Source: a virus
DNA length: 64,000 nucleotides
IMG/VR virus record: IMGVR_UViG_3300027967_000093
Strand: one strand, 5' to 3'
Position numbers and translations under genes: made by a program. Positions 1-64,000 of the stretch are shown here, one piece after another; positions within the stretch are counted from its first letter, which is position 1; every line of letters starts with the position of its first letter. Under the pieces are notes generated by a model. The model ran no database searches and was not told the origin of the DNA. It saw only the letters and a list, made by a program, of their open reading frames with translations.

Positions 1-11
1 GTTGATGATTT

Positions 12-59
12 TTCGAGTACTTTATCGCACTTGAAAAATCATCAACCTACGGAGCATAA
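12..59 (+). CDS. gp45: 3' end of sliding clamp gp45 (partial)
   Basis: Frame reads FEYFIALEKSSTYGA*, resembling the YxIALE C-terminus of gp45; lies upstream of gp44 as in T4 order. Confidence 0.65.
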   Translation, partial: FEYFIALEKSSTYGA

Positions 60-269
60 ATGATGAGTAAAGAAGAGAAACAAGCAGTAGACGAACGTGT
101 CGCAGTATTGACAGACTTGACTAACCGTGTATCGCGTTCAACAGTTGCAGTGATTGACACTGTGGTTCAACGTGGTGGTTTTAAAGGTGAAGAACTCACT
201 ACAATTGGTCAGTTACGTGACCAAGCGATTGAGGCTATCCAACTAGTTGAGCAGTTACAGAACCAGTAA
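60..269 (+). CDS. hypothetical protein (69 aa)
   Basis: ORF with GGAG SD; TAATG overlap with next ORF. Confidence 0.7.
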   Translation: MMSKEEKQAVDERVAVLTDLTNRVSRSTVAVIDTVVQRGGFKGEELTTIGQLRDQAIEAIQLVEQLQNQ

Positions 270-448
270 TGGTAAAGGTAACTTATAGGCACTGGAAAGA
301 ACCTGATGTGATTTTGGAGGTAGTTGGTACAATGCCTGACAAAATCAACGGGAATCTCAGTGACCGATTTATAGTTATCACCGAAGATGGTACCTACGAA
401 GATATCATCAAAACCACGGTTATAAGTATAGAGAATATCTCCGAGTAG
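269..448 (+). CDS. hypothetical protein (59 aa, MVKVTYRHWKEPD...ENISE)
   Basis: Read manually (below track cut-off); TAATG-coupled; last 10 nt overlap tRNA-Arg. Confidence 0.6.
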   Translation: MVKVTYRHWKEPDVILEVVGTMPDKINGNLSDRFIVITEDGTYEDIIKTTVISIENISE

Positions 449-515
449 TTCAACTGGATAGAGCATCAACCTTCTAAGTTGATAGTTGTAGGTTCGAGTC
501 CTACCTCGGAGGCCA
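439..515 (+). tRNA. tRNA-Arg(UCU)
   Basis: Acceptor CTCCGAG/CTCGGAG, anticodon arm TCAAC-CTTCTAA-GTTGA, GGTTCGAGTCC T arm, encoded CCA. Confidence 0.95.
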
Positions 516-521
516 AACGAT

Positions 522-595
522 GCGGGTGTAGTATAGTGGTATTACAGGAGGTTTCCAACCTTTTGATGGGAGTTCGATTCTCTCCACCCGCTCCA
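522..595 (+). tRNA. tRNA-Gly(UCC)
   Basis: Acceptor GCGGGTG/CACCCGC, anticodon loop TTTCCAA, TTCGATT T loop, encoded CCA. Confidence 0.95.
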
Positions 596-614
596 TATTA
601 TTATAGGAGAACAA

Positions 615-1145
615 ATGTTGTTTAAGACATATATCCCCGATGTTGTACACCATATGCGGGAACGTGATGAATCTATTGGAGGAGACAATCCTTACAAATG
701 GGTTCGTAAGATGACAAGTGAATTGCTTGGAGGAAAGAGGGTTGTCGTGTTTGGATTGCCTGGCGCATTTACTCCTACTTGCACTAATGAACAACTACCT
801 AACTTCGAACGACTCTATGATGAGTTTGTCGCAGAAGGTATCGAAGAAGTCTGGTGTACTTCTGTGAATGATGCATTCTCGATGAACAAGTGGGCCAAAG
901 ACCTTGGTATTATCAAGGTGAAGATGTTACCTGACGGTAACGGTCAGTTTGCAGATGGTCTGGGTTACTTAGTTGATAAGTCCAATCTAGGGTTCGGCAA
1001 ACGTTCTTGGCGTTACGCACTAGTCATCGATAACATGAGTATTGAACGTTGGTTCGATGAAGACGGTATGTCTGACAATTGTCCGGACGACCCATACGAA
1101 GTATCTAATCCTGAAAACGTACTCGCCAAATTGCGAGAAGGTTAA
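615..1145 (+). CDS. peroxiredoxin, Prx5-type (redoxin)
   Basis: VVFGLPGAFTPTCT active-site motif, SVNDAF, RSWRYA. Confidence 0.92.
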   Translation: MLFKTYIPDVVHHMRERDESIGGDNPYKWVRKMTSELLGGKRVVVFGLPGAFTPTCTNEQLPNFERLYDEFVAEGIEEVWCTSVNDAFSMNKWAKDLGIIKVKMLPDGNGQFADGLGYLVDKSNLGFGKRSWRYALVIDNMSIERWFDEDGMSDNCPDDPYEVSNPENVLAKLREG

Positions 1146-1154
1146 AATGGGATA

Positions 1155-1177
1155 CCCTCCGAAAGGAGGGTTTTTTT
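1155..1177 (+). terminator. rho-independent terminator
   Basis: CCCTCC-GAAA-GGAGGG followed by T7. Confidence 0.85.
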
Positions 1178-1180
1178 ATC

Positions 1181-1411
1181 ATGAAAAAATATTATAACAA
1201 ATATGTAATGAAAGAGACTCTAGTCATTGTGGGGTCTGGAACAGTAATCAATTATCCTATAGGCATCCTCTTTGCTTGGTTGATTATTGACATCTGGGGT
1301 ATCACTGACCCTGTTGCATTTGCGACCATCTCAACTATCGGGTTCTTTATAGTTGCAATGATACGAGTGTACACAGTAAGATATATCTCAGAAACTAAAA
1401 GAAAAGATTGA
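1181..1411 (+). CDS. small membrane protein (2 TM)
   Basis: Two hydrophobic segments. Confidence 0.65.
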   Translation: MKKYYNKYVMKETLVIVGSGTVINYPIGILFAWLIIDIWGITDPVAFATISTIGFFIVAMIRVYTVRYISETKRKD

Positions 1412-1436
1412 CATATCGTTCCACTTGCGATATAAT
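1408..1436 (+). promoter_or_regulatory. sigma70-type promoter for gp44
   Basis: TTGACA-17 bp-TATAAT perfect consensus. Confidence 0.85.
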
Positions 1437-1450
1437 GACTACTTAATTAA

Positions 1451-2404
1451 ATGATGGAGTACCAAATGCGTGATGAGTTTTTGTGGTGCGAGAAATATCG
1501 CCCACGTAATGTGAATGACACAATCCTACCTAAACCACTTAAAGAAACCTTCCAGAAGATTGTTGAAGGTGGTGAACTACCTAACATGTTGTTTTCTGGT
1601 ACTGCGGGTACTGGTAAGACGACTATCGCACGTGCAATGTGTGAGGAACTTGGTCTTGACTATATCGTCATCAATGGTTCTGAAGAGGGTAACATCGATA
1701 CCCTTCGTGGTAAAATCAAACAGTTTGCATCCTCGGTATCACTCTCGGGTGGTTACAAGGTTGTTATCCTAGATGAGGCTGACTATCTCAATCCTCAATC
1801 TACCCAACCTGCATTGCGTGGATTCATTGAAGAGTTCTCTAAGAACTGTCGGTTCATCCTGACCTGTAACTTCAAGAACCGTATCATCGAACCATTACAT
1901 TCTCGTTGTTCTAATTACGAGTTTAACTTCTCTAAGAAAATATTGTCTGGATTATGTGGTCAATTCATGGGTCGGGTACAAGATATCCTCGGTCAAGAGA
2001 ATGTCCAGTATAACCCCGATACCCTTGCACAGTTGATTATGCGTCATGCACCTGACTGGAGACGTGTACTCAACGAACTACAACGTCACTCTATCTCAGG
2101 TCAATTGGAAACCTCGGTTATCCTGAATGACGCGAATGACAACTATGGTATATTGTTCAAGGCACTCAAGGGTAAAGACTTTAAGAAGATGCGTGGATGG
2201 GTTGTCAATAACATGGATGTAGAACCTGCGTCTATCTTCCGTGGTATATACGATGCGATGTATGAAAATGTGCAACCGCAATCTATTCCTCAGTTGGTAT
2301 TAATCCTTGCGGATTACCAATATAAAAATGCGTTTGTGGCTGACCACGAACTAAATCTGGTCGCATGTATGACCGAAATTATGGCGAATGTGGAGATTAT
2401 ATAA
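1451..2404 (+). CDS. gp44: clamp loader ATPase subunit gp44 (probable start 1466)
   Basis: LWCEKYRP, Walker A GTAGTGKT, Walker B ILDEAD, HSRC. Confidence 0.95.
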   Translation: MMEYQMRDEFLWCEKYRPRNVNDTILPKPLKETFQKIVEGGELPNMLFSGTAGTGKTTIARAMCEELGLDYIVINGSEEGNIDTLRGKIKQFASSVSLSGGYKVVILDEADYLNPQSTQPALRGFIEEFSKNCRFILTCNFKNRIIEPLHSRCSNYEFNFSKKILSGLCGQFMGRVQDILGQENVQYNPDTLAQLIMRHAPDWRRVLNELQRHSISGQLETSVILNDANDNYGILFKALKGKDFKKMRGWVVNNMDVEPASIFRGIYDAMYENVQPQSIPQLVLILADYQYKNAFVADHELNLVACMTEIMANVEII

Positions 2405-2405
2405 A

Positions 2406-2804
2406 ATGGCGTTTTATCAAAATAATGTAGAAGAGTTTATGTATATTGGTGGTCAAGAGTTTCCTTGCAGTCAAGGTACACATCTCTACAAAGACCCTAA
2501 AGAGAATGATGACCAAGTTCAGTTGTATATGGATTTGATTACCGAAGAGTATAACGAGACCCTTGAAGCATATAGGAACGGTGACATCGTAGAACTCGCA
2601 GATGGTCTTGCGGATATGGTATGGGTTATCATGGGTATGGCTTCCAGTCTAGATATTGACTTTGAAGCGGTATGGGAAGAAGTTTCTCGGTCTAACATGT
2701 CTAAGTTTGTTGATGGTGTTGCGATTAAAAATCCCGAGACAGGTAAGATTATGAAACCAGATACTTTCTCTGAACCAGATCTTGCGAGTGTGTTGGGTGT
2801 CTAA
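2406..2804 (+). CDS. all-alpha NTP pyrophosphohydrolase (MazG-like/PRA-PH)
   Basis: LITEEYNE...ELADGLAD...EVSRSNMSK...GKIMKP. Confidence 0.85.
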   Translation: MAFYQNNVEEFMYIGGQEFPCSQGTHLYKDPKENDDQVQLYMDLITEEYNETLEAYRNGDIVELADGLADMVWVIMGMASSLDIDFEAVWEEVSRSNMSKFVDGVAIKNPETGKIMKPDTFSEPDLASVLGV

Positions 2805-3198
2805 ATGGGACGAAGCGCATATGGATACTGCACGTAGGTATGCGCAACTGTCCTCTGCAAAACGTGCACAGGTGGGTGCGGTCATCGTAAAAGATGGTCG
2901 TATCCTATCTATTGGATATAACGGTATGCCATCGGGTTGGGACAACTGTTGTGAACACGAAGATAAAACAAAACCAGAAGTCATTCACGCAGAGTCTAAC
3001 GCAATCACTAAGGTTGCACGTAGTTCAGAATCTACCGAAGGTTCTACACTATATACAACGATGCTGCCCTGTTTAGATTGTGCAAAATTGATCTATCAAT
3101 CAGGCATCCGTAAGGTATACTATTCAGACCAATACCCCAAGGGTACAGCAGGATTAGATTTTTTAAATAAATGTGAAATCCCTGTGAGTAAAATATGA
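2797..3198 (+). CDS. cd: dCMP deaminase
   Basis: GYNG, HAESNA and PCLDC zinc motifs. Confidence 0.9.
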   Translation: MSKWDEAHMDTARRYAQLSSAKRAQVGAVIVKDGRILSIGYNGMPSGWDNCCEHEDKTKPEVIHAESNAITKVARSSESTEGSTLYTTMLPCLDCAKLIYQSGIRKVYYSDQYPKGTAGLDFLNKCEIPVSKI

Positions 3199-3833
3199 AC
3201 ACAGAAATGACTCCTACGGACAATATCCTGTATTGGCCTAATAATATTGATATCAGAATGTGTCCCAAGAATGGTATGTCTACCCTCAAAGAGGCACTGC
3301 GTAGAACACTAGACCAAGAACACTCTCAGGGAATGGAGTATCGAAATAAGTTGGTTAAACGAGAAGGTGACCAATTTGATATTCCTTTTCGTACTGGGTC
3401 AGTTCGCATTGCAATAAGACGAGACCCTATTGATAGGTTCAAATCTGCATGTGAATTTATCCAACAGAAACGTGCATATTTTATACAGAACGGTAAAACC
3501 CTACCTTCAATATCGATGCAGATAGGAGAAGTGATAGATAGTCTTGAAAATAAAACACTTCGGAATAATCACTTCTATACTCAGAGTTATTATATGGGTG
3601 TACCCGAAGATTATGATATGGTATTTCATATCTCGGAAATGGATAAACTACTTGACTTTCTCCAAGAAACGTGTAAAATAGAACGTGACATTACTCAATT
3701 ACATGAGAACAAAACGTCACTGAAACTATATAATGATGCAATATCTCCTGAACATATGGAGAAGTTGTATAACTTTTATAATAAGGATTTTCGTAATGGC
3801 TGGTGCAAACAAGAAGACCGTCTCACCGTTTGA
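3195..3833 (+). CDS. sulfotransferase family protein
   Basis: PKNGMSTLK (5'-PSB-like), RDPIDRFKSA (3'-PB-like), HFYTQ. Confidence 0.75.
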   Translation: MNTEMTPTDNILYWPNNIDIRMCPKNGMSTLKEALRRTLDQEHSQGMEYRNKLVKREGDQFDIPFRTGSVRIAIRRDPIDRFKSACEFIQQKRAYFIQNGKTLPSISMQIGEVIDSLENKTLRNNHFYTQSYYMGVPEDYDMVFHISEMDKLLDFLQETCKIERDITQLHENKTSLKLYNDAISPEHMEKLYNFYNKDFRNGWCKQEDRLTV

Positions 3834-4197
3834 CTTCCTGAACACCATCAACTCGACCAAGGTTGACTTGATGAATGAACCGGATAATGAAAAGAAATAC
3901 GCATCATTTGTAATCAATCGCAGTCTGTCGTACTTCCCCGACACGGTTGCGATTGCAAATGAAATGAATCGATACCACCATATTGATAATAAGTTACAAT
4001 ATCAATTTTTACTAAATATAGTCAGGAAACGTAAACGTTTCTCGAAATGGGTTAAACCCGAAATAGAAAATGATATTGAAATGGTGAAAGAGTATTATGG
4101 ATATAGTAATGACAAAGCCCGTCAAGTCCTACCATTACTCTCTTCCTGTCAACTAAAATATATTAAGAATAAGGTGGATAAAGGTGGAAGAAAATAA
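3796..4197 (+). CDS. gp62: clamp loader small subunit gp62
   Basis: PFDFLNTIN, FVINRSLSYFPD, RKRKRFSKW, VKEYYGYS; directly before regA. Confidence 0.9.
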   Translation: MAGANKKTVSPFDFLNTINSTKVDLMNEPDNEKKYASFVINRSLSYFPDTVAIANEMNRYHHIDNKLQYQFLLNIVRKRKRFSKWVKPEIENDIEMVKEYYGYSNDKARQVLPLLSSCQLKYIKNKVDKGGRK

Positions 4198-4594
4198 TTT
4201 AGTAGAATGGAACTCTGGTCTGATGTTGGAGGTGACTTTAGCGGAACCGGATGACTTCCTTAAAGTAAAGGAAACTCTTACTCGCATAGGTATTGCATCA
4301 AGACGTGATAACAAGTTATATCAGTCTTGTCATATCCTACACAAGCAGGGTCGATACTTCATCGTACACTTCAAAGAACTCTTCATGTTGGACGGTAAGA
4401 AGTCTAACCTAGAACTTGGTGATGTACAACGTAGAAACACTATCGCGACTCTACTGCAAGACTGGGGTCTCTTAGAGATTCAAAGCAAAGAGGTGTCCAA
4501 AGATTGTGCACCCATGCGAATGATTAAGATTATCGGATTTAAAGATAAAGACCAATGGGAGCTTTGTCCGAAGTATAATATTGGAAATAAATGA
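4184..4594 (+). CDS. regA: translational repressor RegA
   Basis: PDDFLKVKETLTRIGIAS, LYQSCHILHKQGRYFIVHFKELF. Confidence 0.96.
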   Translation: MEENNLVEWNSGLMLEVTLAEPDDFLKVKETLTRIGIASRRDNKLYQSCHILHKQGRYFIVHFKELFMLDGKKSNLELGDVQRRNTIATLLQDWGLLEIQSKEVSKDCAPMRMIKIIGFKDKDQWELCPKYNIGNK

Positions 4595-5129
4595 TATGAA
4601 CATGGTAGACATCTTTGAGGATAACGTAGATAATATTGCAGAGAAGACTCCTTATTACGGTAAACTTCCGCAAGAACTGATTGAGAAGTATAACTGGGAT
4701 ATCCACATGGATATGTTAGATACTCATCCCGAGGAACTTCTTGACACCAATACAAGTAAAATGCGTATAGGTCTCAACTCGTTTCACACAAGACCTTCTG
4801 CACCTCAGTTCGCAAAGGATATAGAGAGCGCAATGCAGGAAGTCTTTGCACTTCATGGTAATAAGATCACTAACATTGCGTTCACTGGTTTCGGGCCTAA
4901 CTCTGACAGTTATCCACGACACAAAGATTCTATGGATGTCTTCCTTGTTCAAGTACTGGGTGAAATAAAGATTTGTGTGGATGGGTTGCATGATGAACCT
5001 GTCCCATTCAAGCCGGGGGATTACTATTGGATTCCTCGAGGGAACCACCATCAAGTGTTCCCAACCACAAGCAGAGCAACGTTTTCTTTCGGTGTCGAAG
5101 GAAATCCTGACCCTGCAATATACTTTTAA
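4581..5129 (+). CDS. JmjC/cupin-like oxygenase
   Basis: HKDSMDVFLVQVLG...PGDYYWIPRGNHH, HxD...H metal triad. Confidence 0.7.
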   Translation: MEINDMNMVDIFEDNVDNIAEKTPYYGKLPQELIEKYNWDIHMDMLDTHPEELLDTNTSKMRIGLNSFHTRPSAPQFAKDIESAMQEVFALHGNKITNIAFTGFGPNSDSYPRHKDSMDVFLVQVLGEIKICVDGLHDEPVPFKPGDYYWIPRGNHHQVFPTTSRATFSFGVEGNPDPAIYF

Positions 5130-5140
5130 ATATAAAGGTG

Positions 5141-5148
5141 TATAAATA
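5141..5148 (+). promoter_or_regulatory. T4-type late promoter
   Basis: TATAAATA in intergenic space before hsp20. Confidence 0.75.
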
Positions 5149-5153
5149 GACTC

Positions 5154-5211
5154 GGGTATGCGGATTGTCCGGTACTCATTTAATCTTGCTTAATAATAGG
5201 AGAGCACTATG
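5154..5211 (+). ncRNA. ROSE-like RNA thermometer in hsp20 leader
   Basis: Upstream hairpin 5154-5177; TCTTGCT (5184-5190) pairs with SD AGGAGA (5198-5203) with a bulged G. Confidence 0.65.
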
Positions 5212-5616
5212 ACTAATACTAAAACTTTATTCCCTCGCCAGACCTTTGTGGGTTTTGAACATCTACTCAATGAGTTAGATTTTATCGGTCGTCATGCGAA
5301 CGATAATTACCCACCTCACAACATTGTGAAATTAGAAGAACATAACTATCTCATTGAGGTTGCGTGTTCGGGGTTCAGTCGCGAGGAAATAGAAATTGTA
5401 CAAGATGAACGTACATTGACACTAACTGGTAAACACGATAAACGTGGTCGTGAGTATATCCATCAAGGTATCTCACAGAAACAGTTCAAACGTCAATTCC
5501 GTTTATCTGAGTATGTAGAAGTGGTTGGAGCTAATCACAAAGACGGAATCCTGTCAATTGAATTGAAGGTAGTCCTACCAGAAGAGAAGCGTCCTCGCAA
5601 AATCGATATAAATTAA
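5209..5616 (+). CDS. hsp20: small heat-shock protein Hsp20 (IbpA-like)
   Basis: NYPPHNIVK, EVACSGF, YIHQGIS, DGILSI, PEEKRPRKIDI. Confidence 0.93.
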   Translation: MTNTKTLFPRQTFVGFEHLLNELDFIGRHANDNYPPHNIVKLEEHNYLIEVACSGFSREEIEIVQDERTLTLTGKHDKRGREYIHQGISQKQFKRQFRLSEYVEVVGANHKDGILSIELKVVLPEEKRPRKIDIN

Positions 5617-5636
5617 ATCAATTTTCGAGGAATAAA

Positions 5637-5729
5637 ATGAAAACTAGTAAAATCGAAAGATTTGGTAATAGTTTTGCCGCAGTAGTTATTTTTACTACTA
5701 TGTGGTTTGCACTACTACCATTGGTATAA
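5637..5729 (+). CDS. 30-aa membrane micro-protein
   Basis: GAGG SD; MKTSKIERFGNSFAAVVIFTTMWFALLPLV. Confidence 0.55.
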   Translation: MKTSKIERFGNSFAAVVIFTTMWFALLPLV

Positions 5730-5735
5730 AAACAC

Positions 5736-5755
5736 GGGGGGGTGAAAGTCCCCCC
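5736..5755 (+). terminator. GC hairpin, probable terminator
   Basis: G7-TGAAAGT-C6; weak U tract. Confidence 0.5.
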
Positions 5756-5773
5756 ATCTATTAAGGATATAGT

Positions 5774-6589
5774 ATGAATTTGATATATCAATATTGGGAT
5801 GGTGAAGTAAGAGAATCATGTCGTGCCGGTGTATATGCAATGCAAGAATACGCAGAACGTATTGGTGCAGAGTACATATTCGAAGAGAACCCTCAGTTTC
5901 TAAAGAATCACTTCGGTTATAACTTTGGTGGTTACACTCCGCACTATGGTGCATTCAAACCTATCTTTGATGAATCATTTGACAAGTATGACAATGTTCT
6001 ATTTGTAGATACAGATGTATTTCCTGTAGAAGGTCTGACGCATAATATCTTTGACGAGTTTACTGGTGAGATTGGTATCTGTACAGAACCAGAACAACCA
6101 CGTATTCGTACAATCACTAAGGGTCGCATTACATCTAAACAAGATGAGAAGTGGGCACAGATGGTACGAGACACTTGGAGTACCGAAGTACCCCGTACCG
6201 ATGATGGACTTGTTGAAGTCTTCAATACTGGTATGGTGTTATATTCAAAACAAGGACGTATCAAAGCACGAAAGGAATGGGTTGACCCTGCACTATATTT
6301 TCAGTTGTGTAAGTCAAAAGGTCTAGACTCATTCTACACCTGTGACCAACCATATCTACACGCCATGATGTTTATATGCGACTTTGATGTACAATATATG
6401 GACAACGGATGGAACTCATACATTCACTTCGCACGTACAGTAGACAAAGAAGAACGTTACTTATGTGATTGGAGAAACAAGGCTACTAAATTTGTACACG
6501 TACAGTTTGCAGGTGCAGATAACTTAGACGCAGAGACTCATCACCGTATTGTGAACCTTCCCCAAGAAAAATGGAATCTCCCTAGTTGA
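5774..6589 (+). CDS. GT-A fold glycosyltransferase (paralog family A)
   Basis: YDNVLFVDTD (DxD), FNTGMVL, DQPYL. Confidence 0.75.
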   Translation: MNLIYQYWDGEVRESCRAGVYAMQEYAERIGAEYIFEENPQFLKNHFGYNFGGYTPHYGAFKPIFDESFDKYDNVLFVDTDVFPVEGLTHNIFDEFTGEIGICTEPEQPRIRTITKGRITSKQDEKWAQMVRDTWSTEVPRTDDGLVEVFNTGMVLYSKQGRIKARKEWVDPALYFQLCKSKGLDSFYTCDQPYLHAMMFICDFDVQYMDNGWNSYIHFARTVDKEERYLCDWRNKATKFVHVQFAGADNLDAETHHRIVNLPQEKWNLPS

Positions 6590-7389
6590 AGGCGTATCAG
6601 ATAGTAATCAAGGGTAATGAAGTATCCGAGGAGTACGCACGTATCTCTCGGAAATCATTTGAACCTTTAATTGTAGCAGGTGTCATCGAAGAGATAATTA
6701 CCTTTGATGCCATCACACCAGATTGTCCCCATTTTGACGAACATGTGTCAAGATATAACTGGGAATCTTCCTTGATGGTAGGAGACCTTCGTGGGTCTAA
6801 TCCTGATGACCATTCACCGACCGAGAAAGCAGGTATGTGTTCTCACTGGGAACTTATGCGAATGCAGTCCGAGTCGGACGAGAGATTCTTGGTTTTAGAA
6901 CATGACACTTTCTTCTTGGCGGAACACTTTGATGTGTTCTGTGACTTGATTAAACGTATCGAGGAAGAGGGTACCTTATATGCAAACCTCGGACTATTCA
7001 TGGGATGTTATTCTTTACATCCCCATACTGCGGGATGGCAGTACGAAGTGTTGACCGAGAAAGACTTCCCAATCAACTGTGGCCCATACTGCACACTACA
7101 ACGATTGTTCTCTACATATACAACTGCATACCTCAAGAAGGTAGACTATCGAGGAGTTGAAGATACTGTTATCCATCCATGGCATGACTGTGACACTCTC
7201 TTCTTTGGTAGAAAGGTGGGTATCGCGTTCAATAAACGAGACCCTTCTCGTGCGGATAATATGTGGAAGACTCCGACTACCCAAGTGGTTTCTAAGTCAC
7301 TCGCAGTGACCCAAGACCATCATGGTTACCAACAAAACTTCATCGACCACCCATGGACACGTCACAAATATTTTCATATAATAGATTGA
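6586..7389 (+). CDS. GT25-like glycosyltransferase
   Basis: AYQI N-terminus, FDAITP, GMCSHWELM, FLVLEHD. Confidence 0.65.
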   Translation: MKAYQIVIKGNEVSEEYARISRKSFEPLIVAGVIEEIITFDAITPDCPHFDEHVSRYNWESSLMVGDLRGSNPDDHSPTEKAGMCSHWELMRMQSESDERFLVLEHDTFFLAEHFDVFCDLIKRIEEEGTLYANLGLFMGCYSLHPHTAGWQYEVLTEKDFPINCGPYCTLQRLFSTYTTAYLKKVDYRGVEDTVIHPWHDCDTLFFGRKVGIAFNKRDPSRADNMWKTPTTQVVSKSLAVTQDHHGYQQNFIDHPWTRHKYFHIID

Positions 7390-7414
7390 CAAACGACTCG
7401 TAATAATATATAAT
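7386..7414 (+). promoter_or_regulatory. sigma70-type promoter
   Basis: TTGACA-17-TATAAT. Confidence 0.8.
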
Positions 7415-7437
7415 GGTTACATTGAGATGAGGAATTT

Positions 7438-8574
7438 ATGATACTAACTAAAGAAGATGCGTTCTACGCAGCAAATGTTTTCACGGAGTTCTTTTCGAAC
7501 TTCGACCGTATTGACGACTATATGCGACAAATCAAGATGGAACGTATGAAGACGTTCCCCACGGGTCTACTTGGTATGGGCCCCGAAGATGACCTGTTCG
7601 ATGATTTCGACATGCACCCCAATGATATGGAGTTTGTTATTGGCGAATGTCCACAGAACCAGTTCATGCAGTACATGGAGATTGTTACTTCTGCGCCCGT
7701 AGAATCTAGTATTCCGGGCAAACAGATGTTGAAGATTGTCAAAGAGAAGAACTCAGGTAAGATCTTCGGTATGATTCGATTCGGTTCTCCGACAATCAAC
7801 TCACGTCCTCGAAACGAATGGTTGGGTAATCCTCTGGACTCGTACAATCCCGCAGTGATGAAACGATTCAATAACTCTGTTATAATGGGGTTTAACATAA
7901 TCCCCGTGCAGCCCGCAGCGTTCAATACTTTAGGTGGTAAACTACTCGCAGGTATCTGTTGTTCCCACCAAATGAGAAAAGAAATTAATAAACGATATGG
8001 TTCTAACATTGCGATGTTCGAGACCACATCCCTATATGGGTCGTCTACCGCTGCAAGTATGTATGACGGTATGCGCCCATTCCTACGTTTTAACGGTTTG
8101 ACAGACTCAAACTTCGCCCCACTAATCAACGATGATAACTTCCGTAGATTGAACGACTGGTTCAAAGAACGGAACGGTGGTGATTACTTGGTACCTGCTG
8201 ACGCATCTTCTCGTAAGTTGAAGACGCAGACCAAGATGGTATCCATTATCAAATCCTCTCTCAAACAATATGATGTGGATGCCTATGCGAAGTTCTGTCA
8301 AACCTTTAAAGATGCGAAGGGTTTGACCGAGAAGAAACGATCCTTCTTCTCTACCTATGGTTATGAGGCACAGTCAGTCAAGGACTATCTAAACCTCAAG
8401 ACCGATGAACTCAAACCCGCAGAGAACTTTGACCGATTCGAGATGGAGAACATCGTATCTTGGTGGCGCAAGAAGGCATCCAAGAGATTCGAACAGGTCA
8501 AGGCAGATGGTCGTCTACGTACCAAACTAGAAACGTGGAATACAAATGCGGATGAAATTGATATCATTCGTTAA
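7438..8574 (+). CDS. DUF4338/DruA-like protein
   Basis: SIPGK...GMIRFGSP, PVQP..FNTLGGKLLA, FETTSLYG...SMYDG; resemblance recognised from memory. Confidence 0.55.
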   Translation: MILTKEDAFYAANVFTEFFSNFDRIDDYMRQIKMERMKTFPTGLLGMGPEDDLFDDFDMHPNDMEFVIGECPQNQFMQYMEIVTSAPVESSIPGKQMLKIVKEKNSGKIFGMIRFGSPTINSRPRNEWLGNPLDSYNPAVMKRFNNSVIMGFNIIPVQPAAFNTLGGKLLAGICCSHQMRKEINKRYGSNIAMFETTSLYGSSTAASMYDGMRPFLRFNGLTDSNFAPLINDDNFRRLNDWFKERNGGDYLVPADASSRKLKTQTKMVSIIKSSLKQYDVDAYAKFCQTFKDAKGLTEKKRSFFSTYGYEAQSVKDYLNLKTDELKPAENFDRFEMENIVSWWRKKASKRFEQVKADGRLRTKLETWNTNADEIDIIR

Positions 8575-8581
8575 AAAAGTG

Positions 8582-8610
8582 TTGCCAAACTGTAGATAGT
8601 TTGGTACTAT
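8582..8610 (+). promoter_or_regulatory. sigma70-type promoter containing an inverted repeat
   Basis: TTGCCA-17-TACTAT; CCAAACT...AGTTTGG spans the spacer. Confidence 0.55.
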
Positions 8611-8665
8611 ATAATAGTGAGATGCATGTTGTATCTCTAAAACAAAATGATACTAGGAGTATTAT

Positions 8666-9661
8666 ATGAAATTAAGTAAGAGTACTAAACACAGCGAAGT
8701 CACAGGACAACTTGCTAACTTAACGGGTACAATCCGTATCCAAGAAATAATCGATGCAATTCTTCGTATCGAAAACTTCAAGTCTAAAACCCTAGATGGT
8801 ATGACCACAATTGCAAAATACAATCCTAATGAAGAAGGAGTTGTTGCAATAGATGAAATTTGGGTTGATATGACGTATCAACGTATTGTGCGTCTGAAGA
8901 AACTCATCAACAAACTTCAAAAAATGAATGGTTTTGATCCATACTCCGCTGGAGTGGTGGACATCGCAATCCGTCCGTCTCAGAAGAAGTTTTGTTGGGA
9001 TGGTCTCCGCCGTATCATCATGGCTGGACTTTGTGGATTGACGCACATCAAGACTTCACAGTTGGTGCATAAACAGTTTATGACTGATCTGGAATGTCAG
9101 AAAGAGGAAGCTCGTTACTTCAAGTCACGTAATGCTGATAACGAGTCCATGAAACAGGAAGAGATTTTCAAGTCCGAAGTTGTCTACGGAGACAAGGACG
9201 CTCTTGAACTACTGGATCTTTTCAAGAACTGTGAACTTGACGTAGAAGGACTAAATCCATCCGGCAAGTCTTTGGGTGGGTTTGTCGAGGTGAAGACCAA
9301 CTACTTCCGAAAGGATGGTATTGCAGAGGAATACTTTATAGAGTCTTCTAATATCATTCGAGAAGTGTATGATAAGGAACCTACGGTGTCTGGTTATCTG
9401 CTCACAGGACTCGCATACTTATTGATGAAAAACGAAGATGTCGATCATTCATATGACAGAGAAGAGATTCTGGAATATTTGAAAAAATATAAGAGTGTCA
9501 ATCCCAAACAGACTAATCTAATTAAAGGGCGTTTAGCTGGAAATGCCCGTGCAAGTATCGCTTACTTGATTACAAGACGTGCTTTAAATGACAACAATGG
9601 TTTATTGTCTTCCTTTGGTTTGGACAATGAAACTATGGAAGTCATAGATCAGGCGGCATAA
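8666..9661 (+). CDS. hypothetical protein with ParB/Srx-like N-terminal domain
   Basis: VDMTYQR and WDGLRR resemble ParB-like YQR...DGxHR motifs. Confidence 0.5.
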   Translation: MKLSKSTKHSEVTGQLANLTGTIRIQEIIDAILRIENFKSKTLDGMTTIAKYNPNEEGVVAIDEIWVDMTYQRIVRLKKLINKLQKMNGFDPYSAGVVDIAIRPSQKKFCWDGLRRIIMAGLCGLTHIKTSQLVHKQFMTDLECQKEEARYFKSRNADNESMKQEEIFKSEVVYGDKDALELLDLFKNCELDVEGLNPSGKSLGGFVEVKTNYFRKDGIAEEYFIESSNIIREVYDKEPTVSGYLLTGLAYLLMKNEDVDHSYDREEILEYLKKYKSVNPKQTNLIKGRLAGNARASIAYLITRRALNDNNGLLSSFGLDNETMEVIDQAA

Positions 9662-9664
9662 ATT

Positions 9665-10213
9665 ATGAACCATGTGAATCAACAACTCAAAACACAGTGG
9701 GGTTCATACTCGGATCGTCAAGATAGTTTTGACGATTCCGAGGACATCTCTCGATTCATTACAATGGTCGGTGAGAGTCATCCCCTCAAAAAATATATTA
9801 AAAACTTCATAGGGTCGGGGGACTATGAATGGGTTCCTCATCCTGATGGTATTTATGGAGTTGACCTTGCACTTGTAGAGAAGGTTACTGATAGACGCAT
9901 AGTGAACTTCGACCTAGAACGGTGGAGTGCGTGGAAGTCTGATTGGCCTCATTTCTATAAGGCGATTCACTTCCTTGGACGAAAGGAGAAGTTCCTTAAT
10001 AAAGGTGTTCCTTTCCTCATGTGTTATCTGAACTATAACCGTGACCGAGTTCTGATTGTAGACGAAGACATTATTAAGAAATATCCTACAGTCGATACTC
10101 ATTTCAAAAAGAAGAACGTCACTGATACACTCAAAAAGATTCCCCTAACTCTAGGGAATATCTTTGGTAAATACTCAGAGACCGAAAGCATATTATTTCA
10201 AACGGGGGATTGA
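9665..10213 (+). CDS. hypothetical protein, possibly PD-(D/E)xK-like
   Basis: YGVDL...FDLER...W pattern; weak. Confidence 0.4.
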   Translation: MNHVNQQLKTQWGSYSDRQDSFDDSEDISRFITMVGESHPLKKYIKNFIGSGDYEWVPHPDGIYGVDLALVEKVTDRRIVNFDLERWSAWKSDWPHFYKAIHFLGRKEKFLNKGVPFLMCYLNYNRDRVLIVDEDIIKKYPTVDTHFKKKNVTDTLKKIPLTLGNIFGKYSETESILFQTGD

Positions 10214-10238
10214 CATCCCCCTTTCTTTTTGTTATACT
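10204..10238 (+). terminator. terminator hairpin overlapping the gp43 promoter
   Basis: GGGGGAT-TGAC-ATCCCCC plus T tract; TTGACA (10210-10215)-17-TATACT (10233-10238). Confidence 0.75.
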
Positions 10239-10266
10239 ATATACATTATCCTAAAGAAGTGAGTCT

Positions 10267-12756
10267 ATGTCTAATTTTTATACATCCGTTGTCCGTTTTG
10301 GCAACAAACTTCTGTACCGTGGTTTCGAGAACGGTAAAGAAGTAAAACGCAGAATTCCTTTTAAACCCACTCTGTTTATGTCCGGTACCGCAGAACAATC
10401 TGATGGTTGGACTACACTTGATGGACTACCCGTACAACCAATAACGTTTGACTCTATGACAGAGGCGAAGGACTTCGAGAAACGTTACGAACATGTCTCT
10501 AACTTTACTATTGCAGGTAACACTAACTATGTTGCCCAATTGATTGGTGAAGTCTTTCCCGATAAGATTGACTATGACCGCAGTCTCATCAAGACTGCGA
10601 ACATCGATATCGAGGTTTTCTCTCAGGACGGATTCCCCGAACCTGGCGCGGCCGCATATCCTATTACCGCAATCACTATGCGTCAAGACTGTGGTACGTA
10701 CTGGGTCTGGGGTTGTCAAGACTATACGGTATCTCGTGATGATGTACTCTATATCAAGTGTGACAACGAACTAGACCTACTTCAAAAGTTTGTACGTCAG
10801 TTCGAACAATACGCCCCCAATATTATTACTGGTTGGAACACACGGTTCTTCGATATTCCGTATCTGGTTAACCGTATGACTAAAATTCTCGGTGATGATA
10901 CCATGGCGAAACGTATGTCTCCGTGGGGTCTTATCCGTGAACGTAATACTACCATCAACGGTAAACCCAACCAAGAGTTTGTCCTTGAGGGTATCGAACA
11001 ACTTGACTACCTCGAAGTCTTCAAGAAGTTCACCTACAATACTCTGGGTCAACAAGAATCCTATCGACTAGACCATATCGCCCACGTAGTACTGGGTGAA
11101 CGCAAACTATCCTATGAGGAACATGGTTCTCTGTTTGCCCTGTATGAGAATGACTTCCAGAAGTTCATTGACTATAACATCAAAGACGTTGAGTTGGTAC
11201 ATCTCCTCGATGTTAAACTTGATTTGATTTCATTAATCCTGACCATGGCCTACAAGGCGGGTGTGAACTATAACGATACTCTGGGTACGACTGCTATCTG
11301 GGACACCATCATCTACCGACTTCTGAATAAGAACAAGGTTGCGGTTCCTAAGAAGATTGAGAAACCCAAGACCTCATATCCTGGCGGTTACGTGAAAGAC
11401 CCACAGGTTGGTTCGCACGACTGGGTAACCTCATTCGATTTGGCATCTCTGTATCCTAACATCATTGTACAATACAATATGTCACCCGAGACGGTAATGG
11501 ACGGATTCGTTAACAATGTCTCGGTCGATAAGTTTCTGGACGGTTCGGTTGACCTGACTGACCAGAATCTAGATTATGCTCTTGCACCCACTGGTGTTAG
11601 ATTCGCCCAAGATAAAGAAGGTGTGGTTCCCAAAATCATTAAAATGTATTACTCGGAACGTAGAGTAATCAAGAAGAAGATGTTGGAATGTCAACAGGAG
11701 ATGCAGACTAACCCATCTAAAACTCTAGAGTATACCATAACTTCTCTGAATAATCAACAGATGGCAATTAAAATTCTTATGAATTCACTTTATGGTGCCC
11801 TCGGGAATCGTTGGTTCAGATATTTCGACCAAAGAGTTGCAGAGTCCATTACTCTTGCTGGTCAACTTGCAATCAAATGGGCGGAGAGAGCAGTAAACAA
11901 TGAAATGCAAAAACTTCTTAAAACGGATGAAGACTACGTTGTGGCAATTGACACCGATTCTGTTTATCTTCGTATGGGGGATCTCGTTGATAAGTTTTCT
12001 CCTAGTAATCCGGTAAAGTTTCTCGACAAGATCTGTTCGGAACACTTCGAGAAAATCCTTGTAAAGTCTTATGCGGATATGGCACTAGCGACCAATGCCT
12101 ATGAGAATCGCATGGAGATGGAACGGGAGGTAATCGCAGACCGTGGCATCTGGATGGCCAAGAAACGTTACATCCTGAACGTGCACAATAACGAGGGTGT
12201 CCAGTACGCAGAACCCAAACTCAAGATGATGGGTATCGAGGCAATCAAGTCCAGTACTCCGCAGGTTGTCCGTGACAAGTTCAAAGAGATATTTCGGGTC
12301 ATCGTAGAAGGTACCGAAGTAGACACACAACGATACATTTCGGACTTTAAGTCCCATTTTAAGACCTTACCGCCCGAAGCGGTTTCGTTTCCTCGGGGTG
12401 TATCGGATGTGACCAAATGGTCTGACCGTAAGAGTGTGTACAAGAAAGGTACTCCTATCCACGTGCGTGGTGCGTTGATGTTCAACAAAGCACTCAAGGA
12501 AAGTTCTCTGACCAAACGGTACGAGACTATCAAGAATGGTGAGAAGATTAAGTTTTGTTACCTGAAGATGCCTAATCCAATCGGTGAGAATGTAATCTCT
12601 TATCCACTAAACCTTCCCCGTGAATTGGGACTAGATAAATATATCAATTATGATATGATGTTCAACAAAACATTCCTTGACCCACTCACTCCCATTCTGG
12701 ATGCGGTCGGTTGGGATTCTGAACCTCAGTCATCACTGGAGGACTTCTTTGGTTAA
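10267..12756 (+). CDS. gp43: family B DNA polymerase gp43
   Basis: Exo [34 protein letters not shown]; intact, no intein. Confidence 0.98.
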
Positions 12757-13288
12757 TTATAAAAAGGTAGAGGGTATTATAAGTAAAGACCTTTGTGAAG
12801 TACTTGCAGGGTCTATTCTTATACTGGAAAATAATACACCCGAAGAACATATGGGAGACAACATAACTCCGGGCGCATTCCAACGTCACGGATACTCCGG
12901 AACAGACTCTCTGTTATTTTATGTGAGACATAAACTAGAAAAGATTGTGGGTAAGAAATTACTACCCACATTTAGTTACTGTAGGGTGTATAGGAATGGT
13001 CACAGACTACCCCAACACCTAGACAGACCTTCATGTGAGTTGGTGATATCTATTAACCTGAAGAACGATGGTGTCCCATGGCCTATAATATTGGGTGCTA
13101 CTTCTCCGGTCGATGTTCATCTAGACCAAGGTGACGGTGTTATATACGAGGGCACTAAAGTTCTTCATACCAGAAAACCATTTGATGGTAATGAACATGT
13201 ACAAGTGTTCTTGTGTTATGTCTATGCAGATGGTGAACATACTCATTTAAAATATGATAAAAGGGTTGACACCTTTGACCCATTTTGA
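12749..13288 (+). CDS. 2OG-Fe(II) oxygenase
   Basis: YCRVY...HLDRPSCE...GDGVIY...HTR; overlaps gp43 stop. Confidence 0.8.
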
Positions 13289-13294
13289 TATAAT
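13266..13294 (+). promoter_or_regulatory. sigma70-type promoter
   Basis: TTGACA-17-TATAAT. Confidence 0.8.
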
Positions 13295-13300
13295 GTCCTT

Positions 13301-14245
13301 ATGAATTATGAATTAACTATATTTAAAAATCAGTTTGACAACAAGACTCATCGGAAAATGTCTCTCGAATCGTGGGACAATTTCGTTGACTTGTTGTACG
13401 GGCTGTCTGAACAAGAGGGACAAAAAGGTGGTAGAAATTCTAGTCCTCTTATTACTCCTGCTGTTTTTGAAACCGATAGTACGCGTAGTAATAAGTCTAC
13501 TTTATATTGGGGTGGTTGGTGTTGTGTTGATGTGGATGACCATGTTTATCCTAATGATATTATTTCTTTAAAGGAGCAACTAATTGATGATTTTAGAGAT
13601 TATGACTTTGTTTGTTACAGCACTGCTGGTAGTCGTAGCGACTTTCCTAAGTTTCGTCTCGTATTTCGAACTGACGAAATTATCGAGCGTGAACGAATTA
13701 AAGCGTTCTGGCACGCTATCAACACGCACTTGGGAGACATTGGAGATCCGCAGACGAAAGACCTTGCACGAATGTATTACGTACCTGCTAGGTACCCAAA
13801 TGCTAATAGTTTTATCTTTTATCACAATGGCGGCAATTCACTTAACGTAAGTGAACTGATTGCGAAATATCCTTATGTTGAGAAGACAGGTAATTCTTTC
13901 CTAGATAGATTACCACCAGATATGCAGAAGGCGGTAGTTGCATATCGTAAGAACAGTCTAAATAATACCAACTTCAATTGGGTGTCTTATAGTGATTGTC
14001 CGTTTTGGCCTAGAAGGTTGGGTGCGGAATATCAACAGATTACCGGAACGGGTTGGTATGTCAAGATGTATCAGATTATGGTTGCGGTTGCGGGTAATGC
14101 AGTCAAACAGGGTTATCCTATAACCTCTCAACAGATTGCAAACATGTGTAAAGATTTTGACCGTGACACAGGTAACTGGTACGAAAATCGTCCTCTGACT
14201 GTAGAAGCAGACAGAGCATTAGAATATATTTACAGGAACGGATAA
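13301..14245 (+). CDS. putative AEP-superfamily primase-polymerase-like protein
   Basis: VDVDD (DxD), YSTAGS...PKFRLVF, DPQTKDLARMYYVP, helical C-terminal domain. Confidence 0.6.
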   Translation: MNYELTIFKNQFDNKTHRKMSLESWDNFVDLLYGLSEQEGQKGGRNSSPLITPAVFETDSTRSNKSTLYWGGWCCVDVDDHVYPNDIISLKEQLIDDFRDYDFVCYSTAGSRSDFPKFRLVFRTDEIIERERIKAFWHAINTHLGDIGDPQTKDLARMYYVPARYPNANSFIFYHNGGNSLNVSELIAKYPYVEKTGNSFLDRLPPDMQKAVVAYRKNSLNNTNFNWVSYSDCPFWPRRLGAEYQQITGTGWYVKMYQIMVAVAGNAVKQGYPITSQQIANMCKDFDRDTGNWYENRPLTVEADRALEYIYRNG

Positions 14246-15189
14246 TGAGGAAATATTTAGTAACAGGTGCGGCAGGATTCATCGGGTCTCAACTATGTAA
14301 CAGGTTGAAACAACAGGGTCACTGGGTTATGGGTATAGACAATTACAATGACCATTTATATGACCCTATCCTGAAACATCATCGTGTCGAACACTTTGAT
14401 ATTGATGTATTGGATGTAGATTTGCGTAATCAAGAACAGATGAACGATGTCATCGAAGGTACTAATCCTACAGATATTATTCACCTTGCAGCACATGCCG
14501 GTGTGCGTGATTCGTTTGGTAAAGAAAAACAATATCATGCAAACAACATCGATGGTACTCAGAATCTTATTGACGCATGTAAGAAACATGCACCTGATGC
14601 TCGTATCGTCTATGCGTCAACTTCTTGTGTCTATGCAGGTTCAGAGATTCCGTGGACAGAAGGTAGAGAGACAGGTAAACAACTGAACCCTTATGGTTGG
14701 ACTAAATGGTCTAACGAATGTCAGTTCCAAGGTTCTACTCTGCATACTATTGGTCTGAGGTTCTTTACGGTCTATGGGCCATGGGGTCGTCCTGATATGG
14801 CACTGTTTGATTTCACCAAGAATATACTTGACGGGAAAGAAATAACCGTGTATAATTATGGGGATATGAAGCGTGATTTTACTTACGTGGAAGATATCCT
14901 TGATGGTATTGAAGTTGTACTGAACAATGATATTGATGCAGGTGAGGTCTTTAATATTGGTCGGGGTAAACAAGTTCCTTTGATGAGTTTCATCGAAGAG
15001 ATTGAGAAGAATGTGGGTAAAGATGCAATTAAGAATCTCGCTCCCAAACATCCCGCAGACACTCTAGAGACTTGGGCGAACACCGAGAAACTCCAAGCAC
15101 TTGGTTATGTACCTAAGACCGATGTGAGTGTAGGTGTGAAAGAATTTTATAAATGGTACCAATTGTATAACGAGGTATATAATGGCTGA
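14245..15189 (+). CDS. NAD-dependent epimerase, UDP-glucuronate 4-epimerase-like
   Basis: VTGAAGFIG, HLAAHAGVR, YGWTK (YxxxK), LRFFTVYGPWGRPDMA. Confidence 0.92.
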   Translation: MRKYLVTGAAGFIGSQLCNRLKQQGHWVMGIDNYNDHLYDPILKHHRVEHFDIDVLDVDLRNQEQMNDVIEGTNPTDIIHLAAHAGVRDSFGKEKQYHANNIDGTQNLIDACKKHAPDARIVYASTSCVYAGSEIPWTEGRETGKQLNPYGWTKWSNECQFQGSTLHTIGLRFFTVYGPWGRPDMALFDFTKNILDGKEITVYNYGDMKRDFTYVEDILDGIEVVLNNDIDAGEVFNIGRGKQVPLMSFIEEIEKNVGKDAIKNLAPKHPADTLETWANTEKLQALGYVPKTDVSVGVKEFYKWYQLYNEVYNG

Positions 15190-16129
15190 TGATTTCGACC
15201 AACACGTCCCACAACAGGGTGAGACCGAAAACAAACCACAACCTGTAAGTCCTAATAATCCCCTAAGAATGGGAATTGTAGGACATGGGTTCGTGGGTAA
15301 AGCAGTAGAGTACGCATTCTATCATCCTATGGTAGAACACTTTATTGTTGACCCTAAAGATGGTACAAACATTGACCAGTTGATTGACTGGAAACCACAG
15401 GTGGTCTTTATCTGTGCACCTACTCCGCAGAATGCAGAGACAGGTTTTGTAGATGCGTCTATCGTAGAGGATGCGGTACTCAAACTGACACACCACACTA
15501 ATGCATTTGTTGTTGTCAAATCAACAGTGACACCAGATATCATCGACCGTCTGTACAACTCTATTCGTCCCGAAGACTACGACAGGTTCATCTATAATCC
15601 TGAGTTCCTGACCGAGAAGTCTGCGTGTGAAGATTTTGTTAATGCGGAACATCATGTATTCGGTGGTACTCCTGCTGCGTGTGATGAACTTCAACAAGTC
15701 TATGACATCTTCAGTGCATGTAAGTCAGATAAGTATTATCGAATGTCTGGTTGTGAGGCATCGTTCGTGAAGTATGCGACCAATGCATTCCTTGCAACTA
15801 AACTAACCTTCTTCAATCAATTACGTGATGTGGTGGATTCTTTTGATTGTAGTTACAATATGATTACCCGTGCAATGGGTGCGGACGACCGTATTGGAAT
15901 AAAACATACCAGAGTTCCTGGCCCAGATAAGAAACGTGGGTTTGGTGGTGCGTGTCTTCCCAAGGATACGATGGCACTGTTGAGATTCTCGGAGACTCGC
16001 GGGAAAGATAATAAGTTCGAATTGTTGGAAAATGTATTGACAATCAACAACAAATATCGTATAATATACGAGTTAGATGAACGTGAAAAAGTAAATAATA
16101 TATCATTTGGAGATGAGGAAGACGTATGA
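15182..16129 (+). CDS. UDP-glucose 6-dehydrogenase-like (short, lacks C-terminal domain)
   Basis: GIVGHGFVG, CAPTP, KSTV, NPEFL, KYATNAFLATK, GFGGACLPKD. Confidence 0.88.
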   Translation: MADDFDQHVPQQGETENKPQPVSPNNPLRMGIVGHGFVGKAVEYAFYHPMVEHFIVDPKDGTNIDQLIDWKPQVVFICAPTPQNAETGFVDASIVEDAVLKLTHHTNAFVVVKSTVTPDIIDRLYNSIRPEDYDRFIYNPEFLTEKSACEDFVNAEHHVFGGTPAACDELQQVYDIFSACKSDKYYRMSGCEASFVKYATNAFLATKLTFFNQLRDVVDSFDCSYNMITRAMGADDRIGIKHTRVPGPDKKRGFGGACLPKDTMALLRFSETRGKDNKFELLENVLTINNKYRIIYELDEREKVNNISFGDEEDV

Positions 16130-17193
16130 GTATAATGAATAAATTGAAGAAGAACTCCAAGGTCAAGAGTGCCGAGGTTATGTCAAAGAGTAAGTTCTTC
16201 ACAGAAAAGGATATGGTTTCCACCGATGTACCTATGGTCAATGTCGCATTGTCCGGTTCTATTGACGGTGGTATTACGCCTGGACTGACTGTCCTCGCAG
16301 GGCCATCTAAACACTTTAAGACATCATTTGCACTACTTATGGCTGGTGCATACTTACGGGAGAGAAAAGATGCAGTTATTTTATTCTACGATAGTGAGTT
16401 CGGTTCACCCCAATCTTATTTTGAACAGTTTGGAATTGACACTAGTCGTGTTCTTCACACTCCTATCACGAATGTAGAAGAACTAAAGTTTGACCTTATC
16501 TCTCAACTAGAAGAGATTGACCGTGATGATGAAGTTATCATTGTAATCGATTCTATTGGTAACCTTGCGTCTAAGAAAGAACTTGATGATGCATTGGCAG
16601 AGAAGGGTGTTGCGGACATGTCACGTGCGAAGGCACTGAAGGGTTTGTTCCGTATGTCAACACCATACCTTGCAATGAAAAATATTCCTATGTTGGCTAT
16701 CAATCACACCTATAAAGAGATCGGTCTCTTTCCGAAGGATGTTGTTGGTGGTGGTACTGGTATCTATTATAGTGCCGATACTATCTGGATTATTGGTCGT
16801 AGACAGACGAAGACTGGTACCGAAGTGACTGGTTATGATTTCGTAATCAACATCGAGAAGTCTCGTTACCTCAAAGAGAAGTCTAAGATTCCTATCTCAG
16901 TATCTTGGGATGGTGGTGTCGAGAAGAACTCTGGACTACTTGATGTTGCTCTTGCCGGTGGATATGTTTTCAAACCAAGTAATGGTTGGTACCAACGTGT
17001 AGATAAAAATACCGGAGAACTAGTTGACCCGAAGGTTCGACAGAAAGATACCCTGACCGATGAGTTCTGGGCACCTATTTGGGAATTTACGGACTTTGCA
17101 GACTTTATTAAGAAACAATATCAAATTGGATTGCCAATGCAAGTAGATCCTGATATAATAGTACAAATAGATGGTGAAGATGTAAATGATTAA
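16126..17193 (+). CDS. uvsX: RecA-like recombinase UvsX
   Basis: LAGPSKHFKT, YDSEFG, DSIGNLASKKE, DMSRAK. Confidence 0.96.
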   Translation: MSIMNKLKKNSKVKSAEVMSKSKFFTEKDMVSTDVPMVNVALSGSIDGGITPGLTVLAGPSKHFKTSFALLMAGAYLRERKDAVILFYDSEFGSPQSYFEQFGIDTSRVLHTPITNVEELKFDLISQLEEIDRDDEVIIVIDSIGNLASKKELDDALAEKGVADMSRAKALKGLFRMSTPYLAMKNIPMLAINHTYKEIGLFPKDVVGGGTGIYYSADTIWIIGRRQTKTGTEVTGYDFVINIEKSRYLKEKSKIPISVSWDGGVEKNSGLLDVALAGGYVFKPSNGWYQRVDKNTGELVDPKVRQKDTLTDEFWAPIWEFTDFADFIKKQYQIGLPMQVDPDIIVQIDGEDVND

Positions 17194-17548
17194 TATCGAC
17201 AAGGTGAGTGAAGGGGTTGACTATGAGTTAATCCCTGTTGAATATGTAGATAATGAGGCCGCGTGGGATGTAAGAATCCTGCGTGGTAAATTCTCCGAAA
17301 CTGTACTTCGCTTCGGAACTATCAAGTATGACGGGGAACGTGATTGTCTTACCTTTGACTTTCGCGTTGTCACTTCCCCTGACCCCCACTTGAGTTCTGA
17401 TGATGAAGGTCTTCAAGAATACTCTGGTAGTGTTCTCGAGGATATCCTAGAACGTGGTATTAGTGAGGGATGGGTGTACGGAACTGAGACTAAGGATAAT
17501 GATGGAAATACAATTGGAACAGACGATTCTTCGGAATCTATTGACTAA
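17186..17548 (+). CDS. hypothetical protein between uvsX and gp41
   Basis: Overlap-coupled ORF at the position of T4 gp40. Confidence 0.7.
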   Translation: MINIDKVSEGVDYELIPVEYVDNEAAWDVRILRGKFSETVLRFGTIKYDGERDCLTFDFRVVTSPDPHLSSDDEGLQEYSGSVLEDILERGISEGWVYGTETKDNDGNTIGTDDSSESID

Positions 17549-18896
17549 TGATGGGTATGCACGTAAGGTTGCAGCCTTTCTAGACCCTGATTACTTTGAG
17601 GGGACGTACAAGTCCCTTTTCAAAGAGTTCACCAAGTTTATTGCCAAGTATAATAAACTTCCCACTATGGAATCCTTCAAGATTGAGATTGATGAAGGTA
17701 ATCGATTAAATGATGAACAATACCGACATGCAGTAGAAATCCTACCAAATATCTTTACACCGGAAGCGGAGAACCTTGAATGGTTGTTAGACCGTACCGA
17801 GAAGTGGTGTCAAGACCGTGCGGTCTACAATGCAATCATGGAATCTATTCAAGTAATCGATGGTAAACACCAGACACTTACTAAGAATGCATTACCTGAT
17901 ATCCTGAGTAAGGCACTATCTGTTACTTTTGATACTAACATCGGTCACGATTATATTGATAACATGGAAGGTCGTTTCGACTTCTACCATGAACAAGAAG
18001 AACGTACTCCATTTGACCTTGACCTGTTCAATCAGATTACCAAAGGTGGTTTACCGAACAAGACTCTGAACATTGCACTTGCAGGTACAGGTGTCGGTAA
18101 GTCTCTGTTCATGTGTCACTGTGCGGGTGCAATTCTATCTCAAGGTAAGAATGTGTTGTACATTACCATGGAGATGGCTGAGGAACGTATTGCAGAACGT
18201 ATCGATGCGAACCTACTGAACGTACCTATTGACCAGTTGGAGAATCTATCCAAGGATATGTTCACCCAGAAGGTATTGAATGTTGCACAGAAGACCCAAG
18301 GTAAACTCATCATCAAAGAGTATCCGACCGGACAGGCGAATGCGTCACACTTCCGTGCGTTACTAAATGAGTTGAAACTGAAGAAGAACTTTGTTCCAGA
18401 TATCATCTATATTGATTATCTAAATATCTGTTCATCTTCTCGTATGAAGGCAATGGGTGGTGCAATCAACTCGTATACCTACATCAAGAGTATCGCAGAA
18501 GAACTGCGTGGTCTTGCGGTAGAGTTCGATGTGCCGGTGGTATCTGCGACTCAAACGACCCGTTCTGGTTTCTCTAATGATGACGTTGGACTCGAGGATA
18601 CATCCGAGTCGTTTGGTTTACCTGCTACTGCTGACTTAATGTTTGCATTAATAAGTAACGAAGAGTTGGCAAACAATGGTCAGATACTGGTCAAACAGTT
18701 GAAGAATAGGTACAATGACCCTACTAGTAATCAACGATTTGTTGTTGGTATTGACCGTTCGAAGATGCGTTTATTTGATGTCGACCAAAATAGTTCTCCG
18801 TTGAACCGAGAAGAGGATAATGGCCCTGCATTTGATAATTCAAATTCTGGTCAGAGACTCAAGGCAGAAAATAAATTTGGGGAGTTCAGAGTATGA
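17499..18896 (+). CDS. gp41: replicative helicase gp41
   Basis: LAGTGVGKS, ITMEMAEERIAERIDANL, IDYLNI, SATQTTR, KQLKNRY. Confidence 0.97.
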   Translation: MMEIQLEQTILRNLLTNDGYARKVAAFLDPDYFEGTYKSLFKEFTKFIAKYNKLPTMESFKIEIDEGNRLNDEQYRHAVEILPNIFTPEAENLEWLLDRTEKWCQDRAVYNAIMESIQVIDGKHQTLTKNALPDILSKALSVTFDTNIGHDYIDNMEGRFDFYHEQEERTPFDLDLFNQITKGGLPNKTLNIALAGTGVGKSLFMCHCAGAILSQGKNVLYITMEMAEERIAERIDANLLNVPIDQLENLSKDMFTQKVLNVAQKTQGKLIIKEYPTGQANASHFRALLNELKLKKNFVPDIIYIDYLNICSSSRMKAMGGAINSYTYIKSIAEELRGLAVEFDVPVVSATQTTRSGFSNDDVGLEDTSESFGLPATADLMFALISNEELANNGQILVKQLKNRYNDPTSNQRFVVGIDRSKMRLFDVDQNSSPLNREEDNGPAFDNSNSGQRLKAENKFGEFRV

Positions 18897-19069
18897 CACC
18901 AATCGGACAAACACTATTGACCATGGGGTGTATGCTCCTCGCATTCTGGTGGGGGTATAGAGAAGGTAAACAGAAGGGTATCGAAACAGCAGTAATTTTT
19001 TTCGAAGATAACGATATGTTTAAAGATGGTGCAATTGAATACGAGGACGAAGAGGAAAAAGATGAGTGA
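18893..19069 (+). CDS. small membrane-anchored protein (58 aa)
   Basis: Manual ORF MTPIGQTLLTMGCMLLAFWWGY...; ATGA overlap with gp41. Confidence 0.6.
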   Translation: MTPIGQTLLTMGCMLLAFWWGYREGKQKGIETAVIFFEDNDMFKDGAIEYEDEEEKDE

Positions 19070-19727
19070 AGCAAATCTGGTTGCTATAAGTAAACCTAAT
19101 GTGGGTGTGACAGGGTGTTGGGATGCGAATGAACTAATCGCATATACTGCACGTGTGTCTAATCCTACAAATCAAAATAACAGTGAGACCGCACCTAAAC
19201 TATTGCGGTATCTTGCAAAACACCAACATTGGTCACCGTTTGAAATGGTGCACATGACCCTTGAAATCAAAACAACTCGAGATATCTCACGTCAGATTCT
19301 TCGTCATCGTTCGTTTTCATTTCAAGAGTTCTCTCAACGGTATGCGGTTAGTGAAGAGTTCTCTACACGTGAACCACGTCTACAGGATGAGAAGAACCGT
19401 CAGGCATCTAATGAGACTGATGACCAACATATCCATCATGAGTGGATGCACGCTCAGAGTCGGGTTCGTTGGATGGCTCAGAAAGAGTATGAGAAAGCAC
19501 TCGATATGGGTATTGCAAAAGAACAGGCACGTGCGTTACTGCCCGAAGGTCTGACCGATACTACATTGTACATGGCAGGGAGTCTGCGTTCGTGGATTCA
19601 CTATTGTAAGTTGCGTATGGGTATCGAGACTCAGAAGGAACATCGTATAGTTGCAGAACAATGTTGGGAACATGTTAAGGTACATTTCCCAGATATAGCA
19701 GAGGCGGTGATGAATGAAAGCGAATAA
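19062..19727 (+). CDS. thyX: FAD-dependent thymidylate synthase
   Basis: HQHWSPFE, RQILRHRSFSFQEFSQRY, KEQARALLP, QKEHR. Confidence 0.96.
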   Translation: MSEANLVAISKPNVGVTGCWDANELIAYTARVSNPTNQNNSETAPKLLRYLAKHQHWSPFEMVHMTLEIKTTRDISRQILRHRSFSFQEFSQRYAVSEEFSTREPRLQDEKNRQASNETDDQHIHHEWMHAQSRVRWMAQKEYEKALDMGIAKEQARALLPEGLTDTTLYMAGSLRSWIHYCKLRMGIETQKEHRIVAEQCWEHVKVHFPDIAEAVMNESE

Positions 19728-19902
19728 GACTTATACATGTCCTATTGTTGAAGATGATGATGGACAATTGTGTATTGAATTTAATGATGAGATAATGGAA
19801 TCGCTTGACTTGAAGGTAGGTGATGTGGTAAAATGGGAACTTCATACAAATGGTTCATGGATTTTAAATAAAAAGGTAGGAGAAGAAAATGAAGAAGAAT
19901 GA
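19714..19902 (+). CDS. AbrB/MazE-like small DNA-binding protein
   Basis: DGQLCIEF..EIMESLDLKVGDVVKW swapped-hairpin pattern. Confidence 0.55.
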   Translation: MKANKTYTCPIVEDDDGQLCIEFNDEIMESLDLKVGDVVKWELHTNGSWILNKKVGEENEEE

Positions 19903-20158
19903 TATTGTTACAATAATGACGGGTGTGGGTGAGTATATCGCTCGACTAGACCGAATTGATGCTGGTTCTATTCATGTACAAGACCCACGTCTAATCGTGA
20001 AGAGTCCGGATGGTCAGATTGGTTTTGGTCGTGGTGTGTGTATGTCTGCGGTCGAGAACCCAAAGACCTTGACATTTACCGATGTCATCTTTGTGGTACC
20101 AACCAATGAGTCTTTCGAGAAGGCTTGGATTGAGGCCACTAGTGGTATTATCGTATAA
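19889..20158 (+). CDS. hypothetical protein (small beta-barrel, Sm-like)
   Basis: DIVTI..GVGEYIARL...VQDPR. Confidence 0.6.
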   Translation: MKKNDIVTIMTGVGEYIARLDRIDAGSIHVQDPRLIVKSPDGQIGFGRGVCMSAVENPKTLTFTDVIFVVPTNESFEKAWIEATSGIIV

Positions 20159-20354
20159 GAGACATCTTGCAAAGGCGGTTACTTGGCGCATAATTGCGTC
20201 AGTGACCACTGCGGGTATTGCACTATTCTTCGGTCTACCGATGAAAGCGGTTGGTGCAGTATTCTTTGCAGATTTGGTTATTAAGTTTGTTATGTACTAT
20301 GGTCATGAAAGATTATGGTACAACCATATCAGATACGGAATAAGTGATGAGTGA
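20142..20354 (+). CDS. DUF2061-like membrane protein
   Basis: RHLAKAVTWRIIAS...YYGHERLW. Confidence 0.75.
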   Translation: MVLSYKRHLAKAVTWRIIASVTTAGIALFFGLPMKAVGAVFFADLVIKFVMYYGHERLWYNHIRYGISDE

Positions 20355-21012
20355 AGTTGTAATTCGGAACAAAGAACTACTAAAGACCCTTGATGGTTTT
20401 GTCGAGGACTTCTTTAGTCGCGACTATTCCAATCCTGACTTTCATGTATACAGTGAAGAAGAAGATAAGACCAACGGTGAATACTTTTGTTCCAAGGAAT
20501 ACTTGACAAACTGTTTATCACGTGATACACTGGTTGGTGTACCGGATAGACATTTTGCACAACCTATCTCTAAGATGGTTCGACATGACCCTTCTTGGAA
20601 AGATTATATGCAACGTGTCAAGTACGACTTTGCAGCAGAGATTGGTGCACATACATCCGCACTGTTATCCTACTATCCGCCAGGCGGATTCGTGGGATGG
20701 CACACTAATTATGATGCATCTGCTTATCAGGTACTATTCACTTGGTCTAGGAGTGGTAATGGATACTTCAAGTACCGTGACAATGATACAGGTGAGATTG
20801 TAACTATTCAGGATGTCGCAGGATGGCAGTGTAGACACTTCTACTTTGCACCCGAAGATGAACCTGAGAACTTATGTTGGCATTCTGCGTATGCAGGAGA
20901 AGACAGAATTACCCTCGCATACAAGTTTTGCGGGTATGGAAGAAGTGACCCTCGTGACCAACAGGCTCGAGATTTACGTGATTTACTAATTGAGGATATA
21001 GAAACAGAATGA
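20344..21012 (+). CDS. hypothetical protein, double-stranded beta-helix/oxygenase-like
   Basis: YYPPGGFVGWHTN...CWHSAY...RITL. Confidence 0.55.
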   Translation: MMSEVVIRNKELLKTLDGFVEDFFSRDYSNPDFHVYSEEEDKTNGEYFCSKEYLTNCLSRDTLVGVPDRHFAQPISKMVRHDPSWKDYMQRVKYDFAAEIGAHTSALLSYYPPGGFVGWHTNYDASAYQVLFTWSRSGNGYFKYRDNDTGEIVTIQDVAGWQCRHFYFAPEDEPENLCWHSAYAGEDRITLAYKFCGYGRSDPRDQQARDLRDLLIEDIETE

Positions 21013-21254
21013 TTACATTGACCCCCGAAGATAAAAAGAAAGTTGCAGGTGCGATTAAAGAACTATCTGATAGTATGACTCGCATTGATGCAGAGAAAGA
21101 TTTGATGAAAGATATCGTCCAAGTTACTTTTGAGAATCATGGTGTGGATAAGAAACACATCCGCAAACTTGCTACGATTTATCACAAAGCAAACATGGCA
21201 GAAGTTCGTACCGAGTACGAAGACCTTGAAGCATTATATGAGGAGTTGTTCTAA
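21009..21254 (+). CDS. dsbA: double-stranded DNA-binding protein DsbA-like
   Basis: AIKELSDSMTRIDAEKD...RKLATIYHK. Confidence 0.65.
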   Translation: MITLTPEDKKKVAGAIKELSDSMTRIDAEKDLMKDIVQVTFENHGVDKKHIRKLATIYHKANMAEVRTEYEDLEALYEELF

Positions 21255-21757
21255 TGGCTGGTTCAGAATATTATGGAGATGTTACCGTAGGTGGTCGCAG
21301 TCTGAATGATGCGACTCCTGCCGAGTGGGATAAGGCATATGAGAACACTAAATTGTCTGTAGATGATATCACCTATGTTGACAATAATCCTCCTTTGTCC
21401 GATGATTGGAAGGTGTTTTCGGACACGTATCAATTCAATACATTCAATCCAAATGATTATAATCCTCGTATTGAATATAAGTTCCGTGAAGGTGAGTTGA
21501 TTCAAGAACTACAGTCATACATCGATAAGACATATGACCAACACTATGCCGGTGGTAAGATTCAGGCAACCGAAGACATCATTGATGACGGTCATGGTAC
21601 AGGTTTCTGTATCGGTAATGCGAAGAAGTATCTGAAACGTTATGGTAAGAAAGGTGAGACTCCTGCCGAGTGGCGTAAAGACATCATCAAAGTATTGCAC
21701 TATGGTTTAATTCAACTTTACATACATGACTTGGAACATGGGAATAATACTTTATAA
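21254..21757 (+). CDS. DUF3310-like protein
   Basis: TYDQHY, GFCIGNAKKYLKRYGKK, DIIKVLHY. Confidence 0.65.
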   Translation: MAGSEYYGDVTVGGRSLNDATPAEWDKAYENTKLSVDDITYVDNNPPLSDDWKVFSDTYQFNTFNPNDYNPRIEYKFREGELIQELQSYIDKTYDQHYAGGKIQATEDIIDDGHGTGFCIGNAKKYLKRYGKKGETPAEWRKDIIKVLHYGLIQLYIHDLEHGNNTL

Positions 21758-22520
21758 CGGTGATTCCTTTACATACGGTGATGAGTTAGACGGTAGTCGA
21801 AACACTGAAGGTGAAGACTACCATCATCACCACACGTATGCATACAAACTATCGGACATGTTAGGTAAGAAGTATGTAAACCTCGCGGCCAACGGTTCGT
21901 CCAACACCAAGATATTTCGAACTACCCTTGACTTCCTCCAGAAAGATGACCGAGACATTGACCTCTTGGTTATCACATGGAGTAGTTGGGGTAGGTTTGA
22001 GATATGTGAACCCTTTCGTCTTGAGTCGGATAAAAATATAAACATCCCTCAAGAATGTAATATGAATCAGGTCATTCCATTCCATGGTTCCTCTTCTTTG
22101 AGATGGGAGATTGGAGATGATGCACACCCCGAACGAACTGATATTCTAAGACTATATACTGAAAAAGTATTATCTATGCACACTCAGATTGTCCACGGTA
22201 TGATGTACATGAAACATATACAGTGGTTGTGTGACCAGTTAGGGATTAAAGTGGTTCAGGGTGTTATACACGGTGACCTATACAAGAACATCTTGAGCAC
22301 TATGAAGAGTGATGGTTATTCTGACTATAAATCTGAAATGATAGATTCTCTTGATTATCTGAGACCCGAGTGTAAAATTGGGTTGGGATACTATACAGAC
22401 ATTTTTAGTCTTTCGTATAATGTGGGAACTGTCAAACCTATGGGTCACGCGGATGAGGTGGCTCATACCGAGTATGCAAATATGATACATCAAATTTCAA
22501 AAAGAAGAAGGTGGTTTTGA
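21738..22520 (+). CDS. SGNH/GDSL hydrolase-like protein
   Basis: NGDSFTYG, NLAANGSSN, GHADEVAH. Confidence 0.7.
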   Translation: MGIILYNGDSFTYGDELDGSRNTEGEDYHHHHTYAYKLSDMLGKKYVNLAANGSSNTKIFRTTLDFLQKDDRDIDLLVITWSSWGRFEICEPFRLESDKNINIPQECNMNQVIPFHGSSSLRWEIGDDAHPERTDILRLYTEKVLSMHTQIVHGMMYMKHIQWLCDQLGIKVVQGVIHGDLYKNILSTMKSDGYSDYKSEMIDSLDYLRPECKIGLGYYTDIFSLSYNVGTVKPMGHADEVAHTEYANMIHQISKRRRWF

Positions 22521-23284
22521 TGTTATTGACTAATGGGTGTAGTTTTGTTTGGGGAGATGAATTGGATGGTTATGACCAAGAACCTCCTACCCATGACGAA
22601 CACACATTCACATATAAATTAGCAAAGTCTATGGATATGCCCCATATTAATCTAGCGACTTGTGGTGCGTGTAATTCTAAGATATTTCGAGATACCACGG
22701 ACTATCTCAGAACATGCAAAGAACTTCCTACCCATATTGTAATACTATGGTCTGCGTGGCAGAGAGAAGAGGTCGCAGAAAATCATGTCGCAGATTATGA
22801 GACTGTTCGTAATATCAAAAGATATCAGTGTATGACTCAGATATCTCCCTCTAGGTTAAACAACCTTAAACCAGAACTCGAAAAGGTAATGGATCAGTAC
22901 TATGATTACTATGATGTTACAAGAACGGGTATACTTCGAACTCTAAACTATATGACTCATATGCAATGGTTGTGTGACCAACTTGGTATCAAACTTATAC
23001 AGGGAGTCTTCCACGAAAGAATGTGGGAAGGATTACTAGAGACTATGAAACCTAGATATCGCAAGACCGAGGCACCTTGGACAAACTGGATGAACTATGT
23101 CGAAGACTCCCTTGGTGCATTAAAGGACACTAGTCGTATAGGTCTAGGGAAACATATAGATTTCTTCGGATTCGCTATGAAGGGTTATACTATTAGACCA
23201 CACGGTCACCCTGACGAAGACGCGCATACCGGATATGCAGTTCTTCTTGAACACCTATTTAACACACGATTTAAGAATACATAA
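22520..23284 (+). CDS. SGNH/GDSL hydrolase-like protein (tandem paralog)
   Basis: NGCSFVWG, NLATCGACN, GHPDEDAH; shares QWLCDQLGIK with the upstream gene. Confidence 0.7.
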   Translation: MLLTNGCSFVWGDELDGYDQEPPTHDEHTFTYKLAKSMDMPHINLATCGACNSKIFRDTTDYLRTCKELPTHIVILWSAWQREEVAENHVADYETVRNIKRYQCMTQISPSRLNNLKPELEKVMDQYYDYYDVTRTGILRTLNYMTHMQWLCDQLGIKLIQGVFHERMWEGLLETMKPRYRKTEAPWTNWMNYVEDSLGALKDTSRIGLGKHIDFFGFAMKGYTIRPHGHPDEDAHTGYAVLLEHLFNTRFKNT

Positions 23285-23961
23285 TGAAAAATATTATCCT
23301 ACAACACTGGTCTGGAGAACTCAACGAACTAGCCAAACTCTCATCTAAGAGTATCTCTGAGTACGCTGAGATGGTCGGTGCGGACTATGAACTTGTATTG
23401 GGAGACCAATTCACTTCTTTGTCTGTGAGACCAGAACTACAGAAACTACTCATGTTAGATGAGAGATGGGATGACTATGACAATCTCGTTATGGTCGATG
23501 CCGATATGTTTGTTCGTAAGGGTTGTTCTGAAAACATTTTTGAGTGTGAAGGTATAGGTAGGCATACCGAGATTCAAACTAAACTACGTGCAGGTATTGC
23601 GAAAACATTAGGTGTTGTTTGGGGCAATGAAGGTGCACCTTACTGGGGTGGTTCTATCTACAAACTCACACGAGAACAACGTAGGAAGTTTCGTAGTGTA
23701 CTGACCGATAATATCGTGTTGCAGTATAAACAGAACTGGGTCGATGAAGGTGTCATGCACACTCTCGCACATAAACTTGGGATGTCCCACACACAGAAGG
23801 GTAACTATCTCGATGGACAAATGTGGAACTACTCTTCGTTCGAACCAGATGTTGAACGTGCAAACTTTATACATATAAGGACAAAGGTCACTCCCCAAGG
23901 CCCTAAACGACAGAAGATTGAGAATTATAGAGAGTTGGTTGAACGCGGACTGATTAAATAA
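23284..23961 (+). CDS. GT-A glycosyltransferase (paralog family A)
   Basis: ILQHW, YAEMVGADY, YDNLVMVDAD, DEGVMH. Confidence 0.65.
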   Translation: MKNIILQHWSGELNELAKLSSKSISEYAEMVGADYELVLGDQFTSLSVRPELQKLLMLDERWDDYDNLVMVDADMFVRKGCSENIFECEGIGRHTEIQTKLRAGIAKTLGVVWGNEGAPYWGGSIYKLTREQRRKFRSVLTDNIVLQYKQNWVDEGVMHTLAHKLGMSHTQKGNYLDGQMWNYSSFEPDVERANFIHIRTKVTPQGPKRQKIENYRELVERGLIK

Positions 23962-23985
23962 TACTCTACTTAAAAAGTTAAATCG

Positions 23986-24024
23986 TATAAATACCCATGT
24001 TAACGAATTAAAACATGGGTATTT
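23986..24024 (+). promoter_or_regulatory. late promoter embedded in a 13-bp hairpin
   Basis: TATAAATA 23986-23993; AAATACCCATGTT (23989-24001) / AACATGGGTATTT (24012-24024) plus T tract. Confidence 0.75.
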
Positions 24025-24028
24025 TTTT

Positions 24029-24604
24029 ATGCAACGAATGATAATAATAACAAGTGCATTACTTTTATTTTCGTCAATGGCGTTCTCTCAAGAAGTAGAA
24101 CCTGTAGACGATACGATTAGAACAGATTCAACTACAAACAGCACAGTGACCTCGAAGTCAGACTCAACGACAACCTTGAAGTCACCTCCTCCTAGTGCTA
24201 TTAGTCCGACTATCAATACGTCTAACTCAGACTTATGTACGTTCGGTGTAGCGGGTGCGGTTCAAACGCAAATCCTCGGTATCTCAATGGGTACTCAGGT
24301 AACAGACCTCAACTGTGAACGACTCAAGAATTCTAAGACCCTATATGATATGGGTATGAAGGTGGCTGCGGTATCAGTAATGTGTCAGGACAAACGAGTC
24401 TTTGATGCGATGATGAATGCAGGAACACCTTGTCCATATGACGGGATGATTGGTGAAGATGCAAAACTTGCGTGGCAGGCAGCATCTGAATTAGACAAAC
24501 CCCAAGACGGTAAAGAAAAAGATAAGGAAATGAGTAAAGATGAAAAGACTCTTGTGGGTGGCGCTAGTGTTGCTAGTTTGTTACTCCTCTTACTCTTACT
24601 CTGA
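24029..24604 (+). CDS. exported protein with C-terminal membrane anchor
   Basis: Signal peptide ...SSMAFS/Q, Ser/Thr-rich linker, 4 Cys, terminal LLLLLLL. Confidence 0.75.
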   Translation: MQRMIIITSALLLFSSMAFSQEVEPVDDTIRTDSTTNSTVTSKSDSTTTLKSPPPSAISPTINTSNSDLCTFGVAGAVQTQILGISMGTQVTDLNCERLKNSKTLYDMGMKVAAVSVMCQDKRVFDAMMNAGTPCPYDGMIGEDAKLAWQAASELDKPQDGKEKDKEMSKDEKTLVGGASVASLLLLLLLL

Positions 24605-25436
24605 GACTGTTAACGGTACCACAGGTAACGCTGCGGATATAGGTTATAATTGGGTAATGCAAAATATCCTGCCTCAACAGGCGGGACTGGAAGTGACGGG
24701 TATCTTTTATCAATATACCGCAGTGAAAGACCCTAATAGTGATATGGTCGTTTATGTTCAGAACGAGGATGCACGTAACGAAGGACAGTATATATTTCGA
24801 GAAGTGGATGACTGGTCTCAGAAACCAGGCAGGACAATACGAAAGTTGTTACCTCAACCTAATGTGTTGATTGACCGTTGGGGTGATGGTTCGATAGAAG
24901 TAGAGGGTGAAGGTACGGTAGAGGATGCACTGGTCACATACGATTATAGGTATGACCCATGTTTTGACCCTCAGAGTGACCCTTCTTGTCCCAATTATGT
25001 ACAACCTATTCCGGATATACCCGAAGTGGATTTGAATGCACTGTATGAACAGGAAGATAGATTCATACAGGAAAATGAAGAAAATAAGAAAGTCGATAAA
25101 GACGAAGAAGAAGAAAAAGAAAGAGATAGAAAAAAGGCGGTTCTACAGAAGAAACGTGAACGTCTAGAGATTACACTTGGTGCAGTAAACTCGGAATTAC
25201 TTACCGAGGGTGCACAAGAAAAACATACACAACTTATGGCGTTGAGTATCATACCTTCGACATACGTTAATGCTTCAATTGATGGTGGTTCATATGAAGA
25301 ACCATTTGCATTGAAGGATAAAAACTTACCGGACAATAAGTCGGGAAGGCGAGTAGGATTGATGCAACAACTTTTGCATGAGCAGATGGTTGAACAACAG
25401 TATGTTAAAAACAACAATAATAAAGGGGAACAATAA
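24540..25436 (+). CDS. exported protein (beta domain, CFDPQSDPSC motif, charged coiled coil)
   Basis: Signal peptide MKRLLWVALVLLV... Confidence 0.75.
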   Translation: MKRLLWVALVLLVCYSSYSYSETVNGTTGNAADIGYNWVMQNILPQQAGLEVTGIFYQYTAVKDPNSDMVVYVQNEDARNEGQYIFREVDDWSQKPGRTIRKLLPQPNVLIDRWGDGSIEVEGEGTVEDALVTYDYRYDPCFDPQSDPSCPNYVQPIPDIPEVDLNALYEQEDRFIQENEENKKVDKDEEEEKERDRKKAVLQKKRERLEITLGAVNSELLTEGAQEKHTQLMALSIIPSTYVNASIDGGSYEEPFALKDKNLPDNKSGRRVGLMQQLLHEQMVEQQYVKNNNNKGEQ

Positions 25437-25939
25437 TGTTCAAGAAAATGTTTATGCTATATGTATTCTGTACGGGTTCTGCGGTTGCAACTGCCGCTGT
25501 TGACGTACCGATTACAGGTAATATTGAATCTAAGTGTGTTATCACTACAGACACTCCTGGCGTCTACGGTAACCCTACTTCAGATAGATTAAGTACAGAT
25601 CCACAGGACGGTGGTGTGTTACCAATCATCCGTTATGATATAATCGAAGCGGACTCGTACAAGGCGCAAGTATCTTGGCCTGACAGTTTTACTACATCTC
25701 CCAACTTGAATGATGTGGTAAACTGGACTGGTGATGTTGAACTTACTGACGTGTCAGATGCGAACATGTCTGACTTTGAAACTAACAAAGTTCAGTGGAA
25801 CAATGTTACAGAGTATGACTTGACAATTTCAGGTTCTGCATGGTTCAAGGTAAGTTCTGTTGCAGAGTACGGTTTTGGTAAGTCATTTCCTGGCGGTACG
25901 TACCGTTCTATAATCCTTGCGGAATGTATAGCGAAGTAA
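25436..25939 (+). CDS. exported fimbrial/pilin-like subunit
   Basis: Signal peptide ...AVATA/A, N-terminal VPITGNIESKCVI strand, C-terminal PGGTY...C. Confidence 0.55.
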   Translation: MFKKMFMLYVFCTGSAVATAAVDVPITGNIESKCVITTDTPGVYGNPTSDRLSTDPQDGGVLPIIRYDIIEADSYKAQVSWPDSFTTSPNLNDVVNWTGDVELTDVSDANMSDFETNKVQWNNVTEYDLTISGSAWFKVSSVAEYGFGKSFPGGTYRSIILAECIAK

Positions 25940-25942
25940 TCT

Positions 25943-26320
25943 ATGCGTTTTGTTATGATTATAAGTATCCTTATGATTAGTTGGAGTTCTCTCGCGCATG
26001 AGTGGACTCCAACTTATCCGGAACTCCGACCATCATATGTGGAAGGAATTTTGACGACCAAGATGAATATATTCAATGGTCGAAAGGGTATTCGTTATTA
26101 TCAAATATCGGTGTGGGATAAGGACTGGAATTCAGTTAAATTTGCTACTGAAAGTAAAATTGTGCAGGTGAACTACCTACAACGAAAAACTATTAATGTG
26201 TATATACGTGAACAAGACGTAGAGAAAGCGGTGTATATTTGTAGTCGGTCTAAGATTCTTTCTAATGACGAGAAGGCCACAGTACTTTCCTCTAGGATAT
26301 GTTCCAAGGTGAAAGGTTAG
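25943..26320 (+). CDS. exported PapD/pilus-chaperone-like Ig domain
   Basis: Signal peptide ...SSLA/HE, TP near the mature N-terminus, alternating beta pattern, CS...C pair. Confidence 0.45.
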   Translation: MRFVMIISILMISWSSLAHEWTPTYPELRPSYVEGILTTKMNIFNGRKGIRYYQISVWDKDWNSVKFATESKIVQVNYLQRKTINVYIREQDVEKAVYICSRSKILSNDEKATVLSSRICSKVKG

Positions 26321-26748
26321 TGAAATATTTTATATTGATGTTAATAATGGTTAGTTGGGTTGCGAGAGCAGACAACAGTTCTCTTAATTTAAACATACCG
26401 ACATCACCACAGAGTTATGCATCCGACCAGTTTAGGGCGGGTGATATGGACTGTAGACAAGCAATTGGTTCGTCTACCAATGTTGAGTTTGGGGTAGTGG
26501 GTGTTCTTAATCAAAACGACCCATATGCTAATATACAGTTTGACCCCAATAGAATGAACGATGACTATGTTAAAGACGTTGGCGTATATGCACGAATTAC
26601 TATACCAATTGGTGCACCCAAACAACGTATGGACTGTAATGCACTGTTCAAGTTGGAATTGGAAAGACGAAGACTAGAAGTCTTGAAATTACAACAAGAG
26701 ATTACAAACCTGCGTAGATTGAAGTTCGAAGATGAGGATGACAACTAA
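26320..26748 (+). CDS. exported protein with C-terminal coiled coil
   Basis: Signal peptide ...VARA/D, 2 Cys, LELERRRLEVLKLQQEI. Confidence 0.7.
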   Translation: MKYFILMLIMVSWVARADNSSLNLNIPTSPQSYASDQFRAGDMDCRQAIGSSTNVEFGVVGVLNQNDPYANIQFDPNRMNDDYVKDVGVYARITIPIGAPKQRMDCNALFKLELERRRLEVLKLQQEITNLRRLKFEDEDDN

Positions 26749-27293
26749 TGTCAGATAAAGATTTAGGTGAAATCACCGAGAATTTAGAAGAAGGTCTTGA
26801 GAACCTTCAACACAAAGAGTTTCGTATTGCGGGTATCAAGATGACACCTGCAACTATCATGGGTGCGTTTGCATTGGTCGGTTCTATCCTTGGTACATTG
26901 TACGGCGGATTCGAAACCTACAAGGCATTCCAAGAGATGTCCGAGAAACTCGATGCAATGGATATCGAAGCGGTCGAGGCACGTAATGTTTCAATCGAAC
27001 GTAAACTGGACGATGCAATCGACTATACCCGTGACATCAAGAACTCTCTACGAGACGACATCATTCGCGTAGAACAGGTCGCAGAACGTTCTAGCAATCG
27101 TGTCAAGGATATCCAAGACGATATCGATGAAAGACTCCGAGAAGTTTCAGACCTGAGTAGAGAGACCGAGAAAGATGTTCGGGACTCGATAAGGAAGGCC
27201 GAAGACCGTATTGAAATGAAGATGGAAAAACTAGATAAAGACCTCCGAGACACCCTACAGAAAGCACTAGACAATCCCCTCTCGGATACCTAA
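26748..27293 (+). CDS. single-TM coiled-coil protein
   Basis: TM IMGAFALVGSILGTLYGGF followed by a long heptad-rich region. Confidence 0.75.
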   Translation: MSDKDLGEITENLEEGLENLQHKEFRIAGIKMTPATIMGAFALVGSILGTLYGGFETYKAFQEMSEKLDAMDIEAVEARNVSIERKLDDAIDYTRDIKNSLRDDIIRVEQVAERSSNRVKDIQDDIDERLREVSDLSRETEKDVRDSIRKAEDRIEMKMEKLDKDLRDTLQKALDNPLSDT

Positions 27294-27374
27294 TCCCCCT
27301 ACCTTGGGATCGTGACCTGAGTATGTCCCCAAACTGCTCCTTTCCTTATAATAAAATAATCTAAAAAAACCCCC

Positions 27375-27403
27375 TTGACATTCTCCCCTTACTGTGGTAT
27401 ACT
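27375..27403 (+). promoter_or_regulatory. sigma70-type promoter with no adjacent ORF
   Basis: TTGACA-17-TATACT with extended -10 TG; A-rich upstream region. Confidence 0.7.
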
Positions 27404-27498
27404 AAGCCTTATCCAGTCGGGGAGGGTGATTATACCTTTCCGTTATATCAAACCCCATAAAAGTGTTAAAAAAGTCTAAAAGAATCAGCTGATAAGTG

Positions 27499-27527
27499 TT
27501 GACTTCTTGTTATGATTATGAGATAAT
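27499..27527 (+). promoter_or_regulatory. phage early promoter, copy 1 of 9
   Basis: TTGACTTCTTGTTATGATTATGAGATAAT (TTGACT-17-GATAAT). Confidence 0.85.
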
Positions 27528-27558
27528 GGTTACCTAATTGATTGAGAGAGTATAAATT

Positions 27559-27876
27559 ATGACTGCATTTGTTAAAGAGAACTTCACTTGGGACGGTATG
27601 TACCTTATGTATCAAGGTGAGTTCGAAGGTTCACGTACTATGGAAGAAGTATCTCCGAACTGTCACCCATCTTGGCACGGTAAGCCAGAACGTACTTTCA
27701 TTGCACGATTCAAGTACGGTTCTAAACCTTGGAAATCTTGGGTCAACTTCCTAGTGAAAAATGTAAATATTGAAGACTATATTCAGTTGTCTGGAAATAC
27801 TACTCCACTGGATGCAATGAAAACCCTTGGTTTCAAACCACGTAAGAAAAAGACTGTAAGGTACTGGAGTTATTAA
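27559..27876 (+). CDS. early hypothetical protein
   Basis: ORF after promoter copy 1 with GAGAGAG leader. Confidence 0.75.
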   Translation: MTAFVKENFTWDGMYLMYQGEFEGSRTMEEVSPNCHPSWHGKPERTFIARFKYGSKPWKSWVNFLVKNVNIEDYIQLSGNTTPLDAMKTLGFKPRKKKTVRYWSY

Positions 27877-27943
27877 GACTTCGGTTCTTATGAAAAAATG
27901 TTCTAAAGAAGGTGTTGACTTCTTGTTATGATTATGAGATAAT
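27853..27943 (+). repeat. ~91-bp direct repeat, copy A (UUCG hairpin + early promoter copy 2)
   Basis: Near-identical to 28123-28213; AAGACTTCGGTTCTT hairpin; TTGACT 27915, GATAAT 27938. Confidence 0.9.
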
Positions 27944-27974
27944 GGTTACCTAATTGAGTTGAGAGGTGTTTGTT

Positions 27975-28145
27975 ATGACTTTATCTTTTGAATGTGTTAC
28001 CCAAAACTATCCATCAACAATTGGTATGGCGGTAGGTTCTACCGTTATCGTGCGGGACGTTCCCGCTTCATCTAATCCTAACGGGGTCACCACCCTAGAG
28101 GTAAAACGTCTGACCGAAGAGTACTGTAAGGTAGGGGAGTTATAA
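27975..28145 (+). CDS. early hypothetical protein (56 aa)
   Basis: Manual ORF MTLSFECVTQNYPS...CKVGEL with GAGGTG SD. Confidence 0.65.
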   Translation: MTLSFECVTQNYPSTIGMAVGSTVIVRDVPASSNPNGVTTLEVKRLTEEYCKVGEL

Positions 28146-28213
28146 AGACTTCGGTTCTTATGACAAAATGTTCTAAAGAAGGTGTTGACTTCTTGTTATG
28201 ATTATGAGATAAT
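28123..28213 (+). repeat. ~91-bp direct repeat, copy B (early promoter copy 3)
   Basis: 270 bp downstream of copy A; TTGACT 28185, GATAAT 28208. Confidence 0.9.
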
Positions 28214-28241
28214 ACCTTTGTTGATTGAGTTGAGAGATATT

Positions 28242-28379
28242 ATGAATAGAGAAGAACAGATTACTTACCACTGGAATGACTTGATGGTTCATTGTGAAAC
28301 TAAAGAACGTTTCAATGAAGAAGAGTTCGAAAGAATCTACAATGAGATTATTGCAAAAATTAATGAGATGGAGAACTAA
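28242..28379 (+). CDS. early hypothetical protein
   Basis: ORF after promoter copy 3. Confidence 0.6.
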   Translation: MNREEQITYHWNDLMVHCETKERFNEEEFERIYNEIIAKINEMEN

Positions 28380-28730
28380 ATGAAACTTATTATCGAAACT
28401 CAGTTCCGTGAAAACTATGGTGCCCATGATTGGGACGGTCAGGGCGAATGTCCTCAGCACTGGAAGTCCAAAGGTGGTGACACATATGTTGTAGAGAATA
28501 TCACAGAGGATCAATTCATTAGTATTCTCAAGTATGGTATTCCCACCACCCTCACGTCTTCGATTGAAGACAAAGATGACTACTCTATGGAGTACATTAT
28601 CTCTTACGATTTCATTAACGATGATGAGAAGATTCCGTGCGAAGAATGGGAGAACCCGATCTTTCTGTCATACAACGGAATGAAAACCCTTAATGTTAAA
28701 AATTTATCTAATGGAGAACAATGTGTCTAA
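28380..28730 (+). CDS. hypothetical protein
   Basis: TQFRENYGAHDWDG..ECPQHWKSKGG; GGAG SD. Confidence 0.7.
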   Translation: MKLIIETQFRENYGAHDWDGQGECPQHWKSKGGDTYVVENITEDQFISILKYGIPTTLTSSIEDKDDYSMEYIISYDFINDDEKIPCEEWENPIFLSYNGMKTLNVKNLSNGEQCV

Positions 28731-28944
28731 AGTAACGATTGAAATGGAACACGAACAGGTTGACGCGATAATGGTCAGTGAATTGAAATGGCACCTCGAA
28801 ACCTTCAGGAAGGATCTGGAACGCAGAGAAAAGGGTGAAGGTATGGCTATATTTGATAATGACCCCAAGGCTGATGTTGTTTACCTGAATGAATATATCG
28901 AGGCGTTTGGTCTGGTACTGGATTACTACGGTGGCGGTTTATGA
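28723..28944 (+). CDS. hypothetical protein
   Basis: GGAG SD, GTG start. Confidence 0.6.
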   Translation: MSKVTIEMEHEQVDAIMVSELKWHLETFRKDLERREKGEGMAIFDNDPKADVVYLNEYIEAFGLVLDYYGGGL

Positions 28945-29231
28945 TTCACGGTAGTATGCGACACTATGCAAATGGACGTAAGAAGAAGTACAATGCATGG
29001 ACGACCAAAAAACGTGAGTATGAGTTCAAAGACTATACACCAGAACAACCTTACAGACGTGAGACTCCGGTTTATAAATCTCTAGATAGTGGTACTGGTA
29101 GTACCGAAAAGAAAGAAAAAATGATCTACACGGGTACGTTGGTCAAAGGTATCAGTACGATGCACAAGTCTAATGCGGTACCTATCATTGATGCGCAAGA
29201 GGCGAAAGACCACGCCAATATGCGTAGGTAA
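28941..29231 (+). CDS. conserved phage hypothetical protein
   Basis: YTGTLVKGISTMHKSNAVP. Confidence 0.7.
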   Translation: MIHGSMRHYANGRKKKYNAWTTKKREYEFKDYTPEQPYRRETPVYKSLDSGTGSTEKKEKMIYTGTLVKGISTMHKSNAVPIIDAQEAKDHANMRR

Positions 29232-29251
29232 TCATAGGAGAGTGAGCAACA

Positions 29252-29470
29252 ATGAAACAAATCACAGATGAAGAATACGATCTCTTCAAAAAACTGACAA
29301 AGATTTGGTTCCATACACAACCTGACAAGAGTGGTTCATTCTTTATATGTGGTGAAGGTGGTGAACGCGATGATAGTGGATTGCCTGACATTATATTGGT
29401 ATGCCCGCAAATGGGTGCGAATATCACAGCAATCTACGAAAAGAAAACTGTAGGAAGGAGCGGACAATGA
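29252..29470 (+). CDS. hypothetical protein
   Basis: AGGAG SD. Confidence 0.65.
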   Translation: MKQITDEEYDLFKKLTKIWFHTQPDKSGSFFICGEGGERDDSGLPDIILVCPQMGANITAIYEKKTVGRSGQ

Positions 29471-29471
29471 G
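29446..29471 (+). repeat. 26-bp direct repeat containing SD and ATG, copy 1
   Basis: AACTGTAGGAAGGAGCGGACAATGAG, exact copy at 30127-30152. Confidence 0.9.
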
Positions 29472-29811
29472 AATGTGGGAATATAAACCAGACAACTGGG
29501 TCGTGTTGAAAATTAAAGAGGGTAAACTTGACAGCGGGTTCTACTACAAAGTTCTCGGTGGATGGAGTGGTGGTTATGTCGATGGTGACAGTTGGCGAAT
29601 GAACTCAGGTATCTCCGAAGTCACTGAAGACGGTGGCTACCTATTATTTCACGGATACAGTGGCAGTGTGTATCGTTGTTATAAAGGTAGTTATGGCTTG
29701 CGTATGAACAATGCAGGTATATACAATCAACTGAAAGAGAACGAGACATTCGAGGGACAAATAACCTTGATGGACGAAGACACTAACTGGACAGGAGTAA
29801 AATACAAATGA
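29467..29811 (+). CDS. conserved phage hypothetical protein
   Basis: PDNWVVLKI...YKVLGGWSGGY..GDSWRMNSGI. Confidence 0.75.
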   Translation: MRMWEYKPDNWVVLKIKEGKLDSGFYYKVLGGWSGGYVDGDSWRMNSGISEVTEDGGYLLFHGYSGSVYRCYKGSYGLRMNNAGIYNQLKENETFEGQITLMDEDTNWTGVKYK

Positions 29812-30134
29812 CAATAGTAACTGATGAGTGTTATGAAGAGTATAAAAGAATAAAGTTGCGTCTAGAACAGACTGCATCCGAATTTGAAACGAAACCTCTG
29901 AACCCAAAGGACAGGTTTGACCTAGAACAGGAACTCATGGAATGTTGGGATATTACCACGGACATTAATGATATCTATGAGTATATTGGGGATAGTGAGT
30001 TCTTTGCTGACATGAGTGCGAAACATACCGATAAGCTTATGAACCTCCTACTCGGTATGAAGGAACTGTACGAAGTGAAGTTCCAACGAACCTTCCGTAC
30101 CTTCGAACAGTGCATATCGAACAGGGAACTGTAG
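29808..30134 (+). CDS. hypothetical protein
   Basis: DRFDLEQELMECW; ATGA-coupled. Confidence 0.7.
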   Translation: MTIVTDECYEEYKRIKLRLEQTASEFETKPLNPKDRFDLEQELMECWDITTDINDIYEYIGDSEFFADMSAKHTDKLMNLLLGMKELYEVKFQRTFRTFEQCISNREL

Positions 30135-30152
30135 GAAGGAGCGGACAATGAG
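30127..30152 (+). repeat. 26-bp direct repeat, copy 2
   Basis: Identical to 29446-29471. Confidence 0.9.
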
Positions 30153-30384
30153 TGAACGACTATTAACCTCTCTGTGGAGAGAAGAACTGACTGACTGGGG
30201 TGACCATAAGACTCCGAACCATACCTACATTACCCGAGGTTCTCAGTTGATAGGGTATGTCAAACGTGGTACGACCGAGATAATCGAGTTCAGTACACCC
30301 CTGAAGACTTGGGCTGTGACTCGCAGGAAGTTCCGCAAGTTATCCAAAAAAGAGATAAGAACCTACCTTGATATAACAAAATGA
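30148..30384 (+). CDS. hypothetical protein
   Basis: ELTDW...PNHTY...RRKF. Confidence 0.7.
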   Translation: MSERLLTSLWREELTDWGDHKTPNHTYITRGSQLIGYVKRGTTEIIEFSTPLKTWAVTRRKFRKLSKKEIRTYLDITK

Positions 30385-30417
30385 TCTAAAAATAAGTGAA
30401 AATAAGTGAAATAAGTC

Positions 30418-30446
30418 TTGCATTCTTGTTATCATTATGAGATAAT
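30418..30446 (+). promoter_or_regulatory. phage early promoter, copy 4
   Basis: TTGCATTCTTGTTATCATTATGAGATAAT; preceded by tandem AAATAAGT(G) units. Confidence 0.8.
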
Positions 30447-30477
30447 AGTTACCTAATTGATTGAGAGAGTATGTATT

Positions 30478-30705
30478 ATGAATTTTCCTACTGCGTTAAA
30501 TGACTTCCGTGATTATGTCCATAGTTTCTACGGTAAAGAGGGTATCTACGACCTCGGTTGTGGTATCCCTGATATCCAGAATGCAATTATTGAGTATGCA
30601 GTGAAATGCATGGATATTGCCGGTCATTGGGGCGGTGGTGACAGCGTTGATCGTGAACGTGTTCGTTATATTCTAGAAGCCAAAGGTTTTGAGGAGATTA
30701 AATAA
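30478..30705 (+). CDS. hypothetical protein
   Basis: SFYG..GIY...GDSVDRERVR. Confidence 0.7.
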   Translation: MNFPTALNDFRDYVHSFYGKEGIYDLGCGIPDIQNAIIEYAVKCMDIAGHWGGGDSVDRERVRYILEAKGFEEIK

Positions 30706-31118
30706 TGTTTGTAGTTATTGAAGGTCGTCATAAAAACAAGAAGGTTGTCGAGAAATATGTCGATAATCTTTTTCGTGCGTTGAAGATTAATCGTCTCCAA
30801 CGTCTCGTCCATATCAAATTCAAAGGAACTTTAGACGGTTACGCACAAGGTCTGTGTATCGGTGACCGTGACTACGCTGAGATTGAAATCGGTACCAAAG
30901 GTCAGACCTTCATGCGTCAGATGCAAGCACTTGCTCACGAGATGGTTCATGCACGACAGTTTCTTCGTGGTCAGTTGACCTCGGAAGGTGGGTTTGCATG
31001 GAAGGGTCGTAAGGCAGACGGTTACGATTATATGAATCAACCATGGGAAAAGGAAGCCTATCGTCTCGAACGTGAATTGTTCCTTGATTGTTTCCCATTC
31101 GATATGGAGGTAAAATGA
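30705..31118 (+). CDS. zincin-like metallopeptidase
   Basis: LAHEMVHARQ (HExxH) and PWEKEAY. Confidence 0.75.
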   Translation: MFVVIEGRHKNKKVVEKYVDNLFRALKINRLQRLVHIKFKGTLDGYAQGLCIGDRDYAEIEIGTKGQTFMRQMQALAHEMVHARQFLRGQLTSEGGFAWKGRKADGYDYMNQPWEKEAYRLERELFLDCFPFDMEVK

Positions 31119-31291
31119 AACAGACATTGTTATATTTGATATCTATCGCGATATTGACATTCGCATTCCATTTAAGGATAACTGAAGGGACTGCCGGTTT
31201 CTATGCACTCCTAACAATCCCATGTTCATTTTACTTCATACTACAAACACACTATATAATATCACGTACACTAACGAGGAAATATAGATGA
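31115..31291 (+). CDS. small membrane protein
   Basis: GGAGG SD, two hydrophobic segments. Confidence 0.55.
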   Translation: MKQTLLYLISIAILTFAFHLRITEGTAGFYALLTIPCSFYFILQTHYIISRTLTRKYR

Positions 31292-31662
31292 AGAAAGTAG
31301 TTATAACAACTTTGATGTTGTTCAGTATTTCGGGATGTTCACAAATAATGAACACGAGTTTTTGGGATGATAACGAGGCGAAGGCTGCGGTCGATGTTGC
31401 GTTTGCGGTTCAAGAGTTGGACTGTGATAGTCAGTTCGTGAAACCTCAGATTAGGAAGATTGCATATAAACTTGCATACCTAGAAACATATGCGACATAT
31501 AAGAAGTCGCGTGATATAGTCGAACTCACCGGACTTGTAGGTAAAACAGTAGAGGGATTGTCTGCGAAACAAGTAATCAATCCAACTTATTGTAGAATCA
31601 AGAAAGAGAGTTTAGTCAAACAAACTGGTGATATTGCCAGTGCAGTATTAGGGAGATTCTAA
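31288..31662 (+). CDS. putative lipoprotein
   Basis: MKKVVITTLMLFSISG/C lipobox. Confidence 0.7.
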   Translation: MKKVVITTLMLFSISGCSQIMNTSFWDDNEAKAAVDVAFAVQELDCDSQFVKPQIRKIAYKLAYLETYATYKKSRDIVELTGLVGKTVEGLSAKQVINPTYCRIKKESLVKQTGDIASAVLGRF

Positions 31663-31886
31663 TGGAAAACTTTACAGTAAAATTCGCGGGTACAGACCTT
31701 GAACCATATGCAGAACGTTTAGACGCTATCGTTGAGATGGTACAGGACGGTCAGTTATCGAAGGATGAAGCCGCAGAACTGATAGAAGATATCAAGACCG
31801 AACAAGAAGTTGATGCACTGACTTCGACTATGGAGTTGAAAAGTGACTTCATCCGGTCTGTTGATTTATTGATGAAAGTTTTATAA
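31662..31886 (+). CDS. hypothetical protein
   Basis: TAATG-coupled, acidic helical. Confidence 0.65.
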   Translation: MENFTVKFAGTDLEPYAERLDAIVEMVQDGQLSKDEAAELIEDIKTEQEVDALTSTMELKSDFIRSVDLLMKVL

Positions 31887-31904
31887 TTATTTTGAAAAAA
31901 AGTG

Positions 31905-31933
31905 TTGCCAACTTGTTCTGAATATGAGATAAT
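31905..31933 (+). promoter_or_regulatory. phage early promoter, copy 5
   Basis: TTGCCAACTTGTTCTGAATATGAGATAAT. Confidence 0.75.
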
Positions 31934-31978
31934 GTCCTTGTTGAATTGAGTTAACCTTTTAAATAGAGAGTATATATT

Positions 31979-32944
31979 ATGAGTATGAATGACATTTTAC
32001 AAATCGAAACCACTGCGTCTGTAGGTTCTTCTCCTTGGGGTATCGGTGAGATTGTTTCTGGTGACCTGACTCCACGTCAAATGATGGAGAAGGCAGGTTG
32101 TGACTGGTCGGTAGAAAAGGTTCCTACCTATGCCGACTATAACGGTGACAAGATCCCTACTGGTATGGAAGCTCTTGTTCGTTCTTCGGACAATAAAGTT
32201 CTCACCCAAGTTGGTGGTAACTGGGAACCTTGTCAGAACGAGACTGCGTTTGAGTTCTTCAATGAGTACTGCATGGAAGGTGGTATGCAGATGGACACTG
32301 CGGGTTCTCTGAAAGGCGGTAAGATGGTCTGGGCACTTGCCAAGGTCAATGAGTCTTTTGATGTTCTCAAGGGTGACCAAGTTGATTCATACTTGTTGTT
32401 CTCTAACCCACACGAATACGGTAAGTCAATCGACATCCGTTTCACCCCGATCCGTGTATCATGCATGAACACTCTTGCATATGCACTGAAGGGTCGTGCA
32501 ATCAATGGTGCGAAAATTAACCACCGCCGTGCGTTTGATGCGAATCACGTTAAGACTACTCTTGGTCTTGCTCATGAGAAGTTCGAACAGTACAAAGAAC
32601 TGTCGCAATTCCTTGCGGGTAAACAGTTCAAGATGGAAAACTTGATTCAGTACTACAATGAAGTATTCCCACGTACTTACCAAGGTAAGAATCCACCACA
32701 GGTCAAAACGTATGCTGACTTGACCACTAATGGTCAGAAGGCATTTGATGTGTTGGAGACTCAGCCGGGTGCAGAGTTCGCACGTGGTTCATGGTGGCAG
32801 GCACTTAACTCAGTGACCTACCTGACCGACCACGAGATGGGTCGTGAAGCAGATTCACGTATGACCTCTGCATGGTTTGGTGCGAACCAAAACCGTAAAC
32901 AACTTGCGGTTTCTAAAGCAATTGAATTTGCGGAGGCACTATAA
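31979..32944 (+). CDS. DUF932-family protein
   Basis: AGCDWSV, QNETAFEFF, TAGSLKGG, TPIRVSCMNTL, GSWWQALNSVT..DH. Confidence 0.8.
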   Translation: MSMNDILQIETTASVGSSPWGIGEIVSGDLTPRQMMEKAGCDWSVEKVPTYADYNGDKIPTGMEALVRSSDNKVLTQVGGNWEPCQNETAFEFFNEYCMEGGMQMDTAGSLKGGKMVWALAKVNESFDVLKGDQVDSYLLFSNPHEYGKSIDIRFTPIRVSCMNTLAYALKGRAINGAKINHRRAFDANHVKTTLGLAHEKFEQYKELSQFLAGKQFKMENLIQYYNEVFPRTYQGKNPPQVKTYADLTTNGQKAFDVLETQPGAEFARGSWWQALNSVTYLTDHEMGREADSRMTSAWFGANQNRKQLAVSKAIEFAEAL

Positions 32945-33342
32945 TGAGTGATATATTAGTCAATGCATTATGGACACCAGATGGCACTCGACTTCAGAGT
33001 TACTCACGTCATGATTATAAAGAACATGTGGATTCGACCAATGGAAAAACCTATATGGTCGATGGTGGTCTAGATTACATTAGACGTTCTGTCAACGGTG
33101 ACGAAGTTGATGCTTCGGTTTTTCTTGATGATGAATATATGTTAGTACGTGAACAAGTCACTTGGGGAACTTATGGTAAGAATGGCGACCAGCCATTACG
33201 ATATGTACCAGTAAGTGAAATGAGTAATGACCATATTCAGGCAGTACTTGATACACAGACTCGTATCTATCCACAACTTCGTAAAGTGTTAATCATGGAA
33301 CTTGAGTATCGTATTGAGAACATGATTGAGGTGAGAGACTAA
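32944..33342 (+). CDS. conserved phage hypothetical protein
   Basis: TPDGT.LQS..RHDY...MVDGGLDYIRR...WGTYGK. Confidence 0.75.
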   Translation: MSDILVNALWTPDGTRLQSYSRHDYKEHVDSTNGKTYMVDGGLDYIRRSVNGDEVDASVFLDDEYMLVREQVTWGTYGKNGDQPLRYVPVSEMSNDHIQAVLDTQTRIYPQLRKVLIMELEYRIENMIEVRD

Positions 33343-33551
33343 TGATGGTAGTTGATAGCGTAAAAGAAGTAACACAATATAAAGTGTTCTTTTATCCAGA
33401 CGAACATCCTGATATATTTGACGCACCTCTATACAAAAGAAAGTCGATGTGTATGAAGATACTAGGAAAGGCGTTCGATTTGGTCGACCCTATCATTAAA
33501 GAAGAATCCTTGGGTGCTGATAAAATCAAACTCGTTGTTTACAGTTATTAG
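33342..33551 (+). CDS. hypothetical protein
   Basis: TAATG-coupled ORF. Confidence 0.55.
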   Translation: MMVVDSVKEVTQYKVFFYPDEHPDIFDAPLYKRKSMCMKILGKAFDLVDPIIKEESLGADKIKLVVYSY

Positions 33552-33560
33552 GAGAATATT

Positions 33561-33779
33561 ATGATACCTATTATAGATGCAATACTGATTGCACTAGTTG
33601 CATCCCTTGTTATAACGGTAGTGACTTACCCAAAAAGACGTGCAAGAATCGAGGCAACATGTCTCAAAGAAAGTAAACTAAAAACGTTCACTGATGAAAT
33701 GATTATAAACTTTATCTTGTCAATCTTGTTAGTATCTGTTATAATAATAACATATATTTTGACAGGAGTATTTGAGTAA
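33561..33779 (+). CDS. small membrane protein (2 TM)
   Basis: AGGAG SD, two hydrophobic segments. Confidence 0.6.
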   Translation: MIPIIDAILIALVASLVITVVTYPKRRARIEATCLKESKLKTFTDEMIINFILSILLVSVIIITYILTGVFE

Positions 33780-33780
33780 C

Positions 33781-34041
33781 ATGGAAGAGAAAGTTGATGA
33801 CAAGTGGTACGGTAAAAACTTTGACTGGTATGTCAAGTGGGCTGCAACTGTAATTATCTTGGTTTCGGTGACATTCCGTAATGCGGGTGTCGAGTTCCGA
33901 CATTTCGACCTGTCCTTCGGTTTACTCGGTACCTTGCTTTGGTTATGGGTATCGGTGATGTGGAAAGACCGTGCACTGATTATTTTGAATGCGGTAATGA
34001 CACTTTTATTAGGGTCAGCACTAATAAAGGAGTTTGTGTGA
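33781..34041 (+). CDS. small membrane protein (3 TM)
   Basis: DWYVKWAAT...WLWVSVMWKDRALIILN. Confidence 0.65.
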   Translation: MEEKVDDKWYGKNFDWYVKWAATVIILVSVTFRNAGVEFRHFDLSFGLLGTLLWLWVSVMWKDRALIILNAVMTLLLGSALIKEFV

Positions 34042-35636
34042 CATTGAGTCCTCTTGATATTCATGGGATTATTAACAATACCCCCGATACAGAATTAACG
34101 TTAACTATCAAAAAACCTAGTGGGAACTTCAAACAGTTAACCTGCTGGGTCAATGATGTTTTAGAAATAAGTCCGGAGACGACAACTATACCTTGCAAGG
34201 ATAAGTCGATAGTGACTTTTCTTAACTGTGTGTTACGTCTATCGGTAACTCTCCAGAATGCAGTAGGAGTCCCTACTTTCAAGATACCCATGGTTACCGA
34301 GGTTACTGACCTAGGTGATTCCATCGAGGTTGAACTGATACAATACCGTCTGTCTGGTTTTATGCCAGAAACCTTCACTGGTTCTCTTCAACATGCCATC
34401 TCGATATGTCACAAATCATTAACAACCGAACCTACTGATAATAACATCTTATCATTGATGTCACATATAGAGTCTAAGGTAATACCTGATATACGTATCA
34501 TGGTCGCATATTCAAATGCAACTGTTCCTGTAATCAAGGCTGCGGGAGAACGTGGAATACCCTTTGTATGTCTAGGTAAGGGTATCTACCAACTAGGTAC
34601 AGGAAGTTCTCAGAGACGTATTAAAGGCAGTATGTCCGACCGTGATTCTAGTATTGGTGTTGATATTGCAGGGGATAAGTTTGTTGCGTCAAGTACATTA
34701 CGGAACATGGGATTCCCTACACCCGAGCATTATATGGTGACTCGTCTAGAACATGCACTAGGGGTAGTAGAAGACTTGGGATACCCTGTGGTGGTCAAAC
34801 CTGTAGATGGTGACCGTGGGGAAGGTGTGACTATTAATGTGGACAATGATGCCATGTTACGTGGTGCAGTCCAGAAGGGTATGAATGCGTCTATCAGTAA
34901 AGTTCTGTTGATAGAAAAACCTGTCGAAGGTGTGTGTCATCGACTCTTTATCACCAATGGAAAAATGGTCTATGCGGTAAAACGTGACCCTATTTACGTG
35001 GTAGGTAATGGTGTCGATACTATATTATCCCTTAATGAGAAAGAAAAAACTCGTCAAGATAAACGTCCGGTCTGGAATCGCGAACCCTTTGCACACTTTG
35101 ACTATACTACCGAACTGCATCTACAACTCACGGGTATGGATGGTCAGACTGTACCTGCCGAGGGTGAAGTGGTTTATCTAAGAGCCATAGAGTCTACCCA
35201 AGATGGTGGTATAGATGAGGATATGACCAAGAAGATTCATCCTGACAATATTGATATGGCGATACGCGCAACCAAAGTTTTGGGTCTGGATATTGCGGGT
35301 GTGGATATCATCGGAAAAGATTTGTCGGTACCATGGCACAAATCGGATATGGTGATTACTGACATCAATCCATCTCCTACATTCTGTGCGGCTAGTATCT
35401 CTCGTAGTTACCTACCCGAGTTCATCGATACCTATTTTGAAGGTGACTGTTGTATACCTGTCATACAAGAAGATGAAGTACTGAAAAACGTGGAGGAAGG
35501 TATTCGTTATGCAGTTCTTTCCGGTGAAAAGGTTACATGGAGTGACGGTAAAGAGTGGTACCATAAAGGTACTCATCAAGAACAACTGAGAATGTTGTTA
35601 CTCGACCCAACGTTCGATGCGTTGTTTATTGTATAA
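34038..35636 (+). CDS. cyanophycin-synthetase-like ATP-grasp protein (no Mur-ligase domain)
   Basis: YQLGTG...RRI, DKF...L...GFPTP, VVVKPVDG..GEGVT, VVGNG..TI, IHPDN...LGLDIAGVDII, DINPSP. Confidence 0.75.
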   Translation: MTLSPLDIHGIINNTPDTELTLTIKKPSGNFKQLTCWVNDVLEISPETTTIPCKDKSIVTFLNCVLRLSVTLQNAVGVPTFKIPMVTEVTDLGDSIEVELIQYRLSGFMPETFTGSLQHAISICHKSLTTEPTDNNILSLMSHIESKVIPDIRIMVAYSNATVPVIKAAGERGIPFVCLGKGIYQLGTGSSQRRIKGSMSDRDSSIGVDIAGDKFVASSTLRNMGFPTPEHYMVTRLEHALGVVEDLGYPVVVKPVDGDRGEGVTINVDNDAMLRGAVQKGMNASISKVLLIEKPVEGVCHRLFITNGKMVYAVKRDPIYVVGNGVDTILSLNEKEKTRQDKRPVWNREPFAHFDYTTELHLQLTGMDGQTVPAEGEVVYLRAIESTQDGGIDEDMTKKIHPDNIDMAIRATKVLGLDIAGVDIIGKDLSVPWHKSDMVITDINPSPTFCAASISRSYLPEFIDTYFEGDCCIPVIQEDEVLKNVEEGIRYAVLSGEKVTWSDGKEWYHKGTHQEQLRMLLLDPTFDALFIV

Positions 35637-35639
35637 ATA
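35632..35639 (+). promoter_or_regulatory. T4-type late promoter
   Basis: TATAAATA at gene boundary. Confidence 0.65.
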
Positions 35640-35672
35640 TGGGAAACTGCATTGTAATCACAGGTACCCGTA

Positions 35673-36278
35673 ATGGATGAGAAATTAATAGCAACTGAAA
35701 TACCCGAGAGTAGGGACAGAGAACGTTTTGTTCCGGAACACCCGATAGATGGAAAGATTGACATCCCTGGCGACTTCGGAACAGTTAAGGATTTTGCACA
35801 ATGGTGGTTCTATAATAATATGCCATTTGCACCCCCACTCGATACAGAGATTTATCGTTCGGACGATGCGACCTCGATGTGTATGTTTAGACATGGAAGG
35901 TATCAGGTAGAACTCTACATGATTTTTCCTACACCTAATTTACCTATACATGAACATCCTGGCGTAGAAGTTATCAAATATAGAATGCCATACTATCCAA
36001 GTCCTGAAGGTATGGAACCAATGATTACCAGTCATATATTGAAGGCGGGTGAGGCGCATGGTGCAGGAATCAACTTTAAGGAACGTGAAGGTCAGTTGAA
36101 TAAAGGGTTCCCTTTACTCGCGTTTGAAAGATGGGACGAAGATTTAGATATGACTACTGTTGCAACTCGATGGAAGGGTGAAACGGTAGGCCCAATGCAA
36201 GAAGATTTAATTAGAAGATTCTATCCGGATGCGTATGTCGTGGACGGATATGCTGACGTGACAAGGAAAATGAAATAA
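35673..36278 (+). CDS. hypothetical protein, cupin-like
   Basis: IHEHPGVE...GEAHG. Confidence 0.55.
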   Translation: MDEKLIATEIPESRDRERFVPEHPIDGKIDIPGDFGTVKDFAQWWFYNNMPFAPPLDTEIYRSDDATSMCMFRHGRYQVELYMIFPTPNLPIHEHPGVEVIKYRMPYYPSPEGMEPMITSHILKAGEAHGAGINFKEREGQLNKGFPLLAFERWDEDLDMTTVATRWKGETVGPMQEDLIRRFYPDAYVVDGYADVTRKMK

Positions 36279-36970
36279 TGTTTATATCTCACCAACATAA
36301 AATCGCATACTTTTCAGTACCAAGGGTAGGGTCTAACTCTGCCCAGTATGTGTTAGAAAACAGTCAACTCCCTACTCGAGATGATGATGTGATAACCAAC
36401 CTAGATGAAATAGAATCCTTGGAGATGAATGAGGATACTCTTTCAAGACGAGATAGTCTTGCGACCAGAACTCTCAATGAATATCACATGACGCCTACAC
36501 AGGCGATTGACCAAGGACTAATCACACTAGAAGAACTTCGTGAGTATACCAGTTTTGCATTTGTCCGAGACCCTCTGGAAAGATGGGTGTCTAGATTTAT
36601 GTTGGCAAAGTCATTCGGTTTGTGGGAAGGTGATAATATAGATACCATGACTCTTGCGATACGTCATGGATTGTTCAATGGTCGAACTGACCTTGCATTA
36701 GATTTCAAATGGAACTACCGTGATTATTTTTATCACAACGATGAACTCATACTAACTCCGTACAAACTAGAGTCTATGGATACGGTTCTATCTACCGTAG
36801 TGGGTAATGCGGGAGGTTTTGCGGAGACTGATGTACCTCAGATACAACTCGGTGACCCAACACCCGAGTATCTTAAACTACCAATAGCGACTTGGATGGC
36901 CGAAGATTGCATAGACCTTCTGCGTTCATACTATGCATCGGATATCGAGTTCTACGAGTCCATCGACTAA
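36278..36970 (+). CDS. sulfotransferase family protein
   Basis: ISHQHKIAYFSVPRVGSNS, FAFVRDPLERWVS, YYASDIEFY. Confidence 0.75.
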   Translation: MFISHQHKIAYFSVPRVGSNSAQYVLENSQLPTRDDDVITNLDEIESLEMNEDTLSRRDSLATRTLNEYHMTPTQAIDQGLITLEELREYTSFAFVRDPLERWVSRFMLAKSFGLWEGDNIDTMTLAIRHGLFNGRTDLALDFKWNYRDYFYHNDELILTPYKLESMDTVLSTVVGNAGGFAETDVPQIQLGDPTPEYLKLPIATWMAEDCIDLLRSYYASDIEFYESID

Positions 36971-37007
36971 AACTCACATTTGGGTCACATTTTATCAATA
37001 AAAACAC

Positions 37008-37036
37008 TTGACTTCTTGTTATGATTATGAGATAAT
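37008..37036 (+). promoter_or_regulatory. phage early promoter, copy 6
   Basis: TTGACTTCTTGTTATGATTATGAGATAAT. Confidence 0.85.
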
Positions 37037-37086
37037 GACTGTACAAATTGAGTGATGAATTCCTAAACAAAAGAGAGAAATATATA

Positions 37087-37761
37087 ATGTTTGAACATGT
37101 TCCGGTCGAATTGACCGAGATGGAAGCAGTGACCACCGATAGTGGCCGCAAATACAAAACCCCCGAAGGTGTCAACCTTCCCTCTATCACTACAGTCCTT
37201 TCGATTCTGTCACGTGACAGTATTGCCAAGTGGCGTAAACGTGTAGGTGAGGAAGAGGCGAATCGTGTCTCTTATCGTGCATCTACTCGTGGTACCTCGG
37301 TTCACGAAATCTGTGAGAAGTATGTTAACAATGACCCCAACTTCAAAGAGGGTTACACACCTGACATTATTGGTTCTTTCCTTGATTTGAAACCAATACT
37401 TGATGAACGTTTGACTAAGGTCTTCGCACAAGAAGCCCCACTATACTCCAATCATTTGGGTGTTGCGGGTCGTGTGGATTGCGTGGGTATCTTTGATGGT
37501 AAACCGTCAATCATCGATTACAAAACTTCGATGAAACCTAAACGTCTTGACTGGATTAAGAACTACTTCATGCAAGAAGCTGCGTATGCAATCATGTGGG
37601 AAGAACGTACTGGTCAACCTATCACTCAGTTGGTTACCATAATCTCGGTTGATAACAATGAACCTCAAGTGTTTATCGAACATCGAGACAACTGGGTACG
37701 ACCCCTAATCGAAACTATTGCACAATATAATGAGGAAAATTCTACTTCCCTTTTTGTATAA
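37087..37761 (+). CDS. PD-(D/E)xK exonuclease (RecB/Cas4-like)
   Basis: YKTPEG..LPSITTVL, RGTSVH, AGRVDC, IIDYKTS, QEAAYA. Confidence 0.85.
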   Translation: MFEHVPVELTEMEAVTTDSGRKYKTPEGVNLPSITTVLSILSRDSIAKWRKRVGEEEANRVSYRASTRGTSVHEICEKYVNNDPNFKEGYTPDIIGSFLDLKPILDERLTKVFAQEAPLYSNHLGVAGRVDCVGIFDGKPSIIDYKTSMKPKRLDWIKNYFMQEAAYAIMWEERTGQPITQLVTIISVDNNEPQVFIEHRDNWVRPLIETIAQYNEENSTSLFV

Positions 37762-37764
37762 ATA
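37757..37764 (+). promoter_or_regulatory. T4-type late promoter
   Basis: TATAAATA preceding the internal-protein block. Confidence 0.75.
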
Positions 37765-37803
37765 GTGGTATAATTCAGTTATAATCACTTTTAGGAAATA
37801 GGA

Positions 37804-39105
37804 ATGATAGGGTTCAAAACTTTTTTATCGGAGGCATCTTTGACCTTCGGAGAAATCACTCGTGAGGATAGACCTGACCGAATAGAATTATTTCTCCGAA
37901 AGTATAAAGGTAATGAACCCTTTGAGTTGGTCGGTGGTGACCAAGTAGTCTTTAAGTACAATGCAGAGATTGAGAAAGCTGTTAAATCAGGAAACTCTAA
38001 ACTCGCACAGTCAATTGGACTCGAAACCCTAGATGGAACTAAACTCGCATTCGGTAAGTTATCTAAGACTGCCGAGTTCGGGGGTGGTCGTGGTTCGGGT
38101 GGTGGTGCAGCCAACACTCGTGCAACTGAATCTGCACAATGTGTTTATCTACAAGCAATCTGGGATAACCGGACAACTAAATTCTCTGCGGATGATATAC
38201 GTAACGCATATCCCAAAACGCATACAGATGCGTCTCTAGATGAAGTTCTTCTGGCTGATGAAGGATGGATCTCCTCTTCCATTACTGCCGCAAAAATTCT
38301 ACATAAAGCTCTAGGTAAAAAACAATACAGTTTCCATCGTGGATCTGGTTGGGTTGAGATATTAGAGAAGAAGTTTAAAGAGTTGAATCGCATCGAGAAA
38401 GCATTCGGTAATGTCAACAAATGGTCTCCTGCGGACATCTACATGGTCGCAAAGGGTGCAGAGAACATGTATGATATAGAGGGTGCAAAGTCTCTGGAAT
38501 ACCTGAACAACGAATTGATGAAGGCATACACTGCACGTGATATCATTGGTGTGTCGTTGAAGAAGGTAATAGGTAACAAGGTCAGACTGTCTCAAGTTAA
38601 CTATAAGAAACCATTCAAAGGTGCGAAGTTCACCAAGTCATCTTATGGTAAGAAAGATTTCTTCAAGTCCAAAGATGGTTACCTGTTTGGTGCCGGTGGT
38701 ATTGAGATGCAGTTCCGAACCTTCCCTACCTTCCAGTGCGAGATTATCGGTAAAGCTGCTAAACATGGTAAGGTATCTCATGGTGGTATTGATGCGGCTC
38801 TATATGCAACAACTCGTGATAAGACCGAGAATCGTAAGGATCTTGAGTCGTCCATCAAGAAAGATAGGGATGCGTTCCTAGACAAATTCTATGGATTCTA
38901 TGATGGTGCAGTAGATAGTCCGGTAGACAAGGAAACTTTTAAAAAGAATCTGGAAGGTAAGACAACAGAATGGTTAGTCTCTAAGTACTATGTGACTTCT
39001 ATTTTCATAATGATACAAGGTCGCGAACAACAATTCATGGATTATTTATTCCGTGTAGCAAAGTCACAATCACCGCTATCTGCGGTACACTTAAAGGTAA
39101 GTTAA
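37804..39105 (+). CDS. late protein with capsid-targeting-like N-terminus, restriction-endonuclease-like motifs
   Basis: MIGFKTFLSEA; ATES...KWSPADIY...IGVSLKK. Confidence 0.55.
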   Translation: MIGFKTFLSEASLTFGEITREDRPDRIELFLRKYKGNEPFELVGGDQVVFKYNAEIEKAVKSGNSKLAQSIGLETLDGTKLAFGKLSKTAEFGGGRGSGGGAANTRATESAQCVYLQAIWDNRTTKFSADDIRNAYPKTHTDASLDEVLLADEGWISSSITAAKILHKALGKKQYSFHRGSGWVEILEKKFKELNRIEKAFGNVNKWSPADIYMVAKGAENMYDIEGAKSLEYLNNELMKAYTARDIIGVSLKKVIGNKVRLSQVNYKKPFKGAKFTKSSYGKKDFFKSKDGYLFGAGGIEMQFRTFPTFQCEIIGKAAKHGKVSHGGIDAALYATTRDKTENRKDLESSIKKDRDAFLDKFYGFYDGAVDSPVDKETFKKNLEGKTTEWLVSKYYVTSIFIMIQGREQQFMDYLFRVAKSQSPLSAVHLKVS

Positions 39106-39106
39106 A

Positions 39107-40441
39107 ATGGCACAAATTAAAGGCGCGCAGGGAAAGTTTCATGAAACTACTGCACTAGTAAATAGACACGGCACGTTGGTAGATAGTGGCAATCCTTTAC
39201 CTATTGTTGGCACTACAGAAAACCCTTGGGGCAAACAAGTTCTTCTAGTCGATGACGATACTGTTCAACACACTTCTAAGAATAGACGTAAAGTTTCTAC
39301 ATATGAAGTGACAGACTTCAACACATTTACATACGGAAAAGACGTAGATATTTGGGACGAACTCGTTGTTGGTACAGGTTCTTCTACCCATGATCCGTAT
39401 CTCGGTATGGTTGAATTAGAGGTTGGTTCGGATTCTGGAGATTCGATCATTCGACAAACCGCACGTATCCAGAGATATTTACCAGGCCGTGCTAATGAAG
39501 TTTCTATGTCTGTAATTTTTGGATCTCAGACATCGGGTATTCGTAAAAGATTCGGTGTATTCGATGATGACAAAGGTGCATACTTTGAAGATGATGGTGA
39601 TGACCTTTATTGTGTATTGAGAAGAGATACTGCCGGTGGAGAAGACGAAGAACGTTATTCTCGTGCAAATTGGTCTGTTGATAAGTTGGATGGTACTGGG
39701 CCGAGTGGTATCACATTAGATCTTTCTAAAATTCAATTAATGGTAATTGAGTACGAGTGGTATGGTGCAGGACAGGTTGAGTGGAAGTTTGTTATTGACA
39801 ACAATGCAATTTCTATTCATAAGATAGATCACGCTAATACTCATGACCACACTTGGGCATCACGTGGTGCACTTCCAGTTCGCATAGAATTGACAAATGT
39901 TGATGGTATTGCGGGAACTCACTCCGTGTATCAGGGTTCTCATTCATTCCTTACTGAAGGAACAACTACTCTTCTCGGAAGACAAAAAAGTATTTCTTCG
40001 GCAATTACAGGAAAATCCCTCACATCTGCTAATACTTTTTATCCTATTGTTGCGATACGACTCAAGGCAGACGCACTAAACTCTGTCGTACTACCCGATG
40101 AATATTCTGGTGCTACATTAGATAACTCAAGTATGTTTATCAGAGCAATCGAAGATGCTACTGTTACTGGCGGCACTTGGGTTTCATACGACTCTGATTC
40201 TCCTATTGAATATAATATCACCGCTACTGGTTATACCAACGGTAATATTTTAGGAACAACATATGTTTCTAGTGGTAACATGGGACAGAAAGTTGAATTT
40301 CCTGAAAGGTCGATTACTCAACTTGCCAGAAAGACCACAACAACACTAGGTGATACTACAACCACGTTCCTGATTGCTGTTGCTTCAACGGGTTCAAACA
40401 AGACGGGTTGGGCAGATCTGGGTTGGATTGAGGTAAGATAA
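39107..40441 (+). CDS. beta-rich virion/lectin-like protein
   Basis: Gly/Thr/Ser-rich; RYLPG, DKLDGTGPSG, EYEWYGAG. Confidence 0.55.
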   Translation: MAQIKGAQGKFHETTALVNRHGTLVDSGNPLPIVGTTENPWGKQVLLVDDDTVQHTSKNRRKVSTYEVTDFNTFTYGKDVDIWDELVVGTGSSTHDPYLGMVELEVGSDSGDSIIRQTARIQRYLPGRANEVSMSVIFGSQTSGIRKRFGVFDDDKGAYFEDDGDDLYCVLRRDTAGGEDEERYSRANWSVDKLDGTGPSGITLDLSKIQLMVIEYEWYGAGQVEWKFVIDNNAISIHKIDHANTHDHTWASRGALPVRIELTNVDGIAGTHSVYQGSHSFLTEGTTTLLGRQKSISSAITGKSLTSANTFYPIVAIRLKADALNSVVLPDEYSGATLDNSSMFIRAIEDATVTGGTWVSYDSDSPIEYNITATGYTNGNILGTTYVSSGNMGQKVEFPERSITQLARKTTTTLGDTTTTFLIAVASTGSNKTGWADLGWIEVR

Positions 40442-41661
40442 TGAAATTTAAAGAATTTATCACAGAACAAAAGAACACCCACATGACGCATATCGAAGAT
40501 AAAGTCATTTACGGGGGTGTGAATGGTACACGGCAAGCAATCCTTGCACTGCGAGAATTGCGTGATATGTTGTCCGGTAAACACAGCGGAAAAGTCTCGG
40601 TAAAATGGGATGGTGCGCCTGCAATCTTCTGTGGACAAGACCCACGGGACGGTGAGTTCTTTGTTGCGAAGAAAGGTATATTTAATAAGAACCCAAAGGT
40701 ATATAAAACTAATGCAGAAATTGAAGAAGACACTTCGGGAGACCTTGCGGACAAACTTAAAGACGCTCTTAAATATCTACCAAGTCTTGGTATTAAAGGT
40801 GTTATTCAGGGCGACTTTCTTTTTGGTCGAGGTGATGTACAGACTAAGACAATCGATGGACAAAAATATGTAACGTTCCATCCTAATACAATTGTGTATG
40901 CAGTACCGGAAGAACAGGCGCAATCAGTTAAGGCTGCAAAAATCGGTATAGTGTGGCACACTACATATACTGGTAGTTCTTTTGAGACGATGAAGGCATC
41001 CTATGGTGTTGATGTATCGAAACTTAAAAAGTCTACTACTGTATGGTCACAAGATGCAATGCTTCGTGATTTATCTAACGCAACAATGACAACTAAAGAA
41101 ACGGAGAAAGTGAATGAATATCTTTCGCAAGCTGGTAAACTTTTTAACCAAATTAGTGGGACGACCCTCAGAACCCTCGAAGGAAACCCCACCCTCGCCC
41201 AAACCATCGAAACCTACGGAAACACCAAAGTCCGCAAAGGCGAAGTCATCGGCAACTCGAAAACCCACGTCAAAGGTCTCATCAAATACATCAACGACAA
41301 GTACCAAAAAGAAATCGACAAGCGCAAAACCGAAAAGGGTAAGCAAGCCCAAGAAACCAAACGCGAAGAAATAATGTCGTTCTTTTCACCTGCAAATCGA
41401 GCATCTCTAGAAAAGATGTTCGAATTGCAAAAAATGATAGTTCTTGCAAAGTTAACTCTTATAAATAAACTTAACAGTTTAAAAGATATTGACACTTTTG
41501 TTAAAACCAAAACTGGTTATAAAGTAACTGGTGAAGAAGGTTATGTGGCAATAGATAAACTTGGTGGTGATGCGGTGAAACTTGTTGACCGTATGGAATT
41601 CTCATACAACAACTTTTCACCCGATATATTAAAAGGCTGGGACACACCTAGTCGTACTTAA
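40441..41661 (+). CDS. DUF6267-like protein with ligase-like motifs and capsid-targeting-like N-terminus
   Basis: MKFKEFITEQ; SVKWDGAP (KxDG), QGDFLF, EGYV, AVKLVDR. Confidence 0.6.
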   Translation: MKFKEFITEQKNTHMTHIEDKVIYGGVNGTRQAILALRELRDMLSGKHSGKVSVKWDGAPAIFCGQDPRDGEFFVAKKGIFNKNPKVYKTNAEIEEDTSGDLADKLKDALKYLPSLGIKGVIQGDFLFGRGDVQTKTIDGQKYVTFHPNTIVYAVPEEQAQSVKAAKIGIVWHTTYTGSSFETMKASYGVDVSKLKKSTTVWSQDAMLRDLSNATMTTKETEKVNEYLSQAGKLFNQISGTTLRTLEGNPTLAQTIETYGNTKVRKGEVIGNSKTHVKGLIKYINDKYQKEIDKRKTEKGKQAQETKREEIMSFFSPANRASLEKMFELQKMIVLAKLTLINKLNSLKDIDTFVKTKTGYKVTGEEGYVAIDKLGGDAVKLVDRMEFSYNNFSPDILKGWDTPSRT

Positions 41662-41685
41662 TGGGATAAACCAGAGGAAATAGAA

Positions 41686-42081
41686 GTGGCAAAGAAACCG
41701 CTTAGATTCAAAGAATTCGACTCCGTTGATACCAACGAAGAAGTCGCGCAAGAGGCATTGACCGTACAACAACGTATGGCGAAGTCTCGTCAGATGAAGA
41801 AACTTGCACCCAAAATCGCAATCGGCCGCAAACGCGCTGCCCGTAAGATGGCGAATATGGATACCATCAAAAAACGTGCACGTAAAGCCGCACGTAATAT
41901 TATCCTAAAGAAACTAACTAAAGATATCCCCAAAGACGAGTTGTCAATGTCTCGCAGACAGGACATTGAGAAAAGACTAGATAAGATGAAACCTAAGATT
42001 GACAAACTCGCACAGAAAATGTTACCGAAGGTTCGTAAGAAAGAACTTGAACGTAAAAAAGGGGGCCCAAGTGCCGATTAA
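41686..42081 (+). CDS. basic hypothetical protein, probable internal head protein
   Basis: GAGG SD, GTG start; LRFKEF...QEALT, K/R-rich. Confidence 0.65.
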   Translation: MAKKPLRFKEFDSVDTNEEVAQEALTVQQRMAKSRQMKKLAPKIAIGRKRAARKMANMDTIKKRARKAARNIILKKLTKDIPKDELSMSRRQDIEKRLDKMKPKIDKLAQKMLPKVRKKELERKKGGPSAD

Positions 42082-43891
42082 GAATTTTTCCCAATACCTC
42101 ATCGAAGAGGAAAGGGAGGTTTATTTTACCTTTGGTAGAATGAACCCACCTACTATTGGGCATGGGAAAGTGATGGATACTCTTGCAGCGAAGTCTGGTA
42201 AGAGTGATTATAAAGTATATCTGTCACACTCACAGAATCCCAAGAAAGACCCACTGTCCTATGTGGAGAAAGTGAAACACACTCGTAAAATGTTTCCAAA
42301 ACATGCACGTCAAGTAATGTTAGATAAGGATGTCAAGTCCGTATTTGATATTGCAGTAAAACTATATGACCAAGGTTATACTAAGATTAATATGGTTGTT
42401 GGTGCAGACCGTATACGTGAGTTCGATGTATTGTTGAATAAGTACAACGGTACAAAGGCACGTCATGGTTTCTACAATTTCAAAAAGATTAATGTCATAT
42501 CTGCGGGTGAACGTGACCCCGATGCAACTGGTGTCGAGGGTATGTCCGCGTCTAAACAACGTGCGAATGCAGAGAAAAATGATTTTGTTACCTTTGCACA
42601 GGGTGTACCAAAAGGTATGTCCAACAAAGATACACGTGCACTATTCAATGATGTACGTAAAGGTATGGGACTCAAGGAAGAAAGAGAATTTAAAAACCAC
42701 ATCGAACTAGAAACTGTTTCTGAAACAAGAGAACAGTACGTGTCAGGTGAACTGTACAATGTAGGTGATTTGGTAGTAATCAAAGAAAGTGACGAGGTTG
42801 GTACTGTATTAGTCCTTGGTGCTAACTATGTAATTGTAGAAACGGCCAACGGTAAGTTACGTAAATGGTTAGATGCTGTAGACCTACTAGAGAAACAAGA
42901 CTCAGATATCAAAGATCGTGAAGGTACACAACCTGCACGTTATCACTCTGGACTGAAGAAGTCCACCAAAGTTGCACGTGATGCACACTTCAAGAAACAC
43001 GGTAAGAAAGCAGACGATGATGCATCTGCATACAAACCTGCTCCTGGCGATGCAACTGCACAGACCAAACCTTCTAAGTACACCAAACAGTTCAAAGATA
43101 TGTACGAAGAAGTCTCTCAGAAACAACTCAATGACCTTGAGAAGTTTGGTGACAGACTCCTTGCAAAGTATGATATCGATATAGAATTCACACGTCACTT
43201 CGCTGACCGTATGAACGACTCTCGTAACAAACCTGAGATTAAGGTCACTGAACTACAGAAGTTGTTCAAAAAGATTGCAAAAGAAAAAGGTCGGAACATC
43301 AAAAAACATGGTGATTCAGAGGCAGTCCTGAAGGATATGCAGTCTGACCTTAACTTACCTGTAGTAATCAACTACAAGAACGGTGAGTTTGAAGTTATTA
43401 ACAAAACAATAATGCGCAAGAAAGACTTTAAGACTACTAGTCCTGAAGTTAAGTACGAGTCTGTCGAACAGATTGACGAGTTACTTGGAAGATATATCGA
43501 TAATCTCGAAGGCCCATTGGCGGGTCGTTTCTGGGATAAGATTATTAACGCAGATGTGTACAAGACAGTTATCGCAACCTTCAGAAAAGAACTTCAAAAA
43601 AGTTCTGCGGGTCAAAGAAACAAATTAGGATTTATGTCAGATATCGCACGTAGGTATGGCGCGAATGGTCGTAGTGCGGCAGAGATATTCCACAAGTTAA
43701 TCAAGAAAGGTGTTATTCCCGAGAAGGAAGCGTTCTATCCAAACTTCAGTATGAAGGAAGAACTTGATCCGGTTAAGACTGCACGTGATGCAATCGAACG
43801 TGAGAAAGAGTCTGATAAGAAGAAACACGATTCTATTCTAGACCGTGCAAGACTTGCACGTGCAAAACAAAAGAATAGGAAAACTAAATGA
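42071..43891 (+). CDS. cytidyltransferase-like (HIGH-family nucleotidyltransferase) multi-module protein
   Basis: IKNFSQYLIEE; FTFGRMNPPTIGH, VVGADR, SAGERDPDA..VEGMSASK; further C-terminal modules. Confidence 0.75.
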   Translation: MPIKNFSQYLIEEEREVYFTFGRMNPPTIGHGKVMDTLAAKSGKSDYKVYLSHSQNPKKDPLSYVEKVKHTRKMFPKHARQVMLDKDVKSVFDIAVKLYDQGYTKINMVVGADRIREFDVLLNKYNGTKARHGFYNFKKINVISAGERDPDATGVEGMSASKQRANAEKNDFVTFAQGVPKGMSNKDTRALFNDVRKGMGLKEEREFKNHIELETVSETREQYVSGELYNVGDLVVIKESDEVGTVLVLGANYVIVETANGKLRKWLDAVDLLEKQDSDIKDREGTQPARYHSGLKKSTKVARDAHFKKHGKKADDDASAYKPAPGDATAQTKPSKYTKQFKDMYEEVSQKQLNDLEKFGDRLLAKYDIDIEFTRHFADRMNDSRNKPEIKVTELQKLFKKIAKEKGRNIKKHGDSEAVLKDMQSDLNLPVVINYKNGEFEVINKTIMRKKDFKTTSPEVKYESVEQIDELLGRYIDNLEGPLAGRFWDKIINADVYKTVIATFRKELQKSSAGQRNKLGFMSDIARRYGANGRSAAEIFHKLIKKGVIPEKEAFYPNFSMKEELDPVKTARDAIEREKESDKKKHDSILDRARLARAKQKNRKTK

Positions 43892-44154
43892 TTAATTTCA
43901 AAAAATACCTTGCCGAAGCACGTTATTCAATGTATGATGTAATAGATGAAGAGGGTGAAGGACTTGCTGGTAAAGCGAAGAAGTCTGGTATCTCGGTAGA
44001 TACATTGAGAAAAGTTTATAACCGTGGTGTTGCGGCATGGAAGACGGGACACCGTCCAGGCACTACTCCACAGCAATGGGGATATGCGAGAGTAAACGCA
44101 TTCATCGTTAAAAAGAAAAAAGGCAATTTAAACCACGATAAGGATCTTGCATAA
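43888..44154 (+). CDS. small internal-protein-like hypothetical protein
   Basis: MINFKKYLAEA; LRKVYNRGVAAWKTGHRPG..PQQWGYARVN. Confidence 0.7.
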   Translation: MINFKKYLAEARYSMYDVIDEEGEGLAGKAKKSGISVDTLRKVYNRGVAAWKTGHRPGTTPQQWGYARVNAFIVKKKKGNLNHDKDLA

Positions 44155-45297
44155 ATGAAGTCGTTTCAAGAATTACGTGAGAAGTCAGTCTCACAAGCCC
44201 AACAAAAGATGATGGGTATGGCACTCGCATACAAACGTGGTGAGATGGACGATGTGTCACCCGAAGTCAAGAAGATGGCGGACTCTATGTCTACCAAAGA
44301 CCTCGAAGACTTCGCAAAGACCAAACACAAAGGCCTGCCTGATCGAAAAGAATCAGTCGAACTTGACGAAGCAGTTAAAACGAGAGTTTATAAAAGTGGA
44401 AAGTATTGGCTTGTTGATGTATCAAGTTCTAAGATTGACTACACTGATTGGGGCCCTACTGGCAGAGGTTTTGCTAATGAAAAGGATGCTCAAGAATTTG
44501 CCAAACACATGCAAAAATCTGTAAAAGAATCTGTTTCAGAAGGTGCGATGTCTGACTTCCATCTGATGGTTAAAGAGAAGGTACCTGCTGCGAAGATTGC
44601 TAAGGAACTTGGACTTGACCTCAAGACCGTGAAGAAACTGATGAAAGATATGAAGGAATCAGTAGACCTCGAAGAAGGTAAACTACCTCCGCATCTAGCG
44701 AAGTTCTTTGATAAGAAAGGTGAATTAAAACCTGAAGTTCTTGACCGTCTAAAGAAAAGTAAAAAGGGTCATGAATTTCTGATGGGTAAAGATGTTGCAC
44801 CTAAAGGTTATGGTGTAAAAGAAGAAGTTGAACTTGACGAAGCAATGCGCGGTGGTAATGCTAAAACTTTCAAAACATTAGAAGATTGGTTAATGGCGGT
44901 TCTTGATATTAAAGGCACAACTGTATCTAAAATGGGTAATACATTAAGAGTTAACGGTTTAGGTCGTACACAATCTGCTACGTTTGAATTGAAGAAAGGT
45001 CGTGGTTCTTTACTAGAAGCACGTAAAGACTCATCTGCCGATTTGTATTTCAAGACTTACTCTGCCGCAGTACAACACGCAAAATCACAAGCAGAGAAGA
45101 AAGGTTTCGAAGTTGTCGAAGACGATTGGTTCAATCAAGTAACTACGGGTAAGGGTAAACCAGGCCGTGGTAAGACTACACGTCATACACTGAAGTTGAC
45201 TAAGAACGGTAAACCTGTACGTCAAGGTCTGTCGATTCAAGTCTACAACCGTGACACTGATACGAACCCATACGAACTTAACTTCTACGTGAGTTAA
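44155..45297 (+). CDS. modular internal-protein-like polyprotein (DUF3008-like N module)
   Basis: MKSFQELRE; AQQKMMG...FAKTKHKGLP; repeated KESVELDEA-type linkers. Confidence 0.65.
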   Translation: MKSFQELREKSVSQAQQKMMGMALAYKRGEMDDVSPEVKKMADSMSTKDLEDFAKTKHKGLPDRKESVELDEAVKTRVYKSGKYWLVDVSSSKIDYTDWGPTGRGFANEKDAQEFAKHMQKSVKESVSEGAMSDFHLMVKEKVPAAKIAKELGLDLKTVKKLMKDMKESVDLEEGKLPPHLAKFFDKKGELKPEVLDRLKKSKKGHEFLMGKDVAPKGYGVKEEVELDEAMRGGNAKTFKTLEDWLMAVLDIKGTTVSKMGNTLRVNGLGRTQSATFELKKGRGSLLEARKDSSADLYFKTYSAAVQHAKSQAEKKGFEVVEDDWFNQVTTGKGKPGRGKTTRHTLKLTKNGKPVRQGLSIQVYNRDTDTNPYELNFYVS

Positions 45298-45298
45298 T

Positions 45299-45649
45299 AT
45301 GAAAACTTTTAATCACTACAATGAGATAGACGAACATTGCGAATGTAATGATTTGTACGAAGACTTAGAATTAACAGAGTCCGAGTATCAAGGAAAGAAA
45401 GTCACGTTGAACAATCCCATTCGTACATCCGAGAACCCCAACAAGAAGTTCAAGGTGTACGTTAAGAATGAATCTGGTAAGGTTGTTGTGGTTAGGTTTG
45501 GTGACCCTAATATGGATATTAAGAGAGACGACCCCAATAGACGTAAGTCATTCCGAGCAAGGCACAACTGTGCGAATCCCGGCCCCAAATGGAAAGCAAG
45601 ATACTGGTCTTGTTACCAATGGCGCGCAGGTTCTAAAGTCGATAACTAA
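45299..45649 (+). CDS. basic hypothetical protein
   Basis: KKFKVYVK...VRFGDPNM...RRKSFRARHNC...ARYWSC. Confidence 0.7.
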   Translation: MKTFNHYNEIDEHCECNDLYEDLELTESEYQGKKVTLNNPIRTSENPNKKFKVYVKNESGKVVVVRFGDPNMDIKRDDPNRRKSFRARHNCANPGPKWKARYWSCYQWRAGSKVDN

Positions 45650-45657
45650 TATAAATA
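45650..45657 (+). promoter_or_regulatory. T4-type late promoter
   Basis: TATAAATA, intergenic. Confidence 0.7.
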
Positions 45658-45670
45658 AATGGGGTAACTG

Positions 45671-45946
45671 ATGGCCAGCGATGACCACCGATTAGATAGA
45701 ATTGAAGAGAAGATAGATAAACTATCCGAAGCAATGGTATCTCTCGCAAGAACAGAGGAAAAGATATTATCTATGGAACAAAACCATAGAAATCATTATG
45801 AGAGAATGAATCGATTCTCTGAGAAACTCGATGCTATCGAGACTAAGGTTAATGAGAATGCACATACTGTGTCTATTATTAATCGTGTAACTGTAATAGG
45901 TGTTGCCGCAGTGATTGGCGCCATCATAAAAATGTTTTGGTTTTAA
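45671..45946 (+). CDS. coiled-coil protein with C-terminal TM
   Basis: RLDRIEEKIDKL...VIGVAAVIGAIIKMFWF. Confidence 0.7.
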   Translation: MASDDHRLDRIEEKIDKLSEAMVSLARTEEKILSMEQNHRNHYERMNRFSEKLDAIETKVNENAHTVSIINRVTVIGVAAVIGAIIKMFWF

Positions 45947-45970
45947 CAATAACAACGGAGACTAGACAAT

Positions 45971-46750
45971 ATGTCTGATTTAAAGAAAACAGCGGAGGCA
46001 TATTTGCAAATGGTCTCTGAGAAAAAAGAAGTCGTATGTGAGAAGTGTGGTGAAGTCCACGAAGGTTCTTGCATGGACGAGAAGAAAGAACTCGACCCTG
46101 TAAATGATGCAGAGAACGATAAGAAGTTTAAAGACCGTAAAGACAAAGACATCGATAACGATGGAGATGTTGATTCTTCGGACGAGTTCCTGCACAAGAA
46201 ACGTGCCGCAACTGATGACGCGATTGACGGTGGTAAGAAACCTGCCAAGAACGTGAAGGAAGAGAAGGACGAAGAGGAAGAACCTAAGAAGAAAATGCCA
46301 CCCAAGAAAGATGGTGATGCAGACGAAGGTGAAACCGAAGCAGAAAAAGAAGACGATGACGCCGAAGCAGTTGAAGCAGACGGTGAAGGTGATGCAGAGA
46401 AACCTGTTAAGAAGAAAAAGAAGACTGATGAAAATCCTAAGACTTCTGACTCTACCGCAGAGATTTCTAAGATTGAATCTGTAAACGCCCGTGAAGCATT
46501 CATTGCGATGTGGTCTGAAATTGAAGAAGCTGTCAGGAGCAATCAGAAGAAAGGTGCAACTGAACCTGAGAAGATTGACTCTAAGGCATCTGGTAAAGAA
46601 AAAGAGTTTGTTGCAAAACATCCTGTTGACGCTAAAGACCACGATGAACTAGAAAAGGTTGAAGAACCTAAAGAACGCACAGTGAAGAAAGAGATGGCAG
46701 AGTTCGAAGTAATTCGTGCATTGTTGTCAGGAAAACCCACCGGAGAATAA
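45971..46750 (+). CDS. highly charged late protein with EF-hand-like loop
   Basis: CEKCG motif, DIDNDGDVDSSD, D/E/K low complexity. Confidence 0.7.
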   Translation: MSDLKKTAEAYLQMVSEKKEVVCEKCGEVHEGSCMDEKKELDPVNDAENDKKFKDRKDKDIDNDGDVDSSDEFLHKKRAATDDAIDGGKKPAKNVKEEKDEEEEPKKKMPPKKDGDADEGETEAEKEDDDAEAVEADGEGDAEKPVKKKKKTDENPKTSDSTAEISKIESVNAREAFIAMWSEIEEAVRSNQKKGATEPEKIDSKASGKEKEFVAKHPVDAKDHDELEKVEEPKERTVKKEMAEFEVIRALLSGKPTGE

Positions 46751-46753
46751 ATT

Positions 46754-47068
46754 ATGATTAAAGCACCTAAGTGGTGTTCACAGGCAGTTCCTTCACCTCG
46801 TGGTTGGGTTGACCCAATCACAGGTGAGTTGTTTGTGTCCAAACGTTTTACCCCCGAACAGATCGAAGAGTTTAATGGGGAGACTACTGAAGTTCTGGAA
46901 CAAATGTATGCAGAACCGGAAGTTGTTCCTCCTATGTTGCATGAAGCTCCTGTACACACGTCCCTAGAAGACATGACTAAGGTACAACTTATTGCACTCG
47001 CAGAACAACTGGGAGTTGATGTTAAGAAGAGTTCTACGAAGGCAGTATTAATAGAACAACTTTCTTAA
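46754..47068 (+). CDS. hypothetical protein with C-terminal Rho-N/HeH-like domain
   Basis: RGWVDPITGELFVS; LEDMTKVQLIALAEQLGV...TKAVLIEQL. Confidence 0.65.
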   Translation: MIKAPKWCSQAVPSPRGWVDPITGELFVSKRFTPEQIEEFNGETTEVLEQMYAEPEVVPPMLHEAPVHTSLEDMTKVQLIALAEQLGVDVKKSSTKAVLIEQLS

Positions 47069-47085
47069 TATAATTTCGGTATATT

Positions 47086-48009
47086 ATGAAATTTTATGTT
47101 TTAGTCTCGAGTTCTATTCAAGGACTCTATAGAAATTGTGTATCACTTCCAAGAAAAGATACGGTAGTTGTCATCAATACGATTGATGATAATTACCGCA
47201 ACTTGGCAGAAACCTACTGTAAAAAATTCAATATAGAATACTATATCACCGAGTCTGATGGTACCGCAGCCACAGGTAAGAATTCGGTCATAGACCTATT
47301 CCTTGCAAGTGACAATGAGTACATGGTACAGGTAGACGGTGATGACCTTATTACCCCCCATGGTATCAAGGTGTATACAGAACTCTCTAAGGTAGAAAGT
47401 CCCCCTGATATGGTGATACTATACCGACAACCTCAAATATCACTCAACCTCAACAACTTTGAATGGTTGTATAATGAATGGGATGGTAAGTTACAGTCAT
47501 TGTCTGATGCATGGGAGTTGAAATACCCATTCGACAAATCAGACCCCACTTATCTTCAACACACGAAATCGGTTCTATATCACTACTTCATAACTAAATG
47601 TACTCCAGATGAAGACCTCGCAAGACAGTGGGCGATAGATAGATTTGAGTTCAACGAACGGATGAACACATACGGTGAAGTGCGAGAGTATATGTGTAGG
47701 ATGGTATTCTACTCTAGGAAGGCAGCAGAACATGTTAGATTCAACAACAACTTAATGGTTGGAGAGGATACTATACAGTTCTTAAAAATGAAGAAACTTG
47801 CACTAGAGGGTAAACTCACTATCCTACGAAGGAAAGAGAGGGAGATACCCACATACCTATATACTAACGACCCGACACAGTTAACACAACGTTTCTATAA
47901 GAGTGGAAAAGACTGGTCGTGGATTAGGCCTTTTCTTATTGAGTTTGATAAGATAAAAGACGAATTAATTAAACACAAAAGTTTACCGGAATTCAAAGAC
48001 CCTGTATGA
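47086..48009 (+). CDS. GT-A glycosyltransferase-like protein
   Basis: SDGTAATGKN, YMVQVDGDD, VGED. Confidence 0.6.
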   Translation: MKFYVLVSSSIQGLYRNCVSLPRKDTVVVINTIDDNYRNLAETYCKKFNIEYYITESDGTAATGKNSVIDLFLASDNEYMVQVDGDDLITPHGIKVYTELSKVESPPDMVILYRQPQISLNLNNFEWLYNEWDGKLQSLSDAWELKYPFDKSDPTYLQHTKSVLYHYFITKCTPDEDLARQWAIDRFEFNERMNTYGEVREYMCRMVFYSRKAAEHVRFNNNLMVGEDTIQFLKMKKLALEGKLTILRRKEREIPTYLYTNDPTQLTQRFYKSGKDWSWIRPFLIEFDKIKDELIKHKSLPEFKDPV

Positions 48010-48371
48010 GTGATATCGAACTGAACCACAAAACCCTTTTACTGTTTGCAGCGAAGAACTATTATAATCCTACCTGCATAGACAGCGAAGAGTTTTTCAC
48101 TGACATGAAGAGGTTCAAGTATGTCAAGAGACTACTGAATCGTTATCGTGACACCGGAGAACTATCCGAAAGACTAATATTGAACCACTTGATTGTCATA
48201 TTCAATTGTTGGGGGTTCGAGTCAGGTATCGAGATGTTGGCACTCAAGATAGAACCTGAACTATGGTCTGCACTAAAACCGTTCCTTATATTCCTAAAAG
48301 CTATCCATCCAGATGAACTTACAGGTATAGAAATGGATAAATATGTAATAAACACACTGAGAGAAATTTGA
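48006..48371 (+). CDS. conserved T4-like phage hypothetical protein
   Basis: FAAKNYYNPTC...RFKYVKRLL...ERLILNHLIV. Confidence 0.75.
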   Translation: MSDIELNHKTLLLFAAKNYYNPTCIDSEEFFTDMKRFKYVKRLLNRYRDTGELSERLILNHLIVIFNCWGFESGIEMLALKIEPELWSALKPFLIFLKAIHPDELTGIEMDKYVINTLREI

Positions 48372-48970
48372 TGGGTATTTTAAAATCAGCAGCAGACCTC
48401 GTATATACGATACGATTTCTGAAACTACTCGTAACACCTTTTGATAAGACAGAGGCGTTCAAGGCGGGTATCATCGATGAAGATGGACAAAGGAATAAAG
48501 AGTTCGACCGTAATAGTGCGGACGACCGTGAAGCATATCGTTCACACTACACACCATTCCACCGTCTTGTTTTCAATATAAAACGTCTTATGGCGAAAGT
48601 TCCTGGCGGTCAATCTGTGGTTGCAAGATATGGTGCGGCTCTTGCACTAATCAAAGAACACGGTGAACTGTCAGATAAGAACCTAATGAAGATTCACGCC
48701 GAGACTGGTATCGATATCCTAGACTGTCTTGCAGAACAATCTCAGTGGTTCATGTTAGAAGGTAATCAATTGTCGCCAGGCGTGTACCGTATGCGCAATG
48801 AATCCATCACTACAGAGTGTGACGAGGTTATCTTTAAAGGTGACCAGATACGTATCACCGAAGAAAATTCTCTTCCCCGTGATGAAGTTTTAGGTCTAAG
48901 TGTGTACGAAGCAGTACATATTAAGACTCAAAAAAGACTATATATTACTACAGCTGAAATAACTAAATGA
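48371..48970 (+). CDS. conserved T4-like phage hypothetical protein
   Basis: DLVYTIRFLKLLVTPF...GIIDEDG...YTPFHRLVFNIKR. Confidence 0.75.
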   Translation: MGILKSAADLVYTIRFLKLLVTPFDKTEAFKAGIIDEDGQRNKEFDRNSADDREAYRSHYTPFHRLVFNIKRLMAKVPGGQSVVARYGAALALIKEHGELSDKNLMKIHAETGIDILDCLAEQSQWFMLEGNQLSPGVYRMRNESITTECDEVIFKGDQIRITEENSLPRDEVLGLSVYEAVHIKTQKRLYITTAEITK

Positions 48971-49551
48971 GTTTAGAACAGGAATATAAGACACTATTTC
49001 CAAATTTCAAACGAGGAATAGAAGGTCATTGTCTACTCACTGATGTTACCATTGAGTACGCAAAAGATATTCAAAGTATAGTCCAACCAAAGAACATGTT
49101 GGAAATTGGGTTTAATGCAGGTCACAGTGCATTTATGTGGTTGTCTCTATTTCCCGAGTTGAATTTCCATTCGGTCGATATATGTGAACACCCATATACC
49201 CTAGACCATATGAAAAAGTTAAAAGAAGTTTTTGGTGATAGATTTACGTATGGTAAAGGTGACTCCAAGAAACTAAACCGAGACTTTGTTAGTCAGTTTG
49301 ACTTGGTGTTTATTGACGGAGACCATACTAGAGAGGGTGTCACCAGTGACTATGAGTTGTGTCGTAGTGCAGGAACACCTTGGATTCTCATAGATGATTA
49401 TAATAATTTACGAGTACCAAGGAATTTATGTAACCACATAAGTTCTTCGGAAAACCATCCCTACACAGAAATAGGGAAATTCAAATACGATGACGCTACT
49501 CTAAAGACCGTAGCAGTACTGTTTAAAAGGAACGACAATGAAACCGTTTAA
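48967..49551 (+). CDS. class I SAM-dependent methyltransferase
   Basis: MLEIGFNAGHSA, GDS, VFIDGDH, IDD. Confidence 0.85.
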   Translation: MSLEQEYKTLFPNFKRGIEGHCLLTDVTIEYAKDIQSIVQPKNMLEIGFNAGHSAFMWLSLFPELNFHSVDICEHPYTLDHMKKLKEVFGDRFTYGKGDSKKLNRDFVSQFDLVFIDGDHTREGVTSDYELCRSAGTPWILIDDYNNLRVPRNLCNHISSSENHPYTEIGKFKYDDATLKTVAVLFKRNDNETV

Positions 49552-49711
49552 GAAGTTTGTTGATGAAATGACAGGAACCTCTGCGGTTGCAGGTGCAGGC
49601 GATGACTCTGAGACAGTCGTGATGCGCAAGAAATACGACAAGAAGAACAAACGTAAAGACCAAATTGATGTACTCAAAAGAATAATGGGTAATCCCTCCA
49701 AAAAGTCTTGA
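49538..49711 (+). CDS. small basic protein with capsid-targeting-like N-terminus (57 aa)
   Basis: Manual ORF MKPFKKFVDEMTGTSAVAG... Confidence 0.55.
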   Translation: MKPFKKFVDEMTGTSAVAGAGDDSETVVMRKKYDKKNKRKDQIDVLKRIMGNPSKKS

Positions 49712-49736
49712 CATTCGTCATGCACTTTGTTATACT
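49708..49736 (+). promoter_or_regulatory. sigma70-type promoter for the nrd operon
   Basis: TTGACA-17-TATACT. Confidence 0.75.
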
Positions 49737-49762
49737 TTCACTCTATTAAATAAGGACTCCAT

Positions 49763-50134
49763 ATGGACGTTTATCGCCATAGGGGATTACTTGTCTTTGT
49801 AATTCACGATGAAGAAGACATCCCCGAAGTTATTGAAACACAAGACTCAGTTGGACTGGCTGGTCTCGAAAAAAATAAAATTTTATATGTGTGTATGGAG
49901 GGGACGGATGATAAATACCTTCACCCCGAAAGGTTCTTGATTAAGAACCACGATGCGTCTCTGGTAAACCACTTCATGTGGGAAGGTCTGTTTACCCAAG
50001 ACCAACAAGATGAACGCATGTGGGAGATGATTAACCAGTTTATAGATACGGGTAAACAGTTTGTTATTGAGAACTACAAGTTTACAAAAGATGAACCATT
50101 TTACGATTACAGCGGTGGACGAGAAGACCTATAA
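49763..50134 (+). CDS. hypothetical protein
   Basis: AAGGA SD; TAATG-coupled to nrdA. Confidence 0.65.
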   Translation: MDVYRHRGLLVFVIHDEEDIPEVIETQDSVGLAGLEKNKILYVCMEGTDDKYLHPERFLIKNHDASLVNHFMWEGLFTQDQQDERMWEMINQFIDTGKQFVIENYKFTKDEPFYDYSGGREDL

Positions 50135-52101
50135 TGAAGATTGATAAAAAACTAGATAAATTATTAGAAGATTATGCGGTAGGAATGTTGAAAGACTTCT
50201 ACCTCACCAAAGAAGAAAAGTCACCCCAAGAAGGTTATGCACGTGCCGCAAAGGCATGGTCTGGCGGTGATGAAGAGTTAGCACAAAGACTGTATGATTA
50301 TGTCTCGAAGAAGTGGTTTATGTTTGCATCTCCGGTTCTGTCAAACGCACCAGATGATAATGGAAAAGGAAAGGGGATGCCTATCTCTTGTTTCCTTACC
50401 TATGTACCTGATACCCTAGAAGGACTAATAGAACACTCGTCAGAGTTACGTTGGTTGTCTGTAATGGGTGGTGGTGTAGGTGGTCACTGGTCAGACGTTC
50501 GTACAGTATCGGACATTGCTCCTGGCCCGATGCCTTTCATCCATACTGTGGATGCGGATATGATTGCATACCGTCAGGGTAAGACTCGCAAGGGTTCTTA
50601 TGCTGCATACCTCGATGTGTCTCATCCAGACATTATTGAGTTCTTGAATATGCGTATCCCTACAGGTGATGTACAACGCAAGGCATTGAACTTACACAAT
50701 GCAATTAATATCAGTGATGAGTTTATGTTGGCAGTGACCAACAACACTGACTTTGACCTACGTGACCCCAAGGATAACGCAGTCAAGGAAACTATCAATG
50801 CACGTAAACTATGGGAACGTATCATCGAGACTCGTTTCCGTACAGGTGAACCATACCTGAACTTCATTGATACTGCGAACCGTGACCTACCAGAACCACT
50901 GAAGAACTTGGGTCTGAAGATTCACGGATCAAACCTTTGTAATGAAATACACTTACCTACTAGTGCAGACCGTACTGCGGTATGTTGTTTGTCTTCTTTG
51001 AACTTGGAGTATTATGATGAATGGAAAGAAACTAATATCGTGCGTGACATTGTTCGGATGCTTGACAATGTGTTGGATTATTTTATCGAACATGCCCCCG
51101 ACTCTATCTCCCGTGCACGATATAGTGCTGAGCGAGAACGTTCGATTGGTCTAGGTGCGATGGGTTTCCACTCACTCCTACAGAAACATGGAGTCGCATG
51201 GGAATCGGATAAAGCACGTGAAATTAATGATGTTGTATTCAAACATATCAATGCAGAGGCAGTCGCAGAGACACAGTTCCTCGCACGGGTGCGCGGGTGT
51301 TACCCTGATGGTGAAGGGTATGGACGCAGGAATGCCCACCTGATTGCGATTGCACCTAATGCATCGTCTGGTGTTATTTTGAGTACAAGTCCTTCTATCG
51401 AACCATTGAAGGCAAATGCATATACACACCGTACACGTGCTGGTTCTTTCTTAGTGAAGAACAAATACCTCAACCAACTCCTTACCGAGAAGGGAGAGAA
51501 CAACGAGTCCAACTGGACTTCTATTATCACCAACAAAGGTTCGGTTCAACATCTACCGTTCCTTAGTGAAGGTGAGAAGTCTGTATTTAAGACTGCACAA
51601 GAGTTAGACCAAACTTGGGTAGTCCAACACGCGGCCGACCGTCAGAAGTATATCTGTCAAGGTCAGTCGGTGAACGTATTCTTCCCTGCTGGTGCACCTA
51701 AATCCTACGTGAACAAGGTTCATGTTAAGGCATGGAAGGAAGGTTTGAAAGGTCTGTACTATCTACGTACAGAAGCAAAACAACGTGCAGAGAATGTCTC
51801 TGAGAAAGTGGAACGTGTTGCACTTCAAGAAGATAATCGCACGATTGTATATGGTATACCAAACTGTCCGTTCTGTCAGTTAGCAAAAGACGAATTGACA
51901 CTACGTGGTGTACCGTTTGATTATATTGATTTGAAAGAGATTGGTAAGACTGCTGCAGAAGTGACTGGACGTAAGGTCAAGACTGTACCGCAGATTTATA
52001 TGCAAGGAAATTATGTAGGTGGTTATGAGGAACTTATGGCGTTCCTAGATAAGACCATTATAGAAACCGAAGATAACGAATGTCGAGCTTGTGAGGGATA
52101 A
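50134..52101 (+). CDS. nrdA: class I ribonucleotide reductase alpha subunit with fused glutaredoxin
   Basis: ISCF, SNLCNEI, AIAPNASS, LYYLR; CPFC...TVPQI...VGGY glutaredoxin; terminal CRACEG; no ATP cone. Confidence 0.95.
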   Translation: MKIDKKLDKLLEDYAVGMLKDFYLTKEEKSPQEGYARAAKAWSGGDEELAQRLYDYVSKKWFMFASPVLSNAPDDNGKGKGMPISCFLTYVPDTLEGLIEHSSELRWLSVMGGGVGGHWSDVRTVSDIAPGPMPFIHTVDADMIAYRQGKTRKGSYAAYLDVSHPDIIEFLNMRIPTGDVQRKALNLHNAINISDEFMLAVTNNTDFDLRDPKDNAVKETINARKLWERIIETRFRTGEPYLNFIDTANRDLPEPLKNLGLKIHGSNLCNEIHLPTSADRTAVCCLSSLNLEYYDEWKETNIVRDIVRMLDNVLDYFIEHAPDSISRARYSAERERSIGLGAMGFHSLLQKHGVAWESDKAREINDVVFKHINAEAVAETQFLARVRGCYPDGEGYGRRNAHLIAIAPNASSGVILSTSPSIEPLKANAYTHRTRAGSFLVKNKYLNQLLTEKGENNESNWTSIITNKGSVQHLPFLSEGEKSVFKTAQELDQTWVVQHAADRQKYICQGQSVNVFFPAGAPKSYVNKVHVKAWKEGLKGLYYLRTEAKQRAENVSEKVERVALQEDNRTIVYGIPNCPFCQLAKDELTLRGVPFDYIDLKEIGKTAAEVTGRKVKTVPQIYMQGNYVGGYEELMAFLDKTIIETEDNECRACEG

Positions 52102-53103
52102 ATGTCAGGACTACTAGAATTTAGCAAAACGTATAAACCGTTCCTCTACCCATGGGCGGTAGAACTAACAAAGAAACACGAAGAGGTTCACTGGGTCGAA
52201 GATGAAGCGGAATTGTCCGAAGACATCCAAGACTGGAAGACCAAACTAAGTGGAGAAGAAAAAGAGTTCATCACTCAGGTACTTCGACTGTTCACTCAGT
52301 CGGACGTACAGGTGGGAGAGAACTATCACGAACTATTGATACCTAAGTTCAAGAACAACGAGATACGTAATATGTTATCTTCGTTCGCGAACCGTGAAGG
52401 TGTACACCAACGTGCTTATGCATTGTTGAATGATACTCTGGGTCTACCAGACGAAGAACACCATGCGTTCCTTGAGTACAAGGAGATGGCAGACAAGATT
52501 GACTTTATGAAAGAGGGTAACATCAACTCTCACACAGGTCTTGCACTTGTACTTGCACAGTCTGTATTTAACGAAGGTATGTCATTGTTTGCGTCATTCG
52601 TGATGTTGTTGAACTTCCAACGTTTCGGTAAGATGAAAGGTATGGGTACCATTGTTGAGTGGTCTATTCGTGACGAGACTATACACGTACAGGGTAATGC
52701 GAAACTATTTCGTGAGTTCTGTGAAGAACATCCCCGTATCATAAACGATGAGTTGAAGTCTAAGATATATGAGATGGCCAAGAATGCGGTCAAACTCGAA
52801 GACCGATTCATCAAACTTGCGTACAAGTCTGGTGAGATTGAAGGTCTATCCGAAGAGGACGTGAAACAATACATCCGTCATATCGCAGACCGTAGACTAT
52901 TGCAGTTGGGTATGAAACCTAAGTTCGGTGTTAAGGATAATCCACTACCATGGTTGGACTGGGTATTGAATGGTGCATCACATGATAACTTCTTCGAGAA
53001 ACGTGTTACCGAGTACTCTGTAAATGGTATGGAAGGTGACTGGGGTTGGGACGATGAAGAACCACAGGTCTGTGGACTAGACGGTGTGGGGTGTGCTGCT
53101 TAA
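52102..53103 (+). CDS. nrdB: ribonucleotide reductase beta subunit
   Basis: FTQSD, EGVHQRAY, NEGMSLF, RDETIH, NFFEKRVTEY. Confidence 0.95.
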   Translation: MSGLLEFSKTYKPFLYPWAVELTKKHEEVHWVEDEAELSEDIQDWKTKLSGEEKEFITQVLRLFTQSDVQVGENYHELLIPKFKNNEIRNMLSSFANREGVHQRAYALLNDTLGLPDEEHHAFLEYKEMADKIDFMKEGNINSHTGLALVLAQSVFNEGMSLFASFVMLLNFQRFGKMKGMGTIVEWSIRDETIHVQGNAKLFREFCEEHPRIINDELKSKIYEMAKNAVKLEDRFIKLAYKSGEIEGLSEEDVKQYIRHIADRRLLQLGMKPKFGVKDNPLPWLDWVLNGASHDNFFEKRVTEYSVNGMEGDWGWDDEEPQVCGLDGVGCAA

Positions 53104-53249
53104 TGAATTCATACTATCACATTGAATGTCCTATCTGTGACATAATAACGACAGTACATGTACATTATGAAGAAGAAGAACCTCGTCATTGTCCTATGTG
53201 TGGTGAGGACATTGAGGCAGAGAGTCTTGAGGATGACGAAGAGGATTAG
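53103..53249 (+). CDS. small zinc-ribbon protein (48 aa)
   Basis: Manual ORF with CPIC...CPMCG; TAATG-coupled. Confidence 0.65.
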   Translation: MNSYYHIECPICDIITTVHVHYEEEEPRHCPMCGEDIEAESLEDDEED

Positions 53250-53303
53250 GTATTTGTATTATATATAAGTCATTAGACCCCTTAATGGCAGTTATATAAT
53301 ACA

Positions 53304-53759
53304 ATGTGGCATTATCAAAACGAAGAATACAATCCTCCCGAAGACGAACTCAGCGAATATGTTGGGTTCGTCTATCTTATTACAGAACGTGATACCGGAA
53401 AGAAATATGTCGGTAAGAAGTTCTTCTGGTCTGTACGCAGACTACCCCCACTGAAAGGTCAGAAACGGAAACGCAAGGTTACCAAACAATCTGACTGGAT
53501 GGACTACTATGGGTCATCCGAAGAACTCAAACTACTGGTAGAGAAGAAAGGTGGTGAAGCATACTACCGAGAGATACTACACCTCTGCAAAACCAAAGGT
53601 GAGTGTTCCTACCTTGAAGCCAAAGAACAATTCAACCGTGACGTTCTGTTACGGGACGACTACTACAATGCATTCATTGGATGTAAGATTCACGCAAAAC
53701 ACCTCCCCGAGACATTGAAACCAATCCGTGGGCCTGAACCATGGTACAATAGACCATAG
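53304..53759 (+). CDS. denA: GIY-YIG endonuclease, T4 endonuclease II-like
   Basis: GFVYLIT...KYVGKK, SDWMDYYGSS, REIL, YLE. Confidence 0.75.
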   Translation: MWHYQNEEYNPPEDELSEYVGFVYLITERDTGKKYVGKKFFWSVRRLPPLKGQKRKRKVTKQSDWMDYYGSSEELKLLVEKKGGEAYYREILHLCKTKGECSYLEAKEQFNRDVLLRDDYYNAFIGCKIHAKHLPETLKPIRGPEPWYNRP

Positions 53760-53796
53760 TTATACCCACTATTCATGAAATAAATGTAAATAAGTG

Positions 53797-53825
53797 TTGA
53801 CTTCTTGTTATGATTATGAGATAAT
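53797..53825 (+). promoter_or_regulatory. phage early promoter, copy 7
   Basis: TTGACTTCTTGTTATGATTATGAGATAAT. Confidence 0.85.
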
Positions 53826-53858
53826 ACTTGTACAAATTGAGTTGAGAGAGAATATATT

Positions 53859-54065
53859 ATGTGTGGTGGATATACTGGTGAGTTTGGCGAGTTAGATGAG
53901 ATTAACATGATTGCGGAACAAGAAGAACGCGAGAACGAACTCGCCATCCTTTGGAATGACCTCGCTATGTTGATTGATGCTGAGGAGTGTTACAACGAGA
54001 CGTACTACAATTCAGAGTACAAGAGAATGGTTAATCGTATAAATGAAATCAGAGGTGCAATATAA
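53859..54065 (+). CDS. early hypothetical protein
   Basis: Follows promoter and GAGAGAG leader. Confidence 0.65.
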   Translation: MCGGYTGEFGELDEINMIAEQEERENELAILWNDLAMLIDAEECYNETYYNSEYKRMVNRINEIRGAI

Positions 54066-54358
54066 TGTTGAAATTTGAGAATGTAGCAAATGTTGGTGAC
54101 GTGATTAAAGCGTTTGATTTCCAACCAATGGAAGGTCGTGATGATATGTACATTATCGGTCGTGTCATCGAGAAAGGCCCAATGTATGCAGATATGGATG
54201 GTCGTCAGATATACGTCTGTGAGGGTTATAAGGTCTTCGTTAAAGACTCTCGTAGTGGTTCGGAGAGTTACGATATGGACAGAATTGGGACAGAGATGAT
54301 GGTTCCATTCGAGATGAGTATAACCGAGTTTGATAATCGAGTTGAGGTGATTGTATAA
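54065..54358 (+). CDS. hypothetical protein
   Basis: VGDVIKAFDF; TAATG-coupled. Confidence 0.7.
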   Translation: MLKFENVANVGDVIKAFDFQPMEGRDDMYIIGRVIEKGPMYADMDGRQIYVCEGYKVFVKDSRSGSESYDMDRIGTEMMVPFEMSITEFDNRVEVIV

Positions 54359-54582
54359 TGTTGACTACCCAAGAAGATATATTACGAGCGTTGGTGGTTG
54401 GATTGTTTGGAGCGATAGTTCTGGTTGTCGCGGTTAGTTGTGTAGATAGTGTTCTGGATCAACCAGACGTGCACTTCAGTAATTCTACTGGCGAGTGCGT
54501 TAAGGTTCTGAACTACGCAGAGGGTGACCTATACTCCTGTGACGATATGCCAAAACGTTATAACCACGTGTGGGTTCAATAA
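54358..54582 (+). CDS. membrane-anchored hypothetical protein
   Basis: N-terminal TM; PDVHFS.STGECV...C...WV. Confidence 0.65.
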   Translation: MLTTQEDILRALVVGLFGAIVLVVAVSCVDSVLDQPDVHFSNSTGECVKVLNYAEGDLYSCDDMPKRYNHVWVQ

Positions 54583-54613
54583 CAAAATGTTCTAAAAAAA
54601 GTTAAAAAAAGTG

Positions 54614-54642
54614 TTGCATTATTGTTTTGGTTATGAGATAAT
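54614..54642 (+). promoter_or_regulatory. phage early promoter, copy 8
   Basis: TTGCATTATTGTTTTGGTTATGAGATAAT. Confidence 0.75.
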
Positions 54643-54696
54643 ACTTGTGTTGGTTGGGGAGAGTCCCCGTTGTTTTTACTTTGAAGAGACTATATT

Positions 54697-55254
54697 ATGA
54701 AAAATGAAATGATTGAATTGTTTGCGAAACACGACCTTATTCTTACAATTGACGAAGAACGTTTGATTGCCAAGTGTGACCGTGTTGCTCCTCGTGCTCG
54801 TCTTGGTTTCAAGAATGAGTACCACGTTCGTTACCGTACTATTGAACGTATGTACGAAGCGCAACAAGAGTTCATTGATGACCGTCTTGCCACTATCGAA
54901 TTTCGTGCCAAAGCGAAAGAAGGACGCAAAGTGAGAGCGGCAGAACTTGCCAACAACGTTAAGGTCGGTGACTTGTTCGTTGACTCTTGGGGTTGGGAAC
55001 AGACTCAAGTTGATTGTTACCAAGTTGTTGCGAAACCTACAGCGAAAACTGTAATTGTCCGTGAGATTGCCACCGAAACTGTTGAAGGTAGTGAAGGAAT
55101 GATGTGTCAAAATGTTCGTGCGGTTCCTAACGCTTTCATCGGTGAAGAGATGAAGAAACGAATCGACAACTACGGTGGGTTCAAGACTTCTTCTTTCTCT
55201 AGTGCTCGTCCTACTACTGCTGAGAAAGAACACTACAACAGCTGGTACTACTAA
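54697..55254 (+). CDS. early hypothetical protein
   Basis: KVGDLFVDSWGWEQT...YQVV. Confidence 0.75.
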   Translation: MKNEMIELFAKHDLILTIDEERLIAKCDRVAPRARLGFKNEYHVRYRTIERMYEAQQEFIDDRLATIEFRAKAKEGRKVRAAELANNVKVGDLFVDSWGWEQTQVDCYQVVAKPTAKTVIVREIATETVEGSEGMMCQNVRAVPNAFIGEEMKKRIDNYGGFKTSSFSSARPTTAEKEHYNSWYY

Positions 55255-55263
55255 GGAGATATT

Positions 55264-55404
55264 ATGAGCGACTATGTTTACTACTTGGAAGAAGACGGAG
55301 AGTTTCTTCCTGAAATGATCTTTGAGACTGAAGAAGAAGCCATAGAGTTTGCAGAAGCAACGGCGATGAAGAACTACAAAGTTATTGAGTGGGACGTTGA
55401 TTGA
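55264..55404 (+). CDS. small acidic protein (46 aa)
   Basis: AAGGAG SD; FETEEEAIEFA. Confidence 0.6.
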   Translation: MSDYVYYLEEDGEFLPEMIFETEEEAIEFAEATAMKNYKVIEWDVD

Positions 55405-55448
55405 CGTAAATTGGTAATGATTCCTGTGGCAATACGTCCCACATTTGT

Positions 55449-55473
55449 CCCCCAAGAAATTGGGGGTTTTTTT
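55449..55473 (+). terminator. rho-independent terminator
   Basis: CCCCCAA-GAAA-TTGGGGG plus T7. Confidence 0.85.
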
Positions 55474-55528
55474 ACATATACATATTAGTAGAAATCCTAA
55501 AATCCCTATATACTAATAGAAAGGCGAA

Positions 55529-55969
55529 ATGAATATGGCATACACTATTACTAAACAAATTCACGAAATTCTCAAAGAGTTTGAGAGTCAGACGACTAGG
55601 TCAACTAGAAAGGAAGTACTTCTGAAGTACAAAGACGTTCCTGCCCTTCTCGATGTACTACGTGGTACATTCGATGAATCTCTACGATTCACCCTCCCAG
55701 AGGGTACACCCCCTTATACTCCAAATAAAGAAGAATCCGTTCCGAGTTCTCTGTTGAAGAAGAACCGTGATTTTGGGTACTTTGTAAAAGGTGGGCCAGG
55801 CGATAGACTCCCTAATTATAAGGTCGAGTCGATGTTCATCAAACTTCTGGAATCTATTCATGCCGAAGATGCAAAAATAGTTTTATCCATGGTGGCTAAA
55901 AAGTCACCCGTCAAAAACCTAACCAAAAAACTAGTACAGGAGGCCTTCCCCAATCTAATTAAAACCTAA
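55529..55969 (+). CDS. conserved T4-like phage hypothetical protein
   Basis: LPEGTPPY...FVKGG...ESMFIKLLESIH. Confidence 0.75.
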   Translation: MNMAYTITKQIHEILKEFESQTTRSTRKEVLLKYKDVPALLDVLRGTFDESLRFTLPEGTPPYTPNKEESVPSSLLKKNRDFGYFVKGGPGDRLPNYKVESMFIKLLESIHAEDAKIVLSMVAKKSPVKNLTKKLVQEAFPNLIKT

Positions 55970-55996
55970 CTTCCATTTTAAAGTAAAGGAGAGTTG

Positions 55997-56155
55997 ATGT
56001 CAGAAAAACAAATACAACGATTGAAGAAAGACCGTAATGAACTTGGATATTATATCCAACGATTACAAAAGAAAGGGAGGAGTGAACTTGCTTATAAACT
56101 CGCGAAAAAGCAGGCATTCCTAAACCAAACAATCGAAGAACAAATGACTCAATAA
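55997..56155 (+). CDS. small coiled-coil protein (52 aa)
   Basis: AAGGAG SD; manual ORF. Confidence 0.6.
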   Translation: MSEKQIQRLKKDRNELGYYIQRLQKKGRSELAYKLAKKQAFLNQTIEEQMTQ

Positions 56156-56227
56156 GGAAGGTGATCTCTATCTCGTGCGGGGGGAGTTATCCCCCCGTAT
56201 CGTTAGACCCTTGGGAATGAAAAACTT

Positions 56228-56464
56228 ATGCCAATATATGAATTTAAAAATAATGAAACCGATGAAGTAGTAGATATCAAATTAAGCATATCCGAGTATG
56301 ACCAATTCTTGGTCGACAATCCTCATCTCACACGGTACTATTCCTCTAGTCCTGGCCTTGTTTCCGGAACAAAATCTGCACTTACGACCGCAGGTTCTGG
56401 ATGGCAAGAATTAATTGGTCGGGTTAAGAAAAGTTCCGGTAAGGACAACACGATAAAAACATGA
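56228..56464 (+). CDS. FmdB-like small protein (cysteines absent)
   Basis: MPIYEF...NPHL; precedes phoH. Confidence 0.65.
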   Translation: MPIYEFKNNETDEVVDIKLSISEYDQFLVDNPHLTRYYSSSPGLVSGTKSALTTAGSGWQELIGRVKKSSGKDNTIKT

Positions 56465-57165
56465 AAAAACAAACTCCTACAAAACCATCTGTGTTAAAGA
56501 TTGACCATCTCTGCACAATAGATCCTATGACTACAAGTCAGGAAACCGTCTTTCGTGCGTGGAAAGAAGGTAACCATATTGTAATGTCGGGTTCAGCAGG
56601 TTCAGGTAAGACCTTTGTCGGTATGTATCTTGCGTTACAAGATGTACTCGACAAGGGGAGTGAATACGAGAAACTGGTTGTCTGTAGGTCTATCGTACCC
56701 ACAAGGGAAATTGGTTTCCTGCCGGGAACACTAGAAGAAAAGATGGATGCGTATACTGGCCCCTATCGTCAGATATGTACCGAACTATTCGAGGATAGAG
56801 AATCCTATGATAAACTGGTTAAGGCAGGTTCGTTGGAGTTTGTGTCTACCTCACATATACGAGGTACCACATACAACGATGCAATCATCGTAGTTGATGA
56901 AATGCAGAACTTGACATTCCACGAGTTAGATAGTATAATTACTCGAGTGGGTAAAAATTGTAAGGTAATCTTCTGTGGAGATTATTACCAGTCCGACTTT
57001 ACTCGGGCAGGTGATAAGAAAGGAATCATCGATTTCTTGCATATTCTAGAACAGATGAATAGATTCACAATAACAGAATTTACATGGGCAGATATAGTAC
57101 GTTCGGACTTCGTGCGTGACTATATAATGACTAAAGAACTTATTTTAAAGGAGAACCCCCAGTGA
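56461..57165 (+). CDS. phoH: PhoH-family ATPase
   Basis: GSAGSGKT, REIGFLPG, RGTT, VDEMQN, TRVG, GDYYQSD, DIVRS. Confidence 0.95.
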   Translation: MKKQTPTKPSVLKIDHLCTIDPMTTSQETVFRAWKEGNHIVMSGSAGSGKTFVGMYLALQDVLDKGSEYEKLVVCRSIVPTREIGFLPGTLEEKMDAYTGPYRQICTELFEDRESYDKLVKAGSLEFVSTSHIRGTTYNDAIIVVDEMQNLTFHELDSIITRVGKNCKVIFCGDYYQSDFTRAGDKKGIIDFLHILEQMNRFTITEFTWADIVRSDFVRDYIMTKELILKENPQ

Positions 57166-57611
57166 ACAGAGAAGCAGTATTTGAACAACTAAAGATAGAC
57201 GAAGGAGTTGTCTATGAGATCTATAATGACCATCTTGGATACGCTACATTTGGCGTTGGGCACTTGGTATTGGAATCTGACCCTGAGTTTGGTCAGGACA
57301 TTGGTACCCCCGTCTCCGAGGAACGAGTCCGAGAGTGTTTCGAAAAAGACCTTGACACCTCAATATCAGAGTGTCACGCTCTATACGGAGAAGGGACATT
57401 TGGAGACTTCCCAGACGAAGTCCAGCAGATATTGGTCAACATGATGTTCAACATGGGTCGTACCCGTCTGAGCAAGTTTAAGAATTTTACAGCCGCTCTT
57501 GAAGAGGGTGACTGGAAAAGGGCGGCGGTAGAGGGACGAGATAGTCTCTGGTATCGTCAAGTAACTAACCGTGCAGAACGGTTGATGGAAAAAATGGAGA
57601 ACGTAAGTTAA
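57162..57611 (+). CDS. T4-type lysozyme (GH24)
   Basis: LKIDEG...IYNDHLGYATFGVGH (E-D-T triad), NMMFNMG, SLWYRQVTNRA. Confidence 0.9.
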   Translation: MNREAVFEQLKIDEGVVYEIYNDHLGYATFGVGHLVLESDPEFGQDIGTPVSEERVRECFEKDLDTSISECHALYGEGTFGDFPDEVQQILVNMMFNMGRTRLSKFKNFTAALEEGDWKRAAVEGRDSLWYRQVTNRAERLMEKMENVS

Positions 57612-57623
57612 TACGTAAGACTC

Positions 57624-57770
57624 ATGGCAAAGTACACTCGTCACGATAGTAGAAACAAGAAACGCAATAAACATAAACAGATGGCCTTGAATGGAAAATC
57701 TGATACACGAAAAGTGAGAAGTAATGAGAAACGCGATTTTTCAATATATGATTGTCAACGACAAAGTTGA
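57624..57770 (+). CDS. small basic protein
   Basis: Manual ORF MAKYTRHDSRNKKRNKHK... Confidence 0.45.
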   Translation: MAKYTRHDSRNKKRNKHKQMALNGKSDTRKVRSNEKRDFSIYDCQRQS

Positions 57771-58542
57771 TGAACGTGGTGAAATAGAAGGTAGAAAAAG
57801 AAGTCAGGTCTATCAAGAATGTGCAGATATATCTCGTAACTCTTTTGCACAGTATGCAGACCACGTAGATGCGGATTATCACTATTCTGATGAAGCGGTA
57901 TACTGTAAGGATGACAACTCTACTGCAATACTATTTGAATGTTTGCGTGTAATCTACGATCCGATGTTCGACCAGTACGACAAGGTGCTCTTTGCCGATA
58001 CCGACATAGTAGTAAACACCGATGAAAACATCTTCGACCTCTGTGAAGACGGAGATGTTTTCGGTGTACTTGAGAGTGATATTGTCACTGCCAGTGGTGG
58101 TGGATATAACTCTTGGGATTATAAAAAAAGTACCTACATGGAATTTGTGAAGAAGTTCCAGATGCACGATGTTCCTATCGTACCATCACTACCCCCTAGT
58201 AGACCATCCAAGTTGACTATACTAAACACTGGTGTGGTCGTATGGACACGCGAGGCACGTCTACGTGCGCGTGAGTTGTTCATGCCTTGGAAGGAATGGT
58301 TCTACGCGAAACCCGAATTCCACATGTCTATAATGAATGACCAACCTTTCATCTCTGGACAGTTGATGAAACACGACTTCGATTTGGTCACCATAGACCA
58401 GACATGGAATGATTCCCCCCACTACGCTACCGAAGAAGAGTTCTTTGAAAAGGCGAAGATGTGTCACTATACTGGTGGAGGATGGAAAATCCTCATGCTA
58501 GACCACTATCACTCAAATAAATTCCGACTATTACCGAAATAA
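57724..58542 (+). CDS. GT-A glycosyltransferase (paralog family A)
   Basis: IFQY, YADHVDADY, YDKVLFADTD, LNTGVVV, DQPF. Confidence 0.75.
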   Translation: MRNAIFQYMIVNDKVDERGEIEGRKRSQVYQECADISRNSFAQYADHVDADYHYSDEAVYCKDDNSTAILFECLRVIYDPMFDQYDKVLFADTDIVVNTDENIFDLCEDGDVFGVLESDIVTASGGGYNSWDYKKSTYMEFVKKFQMHDVPIVPSLPPSRPSKLTILNTGVVVWTREARLRARELFMPWKEWFYAKPEFHMSIMNDQPFISGQLMKHDFDLVTIDQTWNDSPHYATEEEFFEKAKMCHYTGGGWKILMLDHYHSNKFRLLPK

Positions 58543-58555
58543 ATGTAGAAAACAC

Positions 58556-58584
58556 TTGACTTCTTGTTATGATAATGAGATAAT
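58556..58584 (+). promoter_or_regulatory. phage early promoter, copy 9
   Basis: TTGACTTCTTGTTATGATAATGAGATAAT. Confidence 0.85.
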
Positions 58585-58614
58585 GGGTACCTAATTGAGA
58601 GAGAGGTGTTTATT

Positions 58615-58794
58615 ATGACTTATTATGAAACTGTCGCAAAGATGATTGAACTGATTCGTAAGGATAACGATAATCCACATTATGCAATTGGTTACCTTGA
58701 AAGTATGATGGGAGCTCTATGTAGGAGATATCCCGAAGTTCTTGAAGAAGTTATTAGTACTATTGATTATTTTGAAAGTAAGGAAGTAGAGTGA
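58615..58794 (+). CDS. early hypothetical protein
   Basis: YAIGYLESM; GAGG SD. Confidence 0.65.
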   Translation: MTYYETVAKMIELIRKDNDNPHYAIGYLESMMGALCRRYPEVLEEVISTIDYFESKEVE

Positions 58795-59372
58795 ATAAAG
58801 AAAATGTAATATTGACAGACATCGATGGTGTAGTTCTTAACTGGTTCTACGCATTCGATATCTGGATGAACGAACACGGTCACAAGTTAGCTGACCCAAC
58901 AAACCTAGTCTATGATGTCAGTGAAGCCTATGGTATTGACAAGGCGACAGGTAAGATGTTAGTCCGTATGTTTAACGAGAGTGCCCATGTCGGGTTCCTT
59001 CCCCCACTACGTGATGCAATGCATTACATGAAGAAGTTGCACGAAGAACATGGTTATGTGTTCCATGCGATTACTAGTCTGAGTGATAACCCCAACGCAC
59101 AGAAGTTGCGTATCCTAAACCTTCAGAAGTTGTTCGGTGAGACTTTGTTTGAGAAGTTCATTATCCTTGGTTGTGGTGATGACAAAGACGAAGCGTTAGA
59201 ACCTTACCGTGACACCGAATGTCTATGGGTAGAAGATAAACCTGAGAATGCCGAACTAGGTGTTGAACTTGGTCTGGAGAGTGTGTTGATGGAACATGGT
59301 TTCAACATGAACCACCCAACTATCCCTTGCATGAAAAACTGGAAAGAGATCTACGAAAAACTGGTTGGTTAA
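58791..59372 (+). CDS. HAD-superfamily 5'(3')-deoxyribonucleotidase-like protein
   Basis: LTDIDGVV (DxDG), AITS, WVEDK..N. Confidence 0.8.
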   Translation: MNKENVILTDIDGVVLNWFYAFDIWMNEHGHKLADPTNLVYDVSEAYGIDKATGKMLVRMFNESAHVGFLPPLRDAMHYMKKLHEEHGYVFHAITSLSDNPNAQKLRILNLQKLFGETLFEKFIILGCGDDKDEALEPYRDTECLWVEDKPENAELGVELGLESVLMEHGFNMNHPTIPCMKNWKEIYEKLVG

Positions 59373-59418
59373 TCATATGATATATAACCTCGAGATTAAA
59401 TTTAATTGAGAGGTTATA

Positions 59419-60918
59419 ATGCGCTTTACTGGATTCAGTGAGTATTATCATGATGCAGCACTGACTGTAATTAACGAAGATGGTGTGGTGGAGTTTGCTT
59501 CCCATGCCGAACGTTATTCTAAAAAGAAAAACGACCCCATTATACCAGATTCTCTCTGGGAAGAAAATGTTCTTGATGACGACCACCTGTCATTCTACGA
59601 GAACATCGACAGTAAAAAAACCTACCGAAAAAACATGGCCGGAAAAGATGGTAAACATTTTCAAGGACGGTCGGTCACTACACAATCCGAAATACCTGTA
59701 TATGAGTCCCTTGCATATGATGTTTGTTATGACCACCATGTATCACATTGTGCGACAGCATTCTACACTAGACCATGGGAGTCTACCGAAGATACCGTAA
59801 TGGTCTCTATCGATGGTGTGGGTGAGTATCAGACCGCAGTCATCCTAGATAGTCAATTCAACTTAATCGAAGAGTGGCACTATCCCAAGTCTATTGGACT
59901 AGTCTACACAACTGCCACTAAAGTGTTGGGCTTGCGTCCACTTGAGGATGAGTATGTCGTTATGGGATTATCCTCATACGGTACCGCACCTAAAGAGATG
60001 GTTGACTGGTTGATTGACTGGTGGGAGAACACCCCTAATATCGCACCAGAAATCGCTCTAAAACAAGTCATTGATATAAAGGGTAGTGAGAGTTGGGGTC
60101 GTGGTGCAGACATGCGCAGTAAACTCAAAGATTGGGGTAACAAGTACGAAGACAAAGACTTTGCGGCTGGTATCCAGAAATTTGCAGAGTATGGAATTAT
60201 GCAAATAATGCATATTGCACGACAACACGGTTCTAAGTTGGTCTATGGTGGAGGATGTGCACAGAATGTTGTTATCAATTCAATGATACATGAACTGTTT
60301 GATGACATGCATATATCGGTATCACCTACTGATGCAGGTTCTTCTCTGGGTGCAGCTGCACTGTCATGGTCAAAGGAAACGGGTAAGGATAGACTTGAGT
60401 GGACACCTTATCTTGGTTACAACATTGACAGAGAGATAGACCCCAAGGAAGTAGTCGATCACCTCTTAGAACACGGTGTGTGTGGTCTGGCGAACGGTAG
60501 GGCGGAGTTTGGCCCCCGTGCACTGGGTAACAGGTCTCTTATTGCAGACGTTAGATATGACGTTAAGGATACGGTCAACACAATCAAACGTAGACAGAAG
60601 TATCGTCCGTTCGCACCTGCAATCCTTGCTGAACATGCACATGACTATTTCGAAGGGCCTATGAACGAGTACATGCAGTACACGTCTATAGCAAAACATC
60701 CATACGAGTCAGTGACTCACGTTGATGGGACTGCACGAGTGCAATTAGTACAACCTGACTGTCCAAGTATCTTCCGTAAGATAATTGAAGAGTACTATGC
60801 GCGTACAGGTATCCCTATGTTACTCAACACTTCATTGAATATCAGGGGAAGACCTATGGTGAACGATGAACATGATGCTGAATTGTGGGAACAAAAGTAC
60901 GGGGTAAAAGTGTTTTAA
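59419..60918 (+). CDS. carbamoyltransferase (NodU/CmcH family)
   Basis: HDAA, HHVSH..AFY, IDGVGE, GGCAQN, EFGPRALGNRS, RPFAP, HVDGTARVQ, LLNTSLN. Confidence 0.93.
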   Translation: MRFTGFSEYYHDAALTVINEDGVVEFASHAERYSKKKNDPIIPDSLWEENVLDDDHLSFYENIDSKKTYRKNMAGKDGKHFQGRSVTTQSEIPVYESLAYDVCYDHHVSHCATAFYTRPWESTEDTVMVSIDGVGEYQTAVILDSQFNLIEEWHYPKSIGLVYTTATKVLGLRPLEDEYVVMGLSSYGTAPKEMVDWLIDWWENTPNIAPEIALKQVIDIKGSESWGRGADMRSKLKDWGNKYEDKDFAAGIQKFAEYGIMQIMHIARQHGSKLVYGGGCAQNVVINSMIHELFDDMHISVSPTDAGSSLGAAALSWSKETGKDRLEWTPYLGYNIDREIDPKEVVDHLLEHGVCGLANGRAEFGPRALGNRSLIADVRYDVKDTVNTIKRRQKYRPFAPAILAEHAHDYFEGPMNEYMQYTSIAKHPYESVTHVDGTARVQLVQPDCPSIFRKIIEEYYARTGIPMLLNTSLNIRGRPMVNDEHDAELWEQKYGVKVF

Positions 60919-60926
60919 TATAAATA
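60919..60926 (+). promoter_or_regulatory. T4-type late promoter
   Basis: TATAAATA, intergenic. Confidence 0.7.
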
Positions 60927-60962
60927 CCATTACTAATAACTACAATAATAAGGGTATAAGTA

Positions 60963-61307
60963 ATGGTAGATAAAACGCAGATTACAGTAGACAGCGATGG
61001 TTCACTGGCTGGTGCAGATCTAGATGGAGATGGACACATCACCGAACAGGAACTCAAGATGCACCTTGAGTTTAAACGTAAAGAGTTAGAGGATGCGGAC
61101 GCAATGCGTGATGCACAAAGGAACATGGCTTGGTTCGCATTGACTGGTATGTTACTATACCCGTTTGCAGTAGTCCTTGCATCCGTGATTGGATTGGACA
61201 GTGCAGCGAAAATCCTTGGTGATATGGCCGCGACCTACTTTGTTTCTGTTGCCGCAATCGTAATGGGGTTCTATGGTAAAGAGGCTCTCGCAAATAAAGG
61301 TAAATGA
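60963..61307 (+). CDS. EF-hand-containing 2-TM membrane protein (holin-like)
   Basis: DLDGDGHITEQE loop, then two TM helices and a basic tail. Confidence 0.6.
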   Translation: MVDKTQITVDSDGSLAGADLDGDGHITEQELKMHLEFKRKELEDADAMRDAQRNMAWFALTGMLLYPFAVVLASVIGLDSAAKILGDMAATYFVSVAAIVMGFYGKEALANKGK

Positions 61308-62167
61308 TGGAATTAATAACTTGGCGTGGTACGCCAGGAGTAGGTGACTTTATGTGGGCGCTTAATTGCGCCCACAATTATTGTTATCATAATAACATAA
61401 AGGTCAACCTAGAATTTCATTGGGAACATGATGAGAAACACTTACATCATTTCGAAGACCCCGAGACAATAATCGAACGTCTCGAATATCTACACAACTT
61501 CTATCATCGCAAAGATGATGTCACAGTAACACACGTATTCAATTCTGACGGACGATACACGGACTGGAGTTACAACGATGACTTGGTTCCGGAAGATGAT
61601 GGTAGTATCCGTATCGCAGCCATACGTAGACCTAATAAGTCACGGTTCTGGTTTCAGAGTGGCGCATACTCGGACAAAGAAGGTTCGGGTGCACCTGACC
61701 CCAACTGGATATTCCGAGAAGACGCATTCCGAGAGATAGACAAAAATAAGATTGTTATATGGAGACCTACGTTTAATGCAGAGGTTCCTAGGACTTGGAA
61801 AAGACAGTTGACAAATGATGATTGGGATGATATAATAAGCTTACTGCGTCAGGGAGGATTATATGTAGTAGAATTGACTTACAGAACACCAGTAAGTGAA
61901 GCATTACATCACATCTCTACGTGCAGAATGATACTGTCTTATGATGGTATGTGGCATTACATAGCACGTAATCTATGTAGACCTATGGTAGTGGTCAGTA
62001 CTGAAGGAATCACTAAATACCATACTCCGAACTGTGTACGTGCGAGTCCGGATAAGAATCAAGACACCAATATATTCTGGTGGATGAATAATATTCGAGA
62101 CATGTTAGGCCACAGTAAGAAGAAAGCAATAGAATTTGAACAAATAATGAGAGAATATCATGGGTGA
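61304..62167 (+). CDS. GT-B/GT9-like glycosyltransferase
   Basis: GVGDF near N-terminus, WKR, SYDGMWHYIA...RPMVV. Confidence 0.55.
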   Translation: MMELITWRGTPGVGDFMWALNCAHNYCYHNNIKVNLEFHWEHDEKHLHHFEDPETIIERLEYLHNFYHRKDDVTVTHVFNSDGRYTDWSYNDDLVPEDDGSIRIAAIRRPNKSRFWFQSGAYSDKEGSGAPDPNWIFREDAFREIDKNKIVIWRPTFNAEVPRTWKRQLTNDDWDDIISLLRQGGLYVVELTYRTPVSEALHHISTCRMILSYDGMWHYIARNLCRPMVVVSTEGITKYHTPNCVRASPDKNQDTNIFWWMNNIRDMLGHSKKKAIEFEQIMREYHG

Positions 62168-63137
62168 AATAAATATAGACAGAGCGGTAATTGAAGTACA
62201 GGGCGGCTGTAATTTTGATTGTACAATGTGTCCTCAAGATAAACGTACCGGAGGTAGACACAAAGGTTTCCTAACCAAGATGTCACTGATAGAGTTTGAA
62301 GATAATGTGAGAGACTGTGCACAACATGGACTGAATGTTGTCAACCTAGATGGTTCGGGTGAAGCAACCATGAATCGCAACCTACCCGAATACATTAAGA
62401 TAGTTAAGAGATACGGTGCGCAAGCAGTCATCTTCTCTAATGGTTTTCGTATGCACGGTCAATTCATGAAGGATTGTGTGGACGCAGGATTGGACTTCTT
62501 CCGATTCTCTTTCGTTGGGTCTACTCCTGAGAAGTATGATGAGTGGATGCATAACACACGTGGTAGTAACTATCATCTGATTAAAAAGAATATAACAGAA
62601 ATGATTGATTACGTAAAAGCAACCGAATCTGATTGCGTGGTAGAGACGTACCATCTCATCACCGATAATAATAATATTGAAGAAGAACTAGAACAGTACA
62701 AAGAACTAGTAGAAGAACTTGGTTGCAAGACTGAGATATGGAAAATGCATAACTGGAGTGGCGCATATGATATTGGAGATAATGCAAGAACCGGAGACAT
62801 CAAAACTTGTGGTCGCCCTTTTTCTCCTGACGTTGTTATCCGTGCTGGTGGGTTGGATGGCCATCGTGGTGCAGTTCATCCGTGCTGCCAAGTACTTGGT
62901 CGAGATGAAGAAGCAGTCCTTGGACACACCTCAGTCAATACCATCGAAGAAATAATCCGAGGAGAAGAGTACTCTGCGTTACGAGAGTCTCATAGAACCG
63001 GAGAGTATACCAACTACTGTAAAGGTTGTGATTTTTTACTTGACACTCCGGAGACATTGGTGTATACTAATAATTCTAGAGCTGAAATGAAGATGATTGG
63101 TACTAGTTTTGACCTTAATGATTATAGGAATGTTTAG
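62160..63137 (+). CDS. radical SAM protein with SPASM/twitch domain
   Basis: CNFDCTMC, GSGEA, SNG, C-terminal C...PCC...CKGC. Confidence 0.9.
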   Translation: MGEINIDRAVIEVQGGCNFDCTMCPQDKRTGGRHKGFLTKMSLIEFEDNVRDCAQHGLNVVNLDGSGEATMNRNLPEYIKIVKRYGAQAVIFSNGFRMHGQFMKDCVDAGLDFFRFSFVGSTPEKYDEWMHNTRGSNYHLIKKNITEMIDYVKATESDCVVETYHLITDNNNIEEELEQYKELVEELGCKTEIWKMHNWSGAYDIGDNARTGDIKTCGRPFSPDVVIRAGGLDGHRGAVHPCCQVLGRDEEAVLGHTSVNTIEEIIRGEEYSALRESHRTGEYTNYCKGCDFLLDTPETLVYTNNSRAEMKMIGTSFDLNDYRNV

Positions 63138-63931
63138 TGAAAAGATTAATATATCAGGTTTGTCTGGGACGACAGACCGATTCTAAGTTGTACAAGACGT
63201 GTATCGATAGTGTTGCAGAGTACGCAGAACGTCATGGTATCGAACATCGTGTTCAACGTACACCTATTCTCAAGATAAAACCAGACCCTTTCACCAGTAA
63301 TCGAAGTACTGATAGTTGGCAGAAACATGGTGGGTTCTTACCTATCTATGAGAAAGAGAATGCGTTTGACTTACTTGATGAGTATGACCAGATTGCAATC
63401 ATCGATGCAGACATTTATATTCGTGAAGACGCACCAAACATCTTTGATGAAATGGAAGATGATAAAGCATGGGGTTCAGTTGTAGAACGTGAGATGCCTA
63501 TCACTGAGAAGTACAAACAGAAGATTACTAATTACTCACATATGCAGTATCAAACACTTCATACTATAACAAGTTTTAAACCGAACAATCTTGGTTATGA
63601 ATTCTTTAACATGGGTATGATTGTACTGAACTGTAAGAACTTTAAACCATATCTGAATGGCGATGATGCTAAGACGTTTATTAATCGTATGGAGTTTAAG
63701 TCATTTGTTGATGGTAGAGGTGCATGGAAGTGGTCGACAGACCAGACACTTCTAAACTACTTCTTGAAAAGGTATGAAGTACCTGTACAACACTTATCGC
63801 ACGTATGGAATGGATTGTACGGTGCAAACACTAAGATTGAAGAATGTCACTTCGTACACTTCTTTCTAAAAGACTTACTACCCGACAAGGGCGAGAACGT
63901 AACACAATTAATGAAGGACATTAAAGCATAA
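63137..63931 (+). CDS. GT-A glycosyltransferase (paralog family A)
   Basis: IYQV, YAERHG, YDQIAIIDAD, FNMGMIV, TDQTLLNY. Confidence 0.75.
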   Translation: MKRLIYQVCLGRQTDSKLYKTCIDSVAEYAERHGIEHRVQRTPILKIKPDPFTSNRSTDSWQKHGGFLPIYEKENAFDLLDEYDQIAIIDADIYIREDAPNIFDEMEDDKAWGSVVEREMPITEKYKQKITNYSHMQYQTLHTITSFKPNNLGYEFFNMGMIVLNCKNFKPYLNGDDAKTFINRMEFKSFVDGRGAWKWSTDQTLLNYFLKRYEVPVQHLSHVWNGLYGANTKIEECHFVHFFLKDLLPDKGENVTQLMKDIKA

Positions 63932-64000
63932 TGATTGACGCATATATTATTAGGATTGACAACAACGGCAAACAAACGGAAGGGGCCGCCAGTTGTCTTG
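63931..64000 (+). CDS. start of next ORF (partial, possibly GT25-like)
   Basis: TAATG-coupled MIDAYIIRID...; runs off the window. Confidence 0.45.
   Translation, partial: MIDAYIIRIDNNGKQTEGAASCL

Follow-up and report, generated by a model that had tools for sequence, protein, structure and literature searches.

Why does CCNGG occur in this phage DNA only where it overlaps a GpC step? A preliminary description of the 64,000-nt stretch analysed here (the window) had noticed this at both CCNGG and GGNCC and had read it as the footprint of a GpC-directed DNA modification. An exact tally revealed 27 CCNGG sites (21 CCWGG and 6 CCSGG), identical in position to those listed before. As had been described, all 27 are in-frame Pro-Gly codon pairs and all read GCCNGG (nine sites) or CCNGGC (22 sites), with four sites counted in both classes. 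The proposed count against a codon-shuffled null was carried out with 300 synonymous-codon shuffles of the window. Unflanked sites (HCCNGGD) numbered 0 in the window as compared to 62 ± 6.5 in the null, where 77% of CCNGG were unflanked; flanking of 27 out of 27 sites thus has a P-value of ~1e-17. The usual Gly codon is indeed GGT (66% of Gly codons, GGC 7%). Of the 27 Gly codons that follow Pro, 22 are GGC, as against 68 of 1243 elsewhere (5%; Fisher P = 2e-22), and at the five CCNGG sites without GGC the preceding codon always ends in G. The preference for GGC is all the more striking as GpC itself is underrepresented here (rho 0.61). This scarcity of GpC, of RGCY above all, would be odd if GpC were a protective target.

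All forced CCNGG sites are located on the plus strand. Both flanks are present at 759–763 (TTG CCT GGC GCA, L-P-G-A), 20680–20684 (CCG CCA GGC GGA), 48776–48780 (TCG CCA GGC GTG), and 55796–55800 (GGG CCA GGC GAT, G-P-G-D). The 5′ G flank alone was found at 5013–5017 (AAG CCG GGG GAT), 16279–16283 (ACG CCT GGA CTG), 32765–32769 (CAG CCG GGT GCA), 56722–56726 (CTG CCG GGA ACA), and 61334–61338 (ACG CCA GGA GTA). The remaining sites carry the 3′ C flank: 7714–7718 (ATT CCG GGC AAA), 10642–10646 (GAA CCT GGC GCG) and 11380–11384 (TAT CCT GGC GGT), both within the DNA polymerase gene, 12869–12873 (ACT CCG GGC GCA), 15917–15921 (GTT CCT GGC CCA, V-P-G-P, with a GGCCC overlap), 24825–24829 (AAA CCA GGC AGG), 25556–25560 (ACT CCT GGC GTC), 25889–25893 (TTT CCT GGC GGT), 35766–35770 (ATC CCT GGC GAC), 35958–35962 (CAT CCT GGC GTA), 39482–39486 (TTA CCA GGC CGT), 43043–43047 (GCT CCT GGC GAT), 44056–44060 (CGT CCA GGC ACT), 45160–45164 (AAA CCA GGC CGT), 45578–45582 (AAT CCC GGC CCC), 48602–48606 (GTT CCT GGC GGT), 50521–50525 (GCT CCT GGC CCG), and 56351–56355 (AGT CCT GGC CTT).

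GGWCC is absent from the window, as noted previously, with 53 ± 6 sites in the codon-shuffled null; GGSCC occurs 26 times (null 14.8 ± 3.9) between 892 and 63987, starting at 892, 4893, 7081, 7578, 7579, 14776, 15920, 16300, 18822, 23899, 36189, 39698, 42063, 42064, 43511, 44451, 44452, 45581, 50524, 53730, 54176, 55793, 56758, 60511, 60655, and 63983. In-frame Gly-Pro accounts for 20 of these sites (13 GGC, seven GGG), in line with the spelling described before for about 20 sites. Furthermore, we newly noted the avoidance of CGWCG (0 sites, 80 expected). Avoidance of GGWCC, CGWCG, and GATC varies from lineage to lineage; each motif is removable by synonymous changes and none is able to overlap a GCY step. 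Relatives with 87–166 GGWCC sites follow the CCNGG rule perfectly, and GGWCC avoidance is thus a separate, lineage-specific trait. In the window, avoidance of these three motifs is ordinary restriction avoidance, separate from the CCNGG rule, and the GGS-CC spelling of Gly-Pro follows from simple avoidance of AvaII-type sites (GGWCC), with no need for a modification.

The CCNGG flank rule is common to marine T4-like phages of one large clade, with 0–2 exceptions per 50–80 sites among sequences only 66–97% identical at the nucleotide level. Unflanked sites amounted to 0 of 40 in relative G1, 0 of 50 in G5, 0 of 23 in G9, 1 of 60 in G7, 2 of 76 in G6, 0 of 51 in G8, 1 of 81 in G15, and 0 of 77 in G16. 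Across the clade, the central N varies freely, and a site flanked on its 5′ side may have a homologue flanked on the 3′ side. The site at 5013 reads AAT CCA GGC in G1 and G2, where the flank has moved to the 3′ C; the site at 25556 reads ACG CCC GGA in both, a compensatory and fully synonymous switch to the 5′ G. Only CCNGG obeys the rule: no flank effect was found at CCGG, CCNNGG, CGCG, or CTAG. In G6 and G8, flanked CCNGG was also found in avoidable reading frames; flanked sites thus behave as neutral. Each of the four exceptions in G6, G7, and G15 has a GC step 1–2 nt from the site (P ~0.004 for the first three; the G15 site, a fourth case, is similar).

Outside the clade, two isolates show the rule, Melnitz (0 of 72 CCNGG unflanked) and S-SSM7 (10 of 206), and both carry a candidate modification gene ("writer"). 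A C5-transferase homologue adjoins the polymerase gene in Melnitz; a DruA-like gene is the only writer candidate of S-SSM7, in which no PF00145 or PF01555 match was found. In S-SSM7, each of the ten unflanked sites shares bases with a GGWCC (P = 3e-12). The exceptions fit a modified cytosine at or beside the outer C rather than an enzyme that simply reads "not G at −1".

When relatives are compared, the evidence points to GpC-directed modification of the DNA of this marine T4-like phage by an uncharacterised enzyme. With moderate confidence, we favor a modification in GpC context that would protect the forced CCNGG sites, its writer in the window lineage probably being a GNAT protein. A putative CCNGG-cutting host nuclease would presumably exert strong selection against any cleavable CCNGG, and the motif is indeed missing wherever synonymous codons allow. 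Pro-Gly (CCN-GGN) is not rewritable in this way; here the phage has the otherwise shunned GGC, or a G ending the preceding codon, so that one strand reads 5′-GCC-3′. The outer C of CCNGG, or its partner G, is thereby placed in a GpC step, the presumed target of a post-replicative modification, and one strand modified at one end of the site would suffice to block cleavage. The site pattern, its conservation, the compensatory changes, and the distribution of the genes are direct observations; from them we infer the modification in the window lineage, its chemistry, the identity of its writer, and the nuclease.

In sister lineages, the writer would be CmoX together with CmoA, giving 5-carboxymethylcytosine at GC. 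The C5-transferase of G7 and G6 matched SpCmoX (PDB 8YF3) with E = 1e-154, is 65% identical to S-B43 CmoX (tblastn), and retains the SPPC motif and the R350 (GRMVPP) signature; CmoA follows, with 52–55% identity to S-B43 CmoA. SpCmoX modifies the C in the GC motif by cytosine C5-carboxymethylation; in virion DNA, ~75% of GC sequences were modified by this system and HhaI was blocked (PMC12783734).

The C5-methyltransferase/TET pathway mentioned previously was not recovered for the window lineage: PF00145, PF01555, PF02086, and PF01702 gave no match in G1 and G5, contigs that together span its circular genome, and Tet_JBP gave none in G1, the half overlapping the window. CmoX is absent as well, and the most likely writer would be a DruA/Mom-like GNAT-fold protein of 378 aa encoded at 7438–8574 (plus strand; PF14236, Pfam 36.1 bits, cut-off 27). 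The preliminary description recognised no methyltransferase gene in the window and missed this candidate. The ORF sits between a conserved ORF (6586–7389, plus strand), whose homologue lies directly 5′ of CmoX in G7-type relatives, and the gene for a T4-type DNA polymerase (gp43; 10267–12756, plus strand), that is, in the slot taken by CmoX and CmoA in relatives. Its predicted structure (pLDDT 74) gave Mu Mom (8bv8, Z 9.1) as top match, although many ordinary GNATs tie at Z 8–9. The protein has counterparts of 97–98% identity in G1 and G5, and more than 6000 metagenomic homologues were found. DUF4338 has been termed a GNAT domain (PMC10853773).

Related loci were sampled using the DNA polymerase as anchor (n = 114). 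Some clades have the DruA-like gene and others CmoX, and none of these loci has both. The 45 loci with a detected writer contain 341 CCNGG sites, five of them unflanked and all in the left half of L145. This locus has intact CmoX/CmoA, yet 5 of its 10 CCNGG sites are unflanked, which argues against a modification; being flanked on one side and unflanked on the other, L145 is read as a probable mosaic. Many rule-obeying loci show no writer within ±10 kb, but one may lie farther off, as it does in G6 and G9. Every (near-)complete rule-obeying genome carries CmoX or the DruA-like gene. Both genes are missing from the C48C1 subclade (hmmsearch of the complete genome C48C1), where CCNGG is kept only at forced Pro-Gly and 47 of 87 sites are unflanked, mostly CCN-GGT. 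To judge by its gene content, this subclade is a natural knockout in which CCNGG avoidance stays and the flank rule is lost. The site homologous to 11380 is CCTGGT in writer-less L117 and L138, and also in the CmoX-bearing but mosaic L145. On the evidence of the CmoX/CmoA relatives and the writer-less subclade, the original modification reading gains support for CCNGG, but not for GGWCC. CCNGG depletion and the rule were both absent from CmoX-bearing S-B43 and S-CRM01 and from HTVC008M, S-CAM9, and S-SM2, which bear DruA-like genes; a writer alone is thus insufficient and a second factor, the putative nuclease, is needed.

A flank-selective nuclease could act without any modification: a homodimer would read what is effectively a 7-bp palindrome, HCCNGGD, an outer G:C on either side would make a site non-cognate, and the phage would steer forced sites there. 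Such an enzyme would account for why either flank suffices and why the rule concerns CCNGG alone, and it agrees with the negative search for canonical modification genes in the window lineage. The outer base pair does form part of the recognition sequence of some enzymes in the CCGG/CCNGG family (PfoI, TCCNGGA; SexAI, ACCWGGT; Cfr10I, RCCGGY), but we know of no "not-G" specificity among characterised type II enzymes. In writer-less C48C1 itself, 78% of CCNGG are still flanked, explicable as recent writer loss but also fitting a GC-flank-averse nuclease. We nevertheless regard this explanation as unlikely, since writer-less L117, L132, L133, and L136 avoid CCNGG as strongly, ignore the flank and use GGT, and both the presence of a writer in all (near-)complete rule-obeying genomes and the non-random exceptions speak against it.

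Still less probable is a host methyltransferase that marks GCC/GGC on phage DNA and is exploited by the phage, the CmoX and DruA-like genes being irrelevant. The host would be a natural source of protection for the unflanked S-SSM7 sites, as no phage methyltransferase was found for GGWCC. However, the same unusual 3-bp specificity would be needed in OM43, the host of Melnitz, and in Synechococcus, the host of S-SSM7; moreover, the loss of the rule together with the phage genes and the proven GC-motif transferase in relatives would be left unexplained.

Self-avoidance found no support and is very improbable. Here, a DenA-like GIY-YIG protein or another phage nuclease would cut host HCCNGGD, and the phage would have purged its own genome. 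A candidate gene (53304–53759, plus strand) follows nrdA/nrdB, a position like that of denA in T4; 5-bp sites centred on N are known for GIY-YIG restriction enzymes (Hpy188I, TCNGA), and the rule is clade-wide while other avoided motifs depend on the lineage. However, the protein has homologues in 737 phage records, among them Syn19 and S-CAM9, the latter without CCNGG depletion; the C48C1 copy is 64% identical, yet the rule is only partial there, and the association with writer genes is not accounted for. A translation-level codon-pair preference or mutational bias for CCN-GGC, of a kind known for codon pairs in many genomes, is hardly credible, being already contradicted by the five sites where G ends the preceding codon irrespective of its amino acid, by compensatory flank switches, by out-of-frame flanked sites in G6 and G8, and by GGT in the same proteins of writer-less relatives.

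Among known systems, Mu Mom is a DNA base-modifying enzyme with the GNAT fold predicted for the candidate writer; Mom acts on adenine, whereas rule-obeying CCSGG sites contain no A, a point against the favored reading. The window lineage is without CmoX, whereas CmoX and CmoA of its close relatives are orthologues of a system for which carboxymethylation of the GC motif was shown experimentally.

Manual reading for the preliminary description had yielded 27 CCNGG positions in the window, and an exhaustive count returned the identical list: 21 CCWGG and six CCSGG sites, each reading GCCNGG and/or CCNGGC. According to the gene calls, all 27 are in-frame Pro-Gly pairs (CCN-GGN), where the motif cannot be removed by synonymous codons. 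The k-mer count against a codon-shuffled null that the description had called for was performed with 300 synonymous-codon shuffles in which proteins and codon usage were held. The unflanked form HCCNGGD was found 0 times as compared to 62 ± 6.5 expected and GGWCC 0 times as compared to 53 ± 6; GGSCC occurred 26 times (14.8 expected), and 77% of CCNGG were unflanked in the null. The pattern is therefore real and far beyond chance. Counts this far below a null preserving proteins and codon usage indicate restriction-site avoidance in the window.

Among the Gly codons of the window, GGT accounts for 66% and GGC for 7%. GGC was used at 22 of 27 positions after Pro as compared to 68 of 1243 elsewhere (p = 2e-22), and at the remaining five of the 27 CCNGG sites the preceding codon has a final G. 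Gly-Pro had been described as always written GGC-CC or GGG-CC, which was borne out at 20 in-frame GGSCC sites (13 GGC-CC and seven GGG-CC) together with the absence of GGTCC and GGACC. The dipeptides Pro-Gly (0.60), Gly-Pro (0.44) and Trp-Pro (0.45) lie below expectation in the window; in relatives, Pro-Gly is similarly low (0.50-0.72) and Gly-Pro ranges from 0.38 to 1.12. Such low values, compared between the window and its relatives, may reflect amino-acid-level selection against forced sites.

We consider it probable, with some reserve, that a modification in GpC context protects CCNGG and that codon choice places forced sites in this context. Cytosine (or guanine) would be modified in GpC context, the modification on the outer C:G pair of CCNGG would protect from a putative nuclease, and at protein-forced sites codon choice would have evolved to put GpC on the outer pair. 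This is the simplest account of all evidence.

The flank rule, i.e., CCNGG only as GCCNGG or CCNGGC, was nearly universal in the window's clade, which was sampled as 114 polymerase-anchored loci and eight long contigs. In the related IMG/VR contigs, unflanked sites amounted to 0/40 in G1, 0/50 in G5, 0/23 in G9, 1/60 in G7, 2/76 in G6, 0/51 in G8, 1/81 in G15, and 0/77 in G16. The effect was confined to CCNGG, none being seen at CCGG, CCNNGG, CGCG, CTAG, and others. A wider rule by which every restriction site survives only beside GCC was rejected for the lineage, with 64 CCGG sites of which 23% are flanked and 12 read TCCGGA. At homologous Pro-Gly sites the flank is retained, whereas the base at the central N is free to drift. 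Comparison of the window with G1/G2 revealed two changes of the flanking side, from AAG-CCG-GGG to AAT-CCA-GGC and, wholly synonymously, from ACT-CCT-GGC to ACG-CCC-GGA. Furthermore, CCNGG also occurs in avoidable reading frames in G6 and G8 and is flanked every time; hence, a flanked site acts as a non-target. In each of the four exceptions, which belong to G6, G7, and G15, a GC step lies at a distance of one or two bases (background rate 16%; for the first three, p is about 0.004).

A search for C5-methyltransferase, TET, and DpdA genes, also proposed at the outset, came back empty for the window's lineage. Neither the window nor G1 and G5, two contigs that between them cover the genome of the lineage, contain a C5-methyltransferase, an N6/N4 or D12 methyltransferase, or DpdA; PF00145 had no match in G1-G5. 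The Pfam scan, performed ORF by ORF on the larger window ORFs (about 55 of 97), detected neither C5-methyltransferase nor TET. TET/JBP (PF12851) had no match in G1-G4, a weak result as the control genomes did not match either, and DpdA (PF01702) had none in G1, G5, G6, G7, and G9, with matches in 14/14 control genomes. A Dam-like methyltransferase as in phage C48C1 was considered and is absent from the window, G1, and G2.

In the sister lineages G6 and G7, however, a PF00145 protein was found which matches PDB 8YF3 (E = 1e-154). This is the structure of SpCmoX, the C5-carboxymethyltransferase with which Synechococcus phage S-B43 modifies cytosine in DNA; it acts on the GC motif with Cx-SAM made by phage CmoA (PMC12783734). 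S-B43 CmoA, CmoX, and CmoY generate 5-carboxymethyl- and 5-glycylcarboxymethyl-cytosine at GC; virion DNA carries a glycine amide derivative on about 75% of GC sequences, and HhaI is blocked (PMC12783734). The SPPC motif and Arg350 (GRMVPP) are kept in 17/17 full-length CmoX homologues of the clade, each followed by a CmoA that is 52-55% identical to S-B43 CmoA. In the G7-type arrangement, CmoX and CmoA are bordered by the polymerase on one side and by a homologue of window ORF 6586-7389 on the other. CmoX is absent from the window, G1, and G5 as judged by tblastn, hmmsearch, and PF00145, and tblastn with the ORF following CmoX in G7 (52% identical to S-B43 CmoA) detected no counterpart in the window, G1, and G2.

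In the window this slot is occupied by a DruA-like ORF at 7438-8574 (+), which matches PF14236 (DruA/DUF4338) with 36.1 bits (cut-off 27, E = 5e-9). The same family is assigned in 120/120 listed homologues (precomputed); the ORF is 97-98% identical in G1 and G5 and has >6000 metagenomic homologues. A model built from 27 homologues (pLDDT 74) showed the GNAT acyl-CoA transferase fold. By VIA-align, Mu Mom (8bv8) ranked first among 48,000 PDB representatives, with Z 9.1, an alignment of 164 residues, and 8% identity, but it is tied with many other GNATs at Z 8-9 over residues 60-340, >10 unrelated GNATs lying within 1 Z of Mom. Foldseek likewise returned GNAT matches with probabilities of 0.9-0.98, although with E-values above 1e-3. 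DUF4338 has been termed a GNAT domain in published work, and Synechococcus phages were already noted to encode DruA-like proteins, without a function being given (Phold preprint, 10.1101/2025.08.05.668817). The adjoining ORFs 8666-9661 and 9665-10213 occur only in the window and match no Pfam family.

Membership in the DruA family by itself explains nothing. That the DruA-like protein is the writer, i.e., the DNA-modifying enzyme, in the window's lineage is only inferred. Three lines support it: the gene occupies the same slot as CmoX, the two are mutually exclusive, and genomes with the DruA-like gene only obey the rule. Cited as obeying it perfectly were the window lineage, G16, and phage S-SSM7, the last with a count of 10/206 unflanked sites. 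Tentatively, DruA/DUF4338 GNATs, which abound in marine T4-like phages and in Druantia type I are encoded by the first gene of the system, might represent a new class of context-specific DNA base modifiers at the G:C of GpC (GCC). They would be functionally interchangeable with CmoX/CmoA, and phage codon choice at Pro-Gly would have co-evolved so as to exploit them.

On the polymerase tree, the DruA-like gene and the CmoX/CmoA pair alternate by clade and never occur together. The 45 loci with a detected writer contained 341 CCNGG, five of them unflanked, and all five belong to locus L145 (IMGVR_UViG_3300017913_000244) with intact CmoX and CmoA. Here, the five CCNGG on the left, up to 13 kb, lack the flank, whereas the five on the right, beyond 15 kb, have it; the locus looks like a mosaic or recombinant, or a very recent writer gain. 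Contigs G010-G014 are only 8-28% complete, and missing writers there are uninformative.

Neither writer gene was detected by hmmsearch in the C48C1 subclade, the complete C48C1 genome included, and this subclade provides a natural knockout control. CCNGG occurs there almost only at forced Pro-Gly, and 47 of 87 sites are unflanked; homologous sites read CCT-GGC in the window and CCT-GGT in the subclade. Confidence in a GpC-context modification was held at the level stated because flanking in writer-less C48C1 is still 78%, because the window's writer is a candidate, and because modification and nuclease are both putative. The main rival explanation invokes a nuclease whose own specificity would leave GC-flanked sites uncut; with the retained flanking of C48C1 on one side and the loss of the flank across its subclade on the other, we regard it as unlikely. 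C48C1 (OQ984149.1; L016-L019) also differs in other sites. It contains 88 CCWGG and 0 CCSGG as compared to about 147 expected, which suggests a separate NciI/BcnI-type avoidance, and it carries a Dam-like methyltransferase after the polymerase, with GATC enriched (814 vs 584).

Seven isolates from outside the clade, each sampled over 31 kb, showed no CCNGG depletion and no rule: S-B43 and S-CRM01 with CmoX, HTVC008M, S-CAM9, and S-SM2 with a DruA-like gene, and Syn9 and S-PM2 with neither. A writer alone is therefore insufficient. Two isolates did follow the rule, and a writer is present in both. The OM43 phage Melnitz (MZ577097.1; L196-L203) obeys the rule (0/72 unflanked) and has a C5-transferase homologue beside the polymerase. 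This homologue has Leu (GLMVAP) at the position of CmoX Arg350, where methyltransferases have Asn, and judging by this residue its cofactor may be neither SAM nor Cx-SAM. In S-SSM7 (NC_015287.1; L204-L215) the only writer is the DruA-like gene; PF00145 and PF01555 had no match, and the genome yielded no methyltransferase of the C5 or N4/N6 type. All 10 of its unflanked sites overlap GGWCC (GGWCCWGG or CCWGGWCC), whereas the rate among controls is 7% (p = 3e-12). To account for this, either GWCC is a further target of the DruA-like enzyme, or the phage exploits a methyltransferase of its host.

Methylation supplied by the host would protect flanked sites by an enzyme encoded outside the phage; even with the S-SSM7 overlap, it is less likely than protection by a phage writer. 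Also less likely is that the phage avoids the target of its own nuclease. A GIY-YIG nuclease (Pfam SegE_GIY-YIG) is encoded at 53304-53759 directly after nrdA/nrdB, the position of denA (endonuclease II) in T4; the phyletic spread of this DenA-like nuclease does not track the rule, which speaks against it as the cause. Its homologues are labelled 'NAD synthetase' in many GenBank records, which looks wrong. Codon-pair bias, finally, is less likely as well; flanked sites also lie in the avoidable frames of G6 and G8.

CCNGG and GGNCC had been joined in the preliminary description as targets of one GpC-directed protection. This idea is essentially kept for CCNGG; GGWCC is a separate matter, as it need not share the mechanism and varies by lineage independently of the CCNGG rule. 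GGWCC, CGWCG, and GATC avoidance switches on and off between lineages, and G6 has 166 GGWCC and 172 CGWCG, yet still obeys the rule. Each of the three motifs is removable by synonymous changes. Their avoidance is ordinary, lineage-specific restriction avoidance, and GGS-CC at Gly-Pro is a plain way of avoiding GGWCC. CGWCG (Hpy99I-type site), a third missing pentamer that had previously escaped notice, occurs 0 times in the window (80 expected) and 0-4 times per contig in G1, G2, G5, G9, and Melnitz; its frequency is normal in G6, G7, G8, and C48C1. A GC-flank rule does not apply to the residual CGWCG sites of G1, three of four being unflanked. GATC shows a five-fold depletion in the window (52 as compared to 235 expected; TGATCA, CGATCG, and GGATCC 0 each) and none in G1, G2, and G5 (66-97% identical), which points to a recent, window-specific pressure. 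It is likewise low in Melnitz (23 vs 476), and the whole avoidance profile (GGWCC, CGWCG, GATC) is common to Melnitz and the window; as a pointer to the window's host this is only a hint.

GpC itself is depleted in the window (rho 0.61, in the order RGCY < RGCR/YGCY < YGCR), with 23 AGCT as compared to 124 and 143 RGCY as compared to 321 expected by the shuffle null. RGCY, a CviJI-type degenerate palindrome, has a rho of 0.2-0.4 across marine T4-like phages with or without a writer gene; it is depleted in the window and nearly all Kyanoviridae sampled (Syn9, S-PM2, S-B43, HTVC008M, C48C1) and essentially absent in loci L165 and L167 (rho 0.01). A reading of RGCY/GpC depletion as a writer footprint was rejected because low RGCY values (rho 0.2-0.35) also occur in phages that lack a writer, namely Syn9, S-PM2, and C48C1.

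The window contains a T4-type replication module with gp43 polymerase, clamp loader, UvsX, gp41 helicase, NrdA/B, and ThyX; besides PhoH and a carbamoyltransferase, many enzymes that modify sugars are encoded. Among complete genomes, that of phage C48C1 (Kyanoviridae, 156 kb) comes closest. G1 (92 kb) shares synteny with the window, their nucleotide identity being 66-97%. G5 (105 kb) extends from window position 53.9 kb via structural genes back to the polymerase; hence, G1 and G5 close a circular genome of ~146 kb. psbA was looked for and not found, which argues that these are not ordinary cyanophages. An island at 33342-37000, missing from G1 and G5, contains an ORF for an ATP-grasp protein of 565 aa (33939-35636), another of 201 aa, and one that resembles a sulfotransferase (36278-6970, coordinates as printed).

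If the proposed protection is correct, a modification, its context, and its required position in the site could be read from the codons at one dipeptide without chemistry, giving a cheap metagenome screen for modified phage genomes. The abundant DruA/DUF4338 family would obtain a testable function, with a bearing on self/non-self discrimination by Druantia type I, and in an abundant marine phage group a C5-carboxymethyltransferase and a GNAT, which are unrelated, would have replaced one another as writers at one slot. Hypermodification of phage DNA directed at GpC has been described (PMC8256090, PMC12783734), and the avoidance of restriction sites is a classical phenomenon (PMC6286503). Our literature search returned no report of forced-site rescue by codon choice and none of a function for the DruA-like family.

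The S-B43 pathway resembles the proposed system in that it belongs to a marine T4-like phage (Kyanoviridae) and is post-replicative, GpC-directed, and blocks a restriction enzyme; its orthologues (65% identical) are found in the window's sister lineages at the slot of the DruA-like gene. However, the window and the lineage-spanning contigs contain no CmoX or CmoA. S-B43 itself displays no CCNGG avoidance or flank rule, with 39/45 sites unflanked in 31 kb, and no codon-level footprint was reported (PMC12783734). A short GpC-centred specificity is shared with M.CviPI (GpC) and with the C5-methyltransferase/TET/glycosyltransferase system acting at GpC[C/T] (Burke et al. 2021, PMC8256090), a context that would cover the GCC step of every surviving CCNGG. 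Unlike that system, PF00145 has no match in G1 and G5 and Tet_JBP none in G1. ThyX is present in the window, and there is no hint of wholesale base replacement.

Mu Mom, a GNAT-fold DNA adenine N6-carbamoylmethyl transferase, is also a single phage gene product that modifies bases in a short context and defeats restriction, and one GenBank record labels a homologue of ORF 7438-8574 'methylcarbamoylase mom'. Mom targets the adenine in S-A-S-N-Y, whereas to leave the present footprint an enzyme would have to alter the G:C pair of the GCC step. The six CCSGG sites have no A, and GCCAGGA does not fit the motif yet obeys the rule. The chemistry therefore cannot be the adenine chemistry of Mom, and the DruA-like protein differs further by its size of about 380 aa with extra helical parts. 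DruA of Druantia type I belongs to the same family, in which the ORF scores above the curated Pfam cut-off, but the phage gene sits in a replication module with replication genes as neighbours. Classical palindrome avoidance (PMC6286503) is matched by the window, where GGWCC, CGWCG, GATC, and numerous 6-mers are scarce or lacking and CCNGG is gone wherever synonymous codons permit; it includes no rule for protein-forced sites, whereas those of the window are all embedded in a second motif.
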